This document shows positions 1 through 64,000 of a stretch of DNA of 64,000 nucleotides, piece after piece (within the stretch, counting starts at the first letter, position 1; each line of letters opens with the position of its first letter). Origin of the DNA: Desulfovibrio sp. Its GTDB lineage: Bacteria; Desulfobacterota; Desulfovibrionia; Desulfovibrionales; Desulfovibrionaceae. Both the position numbers and the translations under genes were made by a program. The notes beneath the pieces are model-generated. The model was not told the origin of the DNA, made no database searches, and worked only from the letters and a program-made list of their open reading frames with translations. The stretch spans positions 11,610 to 75,609 of the forward strand of contig NZ_JASGDK010000070.1 of the NCBI RefSeq assembly GCF_047607245.1. The letters run 5' to 3'.

Positions 1-1037
1 CCTGGGGCCTGTGGATCGGCTTTGACCTGCTTTGCGGCGTGGCGCTGGCGGCTGGCGGTTATTTTACCACCGTGGCCTGCTACGTTATGGGCATGAAACA
101 GTTTCACTCGGCAGTACGCCCGGCCATTACCACAGCCTTTCTTGGCTACGGTTTCGTGGTTGTGGCCCTTCTGTATGACCTGGGCCATCCGCTGCGTCTG
201 CCCTTCATGTTCTTCTTCCCCGGCACCACTTCCGTTCTGTTTGAAGTGGGCTTGTGCGTCGCCACTTACGTTACGGTGCTCCTCATCGAGTTTTCCGTGG
301 CACCTCTGGAATGGCTGTCGTCGAAGTATCCCTTCCTGATCAAATGGCGCAAGCTTGTGGTGCACGCCACCATCGTGCTCACCATCTTCGGCGTGACGCT
401 GTCCACCCTGCACCAGTCCTCGCTGGGCGCGCTGTACCTCATCTCGCCCGAGAAACTGCACCCCCTGTGGTACTCGCCCTTCATGCCCATGTTTTTCTTC
501 GTCAGCTCTATGGCTGCCGGATCTTCCATGGTCATTTTTGAAGGCATGTTTGCCCACAAAGGTCTGCACCACTACATGGATGAAACCCACTTGCGTGAAG
601 CTGACGGCGTTGTTTTCAGCTTTGCCCGCGCGGCTTCCTTCATCCTGTTTGCCTACTTCATGCTCAAGCTCATCGACATGCTGGTGCAGGCAAACCTGCC
701 CTACGTGTTCTCTGGCTACGGCGCATGGTGGCTGGTGGAAATGCTGGGCTTCGTGCTGCTGCCCGCCCTGCTCTATGCCAAGGGCGCGCGTGACCGCAAC
801 CTGACACTGTGCCGTATCGCTTCGGCCAACACTGTGCTGGGCATCGTCATGAACCGTTTCAACGTGTCCATGATAGCCTTCAACTACAATCTGCCCTCGG
901 CGGAACGTTACTTCCCCAGCATTTGGGAATTCTGCATTTCCATCTTTGTGGTAACGATGATTGTGACGGCATACCGCTTCATCATCTATCACATGCCAGT
1001 GTTGTACGAACACCCCGACTTCAAGGATGAGCACTAG
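1..1037 (+). CDS. NrfD/PsrC-family integral membrane subunit of a periplasm-facing redox complex (HmcC/NhcC/DsrP-like); 5' end lies outside the window
   Basis: The frame stays open from nt 3 (WGLWIGFDLLCGVALAAGGYF...), so track ORF 39..1037 is a truncated call. The protein is very hydrophobic and multi-helical, with the opening motif typical of NrfD/PsrC proteins. Stop TAG at 1035-1037. Confidence 0.8.
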   Translation, partial: WGLWIGFDLLCGVALAAGGYFTTVACYVMGMKQFHSAVRPAITTAFLGYGFVVVALLYDLGHPLRLPFMFFFPGTTSVLFEVGLCVATYVTVLLIEFSVAPLEWLSSKYPFLIKWRKLVVHATIVLTIFGVTLSTLHQSSLGALYLISPEKLHPLWYSPFMPMFFFVSSMAAGSSMVIFEGMFAHKGLHHYMDETHLREADGVVFSFARAASFILFAYFMLKLIDMLVQANLPYVFSGYGAWWLVEMLGFVLLPALLYAKGARDRNLTLCRIASANTVLGIVMNRFNVSMIAFNYNLPSAERYFPSIWEFCISIFVVTMIVTAYRFIIYHMPVLYEHPDFKDEH

Positions 1038-1060
1038 CCAATCCGCAGAAGGAGAATATT

Positions 1061-1213
1061 ATGGAATTCCATACTTTTTACGACTATTTCCTTTATTCGA
1101 AGAACTGGGCTTACGCCATGATGTTCGTGGTGCTGCCTGCCTACGTGATATACTGGAACTTCGTGCTGTTCCCCCGCAAAAAGGGCCGTAACGGCGACTC
1201 CAAGGGGCATTAA
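1061..1213 (+). CDS. Small (50 aa) single-helix membrane protein, possible HmcD/NhcD-like accessory subunit
   Basis: Below the track's 60-aa cutoff. ATG at 1061 is preceded by GGAGAA (1051-1056), 23 nt after the NrfD-like stop. Sequence MEFHTFYDYFLYSKNWAYAMMFVVLPAYVIYWNFVLFPRKKGRNGDSKGH has one hydrophobic helix and a basic tail. A terminator follows directly. Confidence 0.5.
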   Translation: MEFHTFYDYFLYSKNWAYAMMFVVLPAYVIYWNFVLFPRKKGRNGDSKGH

Positions 1214-1244
1214 AGGCCACGAGGCCTGAGACAGCCTGAAATCG

Positions 1245-1283
1245 CAGGGGGCGACGCTATTGAGCGCCGCCCCCTGTTTGTTT
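1245..1283 (+). terminator. Rho-independent terminator after the NrfD-like/small-ORF pair
   Basis: CAGGGGGCG (1245-1253) pairs with CGCCCCCTG (1268-1276), followed by TTTGTTTG. Confidence 0.6.
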
Positions 1284-1777
1284 GACAATCCACTTTTTTA
1301 CGGGCACTTTTACGCGCCGCTTCACGCTCCCTTTGCCCGCGCAGCACCAGGCCGAGCAACGTCCGGCCAGAACCCTCGGGGCCAGCTTATCTGGCCAATA
1401 CTGTCAGGACCGTTGCTGCACAAGATATTCACATGGTGATAATCTGCTGTTTTCTCTGACCAAAAGTGATTACTGCAAATCAAGCTCACATGTGGTATCA
1501 AACGGATTATAGCGCCGATTAACCTTGCAATGTGAATCACAGCAAGGTTGCCATTCAGCCGGAATTGCATTTTCGGATGAATTCATGCTGCGTTACGGTG
1601 CGCTATACTTTCATACCGAGTTTGAGCGTTTAACCTTTTTCAAGGTTACGAGTTCTAGTGCAAACGGTTACTGAGCGCATTGCGCCTTGAACGGGCTTGC
1701 GCTATACTTTTGGGAGTAGAAGTGGCTTCGGCGCGTTTGCCATAACGCATTTATGCAGCCATGAGCGGAGGCTTGAC

Positions 1778-2548
1778 GTGCGACGATTTTATCAGGAAAG
1801 CTGGCAAGGCATACCATTTACATCCTTTTCGCATATCTCCTTCTTTCATCTGGCGGAGCCGAAGTTCTACGCTGTTTTTTACGAAGAACTCTTCCGCCGC
1901 TATAAGGATTGGGACGATCTGCCTGCCGTCTGGCGTGAGAACAAGCGCAAGGACGCCCGCTGGCTTATTGGTCAGTTGCGCGACCAGCTTGCCCGAGAAA
2001 CCGGGCCGCGCACGGAACCCGTGCGTGTGCTTTCAATTGGCAGCGGCGTCGGCTATATGGAAAAAATTCTGCTGGAAGAGCTGCCCGACCTTGAGCTGCA
2101 CGTCAATGAACCCAGCACTGTAGGCATGAAATGGCTGCGCCAGCATATTCCCAGCGAGCGCATTTATATTGGCCTGCCTCCGGCCTGTCTGCCCCCTGAT
2201 GTCCACTATGATATGATCTATCTGTCCACCGTGGACTACGGCATTCCCACGCGCGAGTTCACCCATCTGTTGCAGGAACTGCGGGCCCAGCTTGCCCCAG
2301 GCGGCGAAATCATCCTGCTGTCCGCCTCATTGCTGGAAGAAGATTCCTTTATTGGCAGCTTTGTTAATGCCATCAAGATCTTCATTCGCGGGGCCCTGCA
2401 CTATCTTGGCATCAGGCGCCAGCAGTTTTGGGGCTGGCGCCGCACACGCGACGAATACCGCCTGATATTCAAGCAAGCGGGGCTGGCTGACGTGAAAGAC
2501 GGCTGGTTGCAGGACGGATTTGAAACGTACTGGATTCGCGGGCGCTAG
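1778..2548 (+). CDS. Class I SAM-dependent methyltransferase
   Basis: Motif I-like VLSIGSGVGYME and the later GGEIILLS are typical of Rossmann-fold methyltransferases. I prefer GTG 1778, preceded by GGAGG (1767-1771), over the track's TTG 1697. Confidence 0.65.
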   Translation: MRRFYQESWQGIPFTSFSHISFFHLAEPKFYAVFYEELFRRYKDWDDLPAVWRENKRKDARWLIGQLRDQLARETGPRTEPVRVLSIGSGVGYMEKILLEELPDLELHVNEPSTVGMKWLRQHIPSERIYIGLPPACLPPDVHYDMIYLSTVDYGIPTREFTHLLQELRAQLAPGGEIILLSASLLEEDSFIGSFVNAIKIFIRGALHYLGIRRQQFWGWRRTRDEYRLIFKQAGLADVKDGWLQDGFETYWIRGR

Positions 2549-2720
2549 CTACAATGGCTCAATCTGTACGGCATTCATCTCCAACCAGAACATTCATTTT
2601 TTAAAATGAATCTGTTCCAGAAAGGCGGACGCACCAACGGGAGACTCCCTTACGGTTGTCCCTAATACCTGCTTGTTTTACAGCCAAGTGACACCGCCAC
2701 CAGACCAGAACCCCTAATTT

Positions 2721-2773
2721 ATCCATAACCAAGAAGGCCGTGCGATAACCGCTCGGCCTTCTTGGTTATGGAT
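2721..2773. terminator. Long perfect hairpin between convergent genes (likely bidirectional terminator)
   Basis: ATCCATAACCAAGAAGGCCG (2721-2740) is the exact reverse complement of 2754-2773, with a 13-nt loop. It sits between the methyltransferase (+) and the ammonia-lyase (-). Confidence 0.55.
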
Positions 2774-2851
2774 GCTTACTGCACTCGCCTGAGCAATTTC
2801 AAAAAGAAATTGCACTAAATTTTAATCTGCTCTGCACGCAGCCAGCATACA

Positions 2852-4078
2852 CTAAACCCCACATTCCTTACTGCCGCAGCGCCCATGCCAGACAATCTGG
2901 CGGTACAACTCCGGTGAAGTATCGCCCTCAGTGCTGAAGAGCAGCACGCGCGACGACGCGCCCAGCCCCAAAGCCTGCCGTACTTCCTGCATGTCTGGAT
3001 TTTTCATCACATACTCCAGAGCACCCACCGGGGCAGCACCGGATTCACCGCTGCACACGGAGGTGTCGCCCGGTAATGGAGCGGCCAGAATGCGCATGCC
3101 GTTGGCAGACACAGAATCTGCGCAGGAAAGCGCCCCTGCGGTCCTGTCGCGTAAAATGGGCCAACACAGGCTGCTGGGTTCGCCGCACGCTAGCCCGGCC
3201 ATAATGGTCTGCATGTGCCCTGTCACCGCATGGGGCTCACCATCTGCCGCCTTGAATGAGCGGTAAAAACAATCCGCCGCGTGCGGTTCCACAATAACGG
3301 CTTCCGGTGCCTCATCGCCAAGCGCGGAGGCAAAGTAGCCAAGCACGGCTGCGGCAAAGGAACCGACCCCGGCCTGTAGAAAAATATGGGTCGGGGGTTT
3401 GGCTTCGCTGCTCTGCCACTGTTCGTCCGCCTCCAGTGCCAGGGTGGTATAGCCCTGCATGATCCAGAGCGGCACCTCTTCATAACCGTCCCATGCGGTA
3501 TCCTGAATCAGTACGCCGCCCGATGCTGCGGCATGCTGCATGGCAAGACGCACAGTATCATCGTAGTTAAGCTCGGTGATGGTGCACTGCGCCCCGGTCT
3601 TGCGGATATTTTCCGCCCGGACTGGCGCTGACCCCTTGGGCATGAAAACAACGGCCTTCATGTGCAGTTGCTGGGCTGTCCAGGCGACACCGCGCCCGTG
3701 ATTGCCGTCCGTTGCCGTTACAAGAGTAACGTCACCGAGCTTCTCACGCACGGCGGCTGAACGCAGCAGATCAGGCGTCACTTCACACATGGGCAGTTCC
3801 AGCCGTTGCGCCAGATAGCGCGCTACGGCATAGGAACCGCCCAGAACCTTGAAAGCATTGAGGCCGAACCGCCAGGATTCGTCTTTTACCTGAATTTCTG
3901 CCACGCCCAGATTGTCAGCCAGAGCCTTCAGCCGTACCAGCGGCGTTGCCGCGTACTGCGTAAAGCCCTGATGGAAGGAGCGTGCCACACGCGCCTCTTC
4001 AGGGCCGAACAGGCTGACATCCACAGCCTGCCCCGCGCGGGCGCGGCGGCTGTTAGGGCAATAACTGACAGTCTTCAT
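2852..4078 (-). CDS. dpaL: PLP-dependent diaminopropionate ammonia-lyase (YgeX/DpaL family)
   Basis: Fold-type II PLP enzyme. Motifs KDESWRFGLNAFKVLGGSYA (PLP-lysine context) and TATDGNHGRGVAW match the DAP ammonia-lyase family as I remember it. Confidence 0.7.
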   Translation of the reverse strand: MKTVSYCPNSRRARAGQAVDVSLFGPEEARVARSFHQGFTQYAATPLVRLKALADNLGVAEIQVKDESWRFGLNAFKVLGGSYAVARYLAQRLELPMCEVTPDLLRSAAVREKLGDVTLVTATDGNHGRGVAWTAQQLHMKAVVFMPKGSAPVRAENIRKTGAQCTITELNYDDTVRLAMQHAAASGGVLIQDTAWDGYEEVPLWIMQGYTTLALEADEQWQSSEAKPPTHIFLQAGVGSFAAAVLGYFASALGDEAPEAVIVEPHAADCFYRSFKAADGEPHAVTGHMQTIMAGLACGEPSSLCWPILRDRTAGALSCADSVSANGMRILAAPLPGDTSVCSGESGAAPVGALEYVMKNPDMQEVRQALGLGASSRVLLFSTEGDTSPELYRQIVWHGRCGSKECGV

Positions 4079-4116
4079 GTCTGGCCTCCTGTGGCAGGCA
4101 CGTTGCCTGAGCCAGC

Positions 4117-5097
4117 TCAGTTGGGGTTGGCTGCGCGCGCAAAGTCGTTATAGGCTTCACGGCTGCCATGTGCAGCACTGTTGAGCTCTTCCCGCACCGG
4201 GTTGTAAAAACCTTCGGTCAGTCCTTTGGCCAGCGCGTCCTTAAAATCCGTGCCCTGTTTAAGAAATTCACGGTAGGCGCGTTCCACGTCGGGAGAAGCG
4301 GGGAAGGGAGGCCGCCCCGCGTCTTTCAAGCTGGCATCAAGCTTGGCCACCACCTGTTCCAGCGCCTCGCGGTCGGGCTTTTGCGCTACAAGCAGCCCGG
4401 CGGTTCTTGAGAACAGACCAAAAATCTTTCTGGCTTCAAGTATTTGCCTTTTGAGGGGATGCCCGTAGAGCAACACCTCTTCAACCGAAGAGGCCCGGGC
4501 CTCAACCATGCCCATATATCCGTCACGCGCGGCCATGAACTGTTCATGACTTTTCGCGATACTGTTCGTCAGGGCTTCGCCCTTGACGCCGTCGTCACGG
4601 ATACTCCGATCATTTACATAGCGCTCAAGAGCGCGATAGTCGGCCCGCATGCTGTCGATACTCTGGTTCATGTCGGTCACCCACTGGGCCAGAGCGCGCG
4701 ACTCATCTTCACTGAACATCCCTTTCGGGGCGGCAAGACGTGCAGATGCGACCTTGCCGTCTCCGCCAGCCGGGCGCGGAGCCAGCAGCCATTCATGCAG
4801 GTAATAGCGCACGTTGCCCATCATCACGTCGGCCTGGGCAAAGTAGGGGTCGGCAAAGGTTGTTGCCACCACGTTATAATAGGCAACCACAGCGTCTGCT
4901 GCGGCAAGCTGCTCTTGCGTGGGCGGCGGCCCCTGCTCTTTTGGCAAATTGCCAGTGTCTGCCGCAGCTTCTGCGGATGCTGGCTGGGCCTGTTCCGTTT
5001 TTGCTGAAGAAGCCGAAGCCTCTTCCTTTTTATCTGATTCGCAGGCGGCAAGACTCAGAACCCCAAGACATACGAGCAGGATGTATATTTTTTTCAT
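4117..5097 (-). CDS. Lipoprotein of unknown function (possibly DUF3829/YiiG-like)
   Basis: Signal peptide with lipobox MKKIYILLVCLGVLSLAAC, then a low-complexity linker and a helical body. The family assignment is tentative. Confidence 0.55.
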   Translation of the reverse strand: MKKIYILLVCLGVLSLAACESDKKEEASASSAKTEQAQPASAEAAADTGNLPKEQGPPPTQEQLAAADAVVAYYNVVATTFADPYFAQADVMMGNVRYYLHEWLLAPRPAGGDGKVASARLAAPKGMFSEDESRALAQWVTDMNQSIDSMRADYRALERYVNDRSIRDDGVKGEALTNSIAKSHEQFMAARDGYMGMVEARASSVEEVLLYGHPLKRQILEARKIFGLFSRTAGLLVAQKPDREALEQVVAKLDASLKDAGRPPFPASPDVERAYREFLKQGTDFKDALAKGLTEGFYNPVREELNSAAHGSREAYNDFARAANPN

Positions 5098-5330
5098 ATT
5101 TTCTACTGTGAACGTCCCGCGCGTATACGCAGGCGTTTAACTTTTTTGTGATTGTTTTGAGAGTTGGAGCAGATCAACGTTGCGCCAATGTGATGTTGAA
5201 GACACCACCCCTGAAACTTCGCATCAGGTCAGGATGCCCCGTAAAAGACTGAAAAAATAGAGGTTCAGGGCATGGGGAGGGCCCTTATACAAAAGCGCCC
5301 TTCCCCAAAACACTTAAAAATAAAAAGGCT

Positions 5331-5981
5331 CTAACCTGCCACGCGGGCTTTTATCCAGTCGTTCAGGCCGGTCAGATCAGCGCCCCAGGGATAGGCCGAT
5401 TCCGACGCGGGCCTTATATCTGGCCCAACGCCGTAGAAGAGCGTTCCCACTTCTTCGGCAGCATCATGATCAGTGGGCGCGTCTCCCACCATAAGCACGT
5501 CCTGTGGCGTCAGGGGCAATGGGGCCACTATCTGGCCCAGCAGCTTGGCCTTGGCCGGGGGCGAACCGTGAATGGAAACGAAATAGTGGTCCAGTTTGCG
5601 TTCCTGCAATACAGCCAGCACTTCTTCGTGGGGCGCACCGGAGCAGACATAGAGAGGCAACTTGCCCTTCCAGGTATCCAGAACTTCCTGAATTCCGGGT
5701 ATAAGCGGGCAGCGGCGCACTTCGTCCAGGGCGTATTCCGCAAACAGACGGCCAAGCTTTTCAGATTCTTCGTCCGAAATTTCGCGCCCAAGCACTTCAT
5801 TGTAGAACCACTGGAACTTCTTGTAACGGCTTACCCCGCCATGCAGGCTGTGGTACATCACAAAACGGTCCTGGGCTTCCTGCCCGTGGGGCGCGGCAAT
5901 GCGGGCAAAGGCCCGTGTTTTCACGGGCACGCTGTCCAAAATGACGCCGTCGCAGTCAAAAACAATGCATTGCAATGCCAT
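5331..5981 (-). CDS. HAD-superfamily phosphatase (phosphoglycolate-phosphatase-like subfamily)
   Basis: HAD motif I FDCDGVILDS and motif IV MVGDAPTDHDAA. I prefer the start at ATG 5981 (MALQCIVFDCDG), 2 nt after the upstream stop. The track start 6017 would overlap the acetyltransferase. Confidence 0.8.
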   Translation of the reverse strand: MALQCIVFDCDGVILDSVPVKTRAFARIAAPHGQEAQDRFVMYHSLHGGVSRYKKFQWFYNEVLGREISDEESEKLGRLFAEYALDEVRRCPLIPGIQEVLDTWKGKLPLYVCSGAPHEEVLAVLQERKLDHYFVSIHGSPPAKAKLLGQIVAPLPLTPQDVLMVGDAPTDHDAAEEVGTLFYGVGPDIRPASESAYPWGADLTGLNDWIKARVAG

Positions 5982-5983
5982 AA

Positions 5984-6775
5984 TTATCCTTTTTGCGCCG
6001 GGGTTGCCGACCCGCAAACGGTTGCGCCGTTACTGCCCCGCATACCGATAACCTTGGCGGGCACGCCGCCAACAATGGCAAAGGGGGCCACGTTACGGGT
6101 GACTACGGCTCCAGCGCCAACCACGGCCCCGCGCCCGATGCGCACGTCAGGCGTGATGACGCAGTTGGCCCCGATCCACACATCTTCTTCAATGATGATT
6201 TCGCCGGGCACGTGCCCCTGATGCATCATGGGCACATCCTGACGGGCGATGCAATGGTTGGCCGCCCGTATGACCGTGCCCGGTCCCACTGCGGTATGTG
6301 CGCCGATTTCAATGCGTCCGGCGTCGGCTCCCACATGTACGTAGGGCGAAAGAGCCACACTGTCGTGCAGCACCAGCGTGCCGTCTGTGGCCGTGATGAA
6401 GCAGCCGCGCCCCAAGCGCACGTTATTGCCAAGGGTCATGCCCTTGCATCCCGCAAGGCTCAGCCCCGTGCCAAAACGCGCCGAACCGCAGCGGGCAAAC
6501 AGCCAGCGCCAGCCAGCCAGGCGCAAGGCCAATCCCACAGGCGTGGGAATCCAGCCCAGCAGCGCTATCCACAATTCTTCCAGCGCAGCGCCCACACGAT
6601 GACGCCACCCCGGCGCACCGTGTGCAGCAGTTTTTTCAACGCCAGACGAAGGTTGGCCTGCACCCTGCCGTGAAGCGGTCTGGTCTGCAGAAGTGGCGGA
6701 AGGAGGCGTACCCGGCCCGGAGGCCGATGCCGTTTCCCCTTCCTGGCCCATGCCCGGTTTTCCGAACTCGGCCAT
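5984..6775 (-). CDS. Hexapeptide-repeat (left-handed beta-helix) O-acetyltransferase, WcaF/LacA-like
   Basis: Repeated [LIV]-G-x4 hexapeptides ([40 protein letters not shown]). The low-complexity N-terminal ~70 aa is unusual. The ATG at 6775 abuts the upstream stop (6776-6778). Confidence 0.8.
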
Positions 6776-7546
6776 TTACTTGCTGTATTCCTTCATGAGG
6801 TCGTCGCCTTCCATAAGGCGCGTCACGCGGGCCAGATCTTCAGGGGTATCCACGCTCCAGCTGCGGCAGTCGGTGGGGACCATACGTACCTTTTCACCGT
6901 ATTCAAGAATACGCATCATATCCACGGATTCATAAATTTCCAGAGGGCTTTCTTCCATTTCATTGAAGCGCAGCAGGTAGTCGCGACGGAAGGGAATGAT
7001 GCAGACCTGCTTGCGCATGGGCACCTTGTCCGATCCCTTTTTACGCGAGGGAATGGCTTCACGCGAGAAATAGAGAGCGTCGTTGAAGCGGTCGACCACC
7101 ACTTTAACTTCATTGGGATCTTCAAATTCCTCAAGGGTGTCCATATCCGCCATAAGGTTGGTGACATTGATGCTGGGATCAGCCAGCATGGGAGCCACTG
7201 CGGCGTCGATCATTTCGGGGCGCACCATAGGTTCGTCGCCCTGCACCATCACCACTATGTCGGCCTTCTTGCCCGTGGCGGCTTCAATCTTGAGCAGGGC
7301 TTCCGCTGTGCGCGTAGAGCAACGCACATGATGATCGCCGGTCATGACGCTGTTCAGCCCCGCGCTGATGCAGTAATTTTCGATGATTTCATCGCAGGTG
7401 GCCACATAGGTGGCGGAAAGGGTTTTGCTCATGGCCGTACGAAAGGCCACGTGCCCGACCATCGGCACATTGTGGATGAGGGCCAGAGGCTTGCCGGGGT
7501 AACGGCTGGAACCCATACGCGCGGGAATGATGGCAATAATGTTCAT
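6776..7546 (-). CDS. KdsB/NeuA-family cytidylyltransferase (CMP-activating enzyme for a 2-keto-3-deoxy or nonulosonic-type sugar acid)
   Basis: N-terminal IIPARMGSSRYPGKPL and later VMVQGDEPM motifs are characteristic of the CMP-Kdo synthetase family. I prefer ATG 7546, preceded by AGGAG (complement of 7554-7558). The track's 7729 start adds 61 implausible residues. Confidence 0.8.
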   Translation of the reverse strand: MNIIAIIPARMGSSRYPGKPLALIHNVPMVGHVAFRTAMSKTLSATYVATCDEIIENYCISAGLNSVMTGDHHVRCSTRTAEALLKIEAATGKKADIVVMVQGDEPMVRPEMIDAAVAPMLADPSINVTNLMADMDTLEEFEDPNEVKVVVDRFNDALYFSREAIPSRKKGSDKVPMRKQVCIIPFRRDYLLRFNEMEESPLEIYESVDMMRILEYGEKVRMVPTDCRSWSVDTPEDLARVTRLMEGDDLMKEYSK

Positions 7547-7734
7547 GCAACGGCTCCTTGTGTCCGTATAAATTTTAAAATCTATGAACAATTTCCGTAA
7601 TGCAGCGCTTTGGCTGGCGTCTTGCGCCGCCACTGCGGATTGCCGGAGTTGTCTGTTCTCTGCCAGAACCTGAACTGTATGCAGAGCCGTCAGCGCCGGG
7701 AAAGCCCGGGCGCTGCACAGCTTGCGCAAATAAA

Positions 7735-8649
7735 CTAGTCGTCGGTAGCCACAAGATACCCGCCCTCGGACGCCAGTTCCGGGTGGATTTCCTTGTGCTC
7801 CTCTTCCATCACGCGCAGGATGCCCTGCCCCAGATCCACGGTCAGCGGCGGCACAAGTTTGCGCCCCACTTTCGGCATAAAGGCGTAAGGAGTCACCTGA
7901 TAGTGCCCGCTGTTGGGATCATTCTGATAATTGATCACCAGTTCCTTGCCCAGCATTTCGCCGATCATCTTGAAAAGGTCGCTGACCCGCATGGGCTGAT
8001 TGCCGGAGATGATGATGTTCTGGTTTTCAAACTCGGGCGCCAGCACTGCCAGCGTTGCGGCGCTGGCATCGTCCACATGCACATATTCGCGCAGGGCCGT
8101 AGGCGCGCCATAGTAGGTGATGCCGCCCGTGGAAAGCGCTTCGTACACAAAACGGTTGATGGCATTACGCCTGTCTGACCGGGGGCCGTAAAGCGAACCA
8201 TAGCGCAGGATGGTGTACGGCAGGTTGTGCATGGCCTGATAGTTTTCAATATACAGCTCGCAGGCCTGCTTGCTGCAACGGTAGAAACCGCCGGACTTGC
8301 CATACACATACAGGGAGCTGGCAAAAACGTAGCGCTTCACGCCAGCCTTGCGGCAGGCTTCAAGAATCATGACGTTGCCGAGCACGTTGATGCGCGCGGT
8401 GTCAACGGGGCGGTTGTTGGCCTCGCCTATATCGGCGATGCCCGCGTAGTTGAATACCATATCCGCGCCATCAATGGCTTTGCGCACTGTTTCTTCTTCC
8501 AGAATATTGCCAGTGAGCATGATCTGGTCAGGACGCAGCCAGGGCGAGGGGTGCAGATCCACGATGGTGACGTTGTGCCCGGCCTCGGAAAGCTTGTCGC
8601 AAATATGCGAGCCTAAAAATCCGGAACCGCCAAAAACTGTTATTTTCAC
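7735..8649 (-). CDS. NAD(P)-dependent sugar epimerase/dehydratase (extended SDR)
   Basis: GTG start with a GGGAGAA RBS. Contains the Rossmann motif VFGGSGFLGSHI and catalytic YxxxK (YRCSK). Confidence 0.85.
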   Translation of the reverse strand: MKITVFGGSGFLGSHICDKLSEAGHNVTIVDLHPSPWLRPDQIMLTGNILEEETVRKAIDGADMVFNYAGIADIGEANNRPVDTARINVLGNVMILEACRKAGVKRYVFASSLYVYGKSGGFYRCSKQACELYIENYQAMHNLPYTILRYGSLYGPRSDRRNAINRFVYEALSTGGITYYGAPTALREYVHVDDASAATLAVLAPEFENQNIIISGNQPMRVSDLFKMIGEMLGKELVINYQNDPNSGHYQVTPYAFMPKVGRKLVPPLTVDLGQGILRVMEEEHKEIHPELASEGGYLVATDD

Positions 8650-8767
8650 AATTATTCTCCCTGGAGAATTTTCTTGATCAACTATACGTCTGCAATTGCG
8701 CGCGACTTCATTGGTGAGCTGGCCACGCCAGAAGCCTCAAAAAGCCTTTGACGAAGAATACGCAGCC

Positions 8768-9562
8768 CTATTTGGGACGTTCAGCCGCGCCCCAAAGAAA
8801 TACAGAATCAATGCCATAGGCAATAAAACGGCTGCCTGCCGCAATCTGCCGCGCCAGTTCTGCGGGGTCAGGCTGCACAATATGCAGCCCCATGCGAGCC
8901 TTGTGGCGCTGGCAAGCCGCGCTTATGCGTTCCATAGCAGCCTTGAAATCCGGGTGATCAAACTGCCCGGTGAGCCCCATAGAGCCAGAAAGATCGTACG
9001 GCCCGACCATAATGGCGTCCAGACGCGGATGCGTCAGTATGGCGTCCAGATTTTCCACAGCACGTATATGCTCTATCTGGGCTACCAGAAATATTTCAGG
9101 CGCGCGCCGGGTGCGGTAGTTGTCAAAGTCCTTGCCGAACGCGTTGGCGCGGCAAAAGCCCACGCCCCTGTATTCCTGCGCGGTTTCGCCCTTAGCCCGC
9201 CACGTGTCCTGACCGGGATACACCGCCCAGTCAATAGCGCGGTCAAGCTGTTCACGGCTCTCGATCATCGGAAAAATAAGTCCCTGAGCGCCAGCTTCCA
9301 AAGCAGATTTTATCTGCGTTTTGCTGGCCTCGGGCAATCTGGCAAAGGGGGCAGCTCCACCACATTCGATGGCGCGAAAGATGTCCGGCAAACCGGTACG
9401 CCCGAAGGAGCCATGCTCCATATCCACGGCAACCCAGTCATAGCCGGCACGGCCCATAAGTTCTGCCACATCCGCAGAGGGCAATTGCAGCCATGTGCCT
9501 ACCGTGGCTTTATCCGCCGCCAAAAGCGCGCGTATGTCATGTACGGTCATATCAAGCGGCAT
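8768..9562 (-). CDS. HpcH/HpaI-family class II (pyruvate-dependent) aldolase
   Basis: AGYDWVAVDMEHG and later MVGPYDLS motifs are typical of 2,4-dihydroxyhept-2-enedioate aldolase relatives. The start may be 9562 or 9550. Confidence 0.75.
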   Translation of the reverse strand: MPLDMTVHDIRALLAADKATVGTWLQLPSADVAELMGRAGYDWVAVDMEHGSFGRTGLPDIFRAIECGGAAPFARLPEASKTQIKSALEAGAQGLIFPMIESREQLDRAIDWAVYPGQDTWRAKGETAQEYRGVGFCRANAFGKDFDNYRTRRAPEIFLVAQIEHIRAVENLDAILTHPRLDAIMVGPYDLSGSMGLTGQFDHPDFKAAMERISAACQRHKARMGLHIVQPDPAELARQIAAGSRFIAYGIDSVFLWGAAERPK

Positions 9563-9744
9563 GCCGCCGCAGGGTTGAGGTTTATGCTCAAGAATTCAGT
9601 ATACGCCCAGCGGCGGCAGCGCGCAATACGGCGCGGGGCAGGTACCCCCACAGATCAGGTATTTGCATGAATGCCGTGAAGATGTATGTTTGCAAGGTGG
9701 ATTAAGGCCTTTCGACCATTCAAGCCCTTCCCCCTGGAGGATAC

Positions 9745-11748
9745 ATGGCAACCAAAACCACAATATATACGGAAATCGTGCCCTTGGGCGACGCGCTCGA
9801 CAAGCTGCTCAGAGCGCTGGACGCTTCACGCACGGCCAGCGGCCAGGACAATTTGCCCCAGCCAGTTTCCTGCCCCACAGCAGAAGCTGACGGCCGCGTG
9901 CTGAGCACATTCGTGGCAGCCGCAAGCCCCTATCCCCCCTTCCCCTTGGCAGCCGCCAACGGCTACGCCCTCAAGGCCGCAGATACATACGCCGCAACCA
10001 GCGCTGCCCCCGCCTTGCTTCAGGAGGGCAAAACCTGCTTCGCCGTCACCTCTGGCGATGCCTTGCCTCCCTCTTGCGATGCCGTGGCCCTGTCTGTTCA
10101 TGCTGCCGTGGACGGCAAAGGCGGCGTCAGCATCACGGCCCCCATGCTGCCCTGGCTGCACGTGCGGCGCGCCGGAGCCGACATGGCAGCAGGAGAAACT
10201 CTTTTCAGCCGCAACCACATTCTGCGGCCTGGGGACATCGGCGCACTTGTGGCAGCCGGGGTAGACAGTGTGCAGGTGTGGGGCAAACCGCATATCTTCC
10301 TGGCGACAGCAGGCGGCAGCTTTATGAGCCCGCCGAAACAGACCGGAGACGTTGCCGCAGCAACGCCAAGCCAGCTGATTGACGGAATTACCCCGGCTCT
10401 TGCCGCCAGGGCCCAAGGTTTAGGCTGCCTTGCCCACCCGTCTGCCCCTCTGGAAGCAGACGCGCAAGCCATACGCAATTTTTTTCAGACCTCAATTAAA
10501 GCCGGAGCCCACGCCCTTGTTTTGTGCGTGACCGATGCGGCCACATTGGGCGTTGTGCGCACCCTGCTGGAGGCAGAGGGGCAGATTGTGGCCCCCAACG
10601 TGGGCATGCTGCCCGGCGCGCCCACAATGATTGCCGTTTATGACGGCAGGCCCGTGTTCTGCCTCCCTGCCAGCCCTGCCGGCACGTTTACGGCTTTTGC
10701 GGCCATTGTGGTTCCGGCTCTACTGCTGATGTCCCGCCGCCCTGCGCACTATTTTTCTGGCATTTTGCCGGGCTCGATGGATGAATTCGGCGACCTGACC
10801 GTAGAACTTGCTGCCAGCCTGCCTGCGCATCCGGGACTTGACGTTTTTTCGCCTCTGGCCTTGAGCCGTGTGGCGGAAAAAACCGTGGCCCTGCCCTTGC
10901 GCCTGGGCGAGGGCTATAAAACTGCGGTTCGCGTTCAGGGCCTCGCTCACGTCACCGCCAATGGCAAGGGCGCTCCCCTTGGCAGCACGGTTCGCGCCCG
11001 CCCCCTCTGCCCGGTAGACAGCCTGTACAGCACGCTTTTCTGCGCTGGAGGCAACGACATGGTGCTGGACCTTATGGCTGATGAGCTGCTGCGCCTGCCG
11101 CATGCAGTGCAACTGGTTTCAGCAGGTGCTGACGCCACGGACGCCTTGACCGCCCTGAAAAGTAATCATTGCCATATGGCCGTGCTGCACATGGCCGACG
11201 ATGACAAGGGCGAGTTCAATTTTGCCTTTGTGCAAGAGCACTTGCCCCGGGTTAAGGTTGCTCTTGTAAATCTGGTAGTCCGTCAGGTGGGCCTGGTGGT
11301 TCCGGCAGGCAATCCGCTGCAAATCAAGAGTATTGCCGACATCAAGGATAAAAAACTACGTTGCGTCAACAGGCAGGCAGGGTCAAGCACGCGCCTGCAA
11401 TTTGATGCCCTTGTGCGCCATGCCGGGCTGACCCCGCAGGATATTTCCGGCTACGAAGTGGAAGTGGAAAGCCAGCTGGCAGTGGCAGCCGCAGTGCTTA
11501 CGGGCAAGGCTGATTGCGGACCGGGAGTGGCAGCTGCCGCCAAGGCAATGGGTCTGGATTTCGTGCCGCTGGGCGGCGAGCGGTGGGATCTTGTCATACC
11601 CGAAGCCTTTCTTGCCGACCCGCGTGTGTTAAGTGTTGAAAACCTGCTGCAACAGGCAGAATTCAAAAAACGCATCACAGCCCTTGGTGGCTATGAAATA
11701 AATTTGACAGGACAAAAAGTTGAGCTTGGCGTTCGCCTTGGAGCATGA
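9745..11748 (+). CDS. moeA: MoeA-type molybdopterin molybdenumtransferase fused to a C-terminal periplasmic-binding-protein-like (PBP) oxyanion-binding domain
   Basis: RBS GGAGG 9736-9740. The N-terminal two thirds have MoeA-like layout (GDALDKLL..., ...RRAGADMAAGETLF...RPGDIGALVAAGV). The C-terminal ~230 aa (LVSAGADATDALTALKSNHCHMAVLH...RQAGSSTRLQFD) resembles a PBP-like domain. Confidence 0.75.
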   Translation: MATKTTIYTEIVPLGDALDKLLRALDASRTASGQDNLPQPVSCPTAEADGRVLSTFVAAASPYPPFPLAAANGYALKAADTYAATSAAPALLQEGKTCFAVTSGDALPPSCDAVALSVHAAVDGKGGVSITAPMLPWLHVRRAGADMAAGETLFSRNHILRPGDIGALVAAGVDSVQVWGKPHIFLATAGGSFMSPPKQTGDVAAATPSQLIDGITPALAARAQGLGCLAHPSAPLEADAQAIRNFFQTSIKAGAHALVLCVTDAATLGVVRTLLEAEGQIVAPNVGMLPGAPTMIAVYDGRPVFCLPASPAGTFTAFAAIVVPALLLMSRRPAHYFSGILPGSMDEFGDLTVELAASLPAHPGLDVFSPLALSRVAEKTVALPLRLGEGYKTAVRVQGLAHVTANGKGAPLGSTVRARPLCPVDSLYSTLFCAGGNDMVLDLMADELLRLPHAVQLVSAGADATDALTALKSNHCHMAVLHMADDDKGEFNFAFVQEHLPRVKVALVNLVVRQVGLVVPAGNPLQIKSIADIKDKKLRCVNRQAGSSTRLQFDALVRHAGLTPQDISGYEVEVESQLAVAAAVLTGKADCGPGVAAAAKAMGLDFVPLGGERWDLVIPEAFLADPRVLSVENLLQQAEFKKRITALGGYEINLTGQKVELGVRLGA

Positions 11749-11839
11749 TAAGAAAAAAGCCCCGCCGTCGGCAAACGGAGGGGCTGGGTATGGAGCGGAC
11801 TGCGGCAGATCAGTCCGACCCTGGAGGAGAAGGGCAATT

Positions 11840-13048
11840 TCACGGCATGGGGCGCAACGAGTTGGTGTAGATTCTCGCCACACGTTGGCGTGAACTCCTG
11901 ACTGGCGCCACCGAGAGCAGAAGACCCAGCGAAGGCGTCTGCTCGACGAAGTTGCAAAACTCTTCCACATCTGACTCCTGGACTCCAAAGTCCAGGAGTT
12001 TTTGATTTATGCCCAGGCTGAAAAGCCAGTCTTCCACGGCTTTGGCAGCTGTTGCGGCTTCATCCGGCTCGCCTTTGAGGCCGGGAGCCAGGGGCTCAAG
12101 CACATGAGCCAGCACATCGGGCCGGGCTGCATAACATTCGCCAATGACGGCGGGCAGCAGCATTGCCAGCGCCAGGCCGTGCGGCACATCCCTGAAGCGG
12201 CTCAGTGGCTGCTCAAGCGCATGCGCCATGTGCAAAAGACTGTTATCAAAAGCCACCCCGGCCTGAAGCGCCGCCATGCACAATCCGTAACGGGCCTTGA
12301 GGTTTTCCGGTTCGGCAAGCACTATGGGCAACCATGTATGCACCAGGCGCACAGTCTCGCTCGCCAGAGTTACAACCAGAGGGTTAGCCAACGTCGTTGT
12401 AGAGGCCTCCACAACTCTGCACAGTGCATCTATAGACACATAGCGGCTTTGCTCTGCCGAAAGCCCGGTCATGAGTGCCGGATCGTCGATGGCATAGCGG
12501 GGGTAACTACAGTCATGTCCAACAATGGACCTGTGATTTCGCCCGGCTACGGTAACCACAGCAAACCGGTTGACTTCACTGCCCGTGCCGTGGGTAAGAT
12601 TGACGGCAATTAGTGGAAGGGCCTTTTGGGGCGTGAAGCGAAAGCAAAAAAGATCTTCGGCGCTTTTGCCGGGGTTGGCCAACAGGATGGCTGCCCCTTT
12701 TCCACAGTCCAGGGGGCTTCCGCCGCCGATGGCCAGCACTGCGCCCGCATTGACTGCCCTGCCGAGCGCGGCTGCATCATTAACAATATCCGTTGTCGGA
12801 TTGGGTGTGACCCTGTTGTACAAGGCCAGCACAATACCCTGTTTCTGCGCTGCGGCTTCGGCCTTGTCCCACGCGCCCGAAGCGCGGTAGGCATGCCCTC
12901 CGCAAACGCAGAGCACCGACGAAACGCCCTCATTTTTCAAATTTCCCAGGATGTAGCCAATCCTGTCTATTGCGCCAACGCCGACATAAGCCGTTGTTTT
13001 AACGCGAATTTCACGAACCGTGTCATAGTTATAACAATTGTCCCACAC
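11840..13048 (-). CDS. Iron-containing (group III) alcohol dehydrogenase
   Basis: GTG start with a GGGAGG RBS. Contains LAIGGGSPLDCGK (NAD-binding GGGS) and metal-binding His motifs (LLHMAHALEQPL, VPHG). Confidence 0.8.
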   Translation of the reverse strand: MWDNCYNYDTVREIRVKTTAYVGVGAIDRIGYILGNLKNEGVSSVLCVCGGHAYRASGAWDKAEAAAQKQGIVLALYNRVTPNPTTDIVNDAAALGRAVNAGAVLAIGGGSPLDCGKGAAILLANPGKSAEDLFCFRFTPQKALPLIAVNLTHGTGSEVNRFAVVTVAGRNHRSIVGHDCSYPRYAIDDPALMTGLSAEQSRYVSIDALCRVVEASTTTLANPLVVTLASETVRLVHTWLPIVLAEPENLKARYGLCMAALQAGVAFDNSLLHMAHALEQPLSRFRDVPHGLALAMLLPAVIGECYAARPDVLAHVLEPLAPGLKGEPDEAATAAKAVEDWLFSLGINQKLLDFGVQESDVEEFCNFVEQTPSLGLLLSVAPVRSSRQRVARIYTNSLRPMP

Positions 13049-13803
13049 GGCTGCCTCCCGCGATGACGCTGGGCGTACTATTGCTCTGCAATAAATTAGA
13101 ATGAATACAGGCCTAGGTCAAGGACCTGCGCAATTTTTCACATAAATTTAGCAAAATATTTATTCTTGATAAAAATAGCGAGCCACAGTATTTATAGCGT
13201 TTGTGAATTTTTAGGCAAGATATAAATCCGCCTAACCTACCGACTTCATTGACCAGTGCCCTCCTCATGCCCGCTCGATTTACAAAATCCTCCTCTGTCA
13301 GACGGTTCTTCGGCAACGAACTGCTCGCAGGTTGCGGCTTCACCTGAGAACAAAAGTAAACCATCCCAAGCCAGAAGAACACTCTTGCGTGCTTGATCAG
13401 AAGAGAAAAACCCCAGAACACGCTCCTCTCCAGGCACAGAAATAACAGTATAACTGCCTGCGATTGCACTGTCTGAGGGAATAGGCTTGCCCCAAGTACC
13501 AGCATAGCCCAATCAATTCATATGCTACGGCGGCAGCATGGCCGATTTTGAACTATAGTCTGCATGCGGCCATCCGGCCCACACCTCAATTTCTGCTGGC
13601 ACGCCTTCTGCGGTCTGCCTCTTGCCGAACCATATGTTGCCGGAAGCATATCTCGGCAAAATGCCATTCTTAAAATGCAGCTGGGCATGCCAAAGCGATA
13701 AAGCCAAAGCCAGCCGCTGAAATGCGAAAGAGCCCGGAACGCAAAGCTCCGGGCTCCATTTTGTTGGTGTAGTCCGCTATAGAGCGCTCAAGGCGTGCAA
13801 TAA

Positions 13804-14232
13804 CTACTTGGGCACAGCCAGAATAACTTGTGAAGCCTTCACTATGGCTGTTATTTTTTTGCCGGGAGCCAGAGCCAGCTTGTCTACGCTGCCCATAGTC
13901 ACAATGGAGGTAATGCCCTTGCCGCCGGGCAGGTCAACCTGCACCTCGGCATTGACAGCCCCAGGAGTGACCTTGCTGATGGTTCCCGCAAACTGGTTGC
14001 GGGTAGAGAGCAGATAGTTTTCGGCATCATCCATCAGCAGCACAAAGCTGGCCTTGATCAGGGCAATGGCTTCCGCACCGGGCTTGAGACCCAATTTCTT
14101 GGTGCTGACCTGCGTGATGGAAGCAACAATGTTAAGCCCGCCTTCGACGGCCAGCTCCACTTCATCATTGACGGCACCAGAATGCACCGCCACAACCTTG
14201 CCCTTGAAAACATTTCTCGCGCTTGTTTGCAT
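13804..14232 (-). CDS. mop: Tandem TOBE-domain molybdate/molybdopterin-binding protein (Mop/ModG-like)
   Basis: Two copies of the TOBE pattern (SARNVFKGKV...VAS IT..S...LGLKPG..A.A.IKAS.V and TRNQFAGTI...TSIVT..S...LAL.PG..ITAIVKASQV). AAGGA RBS. Confidence 0.85.
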   Translation of the reverse strand: MQTSARNVFKGKVVAVHSGAVNDEVELAVEGGLNIVASITQVSTKKLGLKPGAEAIALIKASFVLLMDDAENYLLSTRNQFAGTISKVTPGAVNAEVQVDLPGGKGITSIVTMGSVDKLALAPGKKITAIVKASQVILAVPK

Positions 14233-14876
14233 ATGAACATCCTTTATGCCGGGCGAAACCCTGGCTGGTAAACGCGAAAATTCTTTTTCGCATGCTGGTA
14301 GTATACACTACTGGAGCGCGCATTGCCACACAGACACGCTGAGTGTGTAAAACAGTAATAATCATTGCTATTACAGCTTGTTAAAAGTACACGCACTGAA
14401 GGCTTACCCCAGTATACTCCATATAAATGCCAGCGGGCCGATCACACGACCGGCCCGCTGGCTAAAAAACACAAGAAAGACAACCTGTAGCGTATAACCT
14501 TTGGGCATATGCAGCTCAAAGAGCAAGACACGTCTGTTGCGGCGTTTACCCGCCCACAAAATTCCTTTGTACTCGCAGCCGGATGGGCCAGCTGGCATGA
14601 GAAAAAAACTGTTGTAACCCAAGCTGTCTTTGCGGCAAATCGTCAGCGAGCCCTGCCAATGGCGACAACTATTGCGTGGAACTGACCGGAACGTTGCCAA
14701 GTTTGCCAACGATGCTAAGACGTTATGCCGCAACCGCAAATCACGTGTAAGCCTTGCGTCGCAACGCTTGAGCACCCGCAGGCGCTATGCGCAAATGTCA
14801 AAGCCGCGTCAGGCCTTCATTCCGTACGACTCTCGCGGGTCTTCAGAGTAACCCACCTTGAAGCGGTTCCAGAGGA

Positions 14877-15025
14877 GTACTGATTAAAGAGCCACCTGGA
14901 AACGCGTAGTTATTTCGTCTGGCAAGGCGCGATCTTTTTTGAAGCAGGAGTGGACTCTTCCATCCTCGACTGATCCAAAAAAGTGACGCACCGCAGCCAA
15001 ACGGAATAAATCAGCGTTTCCCTAG
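14877..15025 (-). repeat. Copy A of a ~145-bp dispersed intergenic repeat (inverted relative to copy B at 47451-47592)
   Basis: The reverse complement of 14877-15025 aligns end to end with 47451-47592. By manual alignment roughly 85-90% of positions are identical, with small indels in A/T runs. Confidence 0.8.
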
Positions 15026-15414
15026 ATGTCTTCTGTCACCCAATCCACAACCTCGGCCATCCGCTTGAGGGTATACCGATGCTGAGGACTCTTGAACGCG
15101 AGATCATCCAGGGAACCTTCAAGCCGATAGATGCGCCAATCGCCTTCGGGAAGAGCGCCACGCGCCACGGCATAGCCCACGGCTGCCCGTGCAGCACCTG
15201 GCGAACAGAAAAGCTCGAACTCCTGCGCAACAGGGTCCAGCACCACTTCTGATCCGCTGGCGATATCAATAATATAATTGCCGGGAGCGAACACATACAC
15301 GAAGGGGCATGGTTCAGCAGGCGGCGCCTGATCCGCTTCAGCTACAGGCGCTGTCTTGACGCAGGCCAGCAGGGGCAGAGCCAATAACGCTACCAGCAAA
15401 AGACGTATTTGCAT
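15022..15414 (-). CDS. Small lipoprotein of unknown function
   Basis: ATG 15414 with a GAGGAAG RBS; signal/lipobox MQIRLLLVALLALPLLAC. The track ORF 15022..15828 is over-extended and would overlap htpX. Confidence 0.6.
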   Translation of the reverse strand: MQIRLLLVALLALPLLACVKTAPVAEADQAPPAEPCPFVYVFAPGNYIIDIASGSEVVLDPVAQEFELFCSPGAARAAVGYAVARGALPEGDWRIYRLEGSLDDLAFKSPQHRYTLKRMAEVVDWVTEDI

Positions 15415-15508
15415 TGTCTTCCTCAATATGGTGGGTCTGATAAACCCGACAGAGCCAGTACGGCCCGTTATCTGCGCGGTGCTGCGCCCATTACCAGCGT
15501 TTCCGGCA

Positions 15509-16372
15509 TCAGCGCCGGGAGGCTGCCATAGCCTGAAGCCTGCGAATGCGCTCTTCCAAAGGCGGATGCGTGCTGAAAAGATTGGCCATGCTGCTGTGAG
15601 CGAACATAGGCGACACGATGAACATCTGCTCGGTGCTAGGATTGCCTTCACGCATGGGAATTCGCCCGCTGGCGGCCCCAAGTTTGGCAAGAGCGCCTGC
15701 CAGCGCCAAGGGCTGGCCGCAAAGCTCTGCCCCTGTATCGTCAGCAAGATACTCCCGCGAGCGCGAAATAGCCATCTGCACAAGGCCAGCAGCCATAGGG
15801 GCCAGCAAAGCCATTGCCAGCGCCGCAATGGGATTCACGCCGCCGCCCTCGCCGTCACGGTTGCCGCCGCCAAATATGGCCGTGAACTGGAAGATATTGG
15901 CCATGGTCACAATGGCCGAGGCCATAACCCCGGCGATAGTCTGAATAAGAATATCCCTGTTTACAATATGTCCTATTTCGTGGGCCACCACACCGCGCAG
16001 TTCTTCGGGCGGCAACAAACGCATGAGGCCTTCAGTCACCGCCACCACCGCATTTTCAGGATTACGCCCGGTGGCAAAAGCATTGGGGGCTTCTTCGGGA
16101 ACCACGCAGACGCGTGGTTTGGGAATGCCAGCGTTGTAGGCCAGCTCATCAACAATTTTATGCAGATATGGAGCTTCTTCCGGGGCCAGTTCACGAGCCC
16201 GGTACATAGAAAGCACAATCTTGTCCGAGTACCAGTAACTGCCCACATTCATGAGCAGGGCCATGCCGAAGGCGATGATAATGCCCGTGCGCCCGCCAAG
16301 CAGGCCGCCAAGCACTATGATGATGCCCGAAAGCAAACCCAGAAGAAGAACTGTCTTGATCTGGCTGGTCAT
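15509..16372 (-). CDS. htpX: Zinc metalloprotease HtpX (M48 family)
   Basis: Two N-terminal TM helices, the HEIGH zinc motif (VVAHEIGHIVNRD) and a C-terminal REYLADD motif. GAGGAG RBS. Confidence 0.9.
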   Translation of the reverse strand: MTSQIKTVLLLGLLSGIIIVLGGLLGGRTGIIIAFGMALLMNVGSYWYSDKIVLSMYRARELAPEEAPYLHKIVDELAYNAGIPKPRVCVVPEEAPNAFATGRNPENAVVAVTEGLMRLLPPEELRGVVAHEIGHIVNRDILIQTIAGVMASAIVTMANIFQFTAIFGGGNRDGEGGGVNPIAALAMALLAPMAAGLVQMAISRSREYLADDTGAELCGQPLALAGALAKLGAASGRIPMREGNPSTEQMFIVSPMFAHSSMANLFSTHPPLEERIRRLQAMAASRR

Positions 16373-16598
16373 GCTTACTCCTCAATATGCAAAGATTGCG
16401 CGCCGTACTTTCAGACGCCACAATATACTATAAGCATCGGGCACCCGCTGGCAAGATGGCTCTGCCAGAGTGGCGGCCCCAGTCAGGCTTTTCAGTATAC
16501 CCTGCCCCTTTGACCGTTTTAACCGTGCGTCGCGAGAACAGTTCAGTCGCCGGACTGCACGCAATACTTTCAGCGTTTCAGGCAGGGCAAAGACAATG

Positions 16599-18527
16599 TT
16601 ACTGCTGCACGGGCTTCTGCCGCGCCTGCCACCACAGTTGAAAGACCAGCAGCGTCCACAAGGGCTTGCGCAAGTCGGCCCTGCCGGAAATGTGCTCATC
16701 CATAAGGGCGCGCACGGCAACGGGGTCAAAGATCCCCTGGGCCTTGAGGCTGTCTGCGCTGAGCAGGTCTTCCATAAGGGGACGCATACGCCCGCGCAGC
16801 CACTGAGCCACGGGAATCTGAAAACCCCGTTTGTTGCGGTACAAGATTTCTTTGGGCAACAGGCCCGCAAAAGCTTTTTTGAGCAGCCACTTGCGCTTGA
16901 ATCCGTGGAGCTTGCGGTCCACAGGCAGGCGCGCGGCGAATTCGGCCACGTCCTTGTCCAGAAAGGGCGCGCGCACTTCAAGGCTGTGCAGCATGGAGCA
17001 ACGGTCCACTTTGACAAGGATGTCGTCCAGCATGAACTGACGCGCATAAACGTGAAAGGCCCGCGCCAGCGGAGCTGCCGCGCCATACGGCTGCCAGTGC
17101 TCAAACTGCTCGCGCGTAGGAGCAAAAAGACGTTCCGGCGAAAGAACGCCCGGCGCTTGCGCCTTGAAGCTTCCGGTCAGAATTTCCGCCTGCATGTCGG
17201 GGGTAAAGGCTGTGAGCATGGTTTGCACGCGCTGCCAGGCAGGAGCTTGCGCCGCACGCAAAAACGTGGCCACAGCAAGGCGCGGATTGATATATCCGGC
17301 AGACGAAGGCAGGCGGCGGGCAAGGGGCTCCACAATCTTGTTCCGCACCAGCGCGGGCAAGGCATTATACCATTCAGCCACCTTGAAGCCTATGTAATGT
17401 TCGTAGCCAGCCCACAATTCGTCCGCGCCGTCGCCGCCAAGGGCCACAGTGACCTTTTCACGAGTCACGCCCGACAGCAGCCAGGTAGGAGCCACAGAGG
17501 CGTCGGCCATCGGCACGTCCATTCTGCTCACGATTCCCGGCAGATTGTCGGCACACTCCTCGGCAGAAAGCACGCGCTCGTGGTGGTCGGTGCCAAAGGC
17601 CTCGGCCACAATGCGCGCATAGCGCGATTCGTCGTAACTGGCTTCACTGAATCCAATGGAGAAAGTCTTTATGGGTGTGGAAGATTGCCGCGCCATAAGG
17701 CCAGCCACAATGGAAGAATCAATGCCACCCGAAAGAAAGACGCCCAGAGGCACATCGCTGACCATGCGACGCCGCACAGCCCGCGCCAGCAAAAATTGCA
17801 GTTCTTCGCCAAGCTGCTCGGTGCCGCGCCTGTCATTTTCATCAGGCGTGGGCATGTCCCAATAACGGCCAGTGCGCAGGACGCCGCCCTCAAGCAGCAG
17901 CCAATGGGCGGGCGGCAGGCTTTCCACTTCCGCATATATAGTCTGCGGCGTGGGCACATACTCGTAAGCCAGATAGCGCATAACGGCTTCTGGCTGCATA
18001 GTCAGATTCAGGCCGGGTACTTTTTCAAGGGCCGTCATCTCCGAGGCGAAATGCAGCCTGCCCTGCTGCACGGTGTAGAAAAAGGGCTTCTTGCCGAAAG
18101 GATCACGCGCGCAGAAAAGCCGCTGCTGGACAGAATCCCACAGGGCAAAGGCAAACATGCCATTGAAGCGGGCAAGGCAATTCACGCCCCACTGCCGGTA
18201 CCCTTCAAGAATGACTTCCGTATCCGAACTGGTGCGAAAACGCGCGCCGTTGGCTGCAAGTTCTTCTTTCAGTTCCGCAAAATTGTAAATTTCACCATTG
18301 AATATGACCGTATAGCGTTCGTCGACGCTGTGCATGGGCTGCCCGCCCGTGCCCAGGTCAATGATGGAAAGACGCCTGTGGCCCAGGCATACAGGCCCGC
18401 TTAACCATTGCCCTTCGCCATCAGGTCCACGATGGGCGATGCGGTCGGTCATGGCCTTCACCCAGTGAAGGGCCTGGGGGTCAAGCGGCGAGGCTTCCAG
18501 TTGGCAAATACCGGCTATTCCACACAT
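16599..18527 (-). CDS. AsnB-family glutamine-hydrolysing amidotransferase (asparagine-synthase-like)
   Basis: The mature N-terminus MCGIAGI carries the Ntn Cys2 nucleophile, so the start is ATG 18527 rather than 18542. PP-loop FLSGGIDSS. It overlaps the upstream GT4 stop by 13 nt. Confidence 0.85.
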   Translation of the reverse strand: MCGIAGICQLEASPLDPQALHWVKAMTDRIAHRGPDGEGQWLSGPVCLGHRRLSIIDLGTGGQPMHSVDERYTVIFNGEIYNFAELKEELAANGARFRTSSDTEVILEGYRQWGVNCLARFNGMFAFALWDSVQQRLFCARDPFGKKPFFYTVQQGRLHFASEMTALEKVPGLNLTMQPEAVMRYLAYEYVPTPQTIYAEVESLPPAHWLLLEGGVLRTGRYWDMPTPDENDRRGTEQLGEELQFLLARAVRRRMVSDVPLGVFLSGGIDSSIVAGLMARQSSTPIKTFSIGFSEASYDESRYARIVAEAFGTDHHERVLSAEECADNLPGIVSRMDVPMADASVAPTWLLSGVTREKVTVALGGDGADELWAGYEHYIGFKVAEWYNALPALVRNKIVEPLARRLPSSAGYINPRLAVATFLRAAQAPAWQRVQTMLTAFTPDMQAEILTGSFKAQAPGVLSPERLFAPTREQFEHWQPYGAAAPLARAFHVYARQFMLDDILVKVDRCSMLHSLEVRAPFLDKDVAEFAARLPVDRKLHGFKRKWLLKKAFAGLLPKEILYRNKRGFQIPVAQWLRGRMRPLMEDLLSADSLKAQGIFDPVAVRALMDEHISGRADLRKPLWTLLVFQLWWQARQKPVQQ

Positions 18528-19948
18528 GATTCTTTCCAACACCTGTAATTATTGATGAAAACACGCGCCAAGCGGTCATTGTTGGCTTCGGGATCAAACA
18601 TATGGGCCGCCAGCAGCCTGCCGTTACGGGCAAGGCTGGCTGCCAGGGCTGAATCGTTGGCCAGCAGGGCGATAGCGTTGGCCAGCGCTTCGGCGTCGTG
18701 CTGCGGCACCGCCAATCCGGTTTTACCGTGCCGCACCACCTCTGGCAAAGCGTTGACCGTGGTGCTGACTACGGGCAGGCCATAGGCCAATGCCTCGATA
18801 ACGGTATTGGGGATGCCATCGCGCCGGCCCGACGCATGCACCACGCAGGGCGCGGCAAAAATATCATGCTCTTTGAGGAGCTTGGGCAGCTCATTGTGCG
18901 AAATAAGACCGGGCATGCTCACGCGGGCTTCCAGTCCCAGTTCCTTACGCAAACGGGTCAACTCGGCCTGCATGTAGCCGAGGCCCATCACGGCTCCGCC
19001 GCCGCCCGCCAGAGTGAGGGTAAAGTCCAGGCCACGGTCTTGCAGCAAGCCGCAGGCGCGGAGCAATACGTCAAAGCCCTTGGTAACGTCAAACCGTCCA
19101 AGAGCCAGCAGGCGCACAGGGCGCTTCATGGGAACGGGAGAGGCCGAAGCAGGCACTTCATCCAGGCGCAGAAAAGAAGGATCCGCCTCACTGGAGCAGT
19201 GGGAGCCCGGCGCGTCGAGCGCGCCAGTATGGGCGGCAGCGGCTGTGGGCGTGACCGTTTCGTCTTCCAGTGGCGGCAGGGTCAGCCCGTTATACACCAG
19301 CTCAACTTTGCCCTTGGCCTGCCCACGGTCAAAATTCTCTATCCGCGCCTTGTCCGCGCCGTTGTTGGCACGCACCAGAAAAGCGGCGTCAAGCTTTGCG
19401 CCTAGGTCCGGGTCCGCTGGCTCAAGATTGTCGCCCCTGGCGCATGTGGCAAAGGGAAGCCCGGCGATGCTGCCTGCAACCCAGGCAGCGGTTGCAGTGC
19501 CGCGCGGCCAGGGCGCGTAGATCATATCGATGCCCGCTTCTTTGAAGCGCCGGGCCAGATACACCCCTGCGCAAAAAGCCCAGAGGTTTTCTCCCATTGT
19601 TTCAACGCAGCGCCAACGACGGAACATAGTACGACGGAAGAGCCTTCCCAGGCGTAGCGGGTGCGTGCAGAACTGGCGCAGAACTTCGGCCAAGATGGCA
19701 AAAACTGCTTTTGTGCCCAATGTATGGGTCTGCTGGGCCGCCGTGCGCATTTCAGTGGAGCAGTGGCACAAGTTGGCCCCGTAAAGACTGAACACCGAGA
19801 GCGGAAGGCGCTTTCTGAGCCCTTGTACTTCGCGGAAGATAAAGGGCTGTGTGAACAGGGGGTACCACAGCAACACGCAGGCCACATGAGGCAGCCCAGG
19901 GGCGAATGCCTGCGGGGAAACGGACTCGCTTGTCTTGCTTTCTGTCAT
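18515..19948 (-). CDS. GT4-family (GT-B) glycosyltransferase, paralogue 2
   Basis: C-terminal domain RLLALGRFDVTKGFDVLL...RRDGIPNTVIEALAYGLPVVST...GKTGLAV. The N-terminal half is paralogous to 21071-22417 (VLLWYPLFTQPFIFREV vs VLLWFPLSSETFIFREV). Confidence 0.8.
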   Translation of the reverse strand: MTESKTSESVSPQAFAPGLPHVACVLLWYPLFTQPFIFREVQGLRKRLPLSVFSLYGANLCHCSTEMRTAAQQTHTLGTKAVFAILAEVLRQFCTHPLRLGRLFRRTMFRRWRCVETMGENLWAFCAGVYLARRFKEAGIDMIYAPWPRGTATAAWVAGSIAGLPFATCARGDNLEPADPDLGAKLDAAFLVRANNGADKARIENFDRGQAKGKVELVYNGLTLPPLEDETVTPTAAAAHTGALDAPGSHCSSEADPSFLRLDEVPASASPVPMKRPVRLLALGRFDVTKGFDVLLRACGLLQDRGLDFTLTLAGGGGAVMGLGYMQAELTRLRKELGLEARVSMPGLISHNELPKLLKEHDIFAAPCVVHASGRRDGIPNTVIEALAYGLPVVSTTVNALPEVVRHGKTGLAVPQHDAEALANAIALLANDSALAASLARNGRLLAAHMFDPEANNDRLARVFINNYRCWKESCVE

Positions 19949-20033
19949 AACTCACTCCTGAGCGTCTGCCAGGGGGCAAACTCACAGGTTATATTATTTG
20001 GAGTCGACCATACCGAATTGCACGCGGCGCAAG

Positions 20034-21074
20034 CTAGGGAGCTTCTTGTGGCGGATACGCCCAATCGCCGCATTTCGCGCCGCTGCACTGCCGCAATTGT
20101 GCTGCGCTTTCAGGGGCTTGAGGACCCAAGACTTCCCTCAATTGGTCCATAGTCAGGCTGCGCACTTCCCAGCGGGATGAGAGCCAGTCTGTCCAGGCCA
20201 GTATTTTTTTCATAAGTGTGTCCACAGCGCTGGCATCAGGCAGATGGGGCGCACCGCCCGGCATCATTTCTGAAGAATGCCAGGTGAGAGACAATACCCG
20301 CCCTCCGCGGGCCACGAAAAGTCTGGTCACAGCCTGCATGGCCCACAGAGGATGATAGACGGGCAACAAACTCAACGCCCCCCAGTTCTTGAAGCCTGGC
20401 CGCAAGCCCGGAGCCGTTCTGCGCAGCAGGCCCGGCAAGGGTTGCAAAAGAGGCGTCACGCTAAGGGGAACTTCAAAAATACGCTTTGGCCCAACGGTTA
20501 CCCAATAAGGATTGCACGGGGCGTCAAAGTGATCTGGCCCCGCATGAGGCGTGGCTCCACAATGCAGCGGGCGTACCGAGGCGTCTACCTTGATTCCGGC
20601 CTGGGCCAACAGGGGCCAATGGTTTCTGTGCAGATCCCACCGCCCCATACGAAAAGAAGTCAGGGGCGCGGATTGAAATTCCTGTCCGGCAGCCATGAGT
20701 TTTTCAAGCTTGGCGGCCATAAGAAGGTCGGGCACGGCTGCGGCGGGTACACTGGATGCATTGTCGGCAAGGGCGGCGTCTGCGCCCGGCCCGTCAAGAG
20801 TCAGAGGGGGCGTGTTCCAGTGGTGCAGGTGCGCGCCTATTTCAGCGCCGTGTCTGTCGCGCAGCCCCGCCAATACGCGCCGTGAAGGCTCGTCGGCCAG
20901 CACGCTGTGCGCGCAGAAAAGCGTGGGGCGCACGCCGCGCTCACACAGGGGATCAAGCCGCCCAAGGCTGCCTGTATTGACCGTTGAGAAGCCTCGCCGG
21001 GCATACTGGCCGCCAAACAGCCCTTCTTCTTCCACATCCAGGCTGACAGCAAGATAGAGCGTAGGCCGGCTCAT
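20034..21074 (-). CDS. Polysaccharide-deacetylase-like (CE4/WalW-like) protein
   Basis: LAVSLDVEEEG (Asp/Glu metal motif) and IGAHLHHW (His pair). The ATG at 21074 overlaps the upstream TGA (ATGA). The track start 21149 is over-extended. Confidence 0.6.
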   Translation of the reverse strand: MSRPTLYLAVSLDVEEEGLFGGQYARRGFSTVNTGSLGRLDPLCERGVRPTLFCAHSVLADEPSRRVLAGLRDRHGAEIGAHLHHWNTPPLTLDGPGADAALADNASSVPAAAVPDLLMAAKLEKLMAAGQEFQSAPLTSFRMGRWDLHRNHWPLLAQAGIKVDASVRPLHCGATPHAGPDHFDAPCNPYWVTVGPKRIFEVPLSVTPLLQPLPGLLRRTAPGLRPGFKNWGALSLLPVYHPLWAMQAVTRLFVARGGRVLSLTWHSSEMMPGGAPHLPDASAVDTLMKKILAWTDWLSSRWEVRSLTMDQLREVLGPQAPESAAQLRQCSGAKCGDWAYPPQEAP

Positions 21075-22417
21075 GCTTCCTCTTTTTCCGTGAACACATG
21101 ATCCAAGTGGGAGGATTGCCCTTGCTGCATCCTGGCAGCTCGGGCGCATTCATCCACATACAGATCATAAACCGCCGCGATGTTTCGCGCGGGGTCAAAA
21201 AGCTTTTCAACATGGGCGCGCCCCGCCTCAGCCATTTTCAGGGCAGCATCCCGGTCAGACACCATACGGCGCACGGCATCTGCCAGAGCCCGCGGATCGC
21301 GTTGCGGCACAAGCAGCCCGGTTTCACCGTCAATAACTACCTCGGCTATGCCGCACACATCGGTGGCAATAACTGGCATCCGGTGAGAAAGCGCTTCCAT
21401 GATAACATTGGGGATGCCATCGCGATCTCCGTTAGTGTGCACCACGCTGGGCATGATGAGCATGTCATGGTCCAGCATGAACGCGCAGATCTTGTCGTGA
21501 GGAATAAACCCCGGCATATCGACAACCTGTGTAAGCCCCAGATCGTCCCGCATTTTGACAAGCTTGTGATGCCACCTGCCGTCGCCCACCAGAGTCAGGG
21601 TCACAGGCACGTTTTCACGCCGCAGCCGTGCCATTGCCGTGAGCAATTCGGGAAAGCCCTTGGTGCGCGCAAAGCGTCCCACTGCAAGCAACCTGTAGGG
21701 AGCCTGCATGGGCATGGCGCACTGGCCGCGCGGTCGGAAGGTAAGACTATTGTAGATGGCGTGTACTTTGTTCGTGGCGTCAGGAGGGCAGAACTTGCAC
21801 AGCCACTGTACATTGGTGCGGTTATTGGTGCGGACGAAAAGCGCGTCGCGCGATTTTTCCCGCAACAGACCATCTTCAGGATAAATATCTCCGGCACGCC
21901 CAGTGAAGGCAAAGGGGATGCCCGACATGCGCGAGGCTACCCAGGCTGCAGTTGCCGGCCCATTGGCCCAACCCGCATGGATAAGCTGCACCCCGTCCTG
22001 CCGGCACTGCTCGGCCAGCAGGAATCCCGCCAGAAAACACAAGGTGTTCTCTGCAATAGCCTCAACATTGCGCATACGGCGAAAAAGCCCTTCACGCATG
22101 AGCCGCCACACCGCCCCCGGCTTCTGCCACAAGGCACGCCCGAAGGCAGCAAGGATGCGGCTGAAGGCCTTGATGCCCATGCGGCGGACAGGACCGTCAA
22201 AGGCGTGCATTTCTTCGCTGCACCCCTTGAGATTTTCGCCATACATGCTGTACGCATACACAGGCAGGCCACGCTGTCTGAGTTGTACGACCTCACGAAA
22301 AATAAATGTCTCAGAAGACAATGGAAACCAGAGAAGCACATAGGCGATGACCGGCGGAACACTCTGCCGACCGTTTTCCTTTCCCGCTTCCGTGGCAACG
22401 CCACTGGTTAAAGACAT
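21071..22417 (-). CDS. GT4-family (GT-B) glycosyltransferase, paralogue 1
   Basis: RLLAVGRFARTKGFPELL...DRDGIPNVIMEALSHRMPVIATDVCGIAEVV.DGETGLLV. Confidence 0.8.
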   Translation of the reverse strand: MSLTSGVATEAGKENGRQSVPPVIAYVLLWFPLSSETFIFREVVQLRQRGLPVYAYSMYGENLKGCSEEMHAFDGPVRRMGIKAFSRILAAFGRALWQKPGAVWRLMREGLFRRMRNVEAIAENTLCFLAGFLLAEQCRQDGVQLIHAGWANGPATAAWVASRMSGIPFAFTGRAGDIYPEDGLLREKSRDALFVRTNNRTNVQWLCKFCPPDATNKVHAIYNSLTFRPRGQCAMPMQAPYRLLAVGRFARTKGFPELLTAMARLRRENVPVTLTLVGDGRWHHKLVKMRDDLGLTQVVDMPGFIPHDKICAFMLDHDMLIMPSVVHTNGDRDGIPNVIMEALSHRMPVIATDVCGIAEVVIDGETGLLVPQRDPRALADAVRRMVSDRDAALKMAEAGRAHVEKLFDPARNIAAVYDLYVDECARAARMQQGQSSHLDHVFTEKEEA

Positions 22418-22474
22418 ATCGGTCTCCGCAGCAAACGAGAGCCGGGCCTTATGGCCCGGCCCTAAATGCTGTTT

Positions 22475-23794
22475 TTATTCGCCCAGGTATTCTTCGGCGT
22501 GTTCGCTCTTGTATTTTTCCACAATGGCCTGTGCCTTGGGAATTTCTTCCTTCACGGCATCCAGAGCCTTGCGGATGTGCTCTTCGGTATGGGCGGCAGA
22601 AAGGAAGAAGCGCAGCCTGTCGGTGCCTTCTTTCACTGCCGGGAAGGTAATGGGCATGACATAGATGCCACGCTTGAAGAGCGCGTTGGACAGGAAGCCT
22701 GCAACCATAGGATCGCCCACCATAACAGGCACGATGGCGTAGCCCTGAGCCGCGCCTGTGTCCAGACCGATGCTGGCGGCGTAATCCACAAAGAACCGGG
22801 AAATGCCCTGCAATTTATGCACACGTTCCGGTTCGCGCAGCATAATGTCCAGCGCCTTGTGGCAGGCCACGGCGATCACGGGGGGCATACCCACACTGAA
22901 AACAAAACCCGGCGAACCGTACTTCAGAAATTCCACCAGTTCGTGCTTGCCAGCGATAAACCCGCCGCAACCGCACATGGACTTGGAGAGCGTGCTCATC
23001 CACATATCCACTTCATTGGCGTCAATGCCGAAATATTCGTGCGCGCCACGCCCGGTCTTGCCAAGCACGCCCAAAGAATGGGCTTCGTCAACCAGCAGCA
23101 TGCAGTCGTACTGCTTTTTCAGCTGGATGATGCGGGGCAGATCAGGAATGTTGCCGTCCATGCTGAACAGGCCTTCCGTAACGATAATGGCCCGCTTGTG
23201 TTCGGCGCGCTTGGCCTTGAGCATTTCCTCAAGGGCATCGCAATCGTTATGATTGTACGAGTAGCGCGCGGCGTGCGACAGGCGTGCGCCCTGCACCAGC
23301 GAGTTGTGGGCCAGGCCGTCATGAAAAATGGCGTCGCGGTGGCCGAGCAGAAAGCCGAGGGTGGACACGTTGGTGGCATGCCCGCTCACGTAGACAATGC
23401 AGTCTTCCACGCCATAAAGGTCGGCGAAGGCACGCTCAAGCTCACGGTGCGGCGGGCGCTCGCCGCCCACAAGGCGGCTGGCTCCGGCGGACGTGCCGTA
23501 AACGGTGGCGGCGCTGGTGACGGCCTCGGTTATTTCCGGATGGGCGTTAATGTCCAGATAGTCGTAGGTGGAAAAGTTCAGATATTCCTTGCCGCCAATG
23601 AGTGTGGTAGCCTTGGCTGCACGCTCGTGGCAAAGAAAAAGAGGATTTTCCATCCCCATCTTGGCTCCCATCTCCACAAGCCGGTCAAAGGCGAGCTTGG
23701 AACGCATGCGGCTGAAGCCGCCTGCGGAGCTTTCTGTAGCGGCAGTAGTTGATGCCGCCTCTTGTCCAGCCTGACAGGAATGGTCGTTCTTCAT
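22475..23794 (-). CDS. PLP-dependent alpha-oxoamine synthase (SPT/BioF/KBL/CqsA superfamily acyl-thioester:amino acid C-acyltransferase)
   Basis: Motifs YLNFSTYDYL, GASRLVGGE, SGHATN, SMDGN, VDEAHSLG and STLSKS (PLP Lys271 codon at 22984-22982). AAGAGGA RBS before ATG 23794. Low-complexity 29-aa N-terminal extension. Confidence 0.85.
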   Translation of the reverse strand: MKNDHSCQAGQEAASTTAATESSAGGFSRMRSKLAFDRLVEMGAKMGMENPLFLCHERAAKATTLIGGKEYLNFSTYDYLDINAHPEITEAVTSAATVYGTSAGASRLVGGERPPHRELERAFADLYGVEDCIVYVSGHATNVSTLGFLLGHRDAIFHDGLAHNSLVQGARLSHAARYSYNHNDCDALEEMLKAKRAEHKRAIIVTEGLFSMDGNIPDLPRIIQLKKQYDCMLLVDEAHSLGVLGKTGRGAHEYFGIDANEVDMWMSTLSKSMCGCGGFIAGKHELVEFLKYGSPGFVFSVGMPPVIAVACHKALDIMLREPERVHKLQGISRFFVDYAASIGLDTGAAQGYAIVPVMVGDPMVAGFLSNALFKRGIYVMPITFPAVKEGTDRLRFFLSAAHTEEHIRKALDAVKEEIPKAQAIVEKYKSEHAEEYLGE

Positions 23795-24142
23795 GCCTAA
23801 TCCTCTTAAATTTGTCCAAAAAATGCACCGGCCCGCAGCCCTGCAACAAGCAGCCGGACAGAGGGCGCAACTTTGTAAGGATTCAGTATAGCCAAACCGT
23901 CGAGCTATGGCAAGTGCGTAATATCAAATCCTCATCAACCCGCCACAGCGGCAGCTACTGTGCATTTCAGGGCTTTTACAACCGCCTTTCAACGCAAATG
24001 CGCACGGCGGCATTCCGCTGCCGTGGCCTATTTTCTGCCCGGCTTCTGGACAAGAGAATCGATATACCCTAGAATACCGCCCTTAGCCGATATATGCCGC
24101 TTCGGCCCAATCGATCAACCGCGCGCCGCAGGCCCGAGTTTT

Positions 24143-27100
24143 ATGCAGCAAGACCCTGCCCCAGCATACGGCACTTCGCACGGCAAGCCCTGCGCAACGG
24201 ACAACGCCGTCCTTCAGGACGGACTGCTTGTTGTGTCGCCTCCTTGCGCCATCCTTTCCTGCCCTGCTCCTGAAAATCCGGCCTCTGCCGAATCCCGCGC
24301 TTCTTCAGGCGAAATATGCGCCCAGGCTCTGGTTCGCCAGTGCCTTGACTGGCTCAAGCTTACCGGAAACCCTGGCCCCGTCATGCTCTGGCTCTGCTGG
24401 AACGAGTCCAGCACTCCGGCCCATCTGGCCCAATCCCTGAGTCTTGCTGCGGAAGGTCTGCAAAATCTCTGGCGCATCGGTCCGGTACGCCTGCAGTTTG
24501 AATCCTTCCGCCCCGGCCAGATTCACGAGGCCGAAAAGGTTCTGCGAGCGGCCCTTGATCAAGGCACGGATGCAGCAAAAAGCATTTACCCCTGCATGAC
24601 CAACGAGGCGGCCCGCCCAGATACTATGGGTGTGAGCATGCCGCAGTGCCCCAACTACTATAATTCCGATGCGAATAGAGCGCTGGGCGACGAAGAACCC
24701 ATGCGCCCGCAAGCCGGACGCGTGCCCACCATTCTTTTGCTGGATTTTTTGGCAGATAAAACTCCGAACCTGCAGTGCCAGCCTCTTCTGCTGAGCCTGC
24801 CTGCTCCTACGCCTCCGTGCTGCGACATGCTCAAATGCCGCAAGAATCCACAGCAGGTGACAGAGGAGCCCCGGCCCGAAACCGCGCCAGCCCTCTGGCA
24901 GCCCTGCAACCTTGCAGCCGAAGCAAAGCATATCCAAGCAACTGCTACAGACACCACAAAAATGCCCGATTATCAAAATTTGCCCGAAGAACTTATTCTG
25001 GATGGCGTACGCTACGCTGACCTGCCCCAAGACGGCATTATGTGGCGTATGGGAACCACCAATCCCCTATGGCGGCAAGACCTGCTCTCGCTGCCGCACA
25101 ATCCCGATGCAGCAGCCCTGGCGAGTCTTGAAGGGCGCGGCATCTGGCTGGCCCCCAAGACCGATGCGCCGCCCCTGGCAGTCATGTGCTGCGGCATGGG
25201 CTCGGTCTGGCCGGGCATGGGCCGCGAACTCTACGATAATTTCCCTGTGGCGCGCGCCGCGATGGACCGCATCGCCGCTGTTGCCGATTGGGACATACTT
25301 GGCCTTATGGACGAAAAAGACGTGGAAAAGGTCAGCCCCACACGCTGGCAGTCTCCTTACACGTTTATGCTTGAGTTTGCGCAGTGGAGCATACTTTCTT
25401 CACTGGGTCTGCAGCCCTCGCTCTTCTGCGGGCACAGTCTGGGCGAGCTGATTGCCCTGTGCTTCAGCGGCATCTACACGCCCGAGGTGGCCTGGCATAT
25501 TCTTGATACCCGCGCCATCCACATGGCCGAACTGGAAGCTGCTGCCACCCGTGAAATGGGCATGATGGCCGTACACGCCAACGCTGAAATCATTGATGAA
25601 GCATGCGCTGCATGGCCCGCCCTCTACGTTTCCAACTACAATACTCCGCAACAATTTATTCTGAGCGGACCGCGCGAAGTATTGATGGAAGCCCGCAAAA
25701 GCCTGCGCAAGCGCCGTATACCTGCCATCGTGCTCAACCTGAATCTGGCCTTCCATCATCCAAGCATGCGTGTGTTGCGCGACCTTTCGCTGCGCCGCCT
25801 CAACGCGCTTGAGATGCGCGCTCCCCGCCACCCCATGCTGAGCGGCACCACCACGGATTTTTATCCTGACGACCAGCCATCCATCTGCCTGCAAATCGCC
25901 GACCTGGATGAAAATTCCGTCCGCTGGACAGAATGCGTGCACACGACATGGCGCAGAGACGGCATCCGTCACTTTCTGGAGCTGGGACCGCAGGATACAC
26001 TGTGCAGTCTTGTCAGCGACACGGAACCCCGGGCCCTTTGCCTGCCTGCGGGACGCAAGGGCAAGGAAGTGGAAGGCATGCGTCAGACATGCGCCCGCCT
26101 CTATGCGCTGGGACACTTGCGCAAAAATTCTATCCGCACACGCATCGCCGATGTTCGCGGCGGCAAAGATGCTGCCGCAGCAGCGCGTATGCCGCTTCCG
26201 CATTGTGGGCTTGTGCCTGTGGATTCCCCCGACTGCGGCGCAGGCTGCGGGACATGTTCCACTTCTTCCTGCGGCATAACCGCCACAGAAACCTCGCCGG
26301 TAAAAACAGATGCCGTGGTTTCTGCCCCTGTTTCCGGCGCAGACGCTGCGTCCGCCCCTGTGAAAGCTACGGCTTCCGTATCATCCGCAGCCGCCTTGCG
26401 CGTGGTGCTGGATGTTCTGGCCCGCGCCTGCGGCCGCCCCGTGGAAGAACTGCGGCCAGACCTTGACCTGCGCTACGATCTTGCCCTGCGCTCCAGCCGT
26501 TTTCCCCTTATTATTCAGGAAGTGGAAAAAGCGCTGGATATTACCGTCAACTTTGAAGATCTGCTGCAGGTTTCCACAGTGGGCGATCTCGCTCGCGTTC
26601 TGGGCGCAGTCAATTTTGGCGAAACGGCCGATTCCGAAAAATCCGGGGCGGCAAGTCAGGTGGCAGCTCGCCAGACAGCGCTGGTTCATGCTTGCGCGCC
26701 GCTGTGCCGCTTCAGCCCCATGCGGGGGAGTGCGCAAAGCGAACACACGGCAAAGGCCGGCAGTGGGGGGGCGACACATGCCCTGCTGCCGCTGCCTCTG
26801 GACCCCTGCGGTCAGGGCTTGCCCATCCGGCGAGGGGATATTCTGGCCCTTCTGTTTTTTGAACCTGATCTGCTGCCCGCTCTCATGAGCGGCCTGGCAC
26901 CACTTGGATGCGTGCTGGCCGTGCCGCGCGCCCAGGTTGAAGCATGCGCCCCGCTGGCCAAGGCGGGCAGCCGCATTGTGCCCCTGAATATTGACCTACA
27001 CGCCCCTCGGAATGCCGCAGAGGCACGTTCGTTGGCCGAAGATACCAGCGCGGCCCTGAGCGATCTGGCTAAAAAAGAGGGCAAGGTTGACGGCCTGCTT

Positions 27101-28528
27101 TTTGTGCCTGCCGCACGTTCCGAAAAAGGAGAAAAGGAAACCGGCCCGGCACTTTCAGCCGCCGCCTTTGCCTCCGCAGACATGCCCGAGTTGCTGAGCG
27201 CGGCCATGCGAGTCACCGTGCCGCACGGGCTGCGCTATGCCTGCCTGTGCAGTCTGCTGCAACCCACGGCTGAAAACCTGCGCGGCGATGGCCCGCTGGA
27301 AAAGCGCCTTGAGGAACTGGGGCAGGAAGCTGGCGTTGCCACCCGCGCCATCCGGCTTCTGGAAAAAAATCTTCGCGCAGGACTTAACGACTGGGGCGAT
27401 ATGCTGGCCCGTGAACTTTTACGCGGCACCGCCTGCCAGGTGCTGTGGGTACGGCCCACGGCCCTGCCCGCTTTTGCAGCGCCCGCTGACCAGGCAGACA
27501 GCTGCTCCCACGCATCTGCTGCGCAAGAGAAGAAGGGGCAAGGGCTCATCATCACGGAAAAACCGCGCTTCTATCCCCTGGTTTTTTCCGATCCGTATCC
27601 GCCTTACCGGGCCACTTCCACGCTTTTTCAGGGCTGCTGCCATTACTCGCGGTTTGCCGATACCGATCTGGCCCTTCATGGCGGCCAACCTTGTAATACC
27701 CTTGACGGTACGCCCTGGTTACCTCCAAGCCGTGCCCTGGCGGCCTTGCTTGAAGCCTCAAGCTTATGGCTTCCCTGGCTAACAGCCACTGGTTTTTCAG
27801 ACCTGCGGTTTTATGATCTTCCCCAGCTGCCGCCCGGCATCACCCGCGAATGCAGGGTCGCTATGGAGGCAGAGCCCTGGCTCATGCAGGACGGCGTAAT
27901 GACGCGCCAGTGCCGCGGCACTCTGGACGTACGCGGACTTTCAGCCAATGGCAGACATCTTGAGCGCTATGCGCCCGTGGCTGAAGGCATGACCATTCTG
28001 GCCGCGGCCAACGGGCAGGTGCCGCCCCTGTGGCCTGATGAAAATGAACCCCCGCGTGCGGAACAAATTCAACAGACCTTAGATACCGATCTTTTTTATA
28101 ATTCTGTAGGCTTTGGCGCGCCCTGGCGCATGCTACGCGAGTTTACCGTTCTGCCTAATCACAGATATGCCGCGCTGTTGGACCATTCGCATACAAGCAT
28201 TGCCCCCGAGGGCAATAAAGGCTATACTGACGTACTGCATGTGGTGGAGGGAATGGCGCAGGCCGCGTGGATGGCAATTGCCCAGGAAGCCGGAGAGGCA
28301 GAGGCGATTGCCGCTGTCATACGAAACTGGCATCTGCAGGCTGCGGGATTCATACGTTTTGGGGGCGAAAGAGGCAAAGGACCGTGGCTCATAAGGATGA
28401 GACGTTCTTGGTCTGCCCCAAATCTGTTGCGCTTTGACGGCCAGGCCGTTGACGAACGCGGACGCGTCTTTCTTACTCTCCATCATCTAGAGTTTAACCG
28501 GCGGGACACCGGAGCCGCCGCGCTTTAG
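24143..28528 (+). CDS. Multidomain PKS-like protein without ketosynthase: unknown N-domain, acyltransferase (AT), carrier-protein-like domain, unknown middle region, double-hotdog dehydratase-like domain
   Basis: AT: GMGSVWPGMG...GHSLGE (Ser codon 25436-25438)...LAFHHP. ACP-like: LDLRYDLALRSSRFPLIIQEVE (26492-26494). DH-like: LALHGGQPCNTLDGTPWLPPS and YTDVLHVVEGMAQ. The start is uncertain: ATG 24143 is preferred, and the track's GTG 23960 adds a basic, non-protein-like leader. Confidence 0.8.
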   Translation: MQQDPAPAYGTSHGKPCATDNAVLQDGLLVVSPPCAILSCPAPENPASAESRASSGEICAQALVRQCLDWLKLTGNPGPVMLWLCWNESSTPAHLAQSLSLAAEGLQNLWRIGPVRLQFESFRPGQIHEAEKVLRAALDQGTDAAKSIYPCMTNEAARPDTMGVSMPQCPNYYNSDANRALGDEEPMRPQAGRVPTILLLDFLADKTPNLQCQPLLLSLPAPTPPCCDMLKCRKNPQQVTEEPRPETAPALWQPCNLAAEAKHIQATATDTTKMPDYQNLPEELILDGVRYADLPQDGIMWRMGTTNPLWRQDLLSLPHNPDAAALASLEGRGIWLAPKTDAPPLAVMCCGMGSVWPGMGRELYDNFPVARAAMDRIAAVADWDILGLMDEKDVEKVSPTRWQSPYTFMLEFAQWSILSSLGLQPSLFCGHSLGELIALCFSGIYTPEVAWHILDTRAIHMAELEAAATREMGMMAVHANAEIIDEACAAWPALYVSNYNTPQQFILSGPREVLMEARKSLRKRRIPAIVLNLNLAFHHPSMRVLRDLSLRRLNALEMRAPRHPMLSGTTTDFYPDDQPSICLQIADLDENSVRWTECVHTTWRRDGIRHFLELGPQDTLCSLVSDTEPRALCLPAGRKGKEVEGMRQTCARLYALGHLRKNSIRTRIADVRGGKDAAAAARMPLPHCGLVPVDSPDCGAGCGTCSTSSCGITATETSPVKTDAVVSAPVSGADAASAPVKATASVSSAAALRVVLDVLARACGRPVEELRPDLDLRYDLALRSSRFPLIIQEVEKALDITVNFEDLLQVSTVGDLARVLGAVNFGETADSEKSGAASQVAARQTALVHACAPLCRFSPMRGSAQSEHTAKAGSGGATHALLPLPLDPCGQGLPIRRGDILALLFFEPDLLPALMSGLAPLGCVLAVPRAQVEACAPLAKAGSRIVPLNIDLHAPRNAAEARSLAEDTSAALSDLAKKEGKVDGLLFVPAARSEKGEKETGPALSAAAFASADMPELLSAAMRVTVPHGLRYACLCSLLQPTAENLRGDGPLEKRLEELGQEAGVATRAIRLLEKNLRAGLNDWGDMLARELLRGTACQVLWVRPTALPAFAAPADQADSCSHASAAQEKKGQGLIITEKPRFYPLVFSDPYPPYRATSTLFQGCCHYSRFADTDLALHGGQPCNTLDGTPWLPPSRALAALLEASSLWLPWLTATGFSDLRFYDLPQLPPGITRECRVAMEAEPWLMQDGVMTRQCRGTLDVRGLSANGRHLERYAPVAEGMTILAAANGQVPPLWPDENEPPRAEQIQQTLDTDLFYNSVGFGAPWRMLREFTVLPNHRYAALLDHSHTSIAPEGNKGYTDVLHVVEGMAQAAWMAIAQEAGEAEAIAAVIRNWHLQAAGFIRFGGERGKGPWLIRMRRSWSAPNLLRFDGQAVDERGRVFLTLHHLEFNRRDTGAAAL

Positions 28529-28596
28529 CGCGTCTCCGCCACAGTGACAGTGACTATACCAACGCGCAAAGTGCGCGACATTGTAAAGGGTGCCTG

Positions 28597-30063
28597 ATGC
28601 CGCATAACACACGTCCTCTCTTTTCAGCGCGGTCATATCTGCCGCTGCTGCTCGTTATGACCCTGTTTTTCTCAGCATGCGCCTCAAACAAGGCGGGACT
28701 GAAATCTCCGGAACTTCCGGCCAAGCACTGGCTGGAAGAGGCACCCGGCGTTCCGGTAGAAAACAAGGCCAAACTTGAAGCGGCAGTGCCCAACCTGTAT
28801 GATCCCAGCAAGGTTTTCACCTACGAGGACTGCGTCTTTCTGACCATTCAGCAGTCGCCCCTTCTGGTCAACAGCGCGGTAGATCTGGAGATCAAGCGCG
28901 TAGCCCTTACCGACGCCGTGTGGAAGTACCTGCCCGAGCCCCGTATGACCATGCAGGTCACCAACAACCTTACGCGCAACAACATGGACCACAAGGACAC
29001 CCCTGGCGACTACGGGCGTACCAAGTTCACCGTGGGTTTCTATGCGGCCTTCCCCAATCCTGTGGCCACCTATTTTGAGCACCAGGTGCAAAAGGCAATG
29101 GTCAATCTGGCCATCTCCACGCACCGCAAGGCTGTGGGCGAAGCCATCTACAAGATCGCCCAGGCCTATCTGCAGCTGCAGGCGCAGAAAAAAATCGTCA
29201 AGGTTCAAAAAGAACTGCTGCCCATCGGCAAAGAACTCATAGCCTACTGGCAGCAGGTGGAGTCCGTAGACGGCCGCCAGGGGGTTTCCCTCAACTTGGC
29301 CATGCAGCACCAGCGTGAGCTTGAGCTGATGGTAGAGCAGACCAAGATGAAGGAAGTCATGCAGCTCACCCAGCTGAAAATACTCGCGGGTGTGGACCCG
29401 CAGCACAAGCTGGACGTAGACACGTCAAGCGCTGACGAAATTCTGAAAGGCTTCAATGGCCGCAGCCTCAAGTGGGACGACCGCTGGAATACCACTGAAG
29501 ACGATTTGCTTTTGCGCGGCCAGATCAAGCTGGGTGACTACAATATCATGGTCGCCTGGGCTCAGTATCTTCCAAACATGAGCATCGCCGTCAACAACAG
29601 CCCGCCAGCGGGCCAGTACCAGCCTGCCAGCGGCAGTGAAGACACCTTCCTGCATCTGAACTTTGACTTTCCCCTGCTGGACTGGGGACGCCGTTACCGT
29701 GGCGTGCAGACGGCACGCATGATGAAGGCGCAGGCTTTCCACGAAATGGCCCGCAAGCGCACAGATTATTCCAACAAGTGGCTGCAGGCGGAACAGAACG
29801 TGGCACTGGCTGAAACCGAGCTCAAAATCGCGAAAACGCGTTTTGACACTGCGGCCATGCAGTACAAGGAAGCCCACATTTCCTTCAACGAAGGCATTGC
29901 GGATCTGCCCAACGTAGCCGACAGGCAGGAAGCTATGGTGCAGGCCCAGATCGCTTTTATTCGGGCAGAACTGACCTGTGAACTGGCTCAGCTTGAATGG
30001 ATGTACATTTCCACCTCGCTTCAAGAACGTTTCCTCGGCATGCCCGCCAAGGAGGTGCTGTAA
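28597..30063 (+). CDS. Outer-membrane efflux protein (TolC/OprM-like) lipoprotein
   Basis: Signal peptide and lipobox (LLLVMTLFFSAC). Size and repeated helical/beta layout fit outer-membrane factor proteins, with long heptad-rich stretches. Confidence 0.7.
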   Translation: MPHNTRPLFSARSYLPLLLVMTLFFSACASNKAGLKSPELPAKHWLEEAPGVPVENKAKLEAAVPNLYDPSKVFTYEDCVFLTIQQSPLLVNSAVDLEIKRVALTDAVWKYLPEPRMTMQVTNNLTRNNMDHKDTPGDYGRTKFTVGFYAAFPNPVATYFEHQVQKAMVNLAISTHRKAVGEAIYKIAQAYLQLQAQKKIVKVQKELLPIGKELIAYWQQVESVDGRQGVSLNLAMQHQRELELMVEQTKMKEVMQLTQLKILAGVDPQHKLDVDTSSADEILKGFNGRSLKWDDRWNTTEDDLLLRGQIKLGDYNIMVAWAQYLPNMSIAVNNSPPAGQYQPASGSEDTFLHLNFDFPLLDWGRRYRGVQTARMMKAQAFHEMARKRTDYSNKWLQAEQNVALAETELKIAKTRFDTAAMQYKEAHISFNEGIADLPNVADRQEAMVQAQIAFIRAELTCELAQLEWMYISTSLQERFLGMPAKEVL

Positions 30064-31010
30064 TGGCGCCCTATTCACGCATCGCCTCTTCGGCCCGCAA
30101 GTGCGCGCTAGGCATTGCCGTGGCATTTCTGGCCAGTCTGACTCTTGCCACCGCTGGCTTTGCGGCCGACAGCGGAAAAATTGGCGTGACCATTCTTACA
30201 GGCAAAGTCGTGACGACAGTCACCCGGGCCGTGCCCATGCCCTTTAGCGGCGTGGTGGACTCAGTACTGGTCAAACCCGGCGAAGCAGTTGAAGAAGGCG
30301 CGCCTCTCATGCGCTACCACCTATACGAAGATGCGGAACGCGCCCTGCAACGGGAAGTCATGCAAGGCCCCAGCACAGAAGGCCTCAACGGGCAGGTGCT
30401 GGACCTTGAGCGCAGACTTGCTGAAACCATTGCCCAGCGTAACAAGGCCCGTCAGCTTGCAGCTTCGGGCCTGGGCTCGCGTCAGGCTTCCGGACGTCTT
30501 GAAGAAGACGTGAGCTCCCTGCAACGCCGCATTGAGCTCACGCGTACTACCATAAAGAAAGCTGAAAACAGCTTTGCCATCCGCCTCAAGGAACTGAGCA
30601 GCTATTTCGGACAGGAAATCAAGGAAGGGGAAATTCTGCCAGAAACCCTGACCCTGACCTCGCCTCTCAAGGGCTATGTGCTATCGCTGGATGCCACGCT
30701 CAACCCCGACACTCTGCTTCCGGCGGGCAGCGTTCCCATCAGAGTGGGGCAGCTTGACCCTGTGCTTATTCAGGTGCCCGTCTACGAAGCCGAAGTCAGC
30801 GGCATCAGCGAGGGCGACAAGGTTGCGGTAGAAATCCCCTCTCTCAACAACAAGGTCTTTACGGGCAAGGTTACAGAAATATCTTGGGTTTCCAGCGATA
30901 TGAGCGTGTCCAACCCTTCCTACTACACTGTGGAAATCACCGTGCCCAACCCGGATCTGGAGCTTAAACCCGGCTTCAAGGCTGTTGTGCGTTTCGGGGG
31001 CGGCAGGTAA
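30063..31010 (+). CDS. Periplasmic adaptor / membrane-fusion protein (HlyD family)
   Basis: The start overlaps the upstream stop (TAATG). N-terminal anchor/signal, a split lipoyl-like domain (GVVDSVLVKPGEAVEEGAPLM ... LTSPLKGYVLSL), a central coiled coil and a C-terminal beta-barrel (GFKAVVRF). Confidence 0.75.
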   Translation: MAPYSRIASSARKCALGIAVAFLASLTLATAGFAADSGKIGVTILTGKVVTTVTRAVPMPFSGVVDSVLVKPGEAVEEGAPLMRYHLYEDAERALQREVMQGPSTEGLNGQVLDLERRLAETIAQRNKARQLAASGLGSRQASGRLEEDVSSLQRRIELTRTTIKKAENSFAIRLKELSSYFGQEIKEGEILPETLTLTSPLKGYVLSLDATLNPDTLLPAGSVPIRVGQLDPVLIQVPVYEAEVSGISEGDKVAVEIPSLNNKVFTGKVTEISWVSSDMSVSNPSYYTVEITVPNPDLELKPGFKAVVRFGGGR

Positions 31011-31019
31011 AGCCCCCGC

Positions 31020-32435
31020 ATGAAGCTCAAGAGCATTCCCCGCAGGCTCGGTTACATTCTAGGCGCGCAGTGGACGCGCGACCTGGCCTGGACAGCCTTT
31101 ACCATTCTGCTTGCCCGCCGCAGCCCGGATATTATGGGGCAGGTGGTCTTGGCCCTCACTTTCGGCTATCTGGTTAAGACCATTGCTGATGTGGGTCTCA
31201 ATGATTTTCTGTTGTCTACCTTTGCCAGGCGGGAAGGCCGGCCACGGGCTTTGCTGGGCGAAGTAACATGGCTCAAGCTTACCGTGCTGGTGCTGGCTCT
31301 GGCTGTAACATGGCTGGTAACCGGATGGCAGAATTACAGCCCTGAGCTGCGCCTTATCGTGCTGTGTATTGCCGCAGGGCTTGGCCTTGACGGGGTGAGT
31401 GACTCATTTTTCGCGCTATGCCAGGCTCGAGGCCGACAGGATGTGGAAATGCGCATCCGGGTGCCCTCTGCCCTCATCGGCATAGGCTTCGGTATCGCCT
31501 GCGTAGTTATGGGCGCGCCGCCCATTATCATCGCACTTTACAAACCCATTGAATCTATACTGTGCATCATTTTTGCCCTCACAGCGCTTGGCCGCAACCC
31601 GCTGGCGGGTGTTGGCCGATCTGGCATGCTCGATCTGGCGCGGCAAATGAAGCATGGCCTTATCTTTACCTGCATGGCCGCCTGCGCCATGTTCTACAAC
31701 AAAATCAACGTCATTTTTCTCAAGCAGTACGGCGGCAACGCCGATGTGGGCGGGTACGGAGTAGCCTGGGAGACCGTGGAAGGGCTTTCGGTTCTGGTAT
31801 CAAGCGCACTTCTGGGCAAGGTTATTTTTCCTCTGCTGGCAAAATTCTGGCAGCAGGATAAAAATGCCTTCCGGCAGCTTGCTGGCCAGACTGCCCGGTC
31901 TTTGTGGGCCGCCTCCTTGCCCATCATCTTTCTCATTTGTGTGGAAAGTGACCGGTTTCTGCCTTTTATTTACGGCCCAAGCTATGAGAGCGCCGTTCGG
32001 GCGCAGCAATTGCTGACGCCTTGCCTGGCTACTGCCTTTCTGCACAACCTTGCAGCCTATGCTATGATAGGCATGCGCCGCCATCGCCTTCTGCTGCTTT
32101 TCTACGTCAGCGGGCTTATTCTTAATATTATCTGCTGCCTGACGCTTATCCCGGCCATGCCTCTTGAAGGTGCGGCGCTGTCTCTTACCATCACCAAGGT
32201 TTGGGTTGCCATCCTTACTGTGGGCTTTTTTCAGTGGACAACCCGCCCGATGAGTGCGGCACAATGGCTGCTCATGCTGGCTACCGCTGGAGTAAGCATT
32301 GCGTTGTGGTGGGGCACAGGCAAAGTTGCCCCTCGTGAAGTTGCTGAAGGCGTGGGGCTTCTTCCTCTGCTGGCCTTGTTCTGGTGGTGGCGGCCTCCCC
32401 CGCCATTTGAAAAAAAGACGCCGCAAGCTCAATAG
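31020..32435 (+). CDS. MOP-superfamily flippase (Wzx / polysaccharide biosynthesis protein-like, ~12 or more TM)
   Basis: A polytopic membrane protein of 471 aa whose N-terminal region (GAQWTRDLAWTAFTILLARRSPDIMGQV) resembles oligosaccharide flippases. It starts 9 nt after the adaptor stop. Confidence 0.7.
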   Translation: MKLKSIPRRLGYILGAQWTRDLAWTAFTILLARRSPDIMGQVVLALTFGYLVKTIADVGLNDFLLSTFARREGRPRALLGEVTWLKLTVLVLALAVTWLVTGWQNYSPELRLIVLCIAAGLGLDGVSDSFFALCQARGRQDVEMRIRVPSALIGIGFGIACVVMGAPPIIIALYKPIESILCIIFALTALGRNPLAGVGRSGMLDLARQMKHGLIFTCMAACAMFYNKINVIFLKQYGGNADVGGYGVAWETVEGLSVLVSSALLGKVIFPLLAKFWQQDKNAFRQLAGQTARSLWAASLPIIFLICVESDRFLPFIYGPSYESAVRAQQLLTPCLATAFLHNLAAYAMIGMRRHRLLLLFYVSGLILNIICCLTLIPAMPLEGAALSLTITKVWVAILTVGFFQWTTRPMSAAQWLLMLATAGVSIALWWGTGKVAPREVAEGVGLLPLLALFWWWRPPPPFEKKTPQAQ

Positions 32436-33523
32436 TGAAGACGCAACTCTTCTGAATTGACCCTGTCTTGCTGCCCAATCATCTCAGTGAATTGTGGCTT
32501 CTGGGTCACCGTTTTCAGTATAAATACCATAAGCACCCCTGCGAATATCACCCTTCTTCGCTCAAGGCGAAACTGACTTGTTTTCAGCCTGAACCCAGAG
32601 CAGAGTCGCCTCACTGGCCTTTCGTAGCTCTTTTTTCCAAGGTCTCCGCAGACCAGATACCATTTCGGTGTTGAATTATTCTGGCTTGCGTCTGCAGTTT
32701 TGGAAAATAGTGCGGACTACCGTTGGAATGCTTCACCGTTCAAAACTATCATTCTGCCCAAAATGCAGTTTTGCCAAAATCCATTTACCATTGCAGCACG
32801 CTGTACACTCGTTCCACGTCAGAGCCTTTGACCATTTTCAAAGTTAACATTGCTCTAGACCCATCCGGATTGTTGTCTACCGTGAAAAATCTTCGGTGAC
32901 ATTGCCGCACGATTTTTTAGATGCAGATGCAGTGCCTACTTCTGCCGCCGTGCCCGGCCTCAGGCGATCTATCTCTCTAATTCTAATGCAACGCAGGAAT
33001 AAATGATGGCGTTTCGCGGCGCGCTGGGAAACCACTGAGCGAAGTTAGGAAGCTCCCGAAGCTAAAGCCACGCAGCACTTGTTGAACCGCGGAATATGGA
33101 GATCCAGTGGGAGTGCAGGAGAGCTCGGAAGGGCACTGCCCCCAACAGGCCCTTATGCCGCACGCCGCGCAGGTGGATAAAGTGGCACTAATAAAAACAG
33201 AAGACATTGAAAGTGTTACCACTCGGCAAGAAATTGCTTCGACCGTCACTACACAGACGTAAAGCGTTGCAGCGCAGTAAACTAAGCTTGGCTTAAGTCG
33301 ATGCCGCATAGGCTTAACACTCTGCAATATTACCAAACTGCACTCAACCCGCATACATAAGAACACAGCCTGTTCCACGCAGTCCCCACTGTATTCGGTA
33401 GGCTCACGTTCTCGTCACCGGCTGACAGCCAGGCGACCTCCAAAGACAACAAAAAATCCATAATTACGCCAGCATTTCAAAGTGATACCGCGCTTGCCCT
33501 TCTGTCATATTCCGGTCTTGGCA

Positions 33524-33553
33524 TTGACGAGGGTAATTAGCTGCGCGTAGCAT
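33524..33553 (+). promoter_or_regulatory. Candidate sigma70-type promoter for the FeS/membrane pair
   Basis: TTGACG (33524-33529), an 18-nt spacer, then TAGCAT (33548-33553), about 50 nt upstream of ATG 33604. This is a pattern match only. Confidence 0.3.
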
Positions 33554-33603
33554 ACAAAATCAGCTTGCCTCAGTATGGGGCACAATCGTGCACAAGGATT
33601 TTC

Positions 33604-34602
33604 ATGGCAAAAGACCTTTTCTTACAACGTAGACGCTTTCTTAAAGGTCTGACTTCTGCCGGAACGGCTGCCGGTGTGGGTCTGGCAGGTCTGAATCCCG
33701 CCCAGGCCATGTCTTTGCGCTTGTCCACAGGGGGCACCGACTGCTGCACAATCATCGATGTCGATCGTTGCACTGGCTGTGGTGCGTGCGTATCCGCCTG
33801 CCGATCCCGTAACCTTTCGCGCCTGCCATTGCCCCAAAAACCCATTCCAGAGCCAACCCCATCATGGATTCCCATCAGCGACTGGTCAGAGCGCAGGCAG
33901 GTAACGAACCGCCTGACGCCGTACAACTGGATTTACATCCAGAGCTGCACTCTGCCTGCCCCTAGCGGGTCACGCCGGGTTTTCATGCCGCGCCGTTGCC
34001 TGCATTGCCTCAACCCGCAATGCGTAAGCCTGTGCCCTTCAGGGGCAGCTCGCCAAAGTTCGCAGGGGGCTGCATATATTGATGAAAATATCTGTTTTGG
34101 CGACGGCCCCTGCCAGAGGGCTTGCCCCTGGTTGATACCCCAGCGCCAGTCAGGTGTTGGACCCTACCTTAAATTTGCCCCTCGCTATATAGGGTATGGC
34201 CTGGTTTTCAAGTGCGACTATTGCCACGAGCTTTTGGCACAAGGCCAGCCCCCAGCCTGTGTTGCAGCCTGCCCAGCCAAAGCCCAATATTTTGGCATCC
34301 GAGACGACATGATTGCCCAGGCGCAGGAAATGGCGCACCAAAGAAACGGAGAAATTTTTGGGCTCAGGGAAAATGGGGGCACCAATACCCTTTACGTTTC
34401 ATCAATTCCCTTTCGCGACATTGAGGCCGCCATGCTGCAACAGGAACAGGTAGGATTTGGCAAACCGAGCTTACGCCCGGCTGGAGCCAGCATGGAAAAA
34501 GAAAACAGCCTGGTCGACATAGTGCTGGCGGCACCACTGGCGGGGGTGGCATTGGCTTCTTTGCGTCTATGGCGCAACTGGCTAAAGGCCCGTAAATCAT
34601 GA
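33604..34602 (+). CDS. Tat-exported four-cluster [4Fe-4S] ferredoxin-type subunit with C-terminal membrane anchor (HybA/FdnH/NrfC-like)
   Basis: Twin-arginine signal QRRRFLKG, four Cys clusters (CTGCGACVSAC; CLHCLNPQCVSLCP; CFGDGPCQRACP; CDYCHELL...CVAACP) and a C-terminal hydrophobic helix. AAGGA RBS before ATG 33604. Confidence 0.8.
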   Translation: MAKDLFLQRRRFLKGLTSAGTAAGVGLAGLNPAQAMSLRLSTGGTDCCTIIDVDRCTGCGACVSACRSRNLSRLPLPQKPIPEPTPSWIPISDWSERRQVTNRLTPYNWIYIQSCTLPAPSGSRRVFMPRRCLHCLNPQCVSLCPSGAARQSSQGAAYIDENICFGDGPCQRACPWLIPQRQSGVGPYLKFAPRYIGYGLVFKCDYCHELLAQGQPPACVAACPAKAQYFGIRDDMIAQAQEMAHQRNGEIFGLRENGGTNTLYVSSIPFRDIEAAMLQQEQVGFGKPSLRPAGASMEKENSLVDIVLAAPLAGVALASLRLWRNWLKARKS

Positions 34603-35090
34603 TGCGCTCGCAACGCCCCCCAACCCGGCTTTTTTCGGGCATGTTCAGCGCTTTCTGGGTAGTTGCCCTTCTGGTTGCGACACTGTCCGGCTTGGCCCAT
34701 CTGCCAGTGGCTGTTCGTTACAGCCTGATCAACATAGATAATCAGGCAACCGTATGGCACTACTATGCAGTAGCCTTACTGCTCATGCTTGAGACATATG
34801 CCGTCATTATCTGGTGGGCACAGGGCAGAGGGATGTTTTCCTTTACACGCTGCGGAACTATCCGCACGACGCTGCTTGCTATACTGTCTGTTACCGGGCT
34901 GATTCTTATGCTGCATAACCTGCCTGATGTCGCTGTTTTTGGCCGTGCATACTCGGCCATAAAGCTTTGTCACCTTTTCAGTGGCCTGCTGCTTGTGCCC
35001 ATTCTTCTGGTGCAGTGTTGCCTGCGGCTTGCCGGAAAACCCAGTGCATTGAAAACCTGCACAGCTAAAAAAACTCATCCCCCGGCGTAA
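34599..35090 (+). CDS. Four-helix integral membrane protein, candidate di-haem cytochrome b (FdnI/HybB-small-type) partner
   Basis: ATGA overlap with the FeS gene. Four hydrophobic segments each carry one His (LAHLP, VWHYY, LMLHNL, LCHLF). Confidence 0.55.
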   Translation: MMRSQRPPTRLFSGMFSAFWVVALLVATLSGLAHLPVAVRYSLINIDNQATVWHYYAVALLLMLETYAVIIWWAQGRGMFSFTRCGTIRTTLLAILSVTGLILMLHNLPDVAVFGRAYSAIKLCHLFSGLLLVPILLVQCCLRLAGKPSALKTCTAKKTHPPA

Positions 35091-35416
35091 ACTGCATTGC
35101 AGTTTACTGCCCGAAGGGATGCTGAAGGCCCAGAATAACAGATAAAAATAAATTTTCGACCACGGGAATGCGATCTGATACAGGTCACCCTTAAGTGTCG
35201 ATGTCAGACGGCAGTTCTTCGTTCGATAAAATTGTCGCCGCTATTACCCCACAATGTATGAGACTTTTCGCCTGGCGCGTTTTTACGCCCAACCTGTGGA
35301 GGGTATAATATGCACCACCCGGCTACTGGTCTGACCCCGTCAAGCTGACAGGAGGAAGACCAATAACCGGGGATTCTTGCGGGGGAAGCTGGCGTGCGCA
35401 AACTGGCAAAACCATA

Positions 35417-35452
35417 AATGCAAAAGGGCGGAATCTTCCGCCCTTTTGCATT
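35417..35452. terminator. Strong GC-rich hairpin downstream of argJ (terminator candidate)
   Basis: AATGCAAAAGGGCGG / CCGCCCTTTTGCATT arms with a 6-nt loop. U-rich tracts lie in and after the 3' arm on both strands. Confidence 0.5.
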
Positions 35453-35592
35453 ACACAGACTCGCATTGAGCCTTTTACGCTGAAAATCTGCTTTTTCAGA
35501 ACCAAGAGGAAATTATGAACCTCTTATCCTGCATGCGCTTTACAAAATATATTGAAAGCGCGTCCGTACGGTTCAACTGAACGGCTCGTAAA

Positions 35593-36780
35593 CTATGAAC
35601 GATAGTCCGAGTTAAGCGTCACATATTCATGCCCCAGATCCGAAGCCTTGAAGGTGTATGCTCCCGTTCCGCTGCCAAGCTCGATGTCAACCTGCACGTC
35701 CTTGCCCTTGAGCAGCTCAGCCAGCGCATCTTCCTTGTCTTCATTCACAGGGCACCCCTGCCGGAAGCGCTCTATGCCGCAAAGCTTCATACTGACCTTG
35801 GAAGGGTCAAATTTTGCCCCGCTGTAGCCCACTGCCGTCACAATGCGTCCCCAGTTGGCATCGCCGCCATAGATGGCGGTTTTGACCAGCTGTGAATGCC
35901 CCACGCTGCGGGCCACGAGTTCAGCGTCGGCATCATTGGCTGCACCACTCACTGTAATATGGATAACTTTGCTCGCGCCCTCGCCGTCCTTGACCAGCAT
36001 ATAGGAAACCTGGGCCAGAATGGCCGTCAGGGCCTCTTCGAGCAAGGCCATATCAGCTGTGCTTTGCGCGGCAACACCGGAAGCTCCGTTAGCAAGCCCA
36101 AGGATGGTGTCATTGGTGGAGGTGTCGCCGTCTACACTCACGCGGTTAAAAGTCTTGCCCACGGCACGGCCAAACATGGCCTGCCAGGGGTCGCGCTCCA
36201 CCTGCGCATCAGTAAGGGCGACACACAGCATGGTTGCCATGTTAGGGCAGATCATGCCTGCGCCCTTGGCCATAACCGTCAGGCGAACCGTGCCCCCCGC
36301 CAGCGTGACCTCCCGCATGGCAAACTTGGGAAAGGCATCTGTGGTCATGAAGGAGCGGGTGAAGCCTTCGGCATCTCGAGTGCCGAGGCTTTTTACCAGC
36401 GCAGGCACTGCGTCCACCCAGCGTTCCATCTTGAGGTGCGCCCCGACAACGCCAGTGGAAAGAGGCAGTATTTCATCGACCGCCAGCCCCGTGAGCCCGG
36501 CAACCATGCTTTGGGTCGCGCGGCAGTTGGCAAGGCCTTCGTCGCCAGTGCAGGCATTGGCCTGCCCGGCGTTGGCAAGTACAGCCCGCACTGTGCCAGA
36601 GCGGTTCAGTATTTCCTGACAGGCCAGCACGGGAGCGGCCTTGAAGAGATTTTGGGTAAACATGCCAGCCAGCACTGCGGGCGTGTCTGAAACTATGAGA
36701 CCAAGATCGTCCCGTCCAGCTTTCTTGAAATTGGCTGCAGCGGCTCCGGCCCTGAAACCCTTAGGCAAATCGTTCTGCAT
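35593..36780 (-). CDS. argJ: Bifunctional glutamate N-acetyltransferase / amino-acid acetyltransferase ArgJ
   Basis: GFRAGAAAANFKK..., autoproteolytic site context ...MATMLCV... and VDGDTSTND. ATG 36780 has an AGGAGA RBS. The track start 37170 is over-extended by 130 aa. Confidence 0.9.
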   Translation of the reverse strand: MQNDLPKGFRAGAAAANFKKAGRDDLGLIVSDTPAVLAGMFTQNLFKAAPVLACQEILNRSGTVRAVLANAGQANACTGDEGLANCRATQSMVAGLTGLAVDEILPLSTGVVGAHLKMERWVDAVPALVKSLGTRDAEGFTRSFMTTDAFPKFAMREVTLAGGTVRLTVMAKGAGMICPNMATMLCVALTDAQVERDPWQAMFGRAVGKTFNRVSVDGDTSTNDTILGLANGASGVAAQSTADMALLEEALTAILAQVSYMLVKDGEGASKVIHITVSGAANDADAELVARSVGHSQLVKTAIYGGDANWGRIVTAVGYSGAKFDPSKVSMKLCGIERFRQGCPVNEDKEDALAELLKGKDVQVDIELGSGTGAYTFKASDLGHEYVTLNSDYRS

Positions 36781-37311
36781 GGCGCTCTCCTGAAAGTATG
36801 CCGTCCGCATTTGCTCCGGGCGCACGACCCTGCCTGCGGCTATGATGTACCGTACTTGATGCGGGGCATGGCCCGCGCCTGTTCCGTCAGATACCTTCTC
36901 ACTGAAAGTATCTCTTTTCAATATCTTCTGAACGCCTGTCCCCATTGAAAAGTCGAACCGCTTCCAAAAACTGTAATGGCGCAGCCACATGGTCGCGCGC
37001 CCGCGTTGTTTGGCATGGTGCGTGCGGGCCTGCTCCATTGCCGCTTCCCTGACACCTCGAAGCTGCCAGGCTCCAAGAAAGCACAAGCAATTTTCCAATG
37101 GCTCACCAATGCTAGGCAGCGCTGGCCTAGGGCTTCTGCACGCATAGTTGTCAGGGCAGCAGTGAAGCAAACTCAGCCAAAACCAAGGGGAAGGAATCTC
37201 GCCTATCAGCCAGATGTCCTTCCCCTGTCTTCGTCCCTGTGGAATGGCAAAGCCAGCCCGGTCACGAAGGTCACGGGCCGACGCACCAAGATGCGCCGGC
37301 CCGTCTGATGC

Positions 37312-39405
37312 CTATGTTCTGCTCTTCTGAATTTCGTCAGAAATGGCCTGGGGCACCTTTTCGTAATGATCAAACTGCATGGTGAAGGTGGCGCGGCCCT
37401 GAGTGCGCGAACGCAGGTCAGTGGCATAGCCGAACATGGAGGACAGCGGCACCTGGGCGCGCACGCTCTGTGCGCCGCCAGCGCGGGCTTCCATGCTCTG
37501 CACGCGGCCACGGCGGCCATTGAGGTCGCCCATGACGTCGCCGAGGTATTCTTCAGGCGTAACTACTTCCACGTCCATGATGGGTTCCAGCAGCACAGGG
37601 CCAGCCTTGTGCATGCCGTCCTTGATGGCCATAGAACCAGCCACGTAGAAGGCCTGTTCCGAAGAGTCAACTTCGTGGTAGGAGCCGAAGACCAGCTTGA
37701 CCTTCACGTCAACCACAGGGAAGCCAGCCATAACGCCGGACTTCAGGGCGTCATTGATGCCCTTGTCCACCGCGGGGATGTATTCCTTGGGAATAACGCC
37801 GCCGGTGATGCCGTTGATGAACTCATAGCCCTTGCCCGGGTTGGGCTCAATCTCGATAACGACGTGACCGTACTGGCCGCGACCACCGGACTGCTTGGCG
37901 TGTTTGAGGTCAGACTTGGCAGGCTTGGAAATGGTTTCGCGGTACGCAACCTGGGGCTTGCCCACGTTGGCGTTGACGCCGAATTCACGGGTCAGACGGT
38001 CAACGATGATTTCCAGATGCAGTTCGCCCATACCGGCGATAAGGGTCTGGTTGGTTTCTTCGTCGCCCTTGACGCGGAAAGAGGGGTCTTCCTTGGCCAG
38101 CTTGTTGAGAGCGGCGGAAAGAGCGTCACGGTCGGGCTTGGTCTTGGGCTCAATGGCCACTTCGATGACAGGCTCGGGGATATTCAGGGATTCCAGAATA
38201 ACCGGGCGCTTTTCATCGCACAGGGTGTCGCCTGTGGAGGCATTTTTGAGGCCCACCAGAGCCACGATGTCGCCAGCGCCAGCCCATTTCACGTCTTCAC
38301 GCTTGTTGGCGTGCATCTTGAGGATACGGCCAATGCGCTCGCGCTTGCTGGTGTTGGAATTGTACACCGTCATGCCGGATTCGAGGAAGCCGGAATAAAT
38401 ACGGAAGAAGGACAGATGGCCGATGAAGGGGTCGGAGAAAAGCTTGAACACCAGACCGGCAAAGGGTTCTTTGTCGTTGCAGCTGCATTCAATGATCTCG
38501 TCTTCCTTGCCGGGCACGTGGCCGGGCATGGGCGGGATGTCCACAGGGGAAGGCAGGTAATCGACCACAGCGTCCAACAGGGGCTGCACGCCCATGTTGC
38601 GGAAGGCGGAACCGCACATGACGGGCACGATGGTACGGGCGATGGTGGCCTTGCGGATGCAGGAAATGATTTCCTCTTCCGTCAGGGTTTCACCGCTCAG
38701 GTACTTTTCGAGCAACACTTCGTCTTCTTCGGCAACGGCTTCCACCATTTCGTGGTGCTTTTCTTCATAAAGTTCCATCATGTCGGCGGGCACGCCTTCA
38801 ATGACAAACTCGGCGCCCTTGCTGGACTTGTCAAAGCGAATGGCCTTGCCAGTCACCAGGTCGACCACGCCTTCAAACTTGTCTTCAGCGCCGATGGGCA
38901 GCTGCAGGGGCACGGCCTTGGCACCCAGACGGTCGTGGATCATGCCCACGCAACGGAAGAAGTTGGCACCCAGACGGTCCATCTTGTTCACGAAGCAGAT
39001 ACGGGGCACGTGGTAGCGGTCAGCCTGACGCCACACGGTTTCAGACTGGGGCTCAACGCCGGCAACGGCGTCAAACACGCAGACTGCGCCGTCGAGTACG
39101 CGCAGGGAGCGTTCGACTTCAATGGTGAAGTCCACGTGACCGGGCGTGTCGATGATGTTGATGCGGCAGTCTTTCCAGAAGCAAGTGGTGGCAGCGGAGG
39201 TAATGGTGATGCCACGCTCCTGTTCCTGCTCCATCCAGTCCATGGTGGCCTGGCCTTCGTGCGTTTCACCAATCTTGTGGTTAACGCCGGTATAAAAAAG
39301 AATGCGCTCGGTGGTGGTGGTCTTGCCGGCGTCAATATGGGCCATAATGCCGATATTGCGCTGTTTGTTTACAGGAACGGTGCGGGACACAGGGTTATCC
39401 TCCAT
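37312..39405 (-). CDS. fusA: Translation elongation factor G
   Basis: GTPase motifs [14 protein letters not shown] and NKMD, with full-length EF-G architecture. Confidence 0.95.
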
Positions 39406-39493
39406 ACTGCGGATGCGGTGTGGTGCAAAACCGACGCCGCTTCCTTACGGATGCGGCGTCGGGATACATTCATGAGAAAATAGGGACGGCCTC

Positions 39494-39964
39494 TTACCAG
39501 CGGTAATGAGAGAAGGCCTTGTTGGCATCAGCCATACGGTGGGTATCTTCGCGCTTCTTCACCGCGCCACCGCGCCCGTTGAAAGCATCCAGCAGTTCGG
39601 CGGAAAGTTTGGCAGTCATGCCCTTTTCGCCGCGCGAGCGGGCATAGTTGATGAGCCACCGGATAGACAGGGAAACCTGACGTTCGGGGCGCACTTCCAT
39701 AGGAACCTGATAGGTCGCACCGCCAACGCGGCGAGCCTTGACTTCCATATGGGGCTTAACGTTATCCAGGGCCTTTTCAAAGGCGCGCATGGGATCTTCG
39801 CTGGTCTTTTCGGCCAGGGTTTCCAAAGCGCTGTAGAAAATCTTTTCAGCTGCGCCCTTTTTGCCGTCATACATGAGGCGGTTCACGACCTTGGTGACGA
39901 GACGGCTGGAGTAAATTGGATCGGGCAGCACTTCCCTTTTGGGAACAGGACCTTTACGGGGCAT
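39494..39964 (-). CDS. rpsG: 30S ribosomal protein S7
   Basis: [18 protein letters not shown]... is a canonical S7 sequence. Confidence 0.95.
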
Positions 39965-40078
39965 GGGGTTTCTCCTTCATGCGGGTTTCGGCGTCACCAA
40001 CCCCGCAACGCGCCGGCGCTCCGCAATAACGGGCGGCCAGGCGCGCCGCATGGCGCACGCCGTACAATTGATAAAACC

Positions 40079-40450
40079 TTATTTGGGACGCTTGGCGCCG
40101 TACTTGGAACGACTCTTGCGACGATCGGCCACACCGGAGGTATCCAGGGTACCGCGTACGATGTGGTAACGCACACCGGGCAAGTCTTTTACACGACCGC
40201 CGCGGATGATGACCACGGAGTGTTCCTGAAGGTTGTGACCTTCACCGGGGATGTAAGCCGTAACTTCAATGCCGTTGGTCAGGCGCACGCGGGCAACCTT
40301 ACGCAGAGCGGAGTTAGGCTTTTTAGGGGTGGTGGTGTAAACGCGGGTGCAAACACCACGACGCTGCGGGCAGGCCTGCAGGGCGGGGGTCTTCTTGCGT
40401 TTCAGCACGGCCTTCCGCTCAATGCGGATAAGCTGGTTAATAGTGGGCAT
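40079..40450 (-). CDS. rpsL: 30S ribosomal protein S12
   Basis: MPTINQLIR...[16 protein letters not shown] is a canonical S12 sequence. Confidence 0.95.
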
Positions 40451-40503
40451 TCTTTCTCTCCATATTGGAATATTACTCTAAACTAAATCCTAAAAGAGGA
40501 CAG

Positions 40504-40532
40504 GTCATAGCCTGCCTGCCGGGAACTGTCAA
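40504..40532 (-). promoter_or_regulatory. Candidate sigma70 promoter of the rpsL-rpsG-fusA operon
   Basis: On the minus strand: TTGACA (40532-40527), a 17-nt spacer, then TATGAC (40509-40504), about 55 nt upstream of the rpsL ATG. Confidence 0.35.
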
Positions 40533-40615
40533 TAGCTCCACAGCATTGAATGCCGTGGATTTCTTTCTGACAAAGCAGAAAAACATGTTTTTGCAGCCTG
40601 TTGCCGCCAGTCAAT

Positions 40616-40960
40616 TTAATGTGGCATAGACCCTGAAAAAAAATGTATGACAAGAACGCCTATGACAATGAGGCCAAGGCCAAGGCAGGCGGCCATGTCC
40701 AGCTTTTGCCCAAAGAGGGCCAAACCCATAACCGAAACAATGACAATGCCGATGCCGCTCCAGATGCCGTATGATATGCCCATAGGCACCACCCTGAGCA
40801 CCTGCGCCAGCAGGTAGAACGAGATGCCGTATCCGCTCAGAGCAGCCACGGTGGGCACAATGCGGCTCATACCGTTAGACTGCTTAAGGCAGGCCGTGGC
40901 CACCACTTCAAGCAGGATGGCGCCGCCCAGTTGCAAATAGGCTATATTGGCGGGACTCAT
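40616..40960 (-). CDS. SMR-family small multidrug / guanidinium-type efflux protein (EmrE/SugE-like)
   Basis: 114 aa with four TM helices and the conserved membrane-embedded Glu in helix 1 (GAILLEVVAT). Confidence 0.85.
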   Translation of the reverse strand: MSPANIAYLQLGGAILLEVVATACLKQSNGMSRIVPTVAALSGYGISFYLLAQVLRVVPMGISYGIWSGIGIVIVSVMGLALFGQKLDMAACLGLGLIVIGVLVIHFFSGSMPH

Positions 40961-41335
40961 ACTTCACTCTCTCACAGGCAGAGTCTGACACGATCCGGGT
41001 TACAGAATTCTGACAATCCACAAACTTTTACAAGCCATGCGTTGGTCAGGGCAGAACAATTTTGCTGAAACCACAGGCGAACTGTTTAACACGCCCGCTA
41101 CAACATTTGTCCGCGCCATAAAACGCCGAACTGTCCTTACGGCAACCGTTGCCTTACAAGGCTGGAAGCTGCGAATGGCTACAACATCACCTGTAAAGCT
41201 GGCCTTGACGCGCCAGCTACGACCACTCCATAGCTTGTGACAAGAACGGGGAAAGGGGTTCGCAAGGGCAGCCCCGGCGGCTTTGCCGCAGGGATGGCCT
41301 CGCTCCCCCTTCCCGTAATGTTTTATCTGCCAGGG

Positions 41336-44002
41336 TTATTCTTCGCTCAAGGCCTCGGCAAAACGGGCGCGCAGCGCCTCCAGCTTGGCCTTGGCATCCA
41401 GCAGCTTTCCGGCGCGCTCACGCTCACGCTCAACCACATCGGCGGGCGCGCGGCTCACAAAGCTTTCATTGCTGAGCTTCATATTAACGCCGACAATGTC
41501 TTTTTCAAGCTTGGTCAGCTCTTTGTCCAGACGAACCAGTTCACCGTTGAGGTCCACGGCTCCGCGCAGGGGCACGATAACCTGGCAGCCCTCAACCACA
41601 GCCGAGGCCGAAGCCTTGGGCGCAGACACGTCAGCCCCGACGGTAAGCCCGTCAAGGCGGGCCAGGGTGAGCACAAGGTCGCGGTTTTCTTCCAGCAGGC
41701 TCTGCTGGGCCGCGTCCACCGGATGCAGCATCAGGCTGACGCGGTGTGCGGGGCTGATGCCCAGTTCGGCCTTGATGGTGCGAACGGCTACGATCACGCC
41801 CTGGATAAGCTCCATACTGGCGGCTTCTGCAGGCCGCACGCAGGCGGGACGCAGCACCGGATAAAGCTCGCGGGCCAGATCAGTGGCCTTTTCGCCAGCA
41901 GGCACTGGCAGCGCGGCCCATATTTCGGCGGTTACAAAGGGCATGATGGGGTGCAGCAGCAAGAGAATTTCACGCAGGGCCACCCACAGCACATACTGGG
42001 CCGCGGCCTTGCGCTGCTCGTCCTCGCTGTACATATCGGGCTTGATCAGTTCAAGATACCAGTCGCAGAACTCGTTCCACAGGAACTTGTAACCAATCTG
42101 GGCCGCGTCATTAAAGCGGTAGTCCGTGAGGGCCTGATCCATTTCCAGCTTGACCATCTCGAGCCTGTGCAGCAGCCATTGGTGGTGCAGCCCCTGAACG
42201 CTGCCAAGGTCCACATGGGCCGGAGCTTCTTCAGGCAGGTTCATGAGCGCGAAGCGGGCCGCGTTCCAGAGCTTGTTGACAAAGTGGCGGTAGCCTTCGA
42301 TGCGTTCTTCGGAAAGGCGGATGTCGCGCCCCATAGCCGCAAAGGCCGTGAGGGTGAAACGCAGGGAGTCGCAGCCGTACTTGTCGATCATTTCCAGCGG
42401 ATTGATGACGTTGCCCGTGGACTTGGACATCTTGCGGCCAGAAGCGTCGCGCACCAGCGCATGCAGATACACGTCGGCAAAGGGCGGCTTGCCCATAAAG
42501 TGGATGCCCATCATCATCATGCGGGCCACCCAGAAGAACAGGATGTCAAAGCCGGTCACCAGCACGGACGTGGGGTACCAGCGGTGCAGTTCTTTAGTAT
42601 CGGAAGGCCAGCCCATAGTGGAGAAAGGCCAGAGCGCCGACGAGAACCAGGTGTCCAGCACGTCCTCATCCTGCTTGAGGCTGGCGCTGCCGCAGTGGGG
42701 GCAGACGTCCGGGGCTTCTTCGGCAACGATAAGCTGACTGCACGCCTCGCAGGTCCAGGCGGGAATGCGGTGCCCCCACCAGATCTGGCGGCTGATGCAC
42801 CAGTCGCGGATGTTGTCCAGCCAGTGATTGTACGTCTTGAGCCAGTTTTCAGGCAAGATACGGGTCGTTTCGGGCACGGCGTCGCGGGCAGCAGGGGCCA
42901 TCTTGGTGGCGGCCACAAACCATTGGGTAGACACGTGGGGTTCCACAACCGTATGGCAGCGGTAGCAATGACCCACGGCGTGGTCCAGTTCCTCGATGCC
43001 TTCAAGCTGTCCGGCGGCTTCAATGTCGGCCACGATTTTTTCGCGGCAGGCTTCCTTGGTCAGACCTTCATAAATTCCGGCTTCGGCCTTCATGATGCCG
43101 TTTTCGTCAATGGCCTGAATAAAGAGCAGATCGTGCTTTTTGCCGAGCATCCAGTCGTTGTGGTCGTGGCTGGGCGTCACCTTGAGCGCGCCCGTGCCGA
43201 ACTCGCGGTCCACATAGGTATCGGCAATAATGGGAATTTCGCGTCCGAGCACAGGCACCAGCGCCGTCTTGCCTATCATGTGGGCGTAGCGCTCGTCTTC
43301 GGGGTGCACGCAGATGGCCGTGTCACCGGGGATGGTTTCAGGCCGCGTGGTGGCGATGGTGATGGAACCGGAGCCATCTGTCAGAAGGTAGCGCACCTTC
43401 CAGAGTTTGCCCCTGCTCTGCTCGTGTTCCACTTCGTCATCGGCCAGAGCCGTATGGCAGCGGGAGCACCAGTTGATGATATAATCGCCCTTATAAATAA
43501 GGTCTTCGTTGTAAAGCTGCACAAAAACCTTGCGCACGGCGGCGGAAAGGCCTTCGTCCATCGTGAAGCGCAGGCGCGACCAGTCGACGGAAGCACCCAG
43601 CGCGCGTATCTGGTCAAGAATGCGGTGGCCGTAGTCTTCACGCCATTCCCACACGCGGTCGATGAAAGCCTCACGGCCAAGGTCCTTGCGACCCTTGCCT
43701 TCCTTGGCCAGAGCGCGCTCAACCACGTTCTGCGTGGCAATGCCCGCGTGGTCGGTGCCGGGCACCCACAGCACATTTTTGCCCTTCTGTCGGGCATGAC
43801 GGCAAAGCACGTCGATAAGCGTAACGTTGAGGGCGTGGCCGATGTGCAGCGCGCCCGTGACGTTGGGCGGCGGAATAACTATGGAATAAGGCTCGCCAGG
43901 GGCGTCCGGGTCAGGCGTGAAGGTCTTGTCTTCTTCCCAGTGTTTGCACCACCGGGCTTCCACGTCATGGGGCTCATAGCCCTTGGGGAGAGTATCCGCC
44001 AT
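41336..44002 (-). CDS. valS: Valyl-tRNA synthetase
   Basis: HIGH motif (PNVTGALHIGHALN), KMSKS, a CP1 editing-domain insert and a C-terminal coiled coil. Confidence 0.95.
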   Translation of the reverse strand: MADTLPKGYEPHDVEARWCKHWEEDKTFTPDPDAPGEPYSIVIPPPNVTGALHIGHALNVTLIDVLCRHARQKGKNVLWVPGTDHAGIATQNVVERALAKEGKGRKDLGREAFIDRVWEWREDYGHRILDQIRALGASVDWSRLRFTMDEGLSAAVRKVFVQLYNEDLIYKGDYIINWCSRCHTALADDEVEHEQSRGKLWKVRYLLTDGSGSITIATTRPETIPGDTAICVHPEDERYAHMIGKTALVPVLGREIPIIADTYVDREFGTGALKVTPSHDHNDWMLGKKHDLLFIQAIDENGIMKAEAGIYEGLTKEACREKIVADIEAAGQLEGIEELDHAVGHCYRCHTVVEPHVSTQWFVAATKMAPAARDAVPETTRILPENWLKTYNHWLDNIRDWCISRQIWWGHRIPAWTCEACSQLIVAEEAPDVCPHCGSASLKQDEDVLDTWFSSALWPFSTMGWPSDTKELHRWYPTSVLVTGFDILFFWVARMMMMGIHFMGKPPFADVYLHALVRDASGRKMSKSTGNVINPLEMIDKYGCDSLRFTLTAFAAMGRDIRLSEERIEGYRHFVNKLWNAARFALMNLPEEAPAHVDLGSVQGLHHQWLLHRLEMVKLEMDQALTDYRFNDAAQIGYKFLWNEFCDWYLELIKPDMYSEDEQRKAAAQYVLWVALREILLLLHPIMPFVTAEIWAALPVPAGEKATDLARELYPVLRPACVRPAEAASMELIQGVIVAVRTIKAELGISPAHRVSLMLHPVDAAQQSLLEENRDLVLTLARLDGLTVGADVSAPKASASAVVEGCQVIVPLRGAVDLNGELVRLDKELTKLEKDIVGVNMKLSNESFVSRAPADVVERERERAGKLLDAKAKLEALRARFAEALSEE

Positions 44003-44040
44003 CTTGCATTCTCCGTAAAAGGCGGCAATAGTGCAGCACT

Positions 44041-45510
44041 ATGCATGCTGCTCAGCCAATCTGTATTTTATGGGATTCGTCCCACATCTGGGGCCTCATG
44101 GCCTGGCGCGCTGTTCGCGCGATGGGACTGCCCTGCCGCCTGGTTAAGGGAAAAGAGATAGCGCAAGGCGCTCTTTTAGGCAAGCCGCACCGTTCTCGCG
44201 CCTCCGCTGAGGGTCAACAAGTTGCGCCCGCTGACAAAAATCCGGAAGGCCGCGCCGCCCTGCTGCTGGTTCCCGGCGGCAATGCTCGCCTCAAGGCGGC
44301 TGGATTGGGTGAAGCAGGGAGGGACGCCGTACGGCAGTGGATGGAAGCTGGCGGCAATTATCTGGGCTTTTGCGGCGGGGCCGGGCTGGCCCTGAGCCAC
44401 GCCGCGCCGCAGGAAGGGCTGGGCATCTGCCCCTGGTCGCGGGCGGCCTATCCTGAAAGACTCCACCACCTCATTTCGGGCCATACGCGAGTGCGCCTGC
44501 TCAAGAGCGACGAATTTTCCTTTTGCCCGCAAGAGCGCGTGGAGAGCAGCACGGCAACCGCCCCCGCATCTGGCACGAAGTATGCGCCAGTGCCTGAAAA
44601 ATCCAGCGCATGTCCGAGCCAACGCCAGAACCAGCCGCAAACAGACGCACCCCACGCTCCCAGCCTGCCTGTCTGGTGGCCTGGACGCTTCGCCGCCGAA
44701 GAAAACCCGCATGTACGCGTTCTGGTGGCCTACGACGCGCCCGACGCCGATTTCTGGCTGGCGGACCTGCCCTTACAGAGCATACCGTCGCACATATTTG
44801 AGCAGTGGCAGAGCCTTTACGGCGTCAACCTTTCGGCAGATTTTCTCAAAGGCCAGCCCCTTGTAGTCAGCGGTGCATACGGCAAGGGACGCTATGTGCT
44901 GAGCTACTCCCATCTGGAAACACCGCACAGCCCTGACGCCAACCTGTGGCTGGCGCAACTGCTGCAACAGCTCACAGGGCTGGAGCCATCCCGCACCGAT
45001 GTACCGTTGTGGCAATTACGGCACCCCTGCCACGCGTGGCCGGAAGGCAGCCGCAGCGCTTCCCTGCTGGACGCCCTGCGCCATATGCGCGGGCTGTTGG
45101 ATCTGGCCGTTGAACACCACCTTTTTTTTGGCCGCACCCACTGGCTGTGGGGCTGGCGCACGGGCCTGCCGGGGGCTGCCTGCAACAATCTGCACGCGGC
45201 CCTGTGTACGGCTGCCAGCCTTGCGCCCTCGCCTGCGGCACTGGCCTACTGGCAAGAAGTGGAGCCACATTTCAGTAAGCTGGCCGACCTTTTTGCCGCC
45301 GGAGCCGAGGGGTATTTTCTGGCCTGCCGACTGGCCGAAACCCTGCATCCCACATTGCCGGACGCCGTGGACAAGCGCGGCCTGGACAATCAGCGGCAGG
45401 CGCTTTTCGGCCACCCGATGAGCGGCGGCGGCTTGATGGAAGAATTGCTGGATATTACGGAAGAACTGATTTTTCTGTCGCAGGATGCAACTCCGTGCGA
45501 CCTCCAGTGA
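44041..45510 (+). CDS. Protein with an N-terminal class I glutamine-amidotransferase-like (BPL_N-type) fold and a C-terminal ~300 aa of unknown function
   Basis: The pattern ICILWDSS...LLLVPGGNA...WMEAGGNYLGFCGGAGLA resembles the flavodoxin/GATase1-like N-domain seen in eukaryote-type biotin ligases. No catalytic Cys-His-Glu triad is recognisable by eye. Confidence 0.45.
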   Translation: MHAAQPICILWDSSHIWGLMAWRAVRAMGLPCRLVKGKEIAQGALLGKPHRSRASAEGQQVAPADKNPEGRAALLLVPGGNARLKAAGLGEAGRDAVRQWMEAGGNYLGFCGGAGLALSHAAPQEGLGICPWSRAAYPERLHHLISGHTRVRLLKSDEFSFCPQERVESSTATAPASGTKYAPVPEKSSACPSQRQNQPQTDAPHAPSLPVWWPGRFAAEENPHVRVLVAYDAPDADFWLADLPLQSIPSHIFEQWQSLYGVNLSADFLKGQPLVVSGAYGKGRYVLSYSHLETPHSPDANLWLAQLLQQLTGLEPSRTDVPLWQLRHPCHAWPEGSRSASLLDALRHMRGLLDLAVEHHLFFGRTHWLWGWRTGLPGAACNNLHAALCTAASLAPSPAALAYWQEVEPHFSKLADLFAAGAEGYFLACRLAETLHPTLPDAVDKRGLDNQRQALFGHPMSGGGLMEELLDITEELIFLSQDATPCDLQ

Positions 45511-45769
45511 GGAATTGGCCAAGATATACGCACACTCCATCTTCGAAACGATTCAGGCAAAAACTGCACGGCCTGACTGAAAATGCGTAAAAACTCTTGC
45601 AGCTAGCTCGCCCTGACAGCAGGACAACAGAAGCAATGCGCATTCCAGCGGCATCTGCAATCAGGCCCATTCAGCCCGAAGCCCTTTACTGTTGCTGGCG
45701 ATACACCGCAGGCGAAGCGACTGTAGTATAAGACAGGTCTGTAATCAGCCACAGAACACAAACCACGGC

Positions 45770-46468
45770 ATGACTATGTTCGCATTCGACTTGGGCCGCA
45801 TAGGCTATCTTGACTCCTTTGCCCTGCAAGAGCAGGTGCTGGCATGGGTACAGGCGGGCGGGGCTGACATCCTGCTTGTGCTGGAGCACCCGCCCACCGT
45901 TAGCGTGGGCAAGAACTCCGGTGCGGAAAATGTGCCGCCCCATCTTGAAACTCTGTACAAGGGCCATGTGGATGTGGTGCAGAGCACCAGAGGCGGCAAC
46001 GTGACCTGTCATTTTCCCGGCCAGCTGGTTGCCTACCCCGTCATCAACCTGAAAAAGCGTTCGGGCGGCATTCGCGCTTATGTACATGACCTTGAAGAGG
46101 CTGCCATACGCATGCTGGCCTTTTTTCAGGTAGAGGCAGCGCGGCGCGAGGGCTTTCCCGGCGTGTGGACAGACGGCAGAAAAATCGCCTCGCTGGGCAT
46201 TGCCGTAAAAAAATACGTCACCATGCACGGTCTGGCCCTCAACGTGGCCGAAGATCTTTCCCTCTTCAACTTTGTCACACCCTGCGGGCTGGATGGCGTT
46301 TCCGCCACGTCCATCGCCAGAGAATCCGCACAGGCCGCACCTCCAATGGATGCGGTAAAGCGGGTGTTTATTAAAGAATTTTACGCCGTTTTTCAGCCCG
46401 GTACCGACGGGGAACCGCCCGTCATGCAGCCCGGCGACAGCCTTATGACATTGCTTCACAGCGCATAA
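45770..46468 (+). CDS. lipB: Octanoyltransferase LipB
   Basis: LLVLEHPPTVSVGK, TRGGNVTCHFPGQLVAYP and GIAVKKYVTMHG. The start is 45770 or 45776. Confidence 0.9.
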   Translation: MTMFAFDLGRIGYLDSFALQEQVLAWVQAGGADILLVLEHPPTVSVGKNSGAENVPPHLETLYKGHVDVVQSTRGGNVTCHFPGQLVAYPVINLKKRSGGIRAYVHDLEEAAIRMLAFFQVEAARREGFPGVWTDGRKIASLGIAVKKYVTMHGLALNVAEDLSLFNFVTPCGLDGVSATSIARESAQAAPPMDAVKRVFIKEFYAVFQPGTDGEPPVMQPGDSLMTLLHSA

Positions 46469-46480
46469 AGGACGGAAAAA

Positions 46481-47368
46481 GTGAACTGCAAAACTTCCGC
46501 CACCGCCCCTTGCGGCACTGGCACGCAAAAGCCCCTGCGCATGCCCCCCTGGCTGCGCCGCCCCCTTGCCTCGGACAAACGTTTTTTCACCACCACAGGT
46601 CTGGTGGATGATCTGGGCCTTTTCACCGTGTGCAAGGCGGCCAACTGCCCCAACAGACAGGAATGCTATTCTTCGGGCACAGCCACCTTTCTGATTCTGG
46701 GCGAAACCTGTACGCGCAACTGCCGCTTCTGCAACATCCACCCCGGCCAGACCGCCGCGCCCAGCCCGGATGAACCGGAGCGCGTAGCCAAGGCGGCTCT
46801 TACTCTGGGCCTCAAGCATATTGTCATAACCTCTGTGACGCGGGATGATCTTGAAGACGGCGGCGCAGAGCACTTTGCCCACACCATTGCAGCCGTCAGA
46901 AACGCCTTGCCCAAAAGCAGCATAGAGGTGCTCATTCCCGATTTTCAGGGTAACGAATCTGCCCTGCGCACTGTTGTGGCCGCCGCGCCGGACATCATCA
47001 ATCACAATGTGGAAACCCATCCGGCTCTGTACAGCAGTGTGCGCCCTCAGGCCCGCTACGAGCAGAGCCTTGAACTGTTGCGCCGCGTACATGCGGCGGG
47101 CAGCATAGCCAAAAGCGGCCTAATGGTGGGATTGGGCGAAACAGACGATCAGGTGCGGCAGGTGGTGGATGACCTGCACGCTGCGGGCTGTTCCATCATC
47201 ACCATCGGGCAGTACCTGCCGCCCAGCAAGGAGCATCACCCGCTTGACCGCTATGTGACGCCAGAACAGTTTGAAGCTTACGCCACCTACGGAAAGTCCC
47301 TCGGCGTAAAGCATGTTTTTTCCGGCCCGCTGGTTCGCAGCAGCTATCAGGCAGGCAGCTTTATTTAG
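46481..47368 (+). CDS. lipA: Lipoyl synthase LipA (radical SAM)
   Basis: GTG start. N-terminal cluster CKAANCPNRQEC, radical-SAM CTRNCRFC and C-terminal RSSY. Confidence 0.9.
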   Translation: MNCKTSATAPCGTGTQKPLRMPPWLRRPLASDKRFFTTTGLVDDLGLFTVCKAANCPNRQECYSSGTATFLILGETCTRNCRFCNIHPGQTAAPSPDEPERVAKAALTLGLKHIVITSVTRDDLEDGGAEHFAHTIAAVRNALPKSSIEVLIPDFQGNESALRTVVAAAPDIINHNVETHPALYSSVRPQARYEQSLELLRRVHAAGSIAKSGLMVGLGETDDQVRQVVDDLHAAGCSIITIGQYLPPSKEHHPLDRYVTPEQFEAYATYGKSLGVKHVFSGPLVRSSYQAGSFI

Positions 47369-47450
47369 TTTGTGGAGAGGAAGCACTTTGTGGGCGAGGG
47401 ACCTTTTTGTAAAAGGGTCTCCTCCCCCACGCTCCACCCCCTAAGGAAAC

Positions 47451-47592
47451 GCTGATTCATTCCGTTTGGCTGCGTTGCTTCACTTTTTTTAAAACAGTCG
47501 AGGACGGAAGAGTCCACTCATGCTTCAAAAAAAAGATCGCGCCTTGCCAAACGAAATAACTGCGCGTTTTCAGGAGGCTCTTTAATCAGTGC
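47451..47592 (+). repeat. Copy B of the ~145-bp dispersed intergenic repeat (see 14877-15025)
   Basis: See copy A. Short terminal inverted repeats CTGATT...AATCAG. An internal inverted repeat TTCCGTTTGGC / GCCAAACGAAA flanks a central GGAC-ggaaga-GTCC hairpin. Confidence 0.8.
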
Positions 47593-47678
47593 TTCCCTAA
47601 AACTTTTATTTTGCGCCATGCCGGCGCTTGTGCCCTACGGGAATTGACATTTTGCGCCAAGGGAATAAGCTTTATGTA

Positions 47679-47725
47679 ACGGGGATGGAGTTCCCCTTGA
47701 ACCGCATTTGCTGATAACTCCTGCC
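47679..47725 (+). promoter_or_regulatory. Fluoride riboswitch aptamer (crcB RNA motif)
   Basis: ACGGGGAUGGAGUUCCCCUUGAACCGCAUUUGCUGAUAACUCCUGCC closely parallels known crcB-motif aptamers (GGCGAUGGAGUUCGCC-AUAAACGC...GCUAAUGACUCCUAC). It has the P1 helix, GGAGU/ACUCC pseudoknot strands, AACCGC and CUGAU elements. It lies upstream of crcB. Confidence 0.8.
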
Positions 47726-47754
47726 ACTGCTTCGGCGTTGTCAGGTATTTTTTT
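47720..47754 (+). terminator. Riboswitch expression-platform terminator
   Basis: CCTGCCACTGC-TTCG-GCGTTGTCAGG (two mismatches) followed by TATTTTTTT. Its 5' arm overlaps the aptamer 3' strand, as expected for fluoride-controlled antitermination. Confidence 0.6.
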
Positions 47755-47756
47755 GA

Positions 47757-47789
47757 GGTAACCACGCCAAGGGTGTGGTTACCTTTTTT
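47757..47789 (+). terminator. Second, tandem rho-independent terminator
   Basis: GGTAACCAC (47757-47765) / GTGGTTACC (47775-47783) followed by TTTTTT. Confidence 0.6.
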
Positions 47790-47964
47790 CATTGGGGAGT
47801 GCCATGCTACGAGCCGCAGCGTCACCTTCGGATTCGCCTGAAATATCCGGCGCATATTTTCAACATATTGTAATAATAAAGCCATCGCCAGTACTGTGCG
47901 CCAAGAGTACACATCAGGCGCAACCAGTTTGGATGCAAGGCAATACGGGCAGGAGCGCTTTACC

Positions 47965-48354
47965 ATGCTGAAATCAGTAATTGCCATAAGCGTGGGGGCG
48001 TCAGCAGGATCTGTTCTGCGCTGGGGGCTGGGGCTTATGCTCAACGCGCTATTTCCGCCTATCCCTATGGGAACGCTTGCGGCCAACCTTATCGGGGGAT
48101 ACTGCATCGGCCTGGCCATCAGTTTTTTCGATTTCTTTCCTGCCCTGCCTCCAGAGTGGCGGCTGCTGTGCATTACCGGATTTTTGGGCGGCCTGACAAC
48201 GTTTTCCACATTTTCCGCCGAAGTGACCGTGCTGTTGCAGCAACAGCGTCTTGTTATGGCAGTGGGCGCAATTGCGCTGCACGTCTTCGGCTCCCTGCTG
48301 ATGACGCTTTTAGGAATTGCCACTTTCGCCCTGATCAAAAACCTGCATGCATAG
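47965..48354 (+). CDS. crcB: Fluoride channel CrcB/Fluc
   Basis: ~129 aa with four TM helices and motifs [15 protein letters not shown] and [20 protein letters not shown] (47951-47955) before ATG 47965. Confidence 0.9.
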
Positions 48355-48364
48355 GAGGTTGCCC

Positions 48365-48682
48365 ATGCACGGCTATCAACTGACGTTCTTTACGCAGCAG
48401 ACCCGCCTTCACGGCTCTCTCACCATTGCGGAATGGCTGACTGCGGAAGCCAAAAGACTTGGCATCAGCGGTGTAACAGTGACAGCGGCGCAAAGCGGTT
48501 ACGGACGTGATGGCGAACTGCATTCCGCCCATTTTTTCGACATTGCAGCACAGCCCGTGGAAATCACGATGGCTGTCGCCACGGAAAAATCAGACCTGCT
48601 GTTTGCCAGAATCGCCGCAGAGCGCCTTAAAATTTTTTATGTTAAAACACTCATTGAGTTCGGCATCACCGGCGAAGAATAG
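48365..48682 (+). CDS. DUF190 (PII-like) protein commonly linked to crcB
   Basis: AGGAGG RBS 48353-48358. A ~105-aa protein with the pattern LHG.L...WL...AK..GISG.TV..A..G.G, typical of crcB-adjacent DUF190 genes. Confidence 0.75.
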   Translation: MHGYQLTFFTQQTRLHGSLTIAEWLTAEAKRLGISGVTVTAAQSGYGRDGELHSAHFFDIAAQPVEITMAVATEKSDLLFARIAAERLKIFYVKTLIEFGITGEE

Positions 48683-48709
48683 CGTAATTTGCGTTGAGGA
48701 AACTGAAAC

Positions 48710-49885
48710 ATGATAAACGGCATCTTTAACCTGCCGCGCAACATCTGGCTCATCGGTTTGATAAGCCTTTGCAATGACAGCGCAAGCGAGATGTTATACC
48801 CGGTCATTCCGCTCTACCTGTCTTCAGTACTGATGGCCGGGCCGCGTGTGCTTGGCATCATTGAAGGTATAGCGGAGGCCACGGCAAGCCTGCTGAAACT
48901 GTTCTCTGGCGTCATCATGGACCGTACCCGTTCAGCGAAGCCTTGGATCATCCTGGGCTACAGTCTTGCTGGCTTTGGCCGCCCCTTGATCGCCTTTGCG
49001 GGAAGTTGGGGCTGGCTTCTGCTCATCCGTTTTGCAGACAGGGTGGGCAAAGGCCTGCGGACTTCTCCACGGGATGCGCTTCTGGCTTCCTGTGCGGCCC
49101 CCGGTCAGCGCGGGCTGGCCTTTGGCCTGCACAGAGCAATGGATAATGCAGGAGCCGTTATCGGCCCGCTGCTGGCCTTTGCTCTGCTGTCGTGGGAGGT
49201 TCCGCTTGGGCATATTTTCTTGCTGGCCGTTGTTCCCGCTCTCATCTGTCTTGTTCTCTCGCTGAAAATACGGGAAGCCGCCCCGGCAACGCCCGCTGCA
49301 AAACACGTTGCTTTTGACTGGCGCTTGGGCAACATGCCGCCTGTATTCAAAAAATACCTTGTGGTTGTGGCCATTTTTACGCTCGGCAATTCCTCAAACA
49401 TGTTTCTGCTGCTTCGCGCCAGAGAAATTGGCATGCCGTCAGAGTATGTGCCGCTGCTGTGGGCGGCGGTATCTGCGGTTGCCATGATTTTTTCCGTCCC
49501 GCTGGCGGCATTGTCGGACAAGGTGGGGCGCATCACGGTATTGCTATGCGGCTACACGGCATACGGCATATTTTACTTTGGCATCAGTGCCATAGAAGAC
49601 AGCACCAACATGCTTTTTCTTCTGTTCGGTTTTTACGGCCTGTTTATGGGGGCCACCGAAGGCGTTGAAAAAGCCCTGGTGGTTGATCTGGTGGCAGAAG
49701 ACCGCCGGGGAACAGCCTTCGGCTGGTTTAATCTGACAGCTGGTCTGTTTCTTCTGCCAGCCTCTATAGTCTTCGGGTTCTTATATCAGGGCATATCGCC
49801 AACATGCGCATTTGTGTTTTCAGGCTGCTGTGCCATTGCGGCGGCCTTACTGCTTGCATTTTTTGTGGCGAACAGGCGAGCGTAA
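48710..49885 (+). CDS. MFS transporter, substrate unknown
   Basis: About 12 hydrophobic segments and an MFS loop motif (FADRVGKGLRTSPRDA). Confidence 0.8.
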   Translation: MINGIFNLPRNIWLIGLISLCNDSASEMLYPVIPLYLSSVLMAGPRVLGIIEGIAEATASLLKLFSGVIMDRTRSAKPWIILGYSLAGFGRPLIAFAGSWGWLLLIRFADRVGKGLRTSPRDALLASCAAPGQRGLAFGLHRAMDNAGAVIGPLLAFALLSWEVPLGHIFLLAVVPALICLVLSLKIREAAPATPAAKHVAFDWRLGNMPPVFKKYLVVVAIFTLGNSSNMFLLLRAREIGMPSEYVPLLWAAVSAVAMIFSVPLAALSDKVGRITVLLCGYTAYGIFYFGISAIEDSTNMLFLLFGFYGLFMGATEGVEKALVVDLVAEDRRGTAFGWFNLTAGLFLLPASIVFGFLYQGISPTCAFVFSGCCAIAAALLLAFFVANRRA

Positions 49886-50028
49886 GAATTTCAACGCCCT
49901 TCTGCCCAAGTGTTCCGCAACAGGCAATTATTCAATCCACACACAAAAATGCTGTTGAAAGCAGACATATTGAGAACAGGCATCGCAGATCAGCCCGACA
50001 TATAAAATGCAGATGACGGAATAAATCC

Positions 50029-50066
50029 GGATGCCCGGCACGGTCTTGCGTCCGTGCCGGGCATCC
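50029..50066. terminator. Hairpin between convergent genes (bidirectional terminator candidate)
   Basis: GGATGCCCGGCACGG (50029-50043) is the exact complement of 50052-50066, with an 8-nt loop. Confidence 0.5.
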
Positions 50067-50091
50067 TCAATTCTGACAAAAAAAGTGCTGC

Positions 50092-51282
50092 TTATTTTAC
50101 CGTTACTACAGTGGAAGCTGCCAGTGTTTCCTTTGTAAGCTCCTGCCCAAGACCGGGCAGTTCGGGCACCGAGTACATACCTTTTTCCGGCATATAGTTG
50201 TGTACGCAGGTACTGGTATTGGGTTCCAGCAGGGCATAACGGTGCAGTTCATGAATCATGAAGTTGGGAATGGCCGCTTCCATATGCAGAGCCGCCGCCG
50301 TTGAAATGGGGCCGCCGCAAACGTGGATCTGCACCGTCACATCGTAAATATGGGCCATGTCGCAGATTTTTTTCACTTCCGAAACACCGCCGCAGGTGCA
50401 AATATCCGGCTGAATGACGCTCAGCGAACCGTCTTCAAGAAAAGGCCTGTAGCCCCAGCGCCAGTAGATGCGCTCGCCAGCCGCCAGGGGAATACCCACA
50501 TTTTCGGAAATTTTCTTCATCTGCTTGGGGTTCAGGGGCATGGTCGGTTCTTCATAGTAAAGCACGCCCAGCTCTTCTATCATACGGCCAAACTGGATGG
50601 CCGGAGTGGTGGACGTGAAAGAGTGCATTTCAACTATGATGTCCACATCCGGCCCGATGGCCTTGCGCATGGCCGCCAGCCTGTCATACCCCCTGCGCAG
50701 GATGCGGTCAGGCAAAACCCCCTGAAGATCCTGCTGGTTCCATTTGCCTTCGCCATCCATAGCTATCACGTCGACCTTGATGGCGTCGTACCCTTCTTCC
50801 ACAGCGATCAGCGCGGCTTCGGCATATTGTTCCGGCTCAACTAGCATGGCCTTGTCCTTGCCGTCGCCCCAACCAAACTGGAGCTGGCTGGCATAGGTGC
50901 GTATCTTGTCGCGCGTTTTGCCGCCAAGAAGCTGATACAGGGGCACGTTGAGCGCTTTGCCCTTGATATCCCATAACGCGATGTCTATGCCGCTCATAGC
51001 TGCGGAAAAAATGCCGCCGCCGCCCTGCCCCCAGAACGTCTTGCGCAGCATTTTTTCCCATATGGCTTCACTGCGCATGGGGTCCATGCCCAGAAGAATG
51101 CCCGCCAGATCCTTGGCCACGCCAAAGCCCCCGGATGCCCCCACACCGTAAGCCAGACCAACTTCTCCATACCCGCTGATGCCTTCGTCAGTATTGATCC
51201 TTACAACCACCGGGCGCCACTTGCTGGTGGCGGACTGAAAATCATTGGCTACATCCACAATATCAATGCTTGTGATCTTCAT
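50092..51282 (-). CDS. Enolase-superfamily (mandelate racemase/muconate-lactonizing enzyme) acid-sugar dehydratase
   Basis: The N-terminal capping domain (GISGYGEVG...DIALWDIKGKALNVPLYQLLGG) and barrel-domain acidic ligands fit the family. AGGAG spacing favours ATG 51282 (MKITSI). Confidence 0.85.
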   Translation of the reverse strand: MKITSIDIVDVANDFQSATSKWRPVVVRINTDEGISGYGEVGLAYGVGASGGFGVAKDLAGILLGMDPMRSEAIWEKMLRKTFWGQGGGGIFSAAMSGIDIALWDIKGKALNVPLYQLLGGKTRDKIRTYASQLQFGWGDGKDKAMLVEPEQYAEAALIAVEEGYDAIKVDVIAMDGEGKWNQQDLQGVLPDRILRRGYDRLAAMRKAIGPDVDIIVEMHSFTSTTPAIQFGRMIEELGVLYYEEPTMPLNPKQMKKISENVGIPLAAGERIYWRWGYRPFLEDGSLSVIQPDICTCGGVSEVKKICDMAHIYDVTVQIHVCGGPISTAAALHMEAAIPNFMIHELHRYALLEPNTSTCVHNYMPEKGMYSVPELPGLGQELTKETLAASTVVTVK

Positions 51283-51303
51283 ATGCATCTCCTGTGAGCA
51301 TGC

Positions 51304-52596
51304 TTAATATTTTTGAAATGCAAGAATGCCTGCCGCCACGGTTGCCGCCGCACCTGTGAACACGAGGCAGAGCAACCCGCCGCCGTAATGGCCGGTGGTG
51401 GAAATGAAAAATCCGATCATGGCGGGGGCCAGCGAGGCAAGGCCATTGGCAAGGCCATTCATGATGCCCGAGGCCGTAGACATTGAAGATGAGGGAATTA
51501 TGCCTTGCAGCAGAGTCCAAGCCACTGGCGTGCCCATCGTGCAAAAAGATACGGCCAGAGCCAGCAACACGGCGGAGAAATACTTATGCTCTGTGGTGGC
51601 CCCCAGGTACACGCAAATACCCGCAAAAAACATAGCCGCCATAAGAATAGGTGCGCTTCTGCCCACCTTGTCTGCCAGAACGCCGCTGAATACTTTGAAT
51701 ATGATGGAAAGTACGAAAGGCAGCGAAGCCAGCCAGCCCATTTCCTGCCAGCTGAAGTTCCGAGCGGTCTTGAGATAGCTTGGCAACCAGGTGATAAGCC
51801 CCCAGTACATGCACTGAAGGCAAAGGTACCAGAAAACCAGCAGCCAGTAGCGGTAATTGCCCACAAAACCGCTGAGACGTACCTTGAGAGGGATAACTTC
51901 GCCCTTGGGGCCGGGCGTGTCCTGCCCCGCTTCAATAAAGGCAAGCTCGCCCTCATTGATGCTCTTGTGCTGGCGGGGTGTATCTGCGGTGTGCCGCCAC
52001 AACAGGTAGAGCGGAATCAGACCCAAAACCAAACAAACCCAAAAGTTTGAGCGCCAGCCGAACCCGGCTATCAGATAGGCAAAAAAAGGCATTGCGATAG
52101 CTGGCGCCACGGATTGTCCCACAACCCAGGCGGCATTGGCACGCCCTCTTTCCTGCTTGGGAAACCAGTTTTTCACGAACACGCTTTGCAGCGGATAGTA
52201 CACGCCTTCGCCAATACCGAGCAGCACCCGGCTGGCGATAATCATTGTAAATGTGGATGCAATGCCACCCATAAACAGCGACACGGTCCATAACCCGATG
52301 CAGAGTATCATGGACTTGCGCGGCCCAAGATAGTCGCCAAGCGGCGACAGCACCACGTTAGCGACTCCGTACGCTGCCAGAAAGACTGACATCATCATGC
52401 CAATCTGTACCGGAACGCCCTTGATGCCCATTTCAATCAAAAAGGGATCATTGGCGGCCAGCACCGAAACGTTGACTCTATCCAGATATGCGATAAATAT
52501 ACCAATGAACAGGCAAAAAACAATGACAAAACGTTTTTTTGTAGGTATTTCCTGCTGTGACGCGCTATTTAAACCAGGCATCACTTCTGTGCTCAT
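51304..52596 (-). CDS. MFS transporter of the anion:cation symporter type (hexuronate/aldonate-like)
   Basis: IFIAYLDRVNVSVLA... and GDYLGPRK motifs are typical of ExuT/DgoT-like ACS-family permeases. It lies directly upstream of the dehydratase. Confidence 0.75.
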   Translation of the reverse strand: MSTEVMPGLNSASQQEIPTKKRFVIVFCLFIGIFIAYLDRVNVSVLAANDPFLIEMGIKGVPVQIGMMMSVFLAAYGVANVVLSPLGDYLGPRKSMILCIGLWTVSLFMGGIASTFTMIIASRVLLGIGEGVYYPLQSVFVKNWFPKQERGRANAAWVVGQSVAPAIAMPFFAYLIAGFGWRSNFWVCLVLGLIPLYLLWRHTADTPRQHKSINEGELAFIEAGQDTPGPKGEVIPLKVRLSGFVGNYRYWLLVFWYLCLQCMYWGLITWLPSYLKTARNFSWQEMGWLASLPFVLSIIFKVFSGVLADKVGRSAPILMAAMFFAGICVYLGATTEHKYFSAVLLALAVSFCTMGTPVAWTLLQGIIPSSSMSTASGIMNGLANGLASLAPAMIGFFISTTGHYGGGLLCLVFTGAAATVAAGILAFQKY

Positions 52597-52656
52597 GGTT
52601 TTTCTCCCTATACAGAAATTTGTTACTTGCTGATGCGCATCAATTATCTCCTGAAT

Positions 52657-52801
52657 GAAGAATAATTCTTCCTATTACATAGACATTGTGAAGCATGCCG
52701 GCTGAAACTTCTTTGAATATGTCTTAATACGTACTCTACGGCTGATGCTGATACTGGTAAAATTGTTTTTACTTCTCGATTAATAAGTTTAAGTTATTAA
52801 T
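52657..52801. promoter_or_regulatory. Divergent control region with two AT-rich perfect palindromes (candidate LysR-type operator sites)
   Basis: GAAGAATAATTCTTC (52657-52671) and ATTAATAA-N7-TTATTAAT (52779-52801) lie between the MFS (-) and LysR (+) starts. Confidence 0.35.
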
Positions 52802-52825
52802 CAGCAAAAAATAAGAGGAAAATCA

Positions 52826-53785
52826 ATGCAAATGACTTTGCGCCAGATAGAAGCTTTTCTTATGGTGGCTGACCTGCGCAGTTTTACGGCCGCCGGAACC
52901 GCGCTCCACATAACGCAAAGCGCGGTCAGCAACCTCATCAAGGAATTGGAAGGCCAGGTAGGCGTGCCGCTTTTTGACAGAACCTCGCGCTTTGTTTCCC
53001 TGTCGCCCGATGGCCGCGAATTCTACGGGTTGGCACAGAAGGCTTTTCACGAATTTTTGCTGATGGAAAAATACGCGGGCGACCTTTGCAGCCTGCGCGC
53101 CGGGCGCGTGCGCATCGTGGGAGCGCCGCTTATTGCCTGCACCTTGTTACCGCTGCTGCTGGCACACTTCACACGGGCGCAGCCCAATATCCGCGTGGAA
53201 CTGGTGGACCAGCCTATGGCGCAGGTGCAGTCAAGCATACAGCAAGGTGATGCGGAGGTAGGTTTTGGCCCGGCCCGTCATCAGGAGGCCGGAATAACAG
53301 CCCAGCACTTCTTTTCCACCCCGGTAAGCATGCTTTCGCGGCCCGATCATCCCCTGGCTGGACGCTACAGCACCTGGGACGAGGTTAAAAAAGTACCCAT
53401 CATCGCTGTGGGCAGGGAATCAGTGGGCTATATCGCGGCTGACGTAGGCCCTCAACCGCCATTTCTCATAGGCCAGGTGGTTAACCAGATGCCTACAGCT
53501 TTTGCCCTTGCGGCTGCTGGTTGCGGCGTAGCTCTTGCCGGGCGTTTTTCGCTGCTGCTCGCCCGAGGGTACGGCCTTACGGCCACCCTGCTGCACGAAC
53601 CAGTTTTGCAGCGCAAAATGCAGCTATACACTCCCGGGCTTCGTAAACTTTCGGATGCCGCACAGACATTTGTGGATTTTGCCCAAGCATTCGTGCGCAC
53701 CCGCGATCCCAACAGTCTGGATACTGGAACAGTTGTTACCCTGGCTCCCGTACCGGACTGCGCCGCATCCCCCACCAGCCATTAA
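52826..53785 (+). CDS. LysR-family transcriptional regulator
   Basis: N-terminal wHTH LRQIEAFLMVADLRSFTAAGTALHITQSAVSNLIKELE plus a C-terminal effector domain. AAGAGGA RBS. Confidence 0.9.
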   Translation: MQMTLRQIEAFLMVADLRSFTAAGTALHITQSAVSNLIKELEGQVGVPLFDRTSRFVSLSPDGREFYGLAQKAFHEFLLMEKYAGDLCSLRAGRVRIVGAPLIACTLLPLLLAHFTRAQPNIRVELVDQPMAQVQSSIQQGDAEVGFGPARHQEAGITAQHFFSTPVSMLSRPDHPLAGRYSTWDEVKKVPIIAVGRESVGYIAADVGPQPPFLIGQVVNQMPTAFALAAAGCGVALAGRFSLLLARGYGLTATLLHEPVLQRKMQLYTPGLRKLSDAAQTFVDFAQAFVRTRDPNSLDTGTVVTLAPVPDCAASPTSH

Positions 53786-53993
53786 CCTTCGACCCGGAGA
53801 CTTTTCCGGCTCATGCTGCCGCCGACAGCGACTTTCAATGGCTCTGAACTTACGATAACGCGGGGGCAACAACTTTTTTAGCCGCCCGGCAACTGTTTCT
53901 GGCGCACACACCATCAGCCTTCGCCACACACATTTTGCCAAGATCTTAAAAACTGCCGGGCATCAATACCATCGCCACGGTTTCTGCATATTC

Positions 53994-54026
53994 AAAAAAA
54001 ATGTCCGGCAAGCCGAACATTTTTTC
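53994..54026. terminator. Bidirectional rho-independent terminator
   Basis: A7 run, ATGTCCGG-caag-CCGAACAT (one mismatch), then a T6 run. It lies between the LysR gene (+) and the AEC transporter (-). Confidence 0.55.
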
Positions 54027-54095
54027 GCAGGCGTTCTGCGTATATTTTTATGCATGCTGCCCGCATTTGGCGGGCAGGCATTCAACGGCCTCAGC

Positions 54096-55079
54096 CTACA
54101 GCATACCCAGCGCGTGGAACAGCCACACAAAACCAGTCAGGGTCAAAATGCTTACGCCATTGGTCACCACAGCTGTAAGCGCGGCCTCTTCCGGCACGGC
54201 GCTGTAAACCTGTGCAATAACGCTGACTAGCAGGGCTGTTGCCGTTGCGCTGATAAGTACGGGAATAACCAGCCACAGCCCAGTGATACCCATAGCATGC
54301 ATGATGCCCCAGCACAGCAAGGGATGCAGAACCAGCTTGCACAGGGCGAACCATGCCTGCCGAAGCACTACGCCGCCCTGCGCGCGCCGGGTAGCGACGG
54401 CAAGCTTTTGCCGCAGGTCCAGCCCGAGGGCCAACAACATGCAGGGCGCCGCCGTGTAGCCCACAAGGCTTATGGCGCGATCCAGCGGTTCCCACAGGCC
54501 AATCCGCGTTACGGAAAGCACCACGCCCACCAGTGTGGCAAGCAGCAAGGGGTTGCCCAGAATGAAAATACGCACCAGGCTGCCCGCAAAAGTCAACACG
54601 TTGCCGCCCTTCCAGGCAAGCGAACCAGCCAAAATATCAAGCCGGCCCTGCGCCAGAATAATGACGACATTGGGTGTAAGAATGGCCAGCCCGGCTACAA
54701 GCATGGCTTCGCTGTTACCGGGCCACAGGTTGTATACAATGGGCAGGCCAACAAAAGCCGCGTTGCAGGCCGAACAGGAAAAGCCGCTGATGACGGCAGG
54801 ACCAATGCCCCGGCGGCAAAACAGCTTGTCTCCCATATAGCCGATCACGTACATGACCAGCTGAGAACCAATAAGGGCCAGCCAGAAACCGCCCCTGCCC
54901 AGATCCTCGGGGGTCGCTCCTGCCAGAAGGTGCAGGATGAGCAACGGCAAAGCAACCTTGAGCACATACACGCCAATCACTGGCCCGGTGTTTTCGGGCA
55001 GCACGTCGCGCGCCCGGAGCAAAACGCCAAAGCCAATGATACAGAACACGGGAATCACTGCAAAAAGGGCATGAAACAT
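54096..55079 (-). CDS. AEC-family (auxin efflux carrier-like) transporter
   Basis: A polytopic membrane protein beginning MFHALFAVIPVFCIIGFGVLLR, typical of AEC permeases. The start may be ATG 55079 or GTG 55127. Confidence 0.7.
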   Translation of the reverse strand: MFHALFAVIPVFCIIGFGVLLRARDVLPENTGPVIGVYVLKVALPLLILHLLAGATPEDLGRGGFWLALIGSQLVMYVIGYMGDKLFCRRGIGPAVISGFSCSACNAAFVGLPIVYNLWPGNSEAMLVAGLAILTPNVVIILAQGRLDILAGSLAWKGGNVLTFAGSLVRIFILGNPLLLATLVGVVLSVTRIGLWEPLDRAISLVGYTAAPCMLLALGLDLRQKLAVATRRAQGGVVLRQAWFALCKLVLHPLLCWGIMHAMGITGLWLVIPVLISATATALLVSVIAQVYSAVPEEAALTAVVTNGVSILTLTGFVWLFHALGML

Positions 55080-55375
55080 ATTAATTCTCGACCGTTGGGA
55101 AAAGGTAAAATTTTTGAGCAGACTCACCTTGAAACTGCTCTGGTTTCTGCACCTGCAGCCATCGCCACAAAGATGCAGGTTGAAACTTTTTGTGTCGCCA
55201 AACGACGGATGAGGTCTTACACCTCTAAAAATCAGCCGTCAAAGACCATTCTTCTGGCCATAAGAGGGCTCTGCGCCACACGCGAAAAAGCATGCTCTTC
55301 CTGACAAGCTCTGTCCAGCATGCCACAGAAACGTCACAAGGAACGGCCACGCCTGTTTCGGCAGCCACAAAGCAA

Positions 55376-55400
55376 AACCCCCGATCCTGAGACCGGGGGT
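55376..55400 (-). terminator. Terminator downstream of the skp-like gene
   Basis: On the minus strand: ACCCCCG-loop-CGGGGGT followed by TTTGCTTTG. Confidence 0.5.
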
Positions 55401-55452
55401 CTAACTTTTTCGCTGCCCGGCGTGAACCGGTTACGAAAACGGGATGCGAAGC

Positions 55453-56055
55453 TTATTTCTTTTCAGCAGGCTTAGCGGGCTTTTCAGCAGCCTTGTCGGC
55501 AGGCTTTTCAGCGGGAGCGGCGGCTTTGGGCGCTTCTGCCGCGGGGGCAGCTGCGGCATCGGCAGCGCCTTCGGGAGCTGCAGCCTTGAAGTCCACCTTC
55601 TGCTTGTTCATAGCCGCGATGATGTCTGTGGTCACGTCAGCCTTGGGATCAAAGGAAGCGGCGGCTTCAGAGCTGATGATAAGCGCGTAGCCCTTTTCGG
55701 TGCGGTAGGCGTTGATAATACGCTGCATGGTGTCATACAGAACGTTAACCACGTTCTGCTGCTCCACCTGCATACGCTGCTGCGACATCATGTAGACGGT
55801 CTGCAGCTCTTTCTGGGCGTCAGCATCGTTGGCGTTCTTTTCCAGACGCCCCTGGATGGCGTTCAGCTGTTCCTGCATGTCGGCCTGAAGAGCTTCAAGG
55901 TGTTTCACCCCGGCCTTTCCGGCTTCGCTGTCGCGCATGATGCGCGTCATATCCACGACCGCCAGCTTGGGCTGGGAAGAGCCTTCGCCCTGTTGGCAGG
56001 CAATAAGCATAAGGCTCAACATCAGGGCCAGCGGCAAAAAATAACGGATTCGCAT
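55453..56055 (-). CDS. OmpH/Skp-like periplasmic chaperone (lipoprotein form) with an Ala/Pro/Lys-rich tail
   Basis: Lipobox LMLIAC. The coiled-coil-rich core (LAVVDMTRIMRDSEAGK...LQ...) resembles Skp/OmpH. The C-terminal AAPAAEAPKAAAPAEKPADKAAEKPAKPAEKK stretch is low complexity. Confidence 0.7.
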   Translation of the reverse strand: MRIRYFLPLALMLSLMLIACQQGEGSSQPKLAVVDMTRIMRDSEAGKAGVKHLEALQADMQEQLNAIQGRLEKNANDADAQKELQTVYMMSQQRMQVEQQNVVNVLYDTMQRIINAYRTEKGYALIISSEAAASFDPKADVTTDIIAAMNKQKVDFKAAAPEGAADAAAAPAAEAPKAAAPAEKPADKAAEKPAKPAEKK

Positions 56056-56259
56056 GGTAATGGATACTCCTCATCAGAATTGCCGTGTTACGCTGAAAAG
56101 CCCTCACGGCGTGTTGCCAATGGTGTACGTTGTTTTTATTGGTACCTCAACCGTTTTTTCCCTGCCAAACCCCACTGTTCATAAAAATATCCAGTCAAAA
56201 AACTGCCGGATTTTCTTACACGCGGCCTGGGCATAAAAATCCGCTGCGCGGGCACGCCT

Positions 56260-57330
56260 CTATTGCAGAGCGGCATAATGCCCCTTCATACGCGCAACCT
56301 TGGCCACATAGGCACGGGTTTCGGCAACGGGAAGACGGTTGGTAAGATCTTCATACAATTGGTCGGCGGTCATGCCGTTGATGACATCCACAGCTTCCTC
56401 GTTGGTCTTGCCAAAGAGCCGCAGAAAACGGTTGGGGCCCATATTATACGCCGCCACTGCGCAGTACTCGCGGGCAAGCGGATCATACACTCCGGCAAAG
56501 TAGCGCGTGAGCAATATATGCAGATAGGTGGTGCCGTACCGTATATTGATTTCCGGCACGCGCAGCTCTTCAAAACTCACGTCGCCAGTATGGCCATAGA
56601 GGTATTTATGCACCTCGCCGCTGGCGGTGTCAGGCAGTATCTGCATGAGCCCCATTGCCGACTTGTGGCTTACCAGGGTGGTTGAAAAAGAGCTTTCACT
56701 GTGAATGATGGCATATACAAGTTCGGTACTGAGGTTATACCGTCTGGCAAAATTTTCCACCAGTTGCTGATAACGGGCGGCTCTGGCTGGAAGGCTGCCG
56801 TAGCTCAAATAACTGTCGCCGGACAAAGCGCCGTCTCTTTCCATCGGCCCGGCATTGCCTTTACTGCCTGAACGGGGGATGAACGGGCTATAGCCCTCCA
56901 GCAGGGTTTCGGCGGCAAGCCAACGCAAGGGCTGCCCCTTGGAGTCCAGCGCGTCACCATACTGCGGCGGCTGCATGGTCAAAAGAAAAGGCATGGAAAC
57001 GCCATCCAGCGCCAGTACAGAGGCAAGCTGCGCCGACGCGTCAGGAAGCTGTGAAAACAGTTCGTCCTCCACACCGCCCGGCAGCGCTGCTCCCGCCACA
57101 GCCACCACAGGCGACGCCGCCCGGCGCAGCGACCACTGCCGCGAGCCATTGCTCCATGAAACAATGGGCGTAGGCATGTCCTCCGGGCGCAGGCTGACAA
57201 CCACGGGGCTCACCCGCCGCCGCAGCTCATGCCCCTCTTTTTGCGGCACAAAACCCGCCAGAAGCCCCAGAAGCAGCAATGCGCTGCCAAGGCAAGAGGC
57301 TATGATGAGAATGGTTTTGTGGCGCTTCAT
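56260..57330 (-). CDS. Membrane-anchored lytic murein transglycosylase (SLT domain, MltC-like)
   Basis: N-terminal anchor. SLT catalytic motifs AIIHSESSF (catalytic Glu), GLMQI and AYNMG. Confidence 0.8.
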   Translation of the reverse strand: MKRHKTILIIASCLGSALLLLGLLAGFVPQKEGHELRRRVSPVVVSLRPEDMPTPIVSWSNGSRQWSLRRAASPVVAVAGAALPGGVEDELFSQLPDASAQLASVLALDGVSMPFLLTMQPPQYGDALDSKGQPLRWLAAETLLEGYSPFIPRSGSKGNAGPMERDGALSGDSYLSYGSLPARAARYQQLVENFARRYNLSTELVYAIIHSESSFSTTLVSHKSAMGLMQILPDTASGEVHKYLYGHTGDVSFEELRVPEINIRYGTTYLHILLTRYFAGVYDPLAREYCAVAAYNMGPNRFLRLFGKTNEEAVDVINGMTADQLYEDLTNRLPVAETRAYVAKVARMKGHYAALQ

Positions 57331-57751
57331 GAGTATTCCTGAAATATGCGGGCCATGCCCTGATCTTACGTAATTTCTGACAAAATGGTTCTGATGCGGG
57401 TCCAGTGAACAGCAGGCGCGGGGTCATTGTCCATGCCTGATCACACGGCACATTATTGGCGCACGGTATCGCCGCCCAGCAGTTTCCTCGCCACGTCCGC
57501 GCACAAAAGCACGTTGCGGGCCGCATTTCGTCAAATGCAAGTTCACTGCCATTTGAAAAATCATTTGTTTTTCAAGGCTGTTAAATAATCCATCCGAAGA
57601 TCTGCGGCAGCAGGGTCAAAATAATGAATGCCGTTGACCTGTCGCCCATTCAGGACTATGCTTGGTAATCTGAGGCGAGTCCTGTTTTTGTCTGTCATCA
57701 GGGCTTCAAGCTATAAAAACAGACCTGCCTCTCAATAAAAAACGTCCAGGC

Positions 57752-57790
57752 GGCTGTGGCTTGACAAGGCCGCAGCCTTTTGTCTTTTTC
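57752..57790 (+). terminator. Terminator-like hairpin immediately upstream of the GAF-DHp gene (possible attenuator)
   Basis: GGCTGTGGC (57752-57760) / GCCGCAGCC (57769-57777, one G-U pair) followed by TTTTGTCTTTTT. No plus-strand CDS lies upstream. Confidence 0.4.
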
Positions 57791-57818
57791 TACCGCGACT
57801 AAAATCACCCTGCGGAAA

Positions 57819-58952
57819 ATGGAGCACACCGTGCCACAGCACACCAAGGAATATATCCGCGAGGAGATCATACGGCTTTTAAAATACGCCCCGCCCGAAA
57901 TGCGCGCGGCAGTTCTGGGCCTGATTCCTGCCACCAAGCGGACCCTTACGCAGGGCTACAGACCCTCGGTGCGCGGCGTGCCTCTGCGCAGCTGGCGCTG
58001 CCTGCTGCACCTGCTGTCTTCAGTAGCATCCATGCAAAGCGACACGGAAATGCTGCTGCGTGTTTCCAGCGACCTGCTTGCCATTGCCGACCGCATGGCT
58101 CCTCCTGGTGAAGTGCTGCGCCAAAGTGCCGAAATTCTTGTGCATGCCATGCACGCTGAACTCTATGTCTGCCGCCTGCGCAACAAAGAAGGCGAGTGGG
58201 TGGCGCGCTCGGCCAACCATGTGAACGGCAAATCCATTCCCATTGTGGCTCCCATGCTTGAAGAATCCCTGCGCGAGCATCCTGTCATGAACGCTATTTT
58301 GCAGCGGCACACGCGCTATGTGGTTTCCAACAACCTTCAGGCTCTTGATAGAGGCGGCGACTCCTTTGACTGCGTAATCTACAAGGAAGGCTTCCGCTCG
58401 CGCCTGGCCTTTGTGCTGCGCGACCGCAGCGACAAACCGCCCTTCGGGCTTGTCATGCTGTACACCACAAGGGAGTATGGCTTTGAAAACTATGACGAAC
58501 GTTTTCTGGCAAAGTGCGCCCGTCTGGTGTCTCTTACAGTGGGCCGCCGCATAGCCGTAGCCCGCGACGCGTTGGAAAAAGCCGCCGGAGCTATGGCCCA
58601 CTATGGCAACAACGCGCTCAACGTCATGCGGAACCAGGCGGAATATTGCGGCGAACTGGTGGAAGACATTGACGCCACCCAGGCCCGCGCCCTGCGCCTC
58701 ACGCGCGAGCTGATGGCCGAATTTGCCGAGGGCACCAGAGGCCGTATGCTGGCCCTGGAACTGGAAAGCGCCCTGGCACGGGCAGACCTTACCGAACTTG
58801 CGGGACACCTTGGCGGCGTGCTGGAAGGCACAAGACGCATGACCCGCATCATCAATTCCCTGAAAAAATCCGTGGAGCGCCCGCGTCTCATGCATTATGC
58901 CCTGGGACATGACGTGCTGCGGCTGGAAGACGACCCGCCAAGGGAGGACTAG
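57819..58952 (+). CDS. Cytoplasmic GAF-like sensor domain fused to a histidine-kinase-type dimerisation (DHp) helix pair, with no ATPase domain
   Basis: The central ~170 aa have GAF-like pattern (ELYVCRLRNKEGEWV...LAFVLRDRSDKPPFGLVMLY). The H-box-like GAMAHYGNNALNVMRNQAEY is followed by ~100 aa of helices. The ORF stops (58950-58952) 1 nt before the SulP ATG. The start is uncertain (ATG 57819 vs the track's TTG 57780). Confidence 0.45.
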   Translation: MEHTVPQHTKEYIREEIIRLLKYAPPEMRAAVLGLIPATKRTLTQGYRPSVRGVPLRSWRCLLHLLSSVASMQSDTEMLLRVSSDLLAIADRMAPPGEVLRQSAEILVHAMHAELYVCRLRNKEGEWVARSANHVNGKSIPIVAPMLEESLREHPVMNAILQRHTRYVVSNNLQALDRGGDSFDCVIYKEGFRSRLAFVLRDRSDKPPFGLVMLYTTREYGFENYDERFLAKCARLVSLTVGRRIAVARDALEKAAGAMAHYGNNALNVMRNQAEYCGELVEDIDATQARALRLTRELMAEFAEGTRGRMLALELESALARADLTELAGHLGGVLEGTRRMTRIINSLKKSVERPRLMHYALGHDVLRLEDDPPRED

Positions 58953-58953
58953 C

Positions 58954-61179
58954 ATGCGCCTGACGGGCATCTTTCCTTTTCTGACCACACTAAAGACTTA
59001 CTCGCCCCGTGATCTCAAAGCGGACCTTATGGCCGCCGTCACTGTCACGCCTATGGCCGTTCCCCAGGCTATGGCCTATGCCATCATTGCGGGCGTACAC
59101 CCGCAGTACGGCATCTACGCGTGTATGCTGCCCGTCATTCTGGCGGCTCTGTGGGGTTCTTCACGCTTTATGGCTGCGGGACCCACCAACGCCATTTCGA
59201 TGGTGATCTTTTCCACTATGGCCACGGTGAGCGTGGGCGGCGTACACATCATCAATATGCCGGAAGAAGTGCGCATGACCTATATTTTCGGTCTTGCGCT
59301 CTTTTGCGGACTCATACAGGTGGGCATGGGGCTGGCGCGGCTGGGCGACCTTGCCAACTTTATTTCGCATTCGGTTATGGTGGCCTTTACCACAGGCGCA
59401 GCCCTGCTCATCGGCATGGGGCAGCTCAAAACGGTTCTCGGCATACCCGGCCCCAAGCAGGCGGGCTTTTTCTACCAGATGTTCGACGTGCTGCACGGAC
59501 TGCCGCTGGCCAATTACTGGTGCGCGGCGCTGGCTGGCCTGACCATACTGCTGGCCATAAGTTTCAAGCGTATTTCACGGCGTTTTCCCGCCTCGCTGGC
59601 CGCTTTGGCCGTAGTGACGGCCATTGCGTGGCTTTTCAGGGCAGACCAGTACGGCGTTCCCCTTGTGGGGGCCATTCCCGATGTCATTCCGCCGCTTTCT
59701 GTGCCTCCTGCCTTTGACCTCGCCGCTGTGCGCGACCTCTTTATGCCCGCATTGGCTCTGGCCCTGCTGGGCACGGTGGAATCTCTGGCCATTGGCAAGC
59801 AGCTTGCCAGCGTCAAAAACGACAACTTTGACGGCAGCCAGGAACTCATAGGCCAGGGGCTCGGCAATATGGCCGCAGGCATTACCTCTGGCATACCGGG
59901 CTGCGGCTCCTTCACGCGCAGTGCGCTCATGGTCACATCAGGCGGCCGCACACGTATGGGCACAGTCTTTTCGGGCATACTGGCCCTGCCTATGCTCTTT
60001 GCTCTGGCCCCGTTCATCTCGTGGTTGCCCTTGCCTGCCCTGGGCGGCATCCTGCTCATTATCGCCGCACGCATGATTGATGTCGAGGCCATACGCCTGT
60101 GCCTTGTGGCCACGCGCATTGACCGTATCGTGCTGTCAATGACCTTTGCCTCCACCCTTATTTTCGACCTTGAAAAAGCCATTTTCATCGGCGTGCTGCT
60201 GTCTTTGGTGCTCTTCATTTATAAGACCGCCCACCCGCGTGTGCGGAGGCTGCGCGACAACGATCCGCTGCTGCGCGACGCCCCCGCAGGACTGCCCGAA
60301 GGCATCGCCGTCTATGTTATTGAAGGCACCCTCTTGTTCGGCGCCATCCACGAACTGGAACGCCAGTTGTATGAAGAAGACGAAGAACCCGCCCGCCTTG
60401 TGGTGCTGCATCTGAGCCGTGTCTTCTGGCTGGACGCCTCCGGCGCGCACGCCCTGTCGCAATTTGTAGAGCGCTGCTACGCCCGCAGCATCCCCGTTAT
60501 TCTTGTGGTGGGCAGCCGGGCCGTGAGCCGCATCCTTGAACGCACGGGCATACTTGAGCACCTCAGCAACGGCTTTGTGGCCGAGACCACCAATGACGGG
60601 CTGCGCCAGGCGGCCTCTCTTCTGGACCGGGTCACTTGCCGTGACGGCCAGTGCGTCTATCCTGTGCCCGACCTCGCGGTTCAGGCGGCTTCATCCGGCG
60701 CAGCAGGGTCTTCGCAGGCAGGCATTGTCACTTCCCCTGCCGGGGATGGCAGCGAGGGCGAAGAAGAGGAACCGCCAGTTCTTAACGCCACAGAGGCTGG
60801 CGCTGCCGCCAGTACTGCACCCACGCAGATTGACCAGATGCCGCTGGATATTCACGAAGATACAAAAAAAGAAGAAGCACATGCCGCTGCTGAGGCAAAC
60901 GAAGCGGATCAGGCAGACGAAGCGGGCGCAAAAACTGCCCGGGACAGCAGCGCCCCGAGCAGTACAGGCGACGCCGTCCCTGACATTTCGGGCGAAAATG
61001 CGCCTGCCCCGGCAAAGTCACAGGCAGATCCTCAATCAGGCCTGCCCGGTATGCCCGATCAGGTTGCCGAAGCCAGCATTACCATCGTTGGTCCGCGCCC
61101 TCCTGCGCCCTTTCCCGGAACCGACGAACTGCAAGGCCCGACTGTGCCCGCCGGAGAATCAGCAACAACGCAAAAATAA
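58954..61179 (+). CDS. SulP-family anion transporter with cytoplasmic STAS domain and a long acidic, disordered C-terminal tail
   Basis: GGGAGG RBS before ATG 58954. SulP motifs (DLMAAVTVTPMAVPQAMAYAIIAG, GSSRFMAAGPTNA). STAS region (VIEGTLLFGA...LHLSRVFWLDASGAHAL). The last ~170 aa are Ala/Glu/Pro/Ser-rich. Confidence 0.9.
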   Translation: MRLTGIFPFLTTLKTYSPRDLKADLMAAVTVTPMAVPQAMAYAIIAGVHPQYGIYACMLPVILAALWGSSRFMAAGPTNAISMVIFSTMATVSVGGVHIINMPEEVRMTYIFGLALFCGLIQVGMGLARLGDLANFISHSVMVAFTTGAALLIGMGQLKTVLGIPGPKQAGFFYQMFDVLHGLPLANYWCAALAGLTILLAISFKRISRRFPASLAALAVVTAIAWLFRADQYGVPLVGAIPDVIPPLSVPPAFDLAAVRDLFMPALALALLGTVESLAIGKQLASVKNDNFDGSQELIGQGLGNMAAGITSGIPGCGSFTRSALMVTSGGRTRMGTVFSGILALPMLFALAPFISWLPLPALGGILLIIAARMIDVEAIRLCLVATRIDRIVLSMTFASTLIFDLEKAIFIGVLLSLVLFIYKTAHPRVRRLRDNDPLLRDAPAGLPEGIAVYVIEGTLLFGAIHELERQLYEEDEEPARLVVLHLSRVFWLDASGAHALSQFVERCYARSIPVILVVGSRAVSRILERTGILEHLSNGFVAETTNDGLRQAASLLDRVTCRDGQCVYPVPDLAVQAASSGAAGSSQAGIVTSPAGDGSEGEEEEPPVLNATEAGAAASTAPTQIDQMPLDIHEDTKKEEAHAAAEANEADQADEAGAKTARDSSAPSSTGDAVPDISGENAPAPAKSQADPQSGLPGMPDQVAEASITIVGPRPPAPFPGTDELQGPTVPAGESATTQK

Positions 61180-61544
61180 CAAAAGGCATCAGGCCCGTGT
61201 GCTACGTCAAAAGCTGAAAAAAGCGCGGGTTGATACCATACCTCTTTTCCGGCAAAATTGGTGGGTTGCGTGCTGATGCTTTTGCGGCATTGCCTGCCGT
61301 CAACGTCTCCCAAGCGGATCAACGGTGAAATACTTCAATTTCACCATTGACATTCTGCCGGGGGATGTAATGTCTGCAGAGTCCACGCCATTCTACGGTA
61401 CGCGGTCTCTCGTGCAGCGGTAGAGCATTTACATTTTCAAAGTTAAAATGCCCGATACGGCAAGGCTGTTACGCAGCCGCACAGGTCAACAGCCCGGCAT
61501 AAACGTATAACACAGACTCCCGTCAGTATTTTTTAAGGATTCCC

Positions 61545-62540
61545 GTGAGCAAGGCCTTTTCTCTGCCCCCCTGCCCCTGCAACCCGCCAAGCCTGCCCAT
61601 AGGCCGGGAGCATCCCTGGCTGGCCCCTCTGGCCGGATACAGCGACCTGCCCTTTCGCCTTCTCTGCCGCGAATACGGAGCCGCCGTCTGCGTGACGGAA
61701 ATGGTCAGCGCCAAGGGTCTGGTTTATGAAAGTCCCGGCACCAACGAATTGTTGATGAGCCTGCCCGAAGACCAGCCGCTGGTGGTACAGCTTTTTGGAG
61801 CCGAAGCCTCTTTTCTGAGCCAAGCTGTCAGCCTGCTGCGCGAAGCCGGATACGGCTGGTTTGACCTCAATATGGGCTGCTCTGTTTCAAAAGTGCTGCG
61901 TCAGGGCGCGGGAGCTGCCATGCTTGGTGATACGGACAACATCCTTGAGGTGGCCCGTGCCATGCTGGCTGCCGCCGGGCCGGGAAGGGTGGGCTTCAAG
62001 CTGCGCCTGGGTCTGGACGACACGCGCCCCGTATTGCCAGACCTGGCTTTGCGGTTGGAAGACGCAGGCGCGGGCTGGCTGGTGTTGCATCCGCGCACGG
62101 CCCGTCAGGGCTTTGGCGGCACAGCCCAGTGGCAGGCTTTGGCAGATCTGGCCCCTCGCCTGTCCATTCCGCTGATGGCCAGCGGCGATCTTTTCAGCGC
62201 CGCCGACGGCATGGCCTGCCTTGAGCAGACAGGCGTTGCGGGACTTATGTACGCGCGTGGGGCCATGCACAACCCGGCCATTTTCGCCGACCATGCAGCT
62301 CTTTGCGCGGGCAGGCAGCCGCAAACCCAGGATGCGGACGGACTCAAGGCCATGATTTTACGCCATATGGAGCTTGCCCAGCTGCATTGCCCCGGCAAGG
62401 CGGCCATATGGAAAATGCGCAGCGTCGTGCCGCGTTACGTCCGTTCCTTGCCCGGCGCACGGGCGCTGCGGCAGGAGCTCTGCCGCTGCTCGAGCTGGGA
62501 AGAACTTGAAGAAGCACTGGACAGATGCCTGACTGTTTGA
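61545..62540 (+). CDS. tRNA-dihydrouridine synthase (Dus family)
   Basis: GTG start with an AAGGA RBS. Motifs LAPLAGYSDLPFRLL, VTEMVSA, VQLFG and DLNMGCSVSKV (catalytic Cys loop). Confidence 0.85.
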   Translation: MSKAFSLPPCPCNPPSLPIGREHPWLAPLAGYSDLPFRLLCREYGAAVCVTEMVSAKGLVYESPGTNELLMSLPEDQPLVVQLFGAEASFLSQAVSLLREAGYGWFDLNMGCSVSKVLRQGAGAAMLGDTDNILEVARAMLAAAGPGRVGFKLRLGLDDTRPVLPDLALRLEDAGAGWLVLHPRTARQGFGGTAQWQALADLAPRLSIPLMASGDLFSAADGMACLEQTGVAGLMYARGAMHNPAIFADHAALCAGRQPQTQDADGLKAMILRHMELAQLHCPGKAAIWKMRSVVPRYVRSLPGARALRQELCRCSSWEELEEALDRCLTV

Positions 62541-62625
62541 GACGCTGCCTTTCTACAGGAAAATCGATTGTGACGGTCATGCCAGTTTTGCCTCGCAAGA
62601 CGGCACCGGCACAGCAGGAGAACAC

Positions 62626-63492
62626 ATGAACGTTTGCCGCGCCAAAACAGCGGGCTTCTGCATGGGCGTCAGTCTGGCCCTGCAAAAGCTCAATTCCGCC
62701 CTTGAAGGATCCTCGGGGCGGGTGAAAGGCGTGGAGCCGGGCCGCATATGCACGCTTGGCCCCATCATCCACAACCCGCAGGTGCTGGCCGAATATGAGG
62801 CCCGTGGCGTTGCCTGCGTCAAGGAACCCTCGCAACTGCAACCTGGCGACGTTGCCGTCATCCGCGCGCACGGCATCACCCGGCAGGTTGAACGGCAGGT
62901 CTTTGAAAGCGGCGCAACCGTGGTGGACGCCACCTGCCCCAAGGTCAAAAAAGCGCAGCTTTCCATAGCGCGCGCCACGGCCCAGGGCGCAACCCTTCTG
63001 CTTTTCGGCGAAGAAGATCACCCCGAGGTGCGCGGCCTTATTTCTTACGCCAGCGGCCCTGCCCACGTATTCGGCAATGCCGAAGAGCTGGCGGCCCTGC
63101 ATCTGGACCCGGCCCGGCCCTATGTTCTGGCCTCGCAAACCACACAGGACCGCGAAATTTTTACGGCCATACGCGAAACGCTGTCCAGCTCGCTCAAGGA
63201 TCTTACAATCCTGTCCACTATTTGCGATGCAACCCGCGAGCGGCAGGAAGAAGCCAGAAATATTGCCTCCTCGGTAGATGTCATGGTAGTCGTTGGAGGA
63301 CGCCAGAGCGGTAATACGCGGCGTCTGGCGGATGTGGCTGCCCTCAGCGGTATTGCCACCTATCATGTTGAAAGTGCCGAAGAGCTTGAAGCAGCAAATT
63401 TTGCAAATAAGTCGCAGGCAGGCCTTACGGCTGGCGCTTCTACGCCGAAAAGTCTTATAGACGCAGCCGAGGCATGGCTTTCGTCGCTCTAG
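62626..63492 (+). CDS. ispH: 4-hydroxy-3-methylbut-2-enyl diphosphate reductase IspH/LytB
   Basis: GFCMGV (Cys1), GPIIHNPQV, RAHGI, DATCPKV (Cys2), ICDATRERQ (Cys3) and VVGGRQSGNTRRL. Confidence 0.9.
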   Translation: MNVCRAKTAGFCMGVSLALQKLNSALEGSSGRVKGVEPGRICTLGPIIHNPQVLAEYEARGVACVKEPSQLQPGDVAVIRAHGITRQVERQVFESGATVVDATCPKVKKAQLSIARATAQGATLLLFGEEDHPEVRGLISYASGPAHVFGNAEELAALHLDPARPYVLASQTTQDREIFTAIRETLSSSLKDLTILSTICDATRERQEEARNIASSVDVMVVVGGRQSGNTRRLADVAALSGIATYHVESAEELEAANFANKSQAGLTAGASTPKSLIDAAEAWLSSL

Positions 63493-63675
63493 AGCAGAGT
63501 AGCGTTGAAAATATGCATTCTCAAAATTTAAGACACGCCCGTTCCGGCGCTTAACCGCGCAAACAAGTTGCGCTTACGCCTCCACGGCGGGCGTCTGTTC
63601 ACGCAGCCGCCACAGCATTTCAAAAGTGAAATGCGCTAACGACCCGCCTGTGCGGCACGACACTGGAGAGGCAGC

Positions 63676-64000
63676 ATGTCCCAGTCCAATATTCTACTTG
63701 AAGCCGGCACCAACGAACTGGAAGTGGTGGAATTCTATCTAGACGAATTCGTTCCACCTTCCGGCGAAGCCCCCCAGTTGGATGAAAACGGCCAGCCCGT
63801 TCCCGCGCCCTCTTACCGTGGTTACTACGGCGTCAACGTGGCGAAGGTGCTGGAAATCATCCGCATGCCCAAGGTCACGGAACTGCCGGAAGTACAGCAC
63901 CCCAGCGTGCTTGGCGCGTTCAACCTGCGGTCACGCATCATTCCTCTGGTGGATCTGGCCATGTGGCTTGGCAAGACCCATCCCGGCAATGAAGAACAGC
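63676..64000 (+). CDS. CheW-like domain chemotaxis coupling protein (CheW or CheV N-terminus); 3' end lies outside the window
   Basis: Not in the track because there is no stop in the window. ATG 63676 follows GGAGAG. LLEAGTNELEVVEFYL...YGVNVAKVLEIIRMP...GAFNLRSRIIPLVDLAMWLG is a typical CheW-domain opening. Confidence 0.7.
   Translation, partial: MSQSNILLEAGTNELEVVEFYLDEFVPPSGEAPQLDENGQPVPAPSYRGYYGVNVAKVLEIIRMPKVTELPEVQHPSVLGAFNLRSRIIPLVDLAMWLGKTHPGNEEQ

Follow-up and report, generated by a model that had tools for sequence, protein, structure and literature searches.

The locus lies in a 64-kb stretch of Desulfovibrio sp. DNA (64,000 nucleotides, hereafter the window) and consists of nine genes in two divergent operons, listed with their domains in Table 1. 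The gene junctions are exact, with an ATGA overlap, a 13-nt overlap, a TAATG overlap between the OEP and MFP genes and a divergent spacer of 348 bp, so that the nine open reading frames, overlaps and ~350-bp control region given in the preliminary description are all present where it had placed them. A consensus scan of positions 16000-33600 located two sigma-70-like sites lying back to back in the spacer (plus strand, 24047-24075; minus strand, 23913-23885), each matching 10 of 12 consensus positions, the top score of the 17.6-kb scan; a third such site is found at 16454-16427. The spacer also holds a palindrome with 9-bp arms (24003-24025), the best terminator-like hairpin of the scan. The earlier division into two operons is supported, and the promoter-like sites favour the ATG at 24143 over the GTG at 23960 as the start of the megaprotein. 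Profile searches (Pfam and NCBIfam), which had been suggested for all nine proteins, gave families for eight, the exception being the CE4-like protein.

Table 1. Genes, megaprotein domains and control region of the locus
Feature	Position	Strand	Properties
AsnB-type amidotransferase	16599..18527	-	642 aa; N-terminus MCGIAG, nucleophile Cys2
GT4 glycosyltransferase b	18515..19948	-	Pfam Glycos_transf_1 and Glyco_trans_1_4; accessory
CE4-deacetylase-like predicted fold	20034..21074	-	346 aa; accessory; predicted structure only
GT4 glycosyltransferase a	21071..22417	-	Pfam Glycos_transf_1 119 bits; core gene
Alpha-oxoamine synthase (AOS), PLP enzyme	22475..23794	-	439 aa; Pfam Aminotran_1_2 160 bits
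Divergent control region	23795..24142	.	348 bp; promoter-like sites and palindrome
Megaprotein	24143..28528	+	Pfam Acyl_transf_1 and PP-binding
N-terminal extension	24143..24979	+	~280 aa, A/P/L/Q-rich; dN/dS 0.20-0.35
KS-AT-linker remnant and acyltransferase (AT)	24980..26179	+	Acyl_transf_1 105 bits; dN/dS 0.08-0.14
Carrier (ACP) domain	26384..26602	+	PP-binding 31.6 bits; helical bundle in model; dN/dS 0.08-0.18
Degenerate ketoreductase (psiKR)	26777..27469	+	Rossmann-like fold in model; dN/dS 0.20-0.29
Double-hotdog dehydratase-like domain (DH)	27602..28504	+	Double hotdog fold in model; dN/dS 0.14-0.21
TolC/OEP-family outer-membrane factor (OMF), probable lipoprotein	28597..30063	+	Pfam OEP 86 bits
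Membrane-fusion (periplasmic adaptor) protein (MFP)	30063..31010	+	Pfam HlyD_D23 and HlyD_3
MOP-superfamily (Wzx-like) flippase	31020..32435	+	Pfam Polysacc_synt_3 66 bits, Polysacc_synt 40 bits

The megaprotein is a decayed PKS module of the PfaA/PKSE type, in which an N-terminal extension is followed by an AT, an ACP, a dead ketoreductase (KR) and a DH, the ketosynthase (KS) being gone. Synthases of this type are PUFA-synthase-like ‘secondary lipid’ PKSs with the order KS-AT-ACP-KR-DH. Foldseek aligns ~1200 columns of the predicted structure (AF2, pLDDT 79) to complete PKS structures, the modelled AT matches PKS AT and FabD structures with TM 0.65-0.89, and the NCBIfam matches of the AT include omega_3_PfaA. 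The AT is 47-60% identical to that of KS-containing relatives, as is the AT-ACP region when compared with intact KS-AT-ACP-KR-DH proteins. Across 23 KS-less sequences, the AT motifs GHSLGE (active-site Ser at 25436-25438), Arg at +25 and AFHH are unchanged, and the candidate phosphopantetheine Ser of the ACP (LALRSS, 26492-26494) is kept in all; even sequences with as little as 39% identity keep these AT and ACP catalytic residues. No Pfam family matches the DH of the window's own megaprotein, which is supported by its modelled double hotdog fold and by homology to the PS-DH domains of two relatives (P0309 and P0308); the DH dyad is mostly retained, with His in 19, an acid (E/D) in 21 and Gln in 22 of the 23 sequences. 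The dN/dS ratio is 0.08-0.35 across all domains, with the smallest values in the AT and ACP, and purifying selection maintains the AT together with the ACP serine and most of the DH dyad.

The psiKR, which sits between the ACP and the DH and is 28% identical to the KR-DH of protein P0294, has LLFFEPDLLP in place of the Gly-rich GGxxGI and a deletion of the catalytic-Tyr segment in every KS-less sequence. Judged by the missing NADPH motif and Tyr, the KR is predicted to be dead. One relative is a decay intermediate with half-decayed KS and KR, its KS carrying a His to Cys change plus a deletion. The N-terminal extension gave no family match in the domain search and no similarity to KS, either by BLASTP or by hhalign (probability 0.35%), and most homologues, with lengths of 1105-1180 aa, lack it; the C-terminal half is the fastest-evolving part of the protein. 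Thus, the earlier reading of an AT-ACP-DH megaprotein was correct for these three domains but overlooked the degenerate KR and the extension. It was also right that the KS is absent, but not that the locus falls outside PKS logic, because orthologous loci still encode KS-AT-ACP-KR-DH and a decay intermediate exists.

In the AOS, His163, Asp236, His239, Lys271 and Arg393 align with the catalytic residues of KBL, Lys271 (STLSKS, 22982-22984) being the PLP lysine. Although these residues are all intact, the enzyme is assigned to no curated subfamily: its NCBIfam scores for bioF (347.5 bits, against a cut-off of 426.45), KBL (323) and SPT (290) are all below the respective cut-offs. In the PDB ranking a Thermus BioF/KBL enzyme is best, followed by KBL and then SPT. 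The AOS gene is the most conserved of the locus (74-82% identity across loci) and is linked to the GT4, flippase and exporter genes in every genome examined. In SxtA, PigH/RedL, fumonisin Fum8 and bacterial SPT, which has an ACP of its own, an AOS enzyme or domain releases the acyl group from the carrier. The previously suggested pairing of a KS-less carrier megaprotein with a dedicated AOS is supported; a ‘sphingolipid-like’ product is not borne out, and the AOS scores below all SPT model cut-offs.

The AsnB-type protein matches Pfam Asn_synthase (355 bits) plus GATase_7/6 and exceeds the cut-off of TIGR01536 (526.7 bits, cut-off 267); its top model, TIGR03108 (XrtA/PEP-CTERM amidotransferase), gives 592 bits, under the cut-off of 816.9. 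The gene is found in all loci examined whose contig reaches that far, including a seven-gene core described below. GT4 a is 60-66% identical in all loci and has an EpsE-like NCBIfam match of 157 bits, below cut-off, and GT4 b is under all NCBIfam cut-offs. Sequence searches of Pfam, NCBIfam and the PDB gave no match for the protein encoded at 20034-21074. The top Foldseek matches of its AF2 model (pLDDT 81, pTM 0.85) are the CE4 enzymes 3rxz, 3qbu and 3s6o and ArnD 8t0j (E 3e-8 to 5e-6, TM 0.4-0.6), and its invariant residues include D13-V-E-E-E, H82/H84, R142 and H266; the earlier label of CE4-like deacetylase is therefore backed by the predicted fold but not by a sequence family. As for export, the OEP protein, present in all loci, has a signal sequence with a lipobox-like FSAC (Cys at residue 28), the MFP has a single N-terminal hydrophobic segment, and the MOP flippase has many TM segments and is 67-77% identical across loci.

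The order of all nine genes is unchanged in loci with megaproteins that are 71%, 57%, 37% and ~35% identical, which supports the co-conservation across Desulfovibrio claimed previously. An abundant gut lineage with 4083 member sequences carries the seven-gene core (L006), in which GT4 b and the CE4-like gene are missing. Among GTDB species representatives, the full-length megaprotein is found only in Desulfovibrio/Desulfovibrionaceae, and its ORF is intact in ~48 of them. The locus is vertically inherited within Desulfovibrio in the strict sense and is shared by gut-type species. In two orthologous loci of related bacteria (L085 and L086), KS-AT-ACP-KR-DH lies beside AOS, GT4, CE4-like, OEP, MFP and MOP genes that are 53-74% identical to their Desulfovibrio counterparts; L085, to which the GT4 a range above extends, also shares an RlmN flank with the Desulfovibrio loci. 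A related cluster class (L049) combines genes for an AOS, an ER-KS-AT-ACP-KR-DH synthase, a PPTase and an ABC-2 transporter, and another cluster (L088) has an L049-type synthase with MFP, MacB and OEP genes and no AOS gene called. As both carry exporter genes, envelope exporters are a recurring shared theme. We found no publication on the nine-gene locus in the literature, and it is uncharacterised.

The absences reported in the preliminary description also hold: tblastn detected no KS anywhere in the window, and Pfam scanning of ~50 window ORFs detected no ABC, RND, Wzy, Wzz or Wza family. Ceramide synthase and priming transferase were likewise not seen among the ORFs scanned.

We tentatively favour, at somewhat less than even confidence, a locus that builds and exports a glycosylated amino-lipid-like metabolite, surface-bound or secreted, from an acyl-ACP and an amino acid. 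The coupling of ACP to AOS, the source and length of the chain, the amino acid, the sugars, the order of steps, the product and its destination are what we infer here. The megaprotein AT would load its own ACP. With the KS lost, a chain could be built only in trans, and the most plausible builder is the housekeeping type II fatty-acid synthase acting on the dedicated ACP; alternatively, the ACP may hold just the AT-loaded unit. By a PLP-dependent decarboxylative Claisen condensation, the AOS would join an amino acid to the ACP thioester, giving an alpha-amino ketone and freeing the carrier. The core GT4 would glycosylate this ketone, and in the nine-gene version the second GT4 might add a further sugar and the CE4-like enzyme take off an N-acyl group. 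The Gln-dependent AsnB-type enzyme would amidate a carboxylate, the MOP flippase would carry the product over the inner membrane, and the MFP and OMF lipoprotein would take it to or through the outer membrane.

Several observations sit uneasily with an amino-lipid. The locus has no chain-elongating enzyme and the window no KS, N-acyltransferase (ceramide synthase), functional ketoreductase or PPTase; curated models place the AOS outside the lipid-specific SPT family; and the fold match behind the CE4 label is moderate, with TM at the values given above. MOP flippases usually handle undecaprenyl-PP-linked glycans, and we know of no documented MOP-MFP-OMF machine. The Arg and AFH motifs of the AT are typical of malonyl-type transferases, so that the simplest prediction is malonyl-ACP leading to a short amino-oxo acid rather than the ‘lipid’ proposed earlier, which is to that extent not borne out. 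It is possible, although we think it rather unlikely, that the AT loads malonate only, that CO2 is lost through the hotdog domain or at the AOS step in SxtA-like fashion, and that the AOS product, a small amino-ketone or 4-amino-3-oxo acid, is amidated by the AsnB-type enzyme, receives its sugar and leaves the cell as a soluble metabolite or signal. The AT motifs, invariant as in malonyl transferases, and the missing KS would fit, as would the position of the AOS nearest to KBL and BioF/KBL enzymes, whose acyl substrates are short or dicarboxylic. A malonyl-derived compound would also offer the carboxylate needed by the AsnB-type enzyme, and SxtA and MadA, a hotdog malonyl-ACP decarboxylase, are precedents. 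However, a small polar metabolite would not usually call for a flippase, a pair of membrane-associated-type GT4s and an MFP with its OMF, the full KS-KR-DH set of the ancestral or sister version implies a chain-building role, and the change of the AT motif GQG to G(L/M)G in 17 of the 23 KS-less sequences hints at an altered pocket.

Improbable, in our estimate, is a modified surface oligosaccharide, in which a transferase from outside the locus primes an undecaprenyl-PP-linked glycan, the GT4s, CE4-like protein, amidotransferase and flippase work on it, and the AOS and AT-ACP just supply an unusual acyl or amino sugar substituent. The amidotransferase is indeed best matched by an XrtA/PEP-CTERM EPS-locus model and the GT4s by the EpsE, WcaL and stp2 EPS models, all below cut-offs, the flippase belongs to Polysacc_synt_3, and in a related cluster (L087) a Bac_transf priming transferase adjoins the AOS gene. 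Yet no priming phosphoglycosyl transferase, Wzy, Wzz/Wza or nucleotide-sugar gene occurs in the locus or the syntenic loci examined, the size and content of the locus are constant across species, unlike typical variable glycan loci, and an OMF/MFP pair is foreign to Wzx/Wzy pathways. The megaprotein could instead have become a non-functional remnant once KS and KR were lost, with just the genes for tailoring and export still at work, on another substrate. The lost KS, the dead KR, the intermediate with a damaged KS and the fast evolution of the C-terminal half point that way, but dN/dS in all domains, the invariant AT and ACP residues and the many intact ORFs make this very unlikely. Biotin synthesis, with the AOS as the organism's BioF and the AT-ACP protein providing pimeloyl-ACP, hardly deserves credence. 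Desulfovibrio bio clusters do contain fatty-acid-type genes, bioF is the top NCBIfam model for the AOS, and the AT Arg would suit a dicarboxylic acyl group; nevertheless, the AOS falls short of the bioF cut-off and is always tied to the locus, neither the scanned window ORFs nor the syntenic loci showed bioA, bioD or bioB, and the locus is confined to one genus-level group.

The locus can be set against four kinds of known system. With Wzx/Wzy and XrtA/PEP-CTERM EPS loci it shares a Wzx-like MOP flippase, EpsE/WcaL-like GT4s, an AsnB-type enzyme nearest TIGR03108 and a deacetylase-like protein, but it lacks the priming transferase, Wzy, Wzz/Wza, exosortase and PEP-CTERM protein, and every specific model is below cut-off. 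Compared with PfaA/PKSE synthases, the megaprotein keeps the order AT-ACP-KR-DH, with the ACP ahead of the KR, besides the AT-ACP identity, Foldseek and omega_3_PfaA matches given above; it differs in having no KS, a KR without NADPH motif and catalytic Tyr, a single ACP, and neither PfaB/C/D partner subunits nor a PPTase at the locus. As in AOS off-loading systems (bacterial SPT with ACP, SxtA, PigH/RedL, fungal Fum8/SphA), the genes for an AOS with intact PLP residues and for a carrier domain are conserved neighbours. Here, however, the AOS is a separate protein in no curated subfamily, the carrier is AT-loaded rather than served by an acyl-ACP synthetase or upstream KS, and ceramide synthase and reductase are lacking. 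The cyanobacterial heterocyst glycolipid system comprises the Hgl PKS, the glycosyltransferase HglT, the MFP-ABC exporter DevBCA and the TolC HgdD. Although the Desulfovibrio locus belongs to an unrelated taxon, has a MOP flippase in place of the ABC component, adds an AOS step and has a synthase without KS, its MFP is weakly DevB-like (35 bits, below cut-off), and the two systems follow one logic, in which a PfaA-like synthase and a glycosyltransferase are combined with an MFP and a TolC-type channel that would serve to place a glycolipid beyond the outer membrane.

The nine ORFs named in the preliminary description are exactly those present in the region, and its ATGA, 13-nt and TAATG overlaps were likewise reproduced exactly, with a divergent spacer of 348 bp. 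Pfam and NCBIfam back most of the proposed families (see table), but the 346-aa protein called CE4-like has no family match at all. Two sigma-70-like sites (10 of 12 consensus positions) lie back to back in the spacer, and are two of the three top-scoring such sites in the 17.6 kb scanned. ATG 24143 is therefore favoured as the start of the megaprotein. A palindrome just upstream of the plus-strand promoter-like site may serve as an operator or form a leader hairpin. A GC-rich hairpin in the minus-strand operon could act as an attenuator or mRNA-stabilising element, setting the ratio of AOS to tailoring enzymes. The flanks hold unrelated housekeeping genes (M48 peptidase, DVU2496_C-domain protein, molybdate-related genes, ferredoxin, ArgJ and EF-G); a MoeA-N/PBP-like fusion and a tandem TOBE protein make up a molybdate- or molybdopterin-related neighbourhood that has no relation to the locus. 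From its composition, a minus-strand gene run 7 kb away looks suited to making an activated (CMP-linked) sugar or acid, and it might supply a sugar to the GT4 glycosyltransferases.

Positions of the locus, its genes and control elements, neighbouring genes and compared loci (window coordinates unless a locus is named)
Feature	Position	Strand	Details	Basis
Nine-gene locus	16599-32435	five -, four +	divergent
AsnB-type amidotransferase			begins MCGIAG	Pfam/NCBIfam
GT4 glycosyltransferases, two				Pfam/NCBIfam
346-aa CE4-like protein	20034-21074	-
AOS-type PLP enzyme	22475-23794	-		Pfam/NCBIfam
Megaprotein	24143-28528	+	1461 aa; acyltransferase + PP-binding domains	Pfam/NCBIfam
OEP/TolC-family protein			signal sequence ends FSAC	Pfam/NCBIfam
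HlyD-type adaptor (MFP)			one hydrophobic segment, N-terminal	Pfam/NCBIfam
MOP flippase (Polysacc_synt_3)			many hydrophobic segments	Pfam/NCBIfam
Divergent spacer	23795-24142
Sigma-70-like site	23913-23885	-
Sigma-70-like site	24047-24075	+
Palindrome	24003-24025		9-bp arms, CACGGCGGC-ATTCC-GCTGCCGTG
GC-rich hairpin	22418-22474	-	GGGCCGGGCC..GGCCCGGC; fills 57-nt gap, AOS stop to GT4 start
Neighbouring gene run	2852-9670	-	PALP enzyme, 326-aa protein, HAD hydrolase, hexapeptide acyltransferase, CTP_transf_3 cytidylyltransferase, NAD epimerase/dehydratase, HpcH/HpaI aldolase
MoeA-N fused to PBP-like domain	9745-11748		667 aa
Tandem TOBE protein	13804-14232
P0315, megaprotein relative	L084:180-5117		KS and KR damaged
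Orthologous KS+ locus	L085:1-14964		intact KS-AT-ACP-KR-DH synthase of 1815 aa; metagenome contig
Orthologous KS+ locus	L086:1-12048		intact KS-AT-ACP-KR-DH synthase of 1782 aa; metagenome contig
Wider cluster type	L049:1915-18342
Wider cluster type	L050:430-18356
Flank of a seven-gene-core locus	L006:1910-4625		CesT-type chaperone, IpgD-family protein

We conclude that the window megaprotein descends from a PfaA/PKSE-type module and has lost the KS, because relatives which keep the ketosynthase (KS+) sit in equivalent gene neighbourhoods. An exhaustive phmmer search with the 608 residues following the ACP, against 1.8 billion representatives, gave just 105 matches, three of which are proteins of 1645–1815 aa with the Pfam architecture KS-AT-ACP-KR-DH. 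The window protein is 47–60% identical to these three over linker, AT and ACP, and ~28% identical over KR and DH. In the KS+ locus L085 a CE4-like gene, a GT4, an AOS and a small ORF diverge from PKS, OEP, MFP and MOP genes followed by RlmN; its proteins are 53–74% identical to those of the window, and the RlmN flank is also found beside several Desulfovibrio loci. L086 resembles L085, but two polytopic membrane proteins (555 and 395 aa) replace the MOP flippase. Family searches with these two proteins and with the L085 small ORFs gave no match.

The AF2 model of residues 280–1461 (pLDDT 79, pTM 0.74) places a linker and AT, a small helical ACP, a Rossmann-like domain and a double hotdog in that order. 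Foldseek aligned ~1200 columns of it to the whole PKS structures Pks16, PsoA and CalA3 (KS-AT-DH-KR), and the AT alone gave TM values of 0.65–0.89 to PKS AT and FabD structures. The protein had previously been read as AT-ACP-DH; the AT and the ACP of the model uphold that reading and the double hotdog is DH-like, but a degenerate KR (psiKR) has to be added between ACP and DH. Searches of Pfam, NCBIfam and PDB with the C-terminal half returned nothing significant, the top PDB match for this half or for the 346-aa protein having an E value of 0.025. A stand-alone DH-like match, P0301, was seen on a 1.3-kb contig, which offered no gene context.

The domains of the megaprotein differ in their state. 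No KS was matched by Pfam in the protein or by tblastn across the whole window; the KS is intact in the relatives P0294 and P0309. We considered the N-terminal ~280–285 residues as a KS remnant, but BLASTP and hhalign detected no similarity. In the AT (Acyl_transf_1, 105 bits) the GHSLGE motif, the Arg at Ser+25 and AFHH are invariant in all 23 sequences, and the GQG motif, present in all KS+ proteins, has become G(L/M)G in 17 of 23 KS-less proteins. The ACP scores 31.6 bits as PP-binding (cut-off 20.8), with an invariant candidate phosphopantetheine Ser (LRSS). Neither KR nor adh_short is matched by Pfam in the window protein. When KS-less and KS+ proteins are aligned, GGxxGI and the catalytic SS...GQxNYxAAN motif survive in those KS+ proteins whose KR is intact; in every KS-less protein, including the window's, an LLFFEPDLLP-type sequence replaces GGxxGI and the Tyr-bearing segment is deleted. 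With the NADPH motif replaced and the Tyr lost, the KR of the window protein is dead. The DH gave no PS-DH match in Pfam; at its dyad region 19 of 23 sequences retain the His, 21 the acid (Asp/Glu) and 22 the Gln, and the double hotdog is modelled there. Against five relatives, dN/dS is 0.08–0.14 for the AT, 0.08–0.18 for the ACP and 0.14–0.21 for the DH, rising to 0.20–0.29 for psiKR and 0.20–0.35 for the N-terminal extension. These low ratios, lowest in AT and ACP, indicate that the megaprotein is maintained, the AT-ACP part most strongly.

One relative, P0315, is apparently an evolutionary intermediate in this decay. Its KS is internally deleted, with the first catalytic His changed to Cys (ECCASGT), and its KR is without the catalytic Tyr; its AT is 60% identical to that of the window, and an OEP gene lies downstream in L084. 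The relatives thus form a natural series in which KS and KR are intact, damaged and then absent, and such a decay series is unusual. The apparently stand-alone KS proteins closest to the L085 KS are not trans-acting partners of the Desulfovibrio loci: they proved to be pieces of ER-KS-AT... genes broken up in gene calling, in clusters of a different, L049-like type.

The AOS aligns along its full length with KBL and the Thermus BioF/KBL enzyme, and the His, Asp, His, PLP-Lys (K271) and Arg positions are kept. Its subfamily placement is read from curated model scores and the PDB ranking. It scores 323 bits with the KBL model (cut-off 460), and 290, 252 and 195 bits with the NCBIfam SPT models (cut-offs 640, 500 and 670). 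PDB matches rank KBL and BioF/KBL first, then SPT, BioF, cysteate acyltransferase, ALAS and CqsA. In all loci the enzyme is paired with the in-cis ACP domain of its divergently transcribed neighbour. No other gene of the locus is as well conserved (74–82% identity), which fits a dedicated, constrained role for the AOS rather than biotin synthesis.

The 346-aa protein matches nothing by sequence in Pfam (including Polysacc_deac_1), NCBIfam or PDB, but the best matches of its AF2 model (pLDDT 81) are CE4 deacetylases (E 3e-8 to 5e-6, moderate TM of 0.4–0.6), including ArnD, whose substrate is a lipid-linked sugar. Some of its Asp, Glu and His residues are invariant. NCBI names its homologues (P0128, P0153, P0197 and others) 'glycosyl transferase family 1'; they have no GT match in Pfam, and the name has probably spread by mistake from the annotation of neighbouring genes. 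The amidotransferase scores 526.7 with the generic glutamine-hydrolysing asparagine synthase model TIGR01536 (cut-off 267) and has the Cys2 glutaminase nucleophile. AsnB-type enzymes with this nucleophile pass ammonia to a carboxylate, and the window enzyme, because it has Cys2, should do the same. For export, the operon encodes an OMF and an MFP; here and in all Desulfovibrio loci the MOP flippase is the sole polytopic inner-membrane protein, no ABC, RND or MFS pump being found beside them. The absences claimed in the preliminary description (KS, ABC/RND pump, Wzy, Wzz and Wza) held among the ~50 window ORFs scanned.

In a collection of 5.8 billion proteins, megaprotein homologues with a source name (37–91% identity) come almost all from Desulfovibrio, one being labelled just 'Deltaproteobacteria'; many are missing the first ~280 residues. 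The nine-gene order is the same in Desulfovibrio sp. 86 (71% identity), in an uncultured gut Desulfovibrio (57%), in a 37% relative and in one whose C-terminal half is ~35% identical, often with shared flanking genes. A seven-gene core, without the second GT4 and the 346-aa protein, occurs in a very abundant lineage (4083 member sequences). When each GTDB species was represented by a single genome, the full-length megaprotein was found only in Desulfovibrio/Desulfovibrionaceae, two odd labels apart; carriers include D. piger, D. falkowii, D. desulfuricans MAGs, Ca. D. kirbyi, and rumen, termite and chicken MAGs. Given this kept order and occurrence across Desulfovibrio, the genes are co-conserved, which was a check that the preliminary description had asked for. 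Desulfovibrio-type loci L038 and L039 lie on contigs filed as Odoribacter splanchnicus and Bulleidia sp. 'cleanbin' assemblies, for which mis-binning is more likely than horizontal transfer. At L006, the locus of this abundant seven-gene-core lineage, the neighbouring genes encode a CesT-type chaperone and an IpgD-family protein resembling inositol phosphatase effectors, which is unexpected for a Desulfovibrio.

Taken together, we tentatively prefer, at slightly less than an even chance, a pathway to an exported glycosylated amino-lipid. The AT would load the in-cis ACP, and the AOS would join an amino acid to the ACP thioester, freeing an alpha-amino ketone. The GT4s, the CE4-like enzyme and the amidotransferase would then decorate this ketone, which would leave through the flippase, MFP and OMF. 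The weak point of this model is the acyl group. Since there is no KS and the AT is of malonyl type, the default product would be short, and a short-chain metabolite is an unlikely but serious reading. A lipid would need either the housekeeping type II FAS to elongate on the megaprotein carrier, as it does on specialised ACPs such as AcpXL, or an AT with altered specificity, at which the change from GQG to GLG/GMG only hints. That KS+ orthologous loci exist, as does a wider class of AOS, synthase and exporter clusters, speaks for a chain-bearing amphiphile as the ancestral product.

An undecaprenyl-linked glycan with an odd substituent would account for a flippase beside glycosyltransferases; the flippase is, however, the only Wzx/Wzy component among the scanned window ORFs and syntenic loci, with no priming transferase, Wzy or Wzz/Wza, and we regard this reading as quite improbable. 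Loss of KS and KR might suggest a non-functional relic, but the dN/dS values and invariant catalytic residues speak against a pseudogene and make this very unlikely. Biotin synthesis is barely credible: the AOS scores 347.5 bits with the bioF model TIGR00858, under its cut-off of 426.45, the gene context is against it, and no bioA, bioB or bioD was found among the scanned window ORFs or in related loci.

Within the glycosylated amino-lipid model, a bolder and doubtful version is that gut-type Desulfovibrio export an unseen class of glyco-amino-lipid with a single chain, a sphingoid-like base that is glycosylated but not N-acylated. Its chain would be made on a self-loading relic-PKS carrier borrowing the housekeeping fatty-acid synthase, and KS+ strains would make a C2-longer, unsaturated version. 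Export would be by a new trans-envelope machine of MOP flippase, instead of an ABC or RND pump, with MFP and TolC-like lipoprotein. Such an exporter, if real, would be new, and if the trio forms one machine it would add a class of inner-membrane partner for tripartite exporters. Through its decay series the locus also illustrates how a PKS module can degenerate into what is probably a self-loading carrier serving a PLP enzyme. In human and animal guts the sulfate reducers are mainly Desulfovibrio sensu stricto (D. piger, D. desulfuricans, D. falkowii and relatives), a group repeatedly linked to inflammation. One seven-gene version by itself represents over 4000 metagenomic member sequences, and a conserved surface or secreted glyco-amino-lipid pathway would be a candidate source of host-interaction molecules, for which Bacteroides sphingolipids are a precedent.

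Full-text literature searches turned up no description of the locus or of a Desulfovibrio AOS/PKS glycolipid. A different, wider cluster type (AOS, ER-KS-AT-ACP-KR-DH synthase, PPTase and exporter) comprises L049 and L050, and partly L087 and L088, from Desulfuromonadales, Geobacterales and other MAGs, and appears to be uncharacterised. L049 encodes an AOS-like enzyme 32% identical to that of the window, a ~2660-aa ER(NMO)-KS-AT-ACP-ACP-KR-DH synthase, a PPTase and an ABC-2 transporter; in L087 a Bac_transf gene adjoins the AOS, and L088 adds MFP, MacB and OEP genes, with no AOS gene called.

The window locus is neither a sphingolipid pathway, a functional PKS module, a Wzx/Wzy locus, a PEP-CTERM locus nor a canonical tripartite pump, because defining features of each were sought and not found. 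It shares with the bacterial sphingolipid pathway a carrier adjoining the AOS, but its AOS scores below the cut-offs of the SPT families, and no acyl-ACP synthetase, ceramide synthase or 3-keto reductase was found in the ~50 scanned window ORFs or syntenic loci, though such genes might be encoded at another place in the genome. Compared with a PfaA/PKSE-type module (KS-AT-ACP-KR-DH), the megaprotein keeps AT and ACP but is without KS and a working KR. The flippase is shared with Wzx/Wzy loci, though not their priming transferase, Wzy and Wzz/Wza, and OMF and MFP are shared with canonical tripartite exporters, in which an ABC, RND or MFS pump takes the place of the MOP flippase. The amidotransferase, at 592 bits, is under the cut-off of 816.9 of the XrtA/PEP-CTERM model TIGR03108, and no exosortase was seen. 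The closest likenesses are of mechanism and arrangement: the window system would work like carrier-dependent AOS off-loading in SPT with its ACP, SxtA, PigH/RedL and Fum8, and its export arrangement recalls that of the heterocyst glycolipids, with their PfaA-like PKS, GT, DevB-type MFP and TolC.

Follow-up and report, generated by a model that had tools for sequence, protein, structure and literature searches.

Type I synthase-like proteins are paired with an enzyme of the BioF/Kbl/SPT family in several described systems: RkpA/RkpG and WcbR/WcbT of capsule loci, and synthases terminated by an alpha-oxoamine synthase (AOS), among them SxtA, PigH/RedL and Fum1 plus Fum8. RkpG and WcbT are AOS-family enzymes. 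The Rkp and Wcb pairs lie, as does the pair described here, in a surface-glycoconjugate and export locus (PMC3908369, PMC7858667), a likeness of architecture and context. Unlike the present protein, RkpA and WcbR have a ketosynthase (KS) and form complete modules of canonical domain order, and their export is of the KpsMT type, whereas here it is represented by a flippase, a membrane-fusion protein (MFP) and an OEP.

An unusual domain order, with the carrier (ACP) ahead of ketoreductase (KR) and dehydratase (DH), has been described for PfaA-type subunits of PUFA or 'secondary lipid' synthases (PMC3098273), which run KS-MAT-ACPn-KR with a PKS-type DH behind. The gene studied here shares this order and, as judged below, the malonyl-type acyltransferase (AT). 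The PfaA model was the second-best NCBIfam match (274 bits) of P0182, an intact relative, and it also matched the AT region of the window (the whole 64-kb stretch of DNA that was analysed); some of the KS homologues nearest to P0182 are fusions with a PfaD-type ER domain (PF03060). However, the window protein scored 87 bits against the PfaA model (cut-off 1010 bits), lacks a KS, carries one ACP where PfaA subunits have 4-9, retains its KR only in dead form, and is not accompanied by PfaB, PfaC, PfaD or PfaE partners. None of 20 described secondary-lipid cluster types combines an AOS with the export trio. Enediyne synthases (PKSE) have the order KS-AT-ACP-KR-DH-PPTase; being iterative single polypeptides with the AT-ACP-KR-DH order they resemble our gene by domain order alone, for it has no KS, no PPTase domain, a dead KR and no enediyne accessory genes.

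Bacteria make sphingolipid and sulfonolipid head groups with serine palmitoyltransferase or cysteate acyltransferase, some of them with a dedicated ACP. There as here, the substrate expected for the AOS-family enzyme is an acyl-carrier thioester. In those pathways a free ACP is loaded by a ligase, whereas the window carrier is a PKS-relic domain that would be loaded by the AT; glycosyltransferases adjoin here, and ceramide synthase or reductase genes were not seen at the window locus. The heterocyst glycolipid system comprises PKS-like Hgl synthases, a glycosyltransferase and the DevBCA-TolC exporter. The logic of a PKS-derived lipid that is glycosylated and then exported by an MFP and a TolC-like OEP appears to be shared, and the window MFP weakly matched the DevB family, but here a MOP-family flippase replaces the ABC transporter, and an AOS accompanies a synthase that has no KS.

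Integrity and domain composition of the gene

The mechanical ORF extends over 23960-28528. The ATG at 24143 (MQQDPAPA) is the start common to the 13 closest homologues in the sequence comparison, and a promoter-like site lies upstream of it, downstream of the upstream GTG (Table 1). An earlier note, based on the same DNA, had described a single megaprotein of about 1460 aa and had named a frameshift-split ORF as an outcome that would overturn its reading. The ORF is intact, and because full-length homologues (1395-1486 aa, 62-91% identity) occur in many independent assemblies, a frameshift or sequencing fusion of conventional genes was ruled out. When the whole protein was compared with Pfam, Acyl_transf_1 and PP-binding were detected and no further domains.

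Table 1. Features of the locus; positions refer to the 64-kb window
Feature	Position	Strand	Evidence
AsnB-like amidotransferase	16599-18542	-	Pfam, NCBIfam
GT4	18515-19948	-	Pfam, NCBIfam
371-aa soluble protein	20034-21149	-	co-conserved upstream gene
Second GT4	21071-22417	-	Pfam, NCBIfam
AOS (BioF/Kbl/SPT family), divergent	22475-23794	-	Pfam, NCBIfam; below every curated cut-off
Promoter-like site TGGACA-17-TAGAAT	24047-24075	+	consensus scan, 10/12 matches; pattern match only
Whole KS-less PKS-derived gene, 1461 aa (N-extension, linker, AT, ACP, dead KR, DH)	24143-28528	+	single ORF
N-terminal extension, aa 1-275, lineage-specific	24143-24967	+	closest relatives only; coding
KS-to-AT linker remnant, aa 276-344 (LILDGVRYA...WR...NPLWRQ), beta-rich subdomain	24968-25174	+	family-wide conservation, P0182 homology
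AT, aa 345-660	25175-26122	+	Pfam PF00698, Foldseek, conservation
ACP, aa 745-830, putative phosphopantetheine Ser784	26375-26632	+	Pfam PF00550, conservation
Pseudo-KR, aa ~855-1125	26705-27517	+	AF2, profile, hhalign
PKS-type double-hotdog dehydratase-fold domain, aa ~1140-1455	27560-28507	+	AF2, Foldseek, hhalign
OEP/TolC-like	28597-30063	+	Pfam, NCBIfam
MFP	29997-31010	+	Pfam, NCBIfam
Wzx-like MOP flippase	31020-32435	+	Pfam, NCBIfam

Acyltransferase and carrier domains

Both domains proposed in the earlier note, the AT from its GHSLG and LAFHH motifs and the carrier from DLALRSS, were borne out. PF00698 (Acyl_transf_1) matched aa 349-627 with E 5e-30, and Foldseek returned PKS AT and FabD structures (E 1e-19 to 1e-23). 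The catalytic residues are Ser432 in GHSLGE (codon 25436-25438), Arg457 (25511-25513) and His538 in LAFHH (25754-25756); GHSLGE, TR and AFH are each found in 85 of 85 family members. An Arg of the FabD Arg117 type marks AT substrates that are carboxylated, and the AT keeps its equivalent. The motif xAFH has been used as a signature of malonyl-type ATs (PMC3908369). Judged from its sequence, the AT is of the malonyl type.

PF00550 (PP-binding) matched the carrier over aa 754-819 with E 1.8e-7; codon 26492-26494 specifies Ser784 of DLALRSS. The L-R-S residues occur in all 85 members, the LRSS motif being invariant, and (L/I/M)RSS is also present in the KS-containing relatives P0182, P0191 and P0200. 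The residue that precedes the putative phosphopantetheine serine is Arg783 and not Asp. A PPTase gene was not found in the 64-kb window. With all catalytic residues kept in 85/85, the AT and the carrier are, by residue conservation, the most strongly constrained parts of the protein.

The N-terminal region and the absent ketosynthase

The first ~340 aa had been described as carrying no recognisable motif, and a KS signature as missing. The second statement agrees with all comparisons: Pfam gave no match for aa 1-343 at E<=10, and the N-terminal profile matched neither PDB sequences nor the KS of P0182. The first statement holds for the extension, which had no matches and is missing from most of the ~1150-aa family members, but not for the linker, of which ~65 aa are kept across the whole family. 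Homology to P0182 begins at this linker, at P0182 aa 497, immediately past the KS; the linker was modelled confidently by AF2, and with it the structural match of the AT to PKS ATs that bear a linker becomes longer. This segment is a remnant of the KS-to-AT linker. The extension is coding as far as its substitution pattern tells, since the five species compared contain no stops and show 1.7-3.9 times more differences at third than at second codon positions.

A cryptic N-terminal KS, which the earlier note had itself named as an outcome that would make the protein an ordinary type I PKS module, is effectively refuted, as is a sequencing or frameshift artefact; nothing was found in support of either. 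Only 275 aa precede the linker as against ~420 aa for a KS, the stretch is absent from most members and resembles neither Pfam KS models nor PDB sequences nor the P0182 KS, and independent assemblies carry full-length homologues. In complete genomes (L012) the AOS gene lies only ~340 bp upstream, so there is no space for a KS there. A KS gene was found neither in the 64-kb window nor, at 57 related loci, within ~8 kb. Since the KS is absent, the protein cannot extend chains unaided.

The degenerate ketoreductase and the dehydratase-fold domain

The region between carrier and DH had been called Rossmann-like, devoid of a Gly-rich loop and unassignable. Its fold and the missing loop were found as stated, but it can now be assigned. 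AF2 predicted a seven-strand alpha/beta structure of Rossmann-like pattern, the best PDB match of the profile was the SDR 2jah (E 1e-3), and hhalign aligned the region with the true KR of P0195 (probability 97.4%, E 9e-12). Compared with that KR, SGGGRGIT is substituted and the Tyr of YAAAN is absent. The region is a dead KR, without glycine loop or catalytic Tyr, and is deleted in ~860-aa family members.

The C-terminal ~320 aa were predicted to form two hotdog repeats (AF2 pLDDT 90), in agreement with the earlier assignment of the last ~310 aa to a PKS dehydratase. The nearest solved structures are the curacin DHs, CurJ (3kg8, E 4.6e-14, TM 0.70) and CurF (TM 0.77); over CurJ, CurF, CurK, Rif and MAS-like DHs Foldseek gave E 1e-11 to 5e-14 and TM 0.62-0.77, with 0.70-0.77 for the curacin enzymes. 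The top PDB match of the sequence profile was again the CurJ DH, weak at E 0.23, and hhalign with the PS-DH-bearing C-terminus of P0182 gave a probability of 99.4%. On these models the domain is structurally a PKS double-hotdog dehydratase. His1179 (codon 27677-27679) lies ahead of the central helix, and the (E/D)xxxQ motif of the second helix, with Glu1369 (28247-28249), aligns with the LVDSCFQ region of CurJ, which holds the catalytic Asp. The window DH differs from the curacin enzymes (9-16% identity) in having Glu for Asp, FY..G.G..WR in place of GYxYGPxF and a longer His-Pro spacing; the HxxxGxxxxP motif read earlier was mistaken, the actual spacing being H-x14-P and not H-x8-P.

In the window family the DH His is not universal, and a different set of residues is invariant. 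The canonical His is substituted in 18 of the 85 members, mostly by Cys, and hhalign found no aligned His in the KS-bearing P0182. Ten residues of the domain are invariant across the 85 members. Seven non-canonical residues are invariant (Ser1169, Asp1220, Arg1235, Glu1236, Cys1257, Arg1271 and Tyr1361). Because of the substituted His and these seven residues the selected role of the domain may not be dehydration. The His/acid pair is nevertheless present in most members (in members with Ala at the acid position, a Glu usually stands one helix turn further on), and its retention suggests that a 3-hydroxyacyl substrate still exists.

Family distribution and ancestry

The family comprises ~100 clusters among 1.84 billion representatives, all from Desulfovibrio or Desulfovibrionaceae where the species was found, and 57 species-level genomes carry an intact copy. 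Evolution is much faster in the dead KR and the DH (median identity 43% and 38%) than in the AOS (81%) and the flippase (75%). Relatives detected through the C-terminal (Y) domain, P0182, P0191 and P0200, have the composition KS-AT-ACP-KR-DH with the KS Cys/His/His intact, and P0195 and P0211 are AT-ACP-KR-DH proteins with a true KR. In a rough NJ tree the KS-bearing forms fall just outside the KS-less family. As its homologies indicate, the protein derives from an iterative type I synthase, ordered KS-AT-ACP-KR-DH in the PfaA/enediyne manner, and has lost the KS; the synthase still occurs in intact form beside the same AOS, OEP and MFP genes.

Conserved neighbours

The upstream block (16599-22417) is syntenic across Desulfovibrio species, and downstream the OEP, MFP and flippase genes are present at all 45 evaluable loci. 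An AOS gene adjoins the KS-less gene in 40 of 46 evaluable species-level loci (87%), six having no adjacent AOS. The best PDB matches of the AOS were BioF/KBL, KBL and SPT (E 1e-70 to 1e-61, SPT at 1e-61), and cysteate acyltransferase was matched at 9e-52; against the SPT model it scored 290 bits (curated cut-off 640). At the P0182 locus the same two genes, OEP and MFP, follow downstream, and an AOS 73% identical to that of the window occupies the same divergent position. The AOS therefore predates the loss of the KS and does not look like its substitute; the suggestion of the earlier note that it may supply the condensing activity in trans is not supported in that form. The AOS is most simply the chain-releasing enzyme, an ancestral off-loading partner. 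Because of the 73% identity and the 67-99% identity among AOSs of KS-less species, its acyl substrate probably did not change radically after KS loss. The wider description as a loading and carrier scaffold remains a fair one without the AOS as KS substitute, since there is no KS, the AT and carrier are constrained and the AOS is conserved.

A possible pathway and its alternatives

The explanation that fits best overall, to which we give an even chance, is a scaffold that combines malonyl loading, a chain supplied in trans, release by the AOS, decoration and export. The AT would move malonyl from CoA onto the phosphopantetheine arm of Ser784. In the version that we prefer, though slightly short of even confidence, the housekeeping FAS II would supply the chain by condensing an acyl chain onto malonyl-ACP and reducing the 3-keto group, and the fatty chain would pass to the dedicated carrier, where the resident DH domain would yield a 2-enoyl thioester. 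Release would fall to the AOS, which would join the acyl group to an amino acid in a PLP-dependent Claisen condensation, presumably as it did for the ancestral synthase; the product would be a sphingoid-like base, namely a long-chain alpha-amino ketone. It would be modified by the AsnB-like amidotransferase and both GT4 enzymes, and the flippase, MFP and OEP would carry it to the cell surface or outside. Supply of a chain in trans, as against no chain, is favoured by the similarity of the AOS between KS-bearing and KS-less loci and by the retained DH His/acid pair. Points against the scheme are the DH His substituted in 18 members and missing from P0182, the seven invariant non-canonical DH residues, the fast divergence of the dead KR and the DH, the six loci with no adjacent AOS, the Arg before Ser784 and the want of a PPTase gene in the window. 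With no KS in the window or near the 57 loci, the source of chain extension can only be inferred, as can the product and the DH activity; a product, lipid or phenotype for the gene was not found in the literature. The conserved locus points to a pathway, not described before, for an exported amino-lipid or glycolipid.

It is rather unlikely that, as in the reading of the earlier note, the AOS is the sole C-C bond former and no elongation occurs. The AOS would condense an amino acid with the malonyl on the carrier, perhaps amidated to malonamyl by the AsnB-like enzyme, and the product would be small, a beta-keto-gamma-amino acid or amino ketone. AsnB-type amidation of a malonyl starter is known (OxyD), no KS is nearby, the AT is invariant and apparently of the malonyl type, and the AOS and AsnB genes are co-conserved and directly adjacent in L064. 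However, an AOS that already stood beside an intact KS-bearing synthase was not recruited to replace the KS, a DH with a mostly intact His/acid pair would go unexplained, and the export genes and glycosyltransferases are more in keeping with a lipid-anchored product than with a small polar molecule.

That the carrier acyl group bypasses the AOS and is passed to an acceptor of the envelope, such as a polysaccharide, that the flippase, MFP and OEP handle, much as with the carrier proteins of exopolysaccharide loci, we consider distinctly improbable. The export genes are more tightly linked than the AOS (45/45 against 40/46), and AsnB and the GT4 enzymes are similar to families from EPS loci (TIGR03108, 592 bits; EpsE-like GT4), but the AT is the only acyl-transfer enzyme of the locus, a priming glycosyltransferase, Wzy, Wza and Wzc are all missing from it, and an AOS gene adjoins at 87% of loci and at those of ancestral type. 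A decaying relic, an inert scaffold or a gene being lost, without catalytic role, would account for the lost KS, the dead and sometimes deleted KR and the fast divergence of the pseudo-KR and DH domains. This is very improbable in view of 57 genomes with an intact gene, the unbroken conservation of AT and carrier catalytic residues (85/85), the ten invariant DH-domain residues and the coding-type substitution pattern that persists even in the N-extension.

Integrity and modular organization of the gene

Full-length homologues of the protein (62-91% identity) are encoded in many independent assemblies and in complete genomes, and therefore the possibility that the reading frame is a frameshift or fusion artefact was ruled out. 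The mechanical ORF extends further upstream than the gene (see the table), and the ATG at 24143 (MQQDPAPA) is the start common to the 13 closest homologues. A promoter-like site was predicted between an upstream GTG and this ATG. In public annotation the product is described only as 'acyltransferase domain-containing protein'. Local phmmer comparison with 120 homologues showed that the family is modular (see the table).

Domains of the protein and features of the window and of a related locus (nucleotide positions are those of the window unless a locus is named)
Feature	Position	Remarks
Mechanical ORF	23960-28528 (+)	
Gene studied	24143-28528 (+)	1461 aa
Promoter-like site, predicted	24047-24075	
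N-terminal extension	~275 aa	closest relatives only (phmmer, 120 homologues)
Conserved core	from ~aa 276	phmmer, 120 homologues
AT	aa 345-660	present in every homologue (phmmer, 120 homologues)
Carrier	aa 733-830	present in every homologue (phmmer, 120 homologues)
Middle region	aa ~845-1130	absent in ~860-aa members (phmmer, 120 homologues)
C-terminal domain	aa 1138-1455	present in every homologue (phmmer, 120 homologues)
AsnB-like amidotransferase, GT4, 371-aa protein, GT4, BioF/Kbl/SPT-family AOS	upstream of gene, opposite strand	Pfam/NCBIfam
371-aa soluble protein	20034-21149 (-)	between the GT4 genes
AOS	22475-23794 (-)	
OEP, MFP, Wzx-like flippase	28597-32435 (+)	downstream of gene, same strand (Pfam/NCBIfam)
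4Fe-4S dicluster protein and 163-aa protein	33565-35090 (+)	after the flippase
Sugar-nucleotide-like genes	2852-8649 (-)	
ORF antisense to AsnB	16470-18404 (+)	
ORF antisense to EF-G	37366-39483 (+)	
ORF antisense to ValRS	41237-44161 (+)	
Fluoride riboswitch	47672-47730 (+)	Rfam RF01734
P0182 gene	L065:1334-6682	Logan SRR23967709

Acyltransferase and carrier domains

Only two parts of the protein were recognized by Pfam, an acyltransferase (AT) domain (Acyl_transf_1, PF00698, aa 349-627, E 5e-30) and a carrier domain (PP-binding, PF00550, aa 754-819, E 1.8e-7). The AT contains the GHSxG serine, the catalytic histidine and the carboxylate-binding arginine of an elongation module. These residues (Ser432, His538 and Arg457) are kept in 85/85 members of the aligned family lacking a ketosynthase (KS), and GHSLGE, the arginine of TR and AFH are invariant. 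The AT has the fold of PKS AT and FabD structures. Foldseek matches of an AF2 model of aa 280-1461 built from the 85-sequence alignment (pLDDT 86, pTM 0.84) were mostly PKS ATs that include the linker subdomain between KS and AT, for instance SalAT2 (6iyo) and the CurL KS-AT (4mz0). Since this 1182-aa model gave only AT-dominated matches, aa 840-1461 were modelled separately. The xAFH motif, which is typical of malonyl-type ATs (PMC3908369), and the conserved arginine favour malonyl as the group that the AT would load onto Ser784.

The carrier match lies above the gathering cut-off (31.7 vs 20.8 bits), and a serine is located at the start of helix II. This residue, Ser784, is invariant in the 85 members and aligns by hand with the position of AcpP Ser36. 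The attachment motif is L-R-S-S instead of the canonical (D/H/N)S(L/I), and L-R-S, including Arg783, is also invariant in the 85 members. The same (L/I/M)RSS motif is found in the intact KS-bearing relatives and is thus a clade trait of working synthases, not a mark of decay, which argues for L-R-S-S being the functional attachment motif of the putative carrier. An Arg-Ser attachment motif is unusual enough to be of enzymological interest. Both AT and carrier are under strong constraint. The residues pointed out in the earlier note were confirmed: Ser432 (25436-25438) and Ser784 of DLALRSS (26492-26494), preceded by Arg783, lie at the stated codons, and His538 of the LAFHH motif is encoded at 25754-25756.

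Absence of a ketosynthase and the N-terminal region

A KS domain with the Cys-His-His triad, which is part of a type I PKS or FAS elongation module, was not detected in the window protein. Pfam found no KS at E<=10, and the three pieces outside AT and carrier had no Pfam match of any kind even at this threshold. A profile of the 275-aa N-terminal extension matched nothing among PDB sequences, and hhalign comparison with the KS of P0182, an intact KS-AT-ACP-KR-DH relative, gave no match (probability 0.1%). A cryptic KS in aa 1-275 was ruled out by these searches, which also bear out the absence of a KS claimed in the earlier note. With tblastn, neither the window nor any of 57 related loci yielded a KS gene. 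There was no sign of a split-off stand-alone KS in Desulfovibrio among the proteins matched by the P0182 KS query: all were PKS-type KS proteins with <=50% identity, and the few matches with a source name came from other phyla, none from Desulfovibrio. A KS unlinked to the locus may still exist in these genomes.

Residues 275-870 align with aa 497-1047 of P0182 (47% identity). Because this alignment begins directly after the KS of P0182, aa 276-344 correspond to the KS-to-AT linker. In five species the coding sequence of the 275-aa extension contained no stops, and its third codon positions differed 1.7-3.9x more often than the second ones. This substitution pattern and the lack of stops ruled out that the extension is an untranslated leader.

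The middle region

The decisive evidence for the identity of the middle region was supplied by the relatives. A profile of this region matched the ketoreductase (KR) of P0195, a distant relative of the AT-ACP-KR-DH type, with a probability of 97.4% (hhalign, E 9e-12). In this alignment FFEPDLLP of the window protein stands opposite SGGGRGIT of P0195, and the tyrosine of YAAAN falls in a gap. The best PDB match of the profile was the SDR 2jah (E 1e-3), and in this alignment too the window protein has other residues in place of the Gly-rich loop. The AF2 model of aa 840-1461 shows a seven-strand alpha/beta pattern whose order of strands and helices fits an SDR. The region thus has a Rossmann fold homologous to KR, and the Gly-rich NADPH loop and the catalytic tyrosine of PKS KRs are absent from the window protein. 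Pfam KR and adh_short did not match, and the only invariant residues are one Pro and one Asp. Judged from its sequence, the middle region is a dead ketoreductase. Because DH matches crowded out anything specific to the middle domain when aa 840-1461 were searched with Foldseek, this assignment rests on the profile comparisons. The earlier note had rightly described the region as Rossmann-like without a Gly-rich loop; the two regions that it left unassignable can now be identified as the dead KR and, in aa 276-344, the KS-AT linker.

The C-terminal dehydratase-fold domain

In the model of aa 840-1461 (pLDDT 90, pTM 0.91) the C-terminal half consists of two hotdog repeats. Foldseek matched this double-hotdog fold to more than 40 PKS dehydratase (DH) chains (E 1e-11 to 5e-14, TM 0.62-0.77), among them CurJ (3kg8, E 4.6e-14, TM 0.70), CurF (TM 0.77), RifDH10 and MAS-like and PpsC domains. 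At the sequence level the best PDB match of the domain profile was again the CurJ DH, weakly (E 0.23); FY..G.G..WR was aligned opposite the GYxYGPxF region and VVEGMAQ opposite the catalytic-Asp helix. The hotdog model, the Foldseek matches and the CurJ match confirm the DH-like double hotdog proposed in the earlier note. Pfam PS-DH did not match the window protein.

Compared with the canonical HxxxGxxxxP and DxxxQ/H motifs, the window protein has His1179 with H-x14-P spacing and Glu1369-x3-Gln1373. In the family alignment the canonical histidine is present in 67/85 members and replaced by cysteine in 14/85, which belong to one subclade. The acid is found in 74 of the 85. Ala takes its place in 11 members, which form another subclade, and in nine of these there is a Glu four positions further on that looks like a relocated catalytic acid. 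Invariant in all 85 are Ser1169, Asp1220, Arg1235, Glu1236, Cys1257, Arg1271 and Tyr1361. Since the His/acid pair is partly replaced in the family, and P0182 has no His at the aligned position, dehydratase activity of the window protein is plausible, not established.

Relatives and domain loss

When 1.84 billion representative proteins were searched with the C-terminal domain, only 104 clusters emerged. The most distant ones were P0182, P0191 and P0200, with the order KS-AT-ACP-KR-DH, and P0195 and P0211, with the order AT-ACP-KR-DH and a true KR recognized by Pfam. P0182 and P0191 have kept the Cys, His and His of the KS. In a rough neighbour-joining tree of the AT region, calculated without bootstrap and with more distant KS-AT synthases as outgroups, the KS-bearing proteins were placed just outside the KS-less family. 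The window protein is derived from a complete synthase. The relatives form a stepwise series of domain loss, from KS-AT-ACP-KR-DH to AT-ACP-KR-DH, AT-ACP-deadKR-DH and finally AT-ACP-DH, which shows what remains of use in a megasynthase once the ketosynthase is gone.

The order ACP-KR-DH also occurs in enediyne PKSE. It is the only feature that the window protein has in common with PfaA-type synthases (PMC3098273): with the PfaA model (TIGR02813) it scored 87 bits against a cut-off of 1010, and it lacks a KS, contains a single ACP instead of tandem ones and carries a dead KR. For P0182, PfaA was the second-best NCBIfam model, far under its cut-off.

Of the proteins encoded in the related loci, the AOS is closest to its counterpart in the window (median identity 81%), followed by the flippase (75%), AT-ACP (66%), the dead KR (43%) and the DH (38%). 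In loci L001-L062 the last two diverge much faster than the AOS, flippase, AsnB and OEP genes (70-81%).

Conserved neighbours

A separate scan with AT-specific patterns, in which each species was represented by a single genome, recovered 57 related loci. All named sources were Desulfovibrio or Desulfovibrionaceae, with a few generic-named records, a restriction that is partly a property of the family-specific AT patterns used. The locus is kept in at least 57 species-level genomes, including D. piger and D. desulfuricans.

The partnership with the alpha-oxoamine synthase (AOS) and the export genes is conserved: the AOS adjoins the gene in 40 of 46 evaluable loci and the export trio is present in 45/45. 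The AOS belongs to the BioF/Kbl/SPT/ALAS family of fold-type I PLP enzymes (PF00155, E 1.5e-46; PDB matches, E 1e-70). It scored 347 bits with BioF, 323 with Kbl and 290 with SPT, all under the equivalog cut-offs. In the P0182 locus an AOS 73% identical to that of the window lies divergently upstream and OEP-MFP genes downstream; the P0195 locus has AsnB-AOS upstream and OEP-MFP-flippase downstream. The P0182-type locus is likely to be the ancestral form. Pfam matched neither of the next two genes in the P0182 locus (555 and 395 aa).

In the window and in all evaluable loci among L001-L062 and L064, the TolC-like OEP and the MFP are always followed by the Wzx-like flippase of the MOP family. 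No ABC, RND or MFS pump accompanies the trio. If the three proteins work jointly, they would make up a tripartite exporter of an unusual kind.

The 371-aa protein is kept in the locus in most species and had no match in Pfam, NCBIfam or PDB sequences; its N-terminus (LAVSLDVEEEG) presumably recalls, loosely, polysaccharide-deacetylase-like proteins. Synteny in many relatives (21 loci) extends to the 4Fe-4S dicluster protein and the 163-aa protein, which has no Pfam match; the two may be part of the locus or just conserved neighbours.

Possible function

By analogy, the window protein would play the part that the loading and carrier half has in an AOS-terminated PKS. FAS II enzymes, working on the malonyl-carrier, would supply the chain in trans. 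We favour this reading, tentatively and at somewhat less than an even chance, because the AOS of KS-bearing loci differs from those of KS-less loci no more than the latter differ from each other, and because the DH His/acid pair is mostly retained. The AOS would condense the acyl group on the carrier with an amino acid and so release it, and the product would then be decorated and exported.

Direct condensation of malonyl or of malonamyl by the AOS appears unlikely. Delivery of the acyl group to an envelope glycan is quite improbable. The window protein is very unlikely to be inert, and a cryptic KS or an artefact is scarcely conceivable.

Gut and host-associated Desulfovibrio may possess an undescribed pathway. 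There the PKS relic (AT-ACP-deadKR-DH) would capture or present an acyl chain, and the PLP-dependent AOS would be the only dedicated C-C bond-former; the head group that it makes, that of an amino-lipid or a glycolipid, would be new. The MOP flippase, MFP and TolC-like channel would together be a tripartite envelope exporter of a novel type. For the DH-fold domain, given its invariant Ser/Asp/Arg-Glu/Cys/Arg/Tyr, a role other than that of a dehydratase may have evolved. Taken as a whole this scheme is doubtful. No description of the family or the locus was found in the literature on Desulfovibrio combined with alpha-oxoamine synthase, ACP, PKS or SPT. D. piger and D. desulfuricans are common human-gut sulfate reducers, and the product, if it is an exported amino-lipid or glycolipid, would be a candidate host-interaction molecule, for which Bacteroides sphingolipids offer an analogy. 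The interest of the system lies in its wide distribution in Desulfovibrio, gut residents included, in the natural domain-loss series, in the carrier motif and in the flippase-MFP-OEP exporter.

Other features of the window

Elsewhere the window contains housekeeping or unrelated genes. The three long antisense ORFs (644-974 aa) are probably not genes but shadow ORFs, a frequent feature of GC-rich DNA; the two opposite EF-G and ValRS have no Pfam match. The fluoride riboswitch (53 bits vs gathering 34) is unrelated to the finding. The sugar-nucleotide-like genes encode a PALP enzyme, a 326-aa ORF, a hexapeptide acyltransferase, a CMP-sugar-type cytidylyltransferase and an NAD-dependent epimerase/dehydratase, and may constitute another surface-glycan module.

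Follow-up and report, generated by a model that had tools for sequence, protein, structure and literature searches.

A TolC-family outer-membrane factor, a membrane-anchored adaptor and a MOP/PST flippase encoded together in Desulfovibrionaceae: a candidate exporter for a glycoconjugate

Introduction

Which inner-membrane transporter is served by a TolC-like outer-membrane factor (OMF) and a periplasmic adaptor (MFP) when the next gene encodes a flippase of the MOP superfamily? The question is raised by positions 28597-32435 of a stretch of Desulfovibrio sp. DNA of 64,000 nucleotides (hereafter the window), where the three genes follow each other directly. A first-pass annotation considered the arrangement unusual and stated that tripartite exporters normally use an ABC, RND or MFS component in the inner membrane. 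These families are indeed listed as porters for MFPs, but the statement is incomplete, as the list also holds AAE, with the AAE/PET porters included (PMC2850547). Moreover, glycan synthases are found in the same position: the cyanobacterial cellulose synthase has HlyD-like and TolC-like partners (PMC8892547), and BgsA/BgsB/TolC combines a synthase of mixed-linkage glucan with an MFP and TolC (PMC13438883). The architecture is thus a variant and not a break with all precedent. Nevertheless, the partners described for PST proteins are OMA/OPX proteins (PMC2850547), and we found no published example of a PST/MOP-MFP-OMF system in the literature. We propose that the locus may encode a proton-driven exporter of that composition for a small glycoconjugate or glycolipid that the neighbouring genes would produce, an explanation to which we give an even chance of being correct.

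Gene organization and the outer-membrane factor

The region contains three open reading frames:

28597-30063, + strand: OMF of the TolC family, probable lipoprotein, 488 aa (Pfam OEP, 2.9e-24)
30063-31010, + strand: periplasmic adaptor with N-terminal TM anchor, beta-barrel, lipoyl domain and alpha-hairpin, 315 aa (Pfam, AlphaFold2)
31020-32435, + strand: flippase of the MOP superfamily, PST/Wzx-like, 14 predicted TM helices joined by short loops, 471 aa (Pfam, AlphaFold2, Foldseek)

The identities given in the first-pass annotation (OMF, HlyD-type adaptor and MOP flippase) are correct, the families recovered being OEP for the first protein, HlyD_D23 and HlyD_3 for the second and Polysacc_synt_3 and Polysacc_synt for the third, all above the Pfam gathering cut-offs. 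The tight coupling that it described is equally real. Direct reading of the sequence gives a 1-nt overlap between the OMF and adaptor genes (ctgTAATGgcg; the 315 residues of the adaptor are counted from this ATG, whose first base is also the last of the OMF stop codon TAA) and a 9-nt gap between the adaptor stop codon (TAA, 31008-31010) and the flippase ATG at 31020.

The OMF reaches 86 bits against OEP (cut-off 22) in two stretches, and so contains two OEP repeats. It belongs to neither the TolC (T1SS) nor the NodT (lipoprotein) subfamily of NCBIfam (TIGR01844, 35.6 bits versus 225; TIGR01845, 19.4 versus 210), and a PDB sequence search at E<=0.01 was without match; it is therefore a divergent family member. 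The N-terminal signal ends in the lipobox-like LFFSAC, and the protein is probably a lipoprotein.

The inner-membrane protein

The third protein matches Polysacc_synt_3 (4.5e-18, 66 bits, cut-off 23) and Polysacc_synt (4.2e-10, 40 bits, cut-off 28.2), and gives weak matches to the NCBIfam models for Wzx_EPS, MOP flippases and MurJ. Its AlphaFold2 model (pLDDT 92, pTM 0.89) has 14 helices in the two-lobed MOP fold and no periplasmic domain. The top 50 Foldseek matches in the PDB were all MurJ, WzxE or MATE, with TM-scores of 0.70-0.79 for MurJ and WzxE (0.76 on query length for MurJ 7wax, 0.79 on target length for WzxE 9g9n) versus 0.45-0.63 for MATE. Since Pfam, the model and Foldseek all give MOP/PST, the protein does not fall in a known pump family; the predicted fold is that of a bona fide MOP/PST member, nearer to MurJ and WzxE than to MATE. 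The putative family function is the translocation of a lipid-linked glycan.

Two more specific identities were rejected. For a MATE exporter there was no MatE match at E<=0.01, and MATE is structurally farther than MurJ/WzxE. For the lipid II flippase MurJ/MviN, TIGR01695 reached 20.5 bits (cut-off 235.55) and covered residues 265-421 only. The fold matches MurJ and WzxE, and the number of helices is that of MurJ, but sequence identity to either is only 10-17%. To our knowledge, neither of the two is encoded with, or binds, an MFP or OMF.

The adaptor and the search for a pump

The adaptor matches HlyD_D23 (1.3e-16, 61 bits, cut-off 30) and HlyD_3 (4.3e-12, 47 bits, cut-off 22.2). In its AlphaFold2 model (pLDDT 82) a helix at residues 9-33 is followed, after only some 10 residues, by the first barrel strand, and the hairpin (89-134/140-182), lipoyl and beta-barrel domains are all present. 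A membrane-proximal domain, of the type found in the adaptors of RND and MacB pumps, is lacking in the model, the chain stopping at residue 315 after the last barrel strand. At the tip of the hairpin, all 27 sequences compared have L132, G136-L137-G138 and S139, and 26 have K128; we take the spacing of K128, L132 and S139 to resemble the Arg-Leu-Ser motif at the tip of AcrA and MacA. This predicted architecture with its near-invariant tip, together with the short-loop MOP fold modelled for the flippase, favours the proposed exporter.

The Foldseek matches of the adaptor are MacA, EmrA and MexA/AcrA (E about 1e-15 to 1e-12), with MacA the best, and there is weak similarity to the DevB family, far under its cut-off (TIGR02971, 35.4 bits versus 129). 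Both observations lend some support to the main alternative, which is a route in two steps. On its own, the flippase would bring a lipid-anchored intermediate to the periplasmic leaflet of the inner membrane; a pump encoded elsewhere, e.g. an ABC transporter of the MacB/DevCA type, would then extract the product and expel it, with the adaptor and OMF as its partners. The three proteins would share a pathway and not a complex. Foldseek also likens TM13-14 of the flippase to those of MurJ, which, considering what the groove does in MurJ, would suit a substrate with a lipid tail that remains in the membrane. We nevertheless regard the two-step route as unlikely. The domain make-up of adaptors correlates with the cognate transporter, and in MacA-type adaptors a membrane-proximal domain touches the periplasmic domain of MacB (PMC8277102), whereas the adaptor studied here has a TM anchor and no such domain, as for pumps lacking periplasmic domains. 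In addition, an adaptor gene normally adjoins that of its inner-membrane partner in one operon, while the OMF may be borrowed (PMC8277102).

The search for a pump points in the same direction. Pfam scans of the larger ORFs of the window revealed no ABC, RND or 14-TM (DHA2-type) MFS pump, tblastn detected no ABC ATPase anywhere in the 64 kb, and MacB_PCD/FtsX and ABC_tran genes are absent by the locus (Pfam; ABC also by tblastn over 64 kb). The triplet is thus without an adjoining conventional pump gene, as the first reading had it. The MFS genes of the window (48710-49885 and 51304-52596) are of 12-TM types only and lie 16-19 kb off. The same holds beyond the window: in about 150 related loci, searched up to 10 kb per side, those of the Desulfovibrionaceae among them, no ABC nucleotide-binding domain was found, and neither the window nor related loci gave an RND or 14-TM MFS pump. 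The lack of an ABC nucleotide-binding domain argues against the two-step route, and the lack of that domain and of an RND pump in the loci searched counts for the exporter. A classical ABC, RND, MFS or AAE tripartite pump was discarded, as the gene 9 nt past the adaptor encodes the MOP protein and these searches gave no ABC nucleotide-binding domain, RND or 14-TM MFS gene.

The biosynthetic neighbours

Upstream of the triplet lies a set of genes that suggests what might be exported:

24143-28528, + strand: acyltransferase-ACP (AT-ACP) protein, first gene of the proposed operon (Pfam Acyl_transf_1, PP-binding)
22475-23794, - strand: alpha-oxoamine synthase (BioF/KBL/SPT-like PLP enzyme), divergently transcribed (Aminotran_1_2, 1.5e-46)
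21071-22417, - strand: GT4 glycosyltransferase, conserved neighbour (Glycos_transf_1, 1.5e-34)
20034-21149, - strand: conserved protein X371, start probably internal, near 21074
18515-19948, - strand: second GT4 glycosyltransferase (Glyco_trans_1_4, 9.3e-31)
16599-18542, - strand: AsnB-type glutamine amidotransferase, with which the cluster ends on the left (Asn_synthase, 7e-106; GATase_7)
15509-16372, - strand: HtpX-like protease (HEIGH motif), next gene past the amidotransferase

The reading frame of the AT-ACP protein opens at 23960, and its likely start is M62 (24143), where an alignment with 13 orthologues begins. The acyltransferase (5.4e-30, aa 410-688) and carrier domains (1.9e-07, aa 815-880) retain GHSLGE (S493), R518, AFHH and the ACP Ser845 throughout this alignment. 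There is no ketosynthase, and the KR-like region is degenerate, the KR domain being intact in the orthologue of locus L067; the C-terminal 343 aa form a conserved domain for which Pfam and PDB searches were without match. The alpha-oxoamine synthase scores too low for any of the bioF, Kbl and SPT equivalogs and is about equally near to AONS/KBL and SPT structures. Searches of Pfam and NCBIfam with X371 gave no match; its orthologues (44-89% identity) travel with the cluster.

The cluster has two glycosyltransferases only, both GT4, and no membrane-embedded processive GT2 synthase beside the MFP. Neither its genes (16599-32435) nor the larger ORFs of the window encode a PGT, a Wzy polymerase or ligase, a PCP or an OPX according to Pfam, which speaks against a standard polymer pathway of the Wzx/Wzy kind and counts for the exporter, although such genes may lie in other parts of the genome. 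The same composition could suit another alternative. PelG, together with PelF, has been proposed to form an inner-membrane channel that needs no carrier, and by analogy the MOP protein might be the channel of a cytoplasmic, GT4-driven synthase of a polymer or oligomer without a polyprenol carrier, in which MFP and OMF replace the TPR/porin exit. The GT4 enzymes, a possible modifying enzyme and the lack of PGT and Wzy are in line with this idea, and systems are documented in which a glycan synthase has HlyD-like and TolC-like partners (PMC8892547, PMC13438883). However, the flippase matches Polysacc_synt_3 and not the PelG family, a c-di-GMP receptor and PelD/E-like genes are missing, and the AT-ACP protein and alpha-oxoamine synthase are hard to fit in a plain polysaccharide pathway. 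We thus consider a synthase of this kind quite improbable.

Conservation of the gene order

The order OMF-MFP-flippase on one strand recurs in 120 Desulfovibrionaceae loci, and is therefore not a product of chance. Flippase identity ranges from 61 to 99% and that of the OMF orthologues from 54 to 99%; the median gap between adaptor and flippase genes is 9 nt and the 1-nt overlap between OMF and adaptor genes is present in most loci. The triplet is usually located 3' of the AT-ACP gene, which directly precedes the OMF gene in nearly all loci, and adjoins the BioF/SPT-like enzyme (which in most loci flanks the export operon), the GT4 glycosyltransferases and the AsnB-like amidotransferase. These biosynthetic genes stay adjacent even when moved to the other side (L117, L040/L041/L044/L053), the alpha-oxoamine synthase included in L117. 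The block is also intact in the reduced 1.41-Mb genome of the endosymbiont Ca. D. trichonymphae, where no pump gene lies beside it, a point against the two-step route. An IS insertion separates the MFP and MOP genes in one MAG only. The shared order and coupling, the retention in a reduced genome and the persistent adjacency of the neighbours all favour a common function in export.

Other observations count against the exporter. The linked loci all fall into a single clade; the linkage is thus effectively one event that was inherited and retained, and the triplet was not found among the sister clade and distant flippase relatives examined. In the basal sister clade (62-64% identity) the flippase gene has an LPG_synthase_TM gene for a neighbour and neither an OMF nor an MFP, and 12 of the 13 distant loci (36-42% identity) lack both as well. 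The flippases of linked loci carry no residue patch or sequence signature that sets them apart from unlinked ones, which, like the existence of unlinked members, is in line with the two-step route. Moreover, one type of distant cluster (L165/L085) has a run of ZnADH, a BioF-like gene, a MacB permease, an ABC ATPase and an OMF, with the flippase apart among GT2/GT4 genes. This is exactly the division of labour of the two-step route, and it keeps alive the idea of a pump elsewhere and an independent flippase. Finally, known PST/MVF flippases leave their lipid-linked product in the inner membrane, from where it would still have to get into an adaptor tunnel.

That the genes are neighbours by descent only, a frozen accident of one ancestor that joined unrelated efflux proteins to a flippase for O-antigen or EPS assembly, would agree with the monophyletic linkage and with synteny within a genus or family being weak evidence alone, but is very unlikely in view of the coupling maintained over 61-99% identity, the intact block in the reduced genome, its joint movement with the biosynthetic genes and the single MAG with an IS insertion.

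The proposed export route

In the proposed exporter the four + strand genes between 24143 and 32435 would form one operon, and the last three products a dedicated module that spans the envelope. The substrate would be a small glycoconjugate, most likely amphipathic and glycolipid-like, assembled by the alpha-oxoamine synthase, the AT-ACP protein, the two GT4 enzymes, X371 and the AsnB-like amidotransferase. The 14-helix MOP/PST protein may carry it over the inner membrane in an alternating-access cycle that draws on an ion gradient, without an ATPase. Gene order and adaptor architecture suggest that the TM-anchored adaptor oligomerises around or beside the flippase, possibly in direct contact, and that its conserved hairpin tip docks to the TolC-like lipoprotein of the same operon; with the adaptor docked in this way, the product would get to the outer membrane or the medium and none would be left in the periplasm. 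We put forward tentatively, at somewhat less than an even chance, the full picture of an ion- or proton-driven MOP/PST transporter that is physically bridged to a TolC-like lipoprotein by an adaptor without membrane-proximal domain and delivers a glycoconjugate to the surface. If true, the tripartite machines of the envelope would gain one more class, which takes a lipid- or ACP-derived glycoconjugate directly from the cytoplasmic side of the inner membrane to the surface of the cell and in which an MFP-OMF pair stands in for the PCP-OPX pair of classical Wzx pathways.

The module shares several features with known systems. As in AcrAB-TolC, MacAB-TolC, EmrAB-TolC and HlyBD-TolC, a TolC-family OMF is combined with a hairpin/lipoyl/beta-barrel adaptor, whose gene is tight against that of the inner-membrane transporter, with all three in one operon. 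In contrast to these tripartite and type 1 systems, the inner-membrane gene encodes a MOP/PST flippase, outside the four porter families for MFPs (PMC2850547), there is no ATPase, and the predicted substrate is a biosynthetic glycoconjugate instead of a drug or protein. [quoted passage not shown] A likeness in substrate would exist to DevBCA-HgdD, by which an MFP and a TolC homologue export the heterocyst glycolipid of Anabaena, made by PKS-like enzymes and a glycosyltransferase. However, the MacB-type ABC pump DevC/DevA has no counterpart at the locus, and the OMF gene is part of the operon, unlike that of HgdD, which has another location (PMC8277102).

Identity and coupling of the putative export genes

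The last three genes of a four-gene plus-strand operon, the first of which encodes an acyltransferase-ACP protein (AT-ACP), specify predicted envelope-export components. All Pfam matches exceed the curated thresholds:

28597-30063, plus strand: TolC-family outer-membrane factor (OMF), 488 aa; Pfam OEP 2.9e-24, in two stretches
30063-31010, plus strand: adaptor (MFP), 315 aa; Pfam HlyD_D23 1.3e-16 and HlyD_3 4.3e-12
31020-32435, plus strand: MOP/PST flippase, 471 aa; Pfam Polysacc_synt_3 4.5e-18 and Polysacc_synt 4.2e-10

Direct reading of the junctions bore out the three reading frames of the first-pass annotation, together with the 1-nt overlap and the 9-nt gap between them. The adaptor length is counted from an ATG whose A is the last base of the OMF stop codon TAA, and a weak terminator-like hairpin is found 3' of the flippase gene, at 32494. 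The NCBIfam matches were all below threshold (TolC/NodT for the OMF; RND_mfp, DevB, EmrA and MacA for the adaptor; Wzx_EPS, MOP flippase and MurJ for the flippase), and the three proteins are therefore divergent superfamily members outside the named equivalogs. A sequence search of the PDB returned a single weak MFP match for the adaptor and none for the flippase or the OMF.

The flippase was modelled with AlphaFold2 (pLDDT 92, pTM 0.89) as 14 helices connected by short loops. The top 50 Foldseek matches of this model in the PDB were all MOP-superfamily structures, with TM-scores of 0.79 for WzxE (target length), at most 0.76 for MurJ (query length) and 0.45-0.63 for MATE proteins. These scores settle the classification that had been proposed as a check on the first reading: the protein is PST/Wzx-MurJ-like and not a MATE pump. 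A MATE identity was also ruled out by the profile matches, and MurJ itself by profile scores. Proton coupling is reported for Wzx in PMC3774195.

The adaptor model (pLDDT 82) consists of an N-terminal transmembrane helix, a beta-barrel, a lipoyl domain and a hairpin whose two helices are each about 45 residues long, and its closest structural matches in Foldseek are MacA, EmrA and MexA/AcrA. As the predicted chain stops after the barrel, the protein lacks a membrane-proximal domain. All 27 homologues compared (61-88% identity) share the hairpin-tip residues L132, G136-L137-G138 and S139, and 26 of them also have K128. Every match listed in the homologue search was at least 61% identical, and all named ones were from Desulfovibrio.

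Recurrence in the Desulfovibrionaceae

We collected 160 loci by scanning genomes and metagenomes once each, and scored linkage, that is, the presence of OMF and MFP beside the flippase, by tblastn with the proteins of the window. The OMF-MFP-flippase order on a single strand was found in 120 loci (flippase identity 61-99%), including those of D. piger ATCC 29098, D. desulfuricans, D. falkowii, Ca. D. kirbyi and Ca. D. trichonymphae, so that the triplet does recur, as the comparative check suggested earlier had asked. Most linked loci share the 1-nt OMF/MFP overlap, and the gap between MFP and flippase has a median of 9 nt and is at most 30 nt in 98 of the 120. The AT-ACP gene directly precedes the OMF gene in nearly all loci, and the genes for the BioF-like alpha-oxoamine synthase, GT4 enzymes, AsnB-type protein and a protein without family usually flank the block. 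No ABC ATPase was found within 10 kb in any of the Desulfovibrionaceae loci. With the narrower flippase alignment of the genome scan the best 80 genome matches were all Desulfovibrionaceae; the more distant flippase loci were drawn from the metagenome scan and individual look-ups only.

The exception with respect to AT-ACP is a goat-rumen Desulfovibrionaceae MAG (L073:5800-6869), which keeps the three export genes. The distance between its BioF-like and OMF genes is only about 1 kb, and AT-ACP is therefore absent. The sole large interruption among the 120 loci, between adaptor and flippase in a rumen MAG (L059:7787-9439, minus strand), is a 550-aa reading frame that presumably encodes an IS4/IS1634-type transposase.

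Biosynthetic neighbours

The cluster (16599-32435) is bounded on the left by an HtpX-like gene and contains, divergent from the operon:

22475-23794, minus strand: alpha-oxoamine synthase, BioF/KBL/SPT-like, below every equivalog cut-off
minus strand: two GT4 glycosyltransferases (Pfam)
minus strand: conserved protein without family match
minus strand: AsnB-type amidotransferase (Pfam)

A genuine biotin BioF was rejected for the BioF-like gene, which scores under the bioF equivalog cut-off and is no closer to BioF than to KBL and SPT. A horizontally acquired island was likewise rejected, the cluster (GC 0.57-0.62) matching the window in base composition. The cluster holds no gene for an initiating phosphoglycosyl transferase, Wzy, PCP or OPX. 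Moreover, Pfam scans of the larger reading frames in the window revealed no ABC, RND or 14-TM MFS pump, and tblastn gave no ABC ATPase match across the 64 kb.

The AT-ACP reading frame opens at 23960; the alignment of orthologues begins at M62 (24143), the likely start, and a promoter-like site (24047-24075) lies ahead of it. According to this alignment the acyltransferase retains GHSLGE, the downstream Arg and AFHH, and the ACP retains Ser845. The protein contains no ketosynthase, and outside the AT and ACP domains it has no Pfam match; its C-terminal 343 aa have no PDB match either. The N-terminal extension of about 280 residues (24143-24990) is poorly conserved, has no family match and is common to the closest relatives only. 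Orthologues vary from 811 to 1522 aa. In one of them (L067:3601-7437) the KR domain is intact (Pfam KR 1.5e-29), whereas the corresponding region is degenerate and without the GGGRGI nucleotide-binding motif in most Desulfovibrio orthologues and in the protein of the window.

A sugar-nucleotide block on the minus strand (5331-8649), 8 kb past the cluster edge, encodes a HAD hydrolase, a hexapeptide acyltransferase, a CTP_transf_3 cytidylyltransferase and an NAD-dependent epimerase/dehydratase, and could be the source of activated sugar for the GT4 enzymes.

Distant relatives of the flippase

In a neighbour-joining tree all linked flippases form one clade. Its basal sister clade, from termite-gut metagenomes, has flippases of 62-64% identity that lie directly 3' of an LPG_synthase_TM gene; the sister-clade loci have a housekeeping context and contain no OMF, MFP or AT-ACP. 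In the tightly coupled pairs (L136:2783-5193, L137:4313-6729 and L139:5951-8331) the LPG_synthase_TM gene is MprF-flippase-like, and NusA/RimP and an MqnC-like radical SAM protein are encoded on the flanks. A residue screen of 47 linked against four close unlinked flippases yielded 8 scattered positions that are at least 90% conserved in the former and never found in the latter, and no periplasmic patch specific to the adaptor-linked proteins; it is evidence for neither side.

An exhaustive representative search with the flippase retrieved a subfamily at 33-42% identity and then generic PST proteins. Thirteen loci of this subfamily lie in glycosyltransferase-rich clusters, and 12 of them lack OMF and MFP by Pfam annotation, tblastn and custom HMMs. 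HMMs of the Desulfovibrio OMF and MFP, run over these 13 and 8 sister-clade loci, matched nothing but one partial OMF in an environmental metagenome (L165). The flippase relative of L165 (38% identity) has GT21, GT4 and radical-SAM genes as neighbours, and about 5-6 kb away a ZnADH, a BioF-like synthase, a MacB-type permease, an ABC ATPase and the OMF occur in a run. A second environmental metagenome locus (L085) agrees with it in gene order over the part that L085 covers (ABC-type cluster at L165:16327-21367 and L085:14378-17452). These two loci are a second, ABC-driven version of the combination of alpha-oxoamine synthase, glycosyltransferases, MOP flippase and TolC-type exit. A second, distant lineage thus combines the flippase subfamily, the synthase and the exit, so that passage through the outer membrane is a genuine element of such pathways. 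In the L165 lineage the OMF has the ABC pump, not the flippase, as its energised partner.

Proposed export route and alternatives

On the best-supported reading, the locus encodes a self-contained module that exports a small glycoconjugate produced by the neighbouring genes. The alpha-oxoamine synthase and AT-ACP, with KR where intact, would form an amino-keto or amino-alcohol acyl unit, by a presumed logic akin to the start of long-chain-base synthesis. Sugars would be attached by the two GT4 enzymes, and further modification would fall to the AsnB-like protein and the protein without family. The MOP protein would then move it across the inner membrane, driven by an ion gradient, and its passage through the periplasm and the outer membrane would be the task of the adaptor and the OMF of the operon. 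Gut and termite-gut Desulfovibrio, D. piger and D. desulfuricans among them, share the system, so the product is likely to be a conserved molecule that these host-associated sulfate reducers secrete or bear on their surface.

That OMF, adaptor and flippase serve one pathway is likely. For the stronger claim, that the adaptor has the flippase as its physical partner in the inner membrane, the chances are even. The domain composition of an adaptor goes with its cognate transporter (PMC8277102). An adaptor that has no membrane-proximal domain suits a partner without periplasmic mass, and the flippase is such a protein. The adaptor-bridged conduit from MOP flippase to TolC-type exit of the first-pass annotation is partly supported: the identities, the coupling and the absence of adjacent pump genes are confirmed and the triplet recurs within one lineage, and the physical partnership is as likely as not.

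The main alternative is a two-step route in which an unlinked pump serves adaptor and OMF. The arrangement in L165 and the MacA-like fold of the adaptor speak for such a route, but the adaptor lacks a membrane-proximal domain and no pump gene is found near more than 100 loci, which makes it rather doubtful. Adaptor and inner-membrane pump genes are usually in one operon and the OMF can be borrowed (PMC8277102). If the two-step route were true, the locus would be a compact, undescribed glycoconjugate pathway that is mechanistically ordinary.

Non-classical partners in glycan export are known from the cyanobacterial cellulose synthase with HlyD-like and TolC-like proteins (PMC8892547) and from BgsA/BgsB with TolC (PMC13438883); a Pel-like or synthase-like polymer route is unlikely here. 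The biosynthetic genes still adjoin the block after moving to its other side (L117; L040, L041, L044 and L053), and a mere inherited neighbourhood is unlikely.

Relation to known systems

According to PMC2850547, MFPs link four porter families (MFS, RND, ABC and AAE) to OMFs, and PST exporters pair with OMA (Wza-type) proteins. The adaptor systems listed in PMC8277102 are ABC, RND and MFS, with AaeAB included. Full-text searches of the available library turned up neither a PST/MOP-MFP-OMF system nor an account of this Desulfovibrio cluster, which does not prove that none has been published. The block is best read as an MFP-OMF duct with an unconventional inner-membrane component, lineage-restricted and stably conserved. 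A MOP-adaptor-TolC machine, if true, would constitute a new energy-coupling class among tripartite exporters and an ATPase-free route by which a flipped, membrane-anchored glycoconjugate could leave the inner membrane.

Other features of the window

Between the flippase and a downstream Tat-signal 4Fe-4S gene lies about 1.1 kb of lower-GC DNA (32436-33564) without a convincing gene or an Rfam family match; Pfam gives nothing for its only reading frame (131 aa). Most related loci have a spacing of only about 15-400 nt between these two genes. Further downstream, a fluoride riboswitch (47672-47730, plus strand; Rfam RF01734, 53 bits) precedes a CrcB-like fluoride channel gene, assigned by motif (47896-48354), and a small reading frame (48347-48682), which is an ordinary arrangement.
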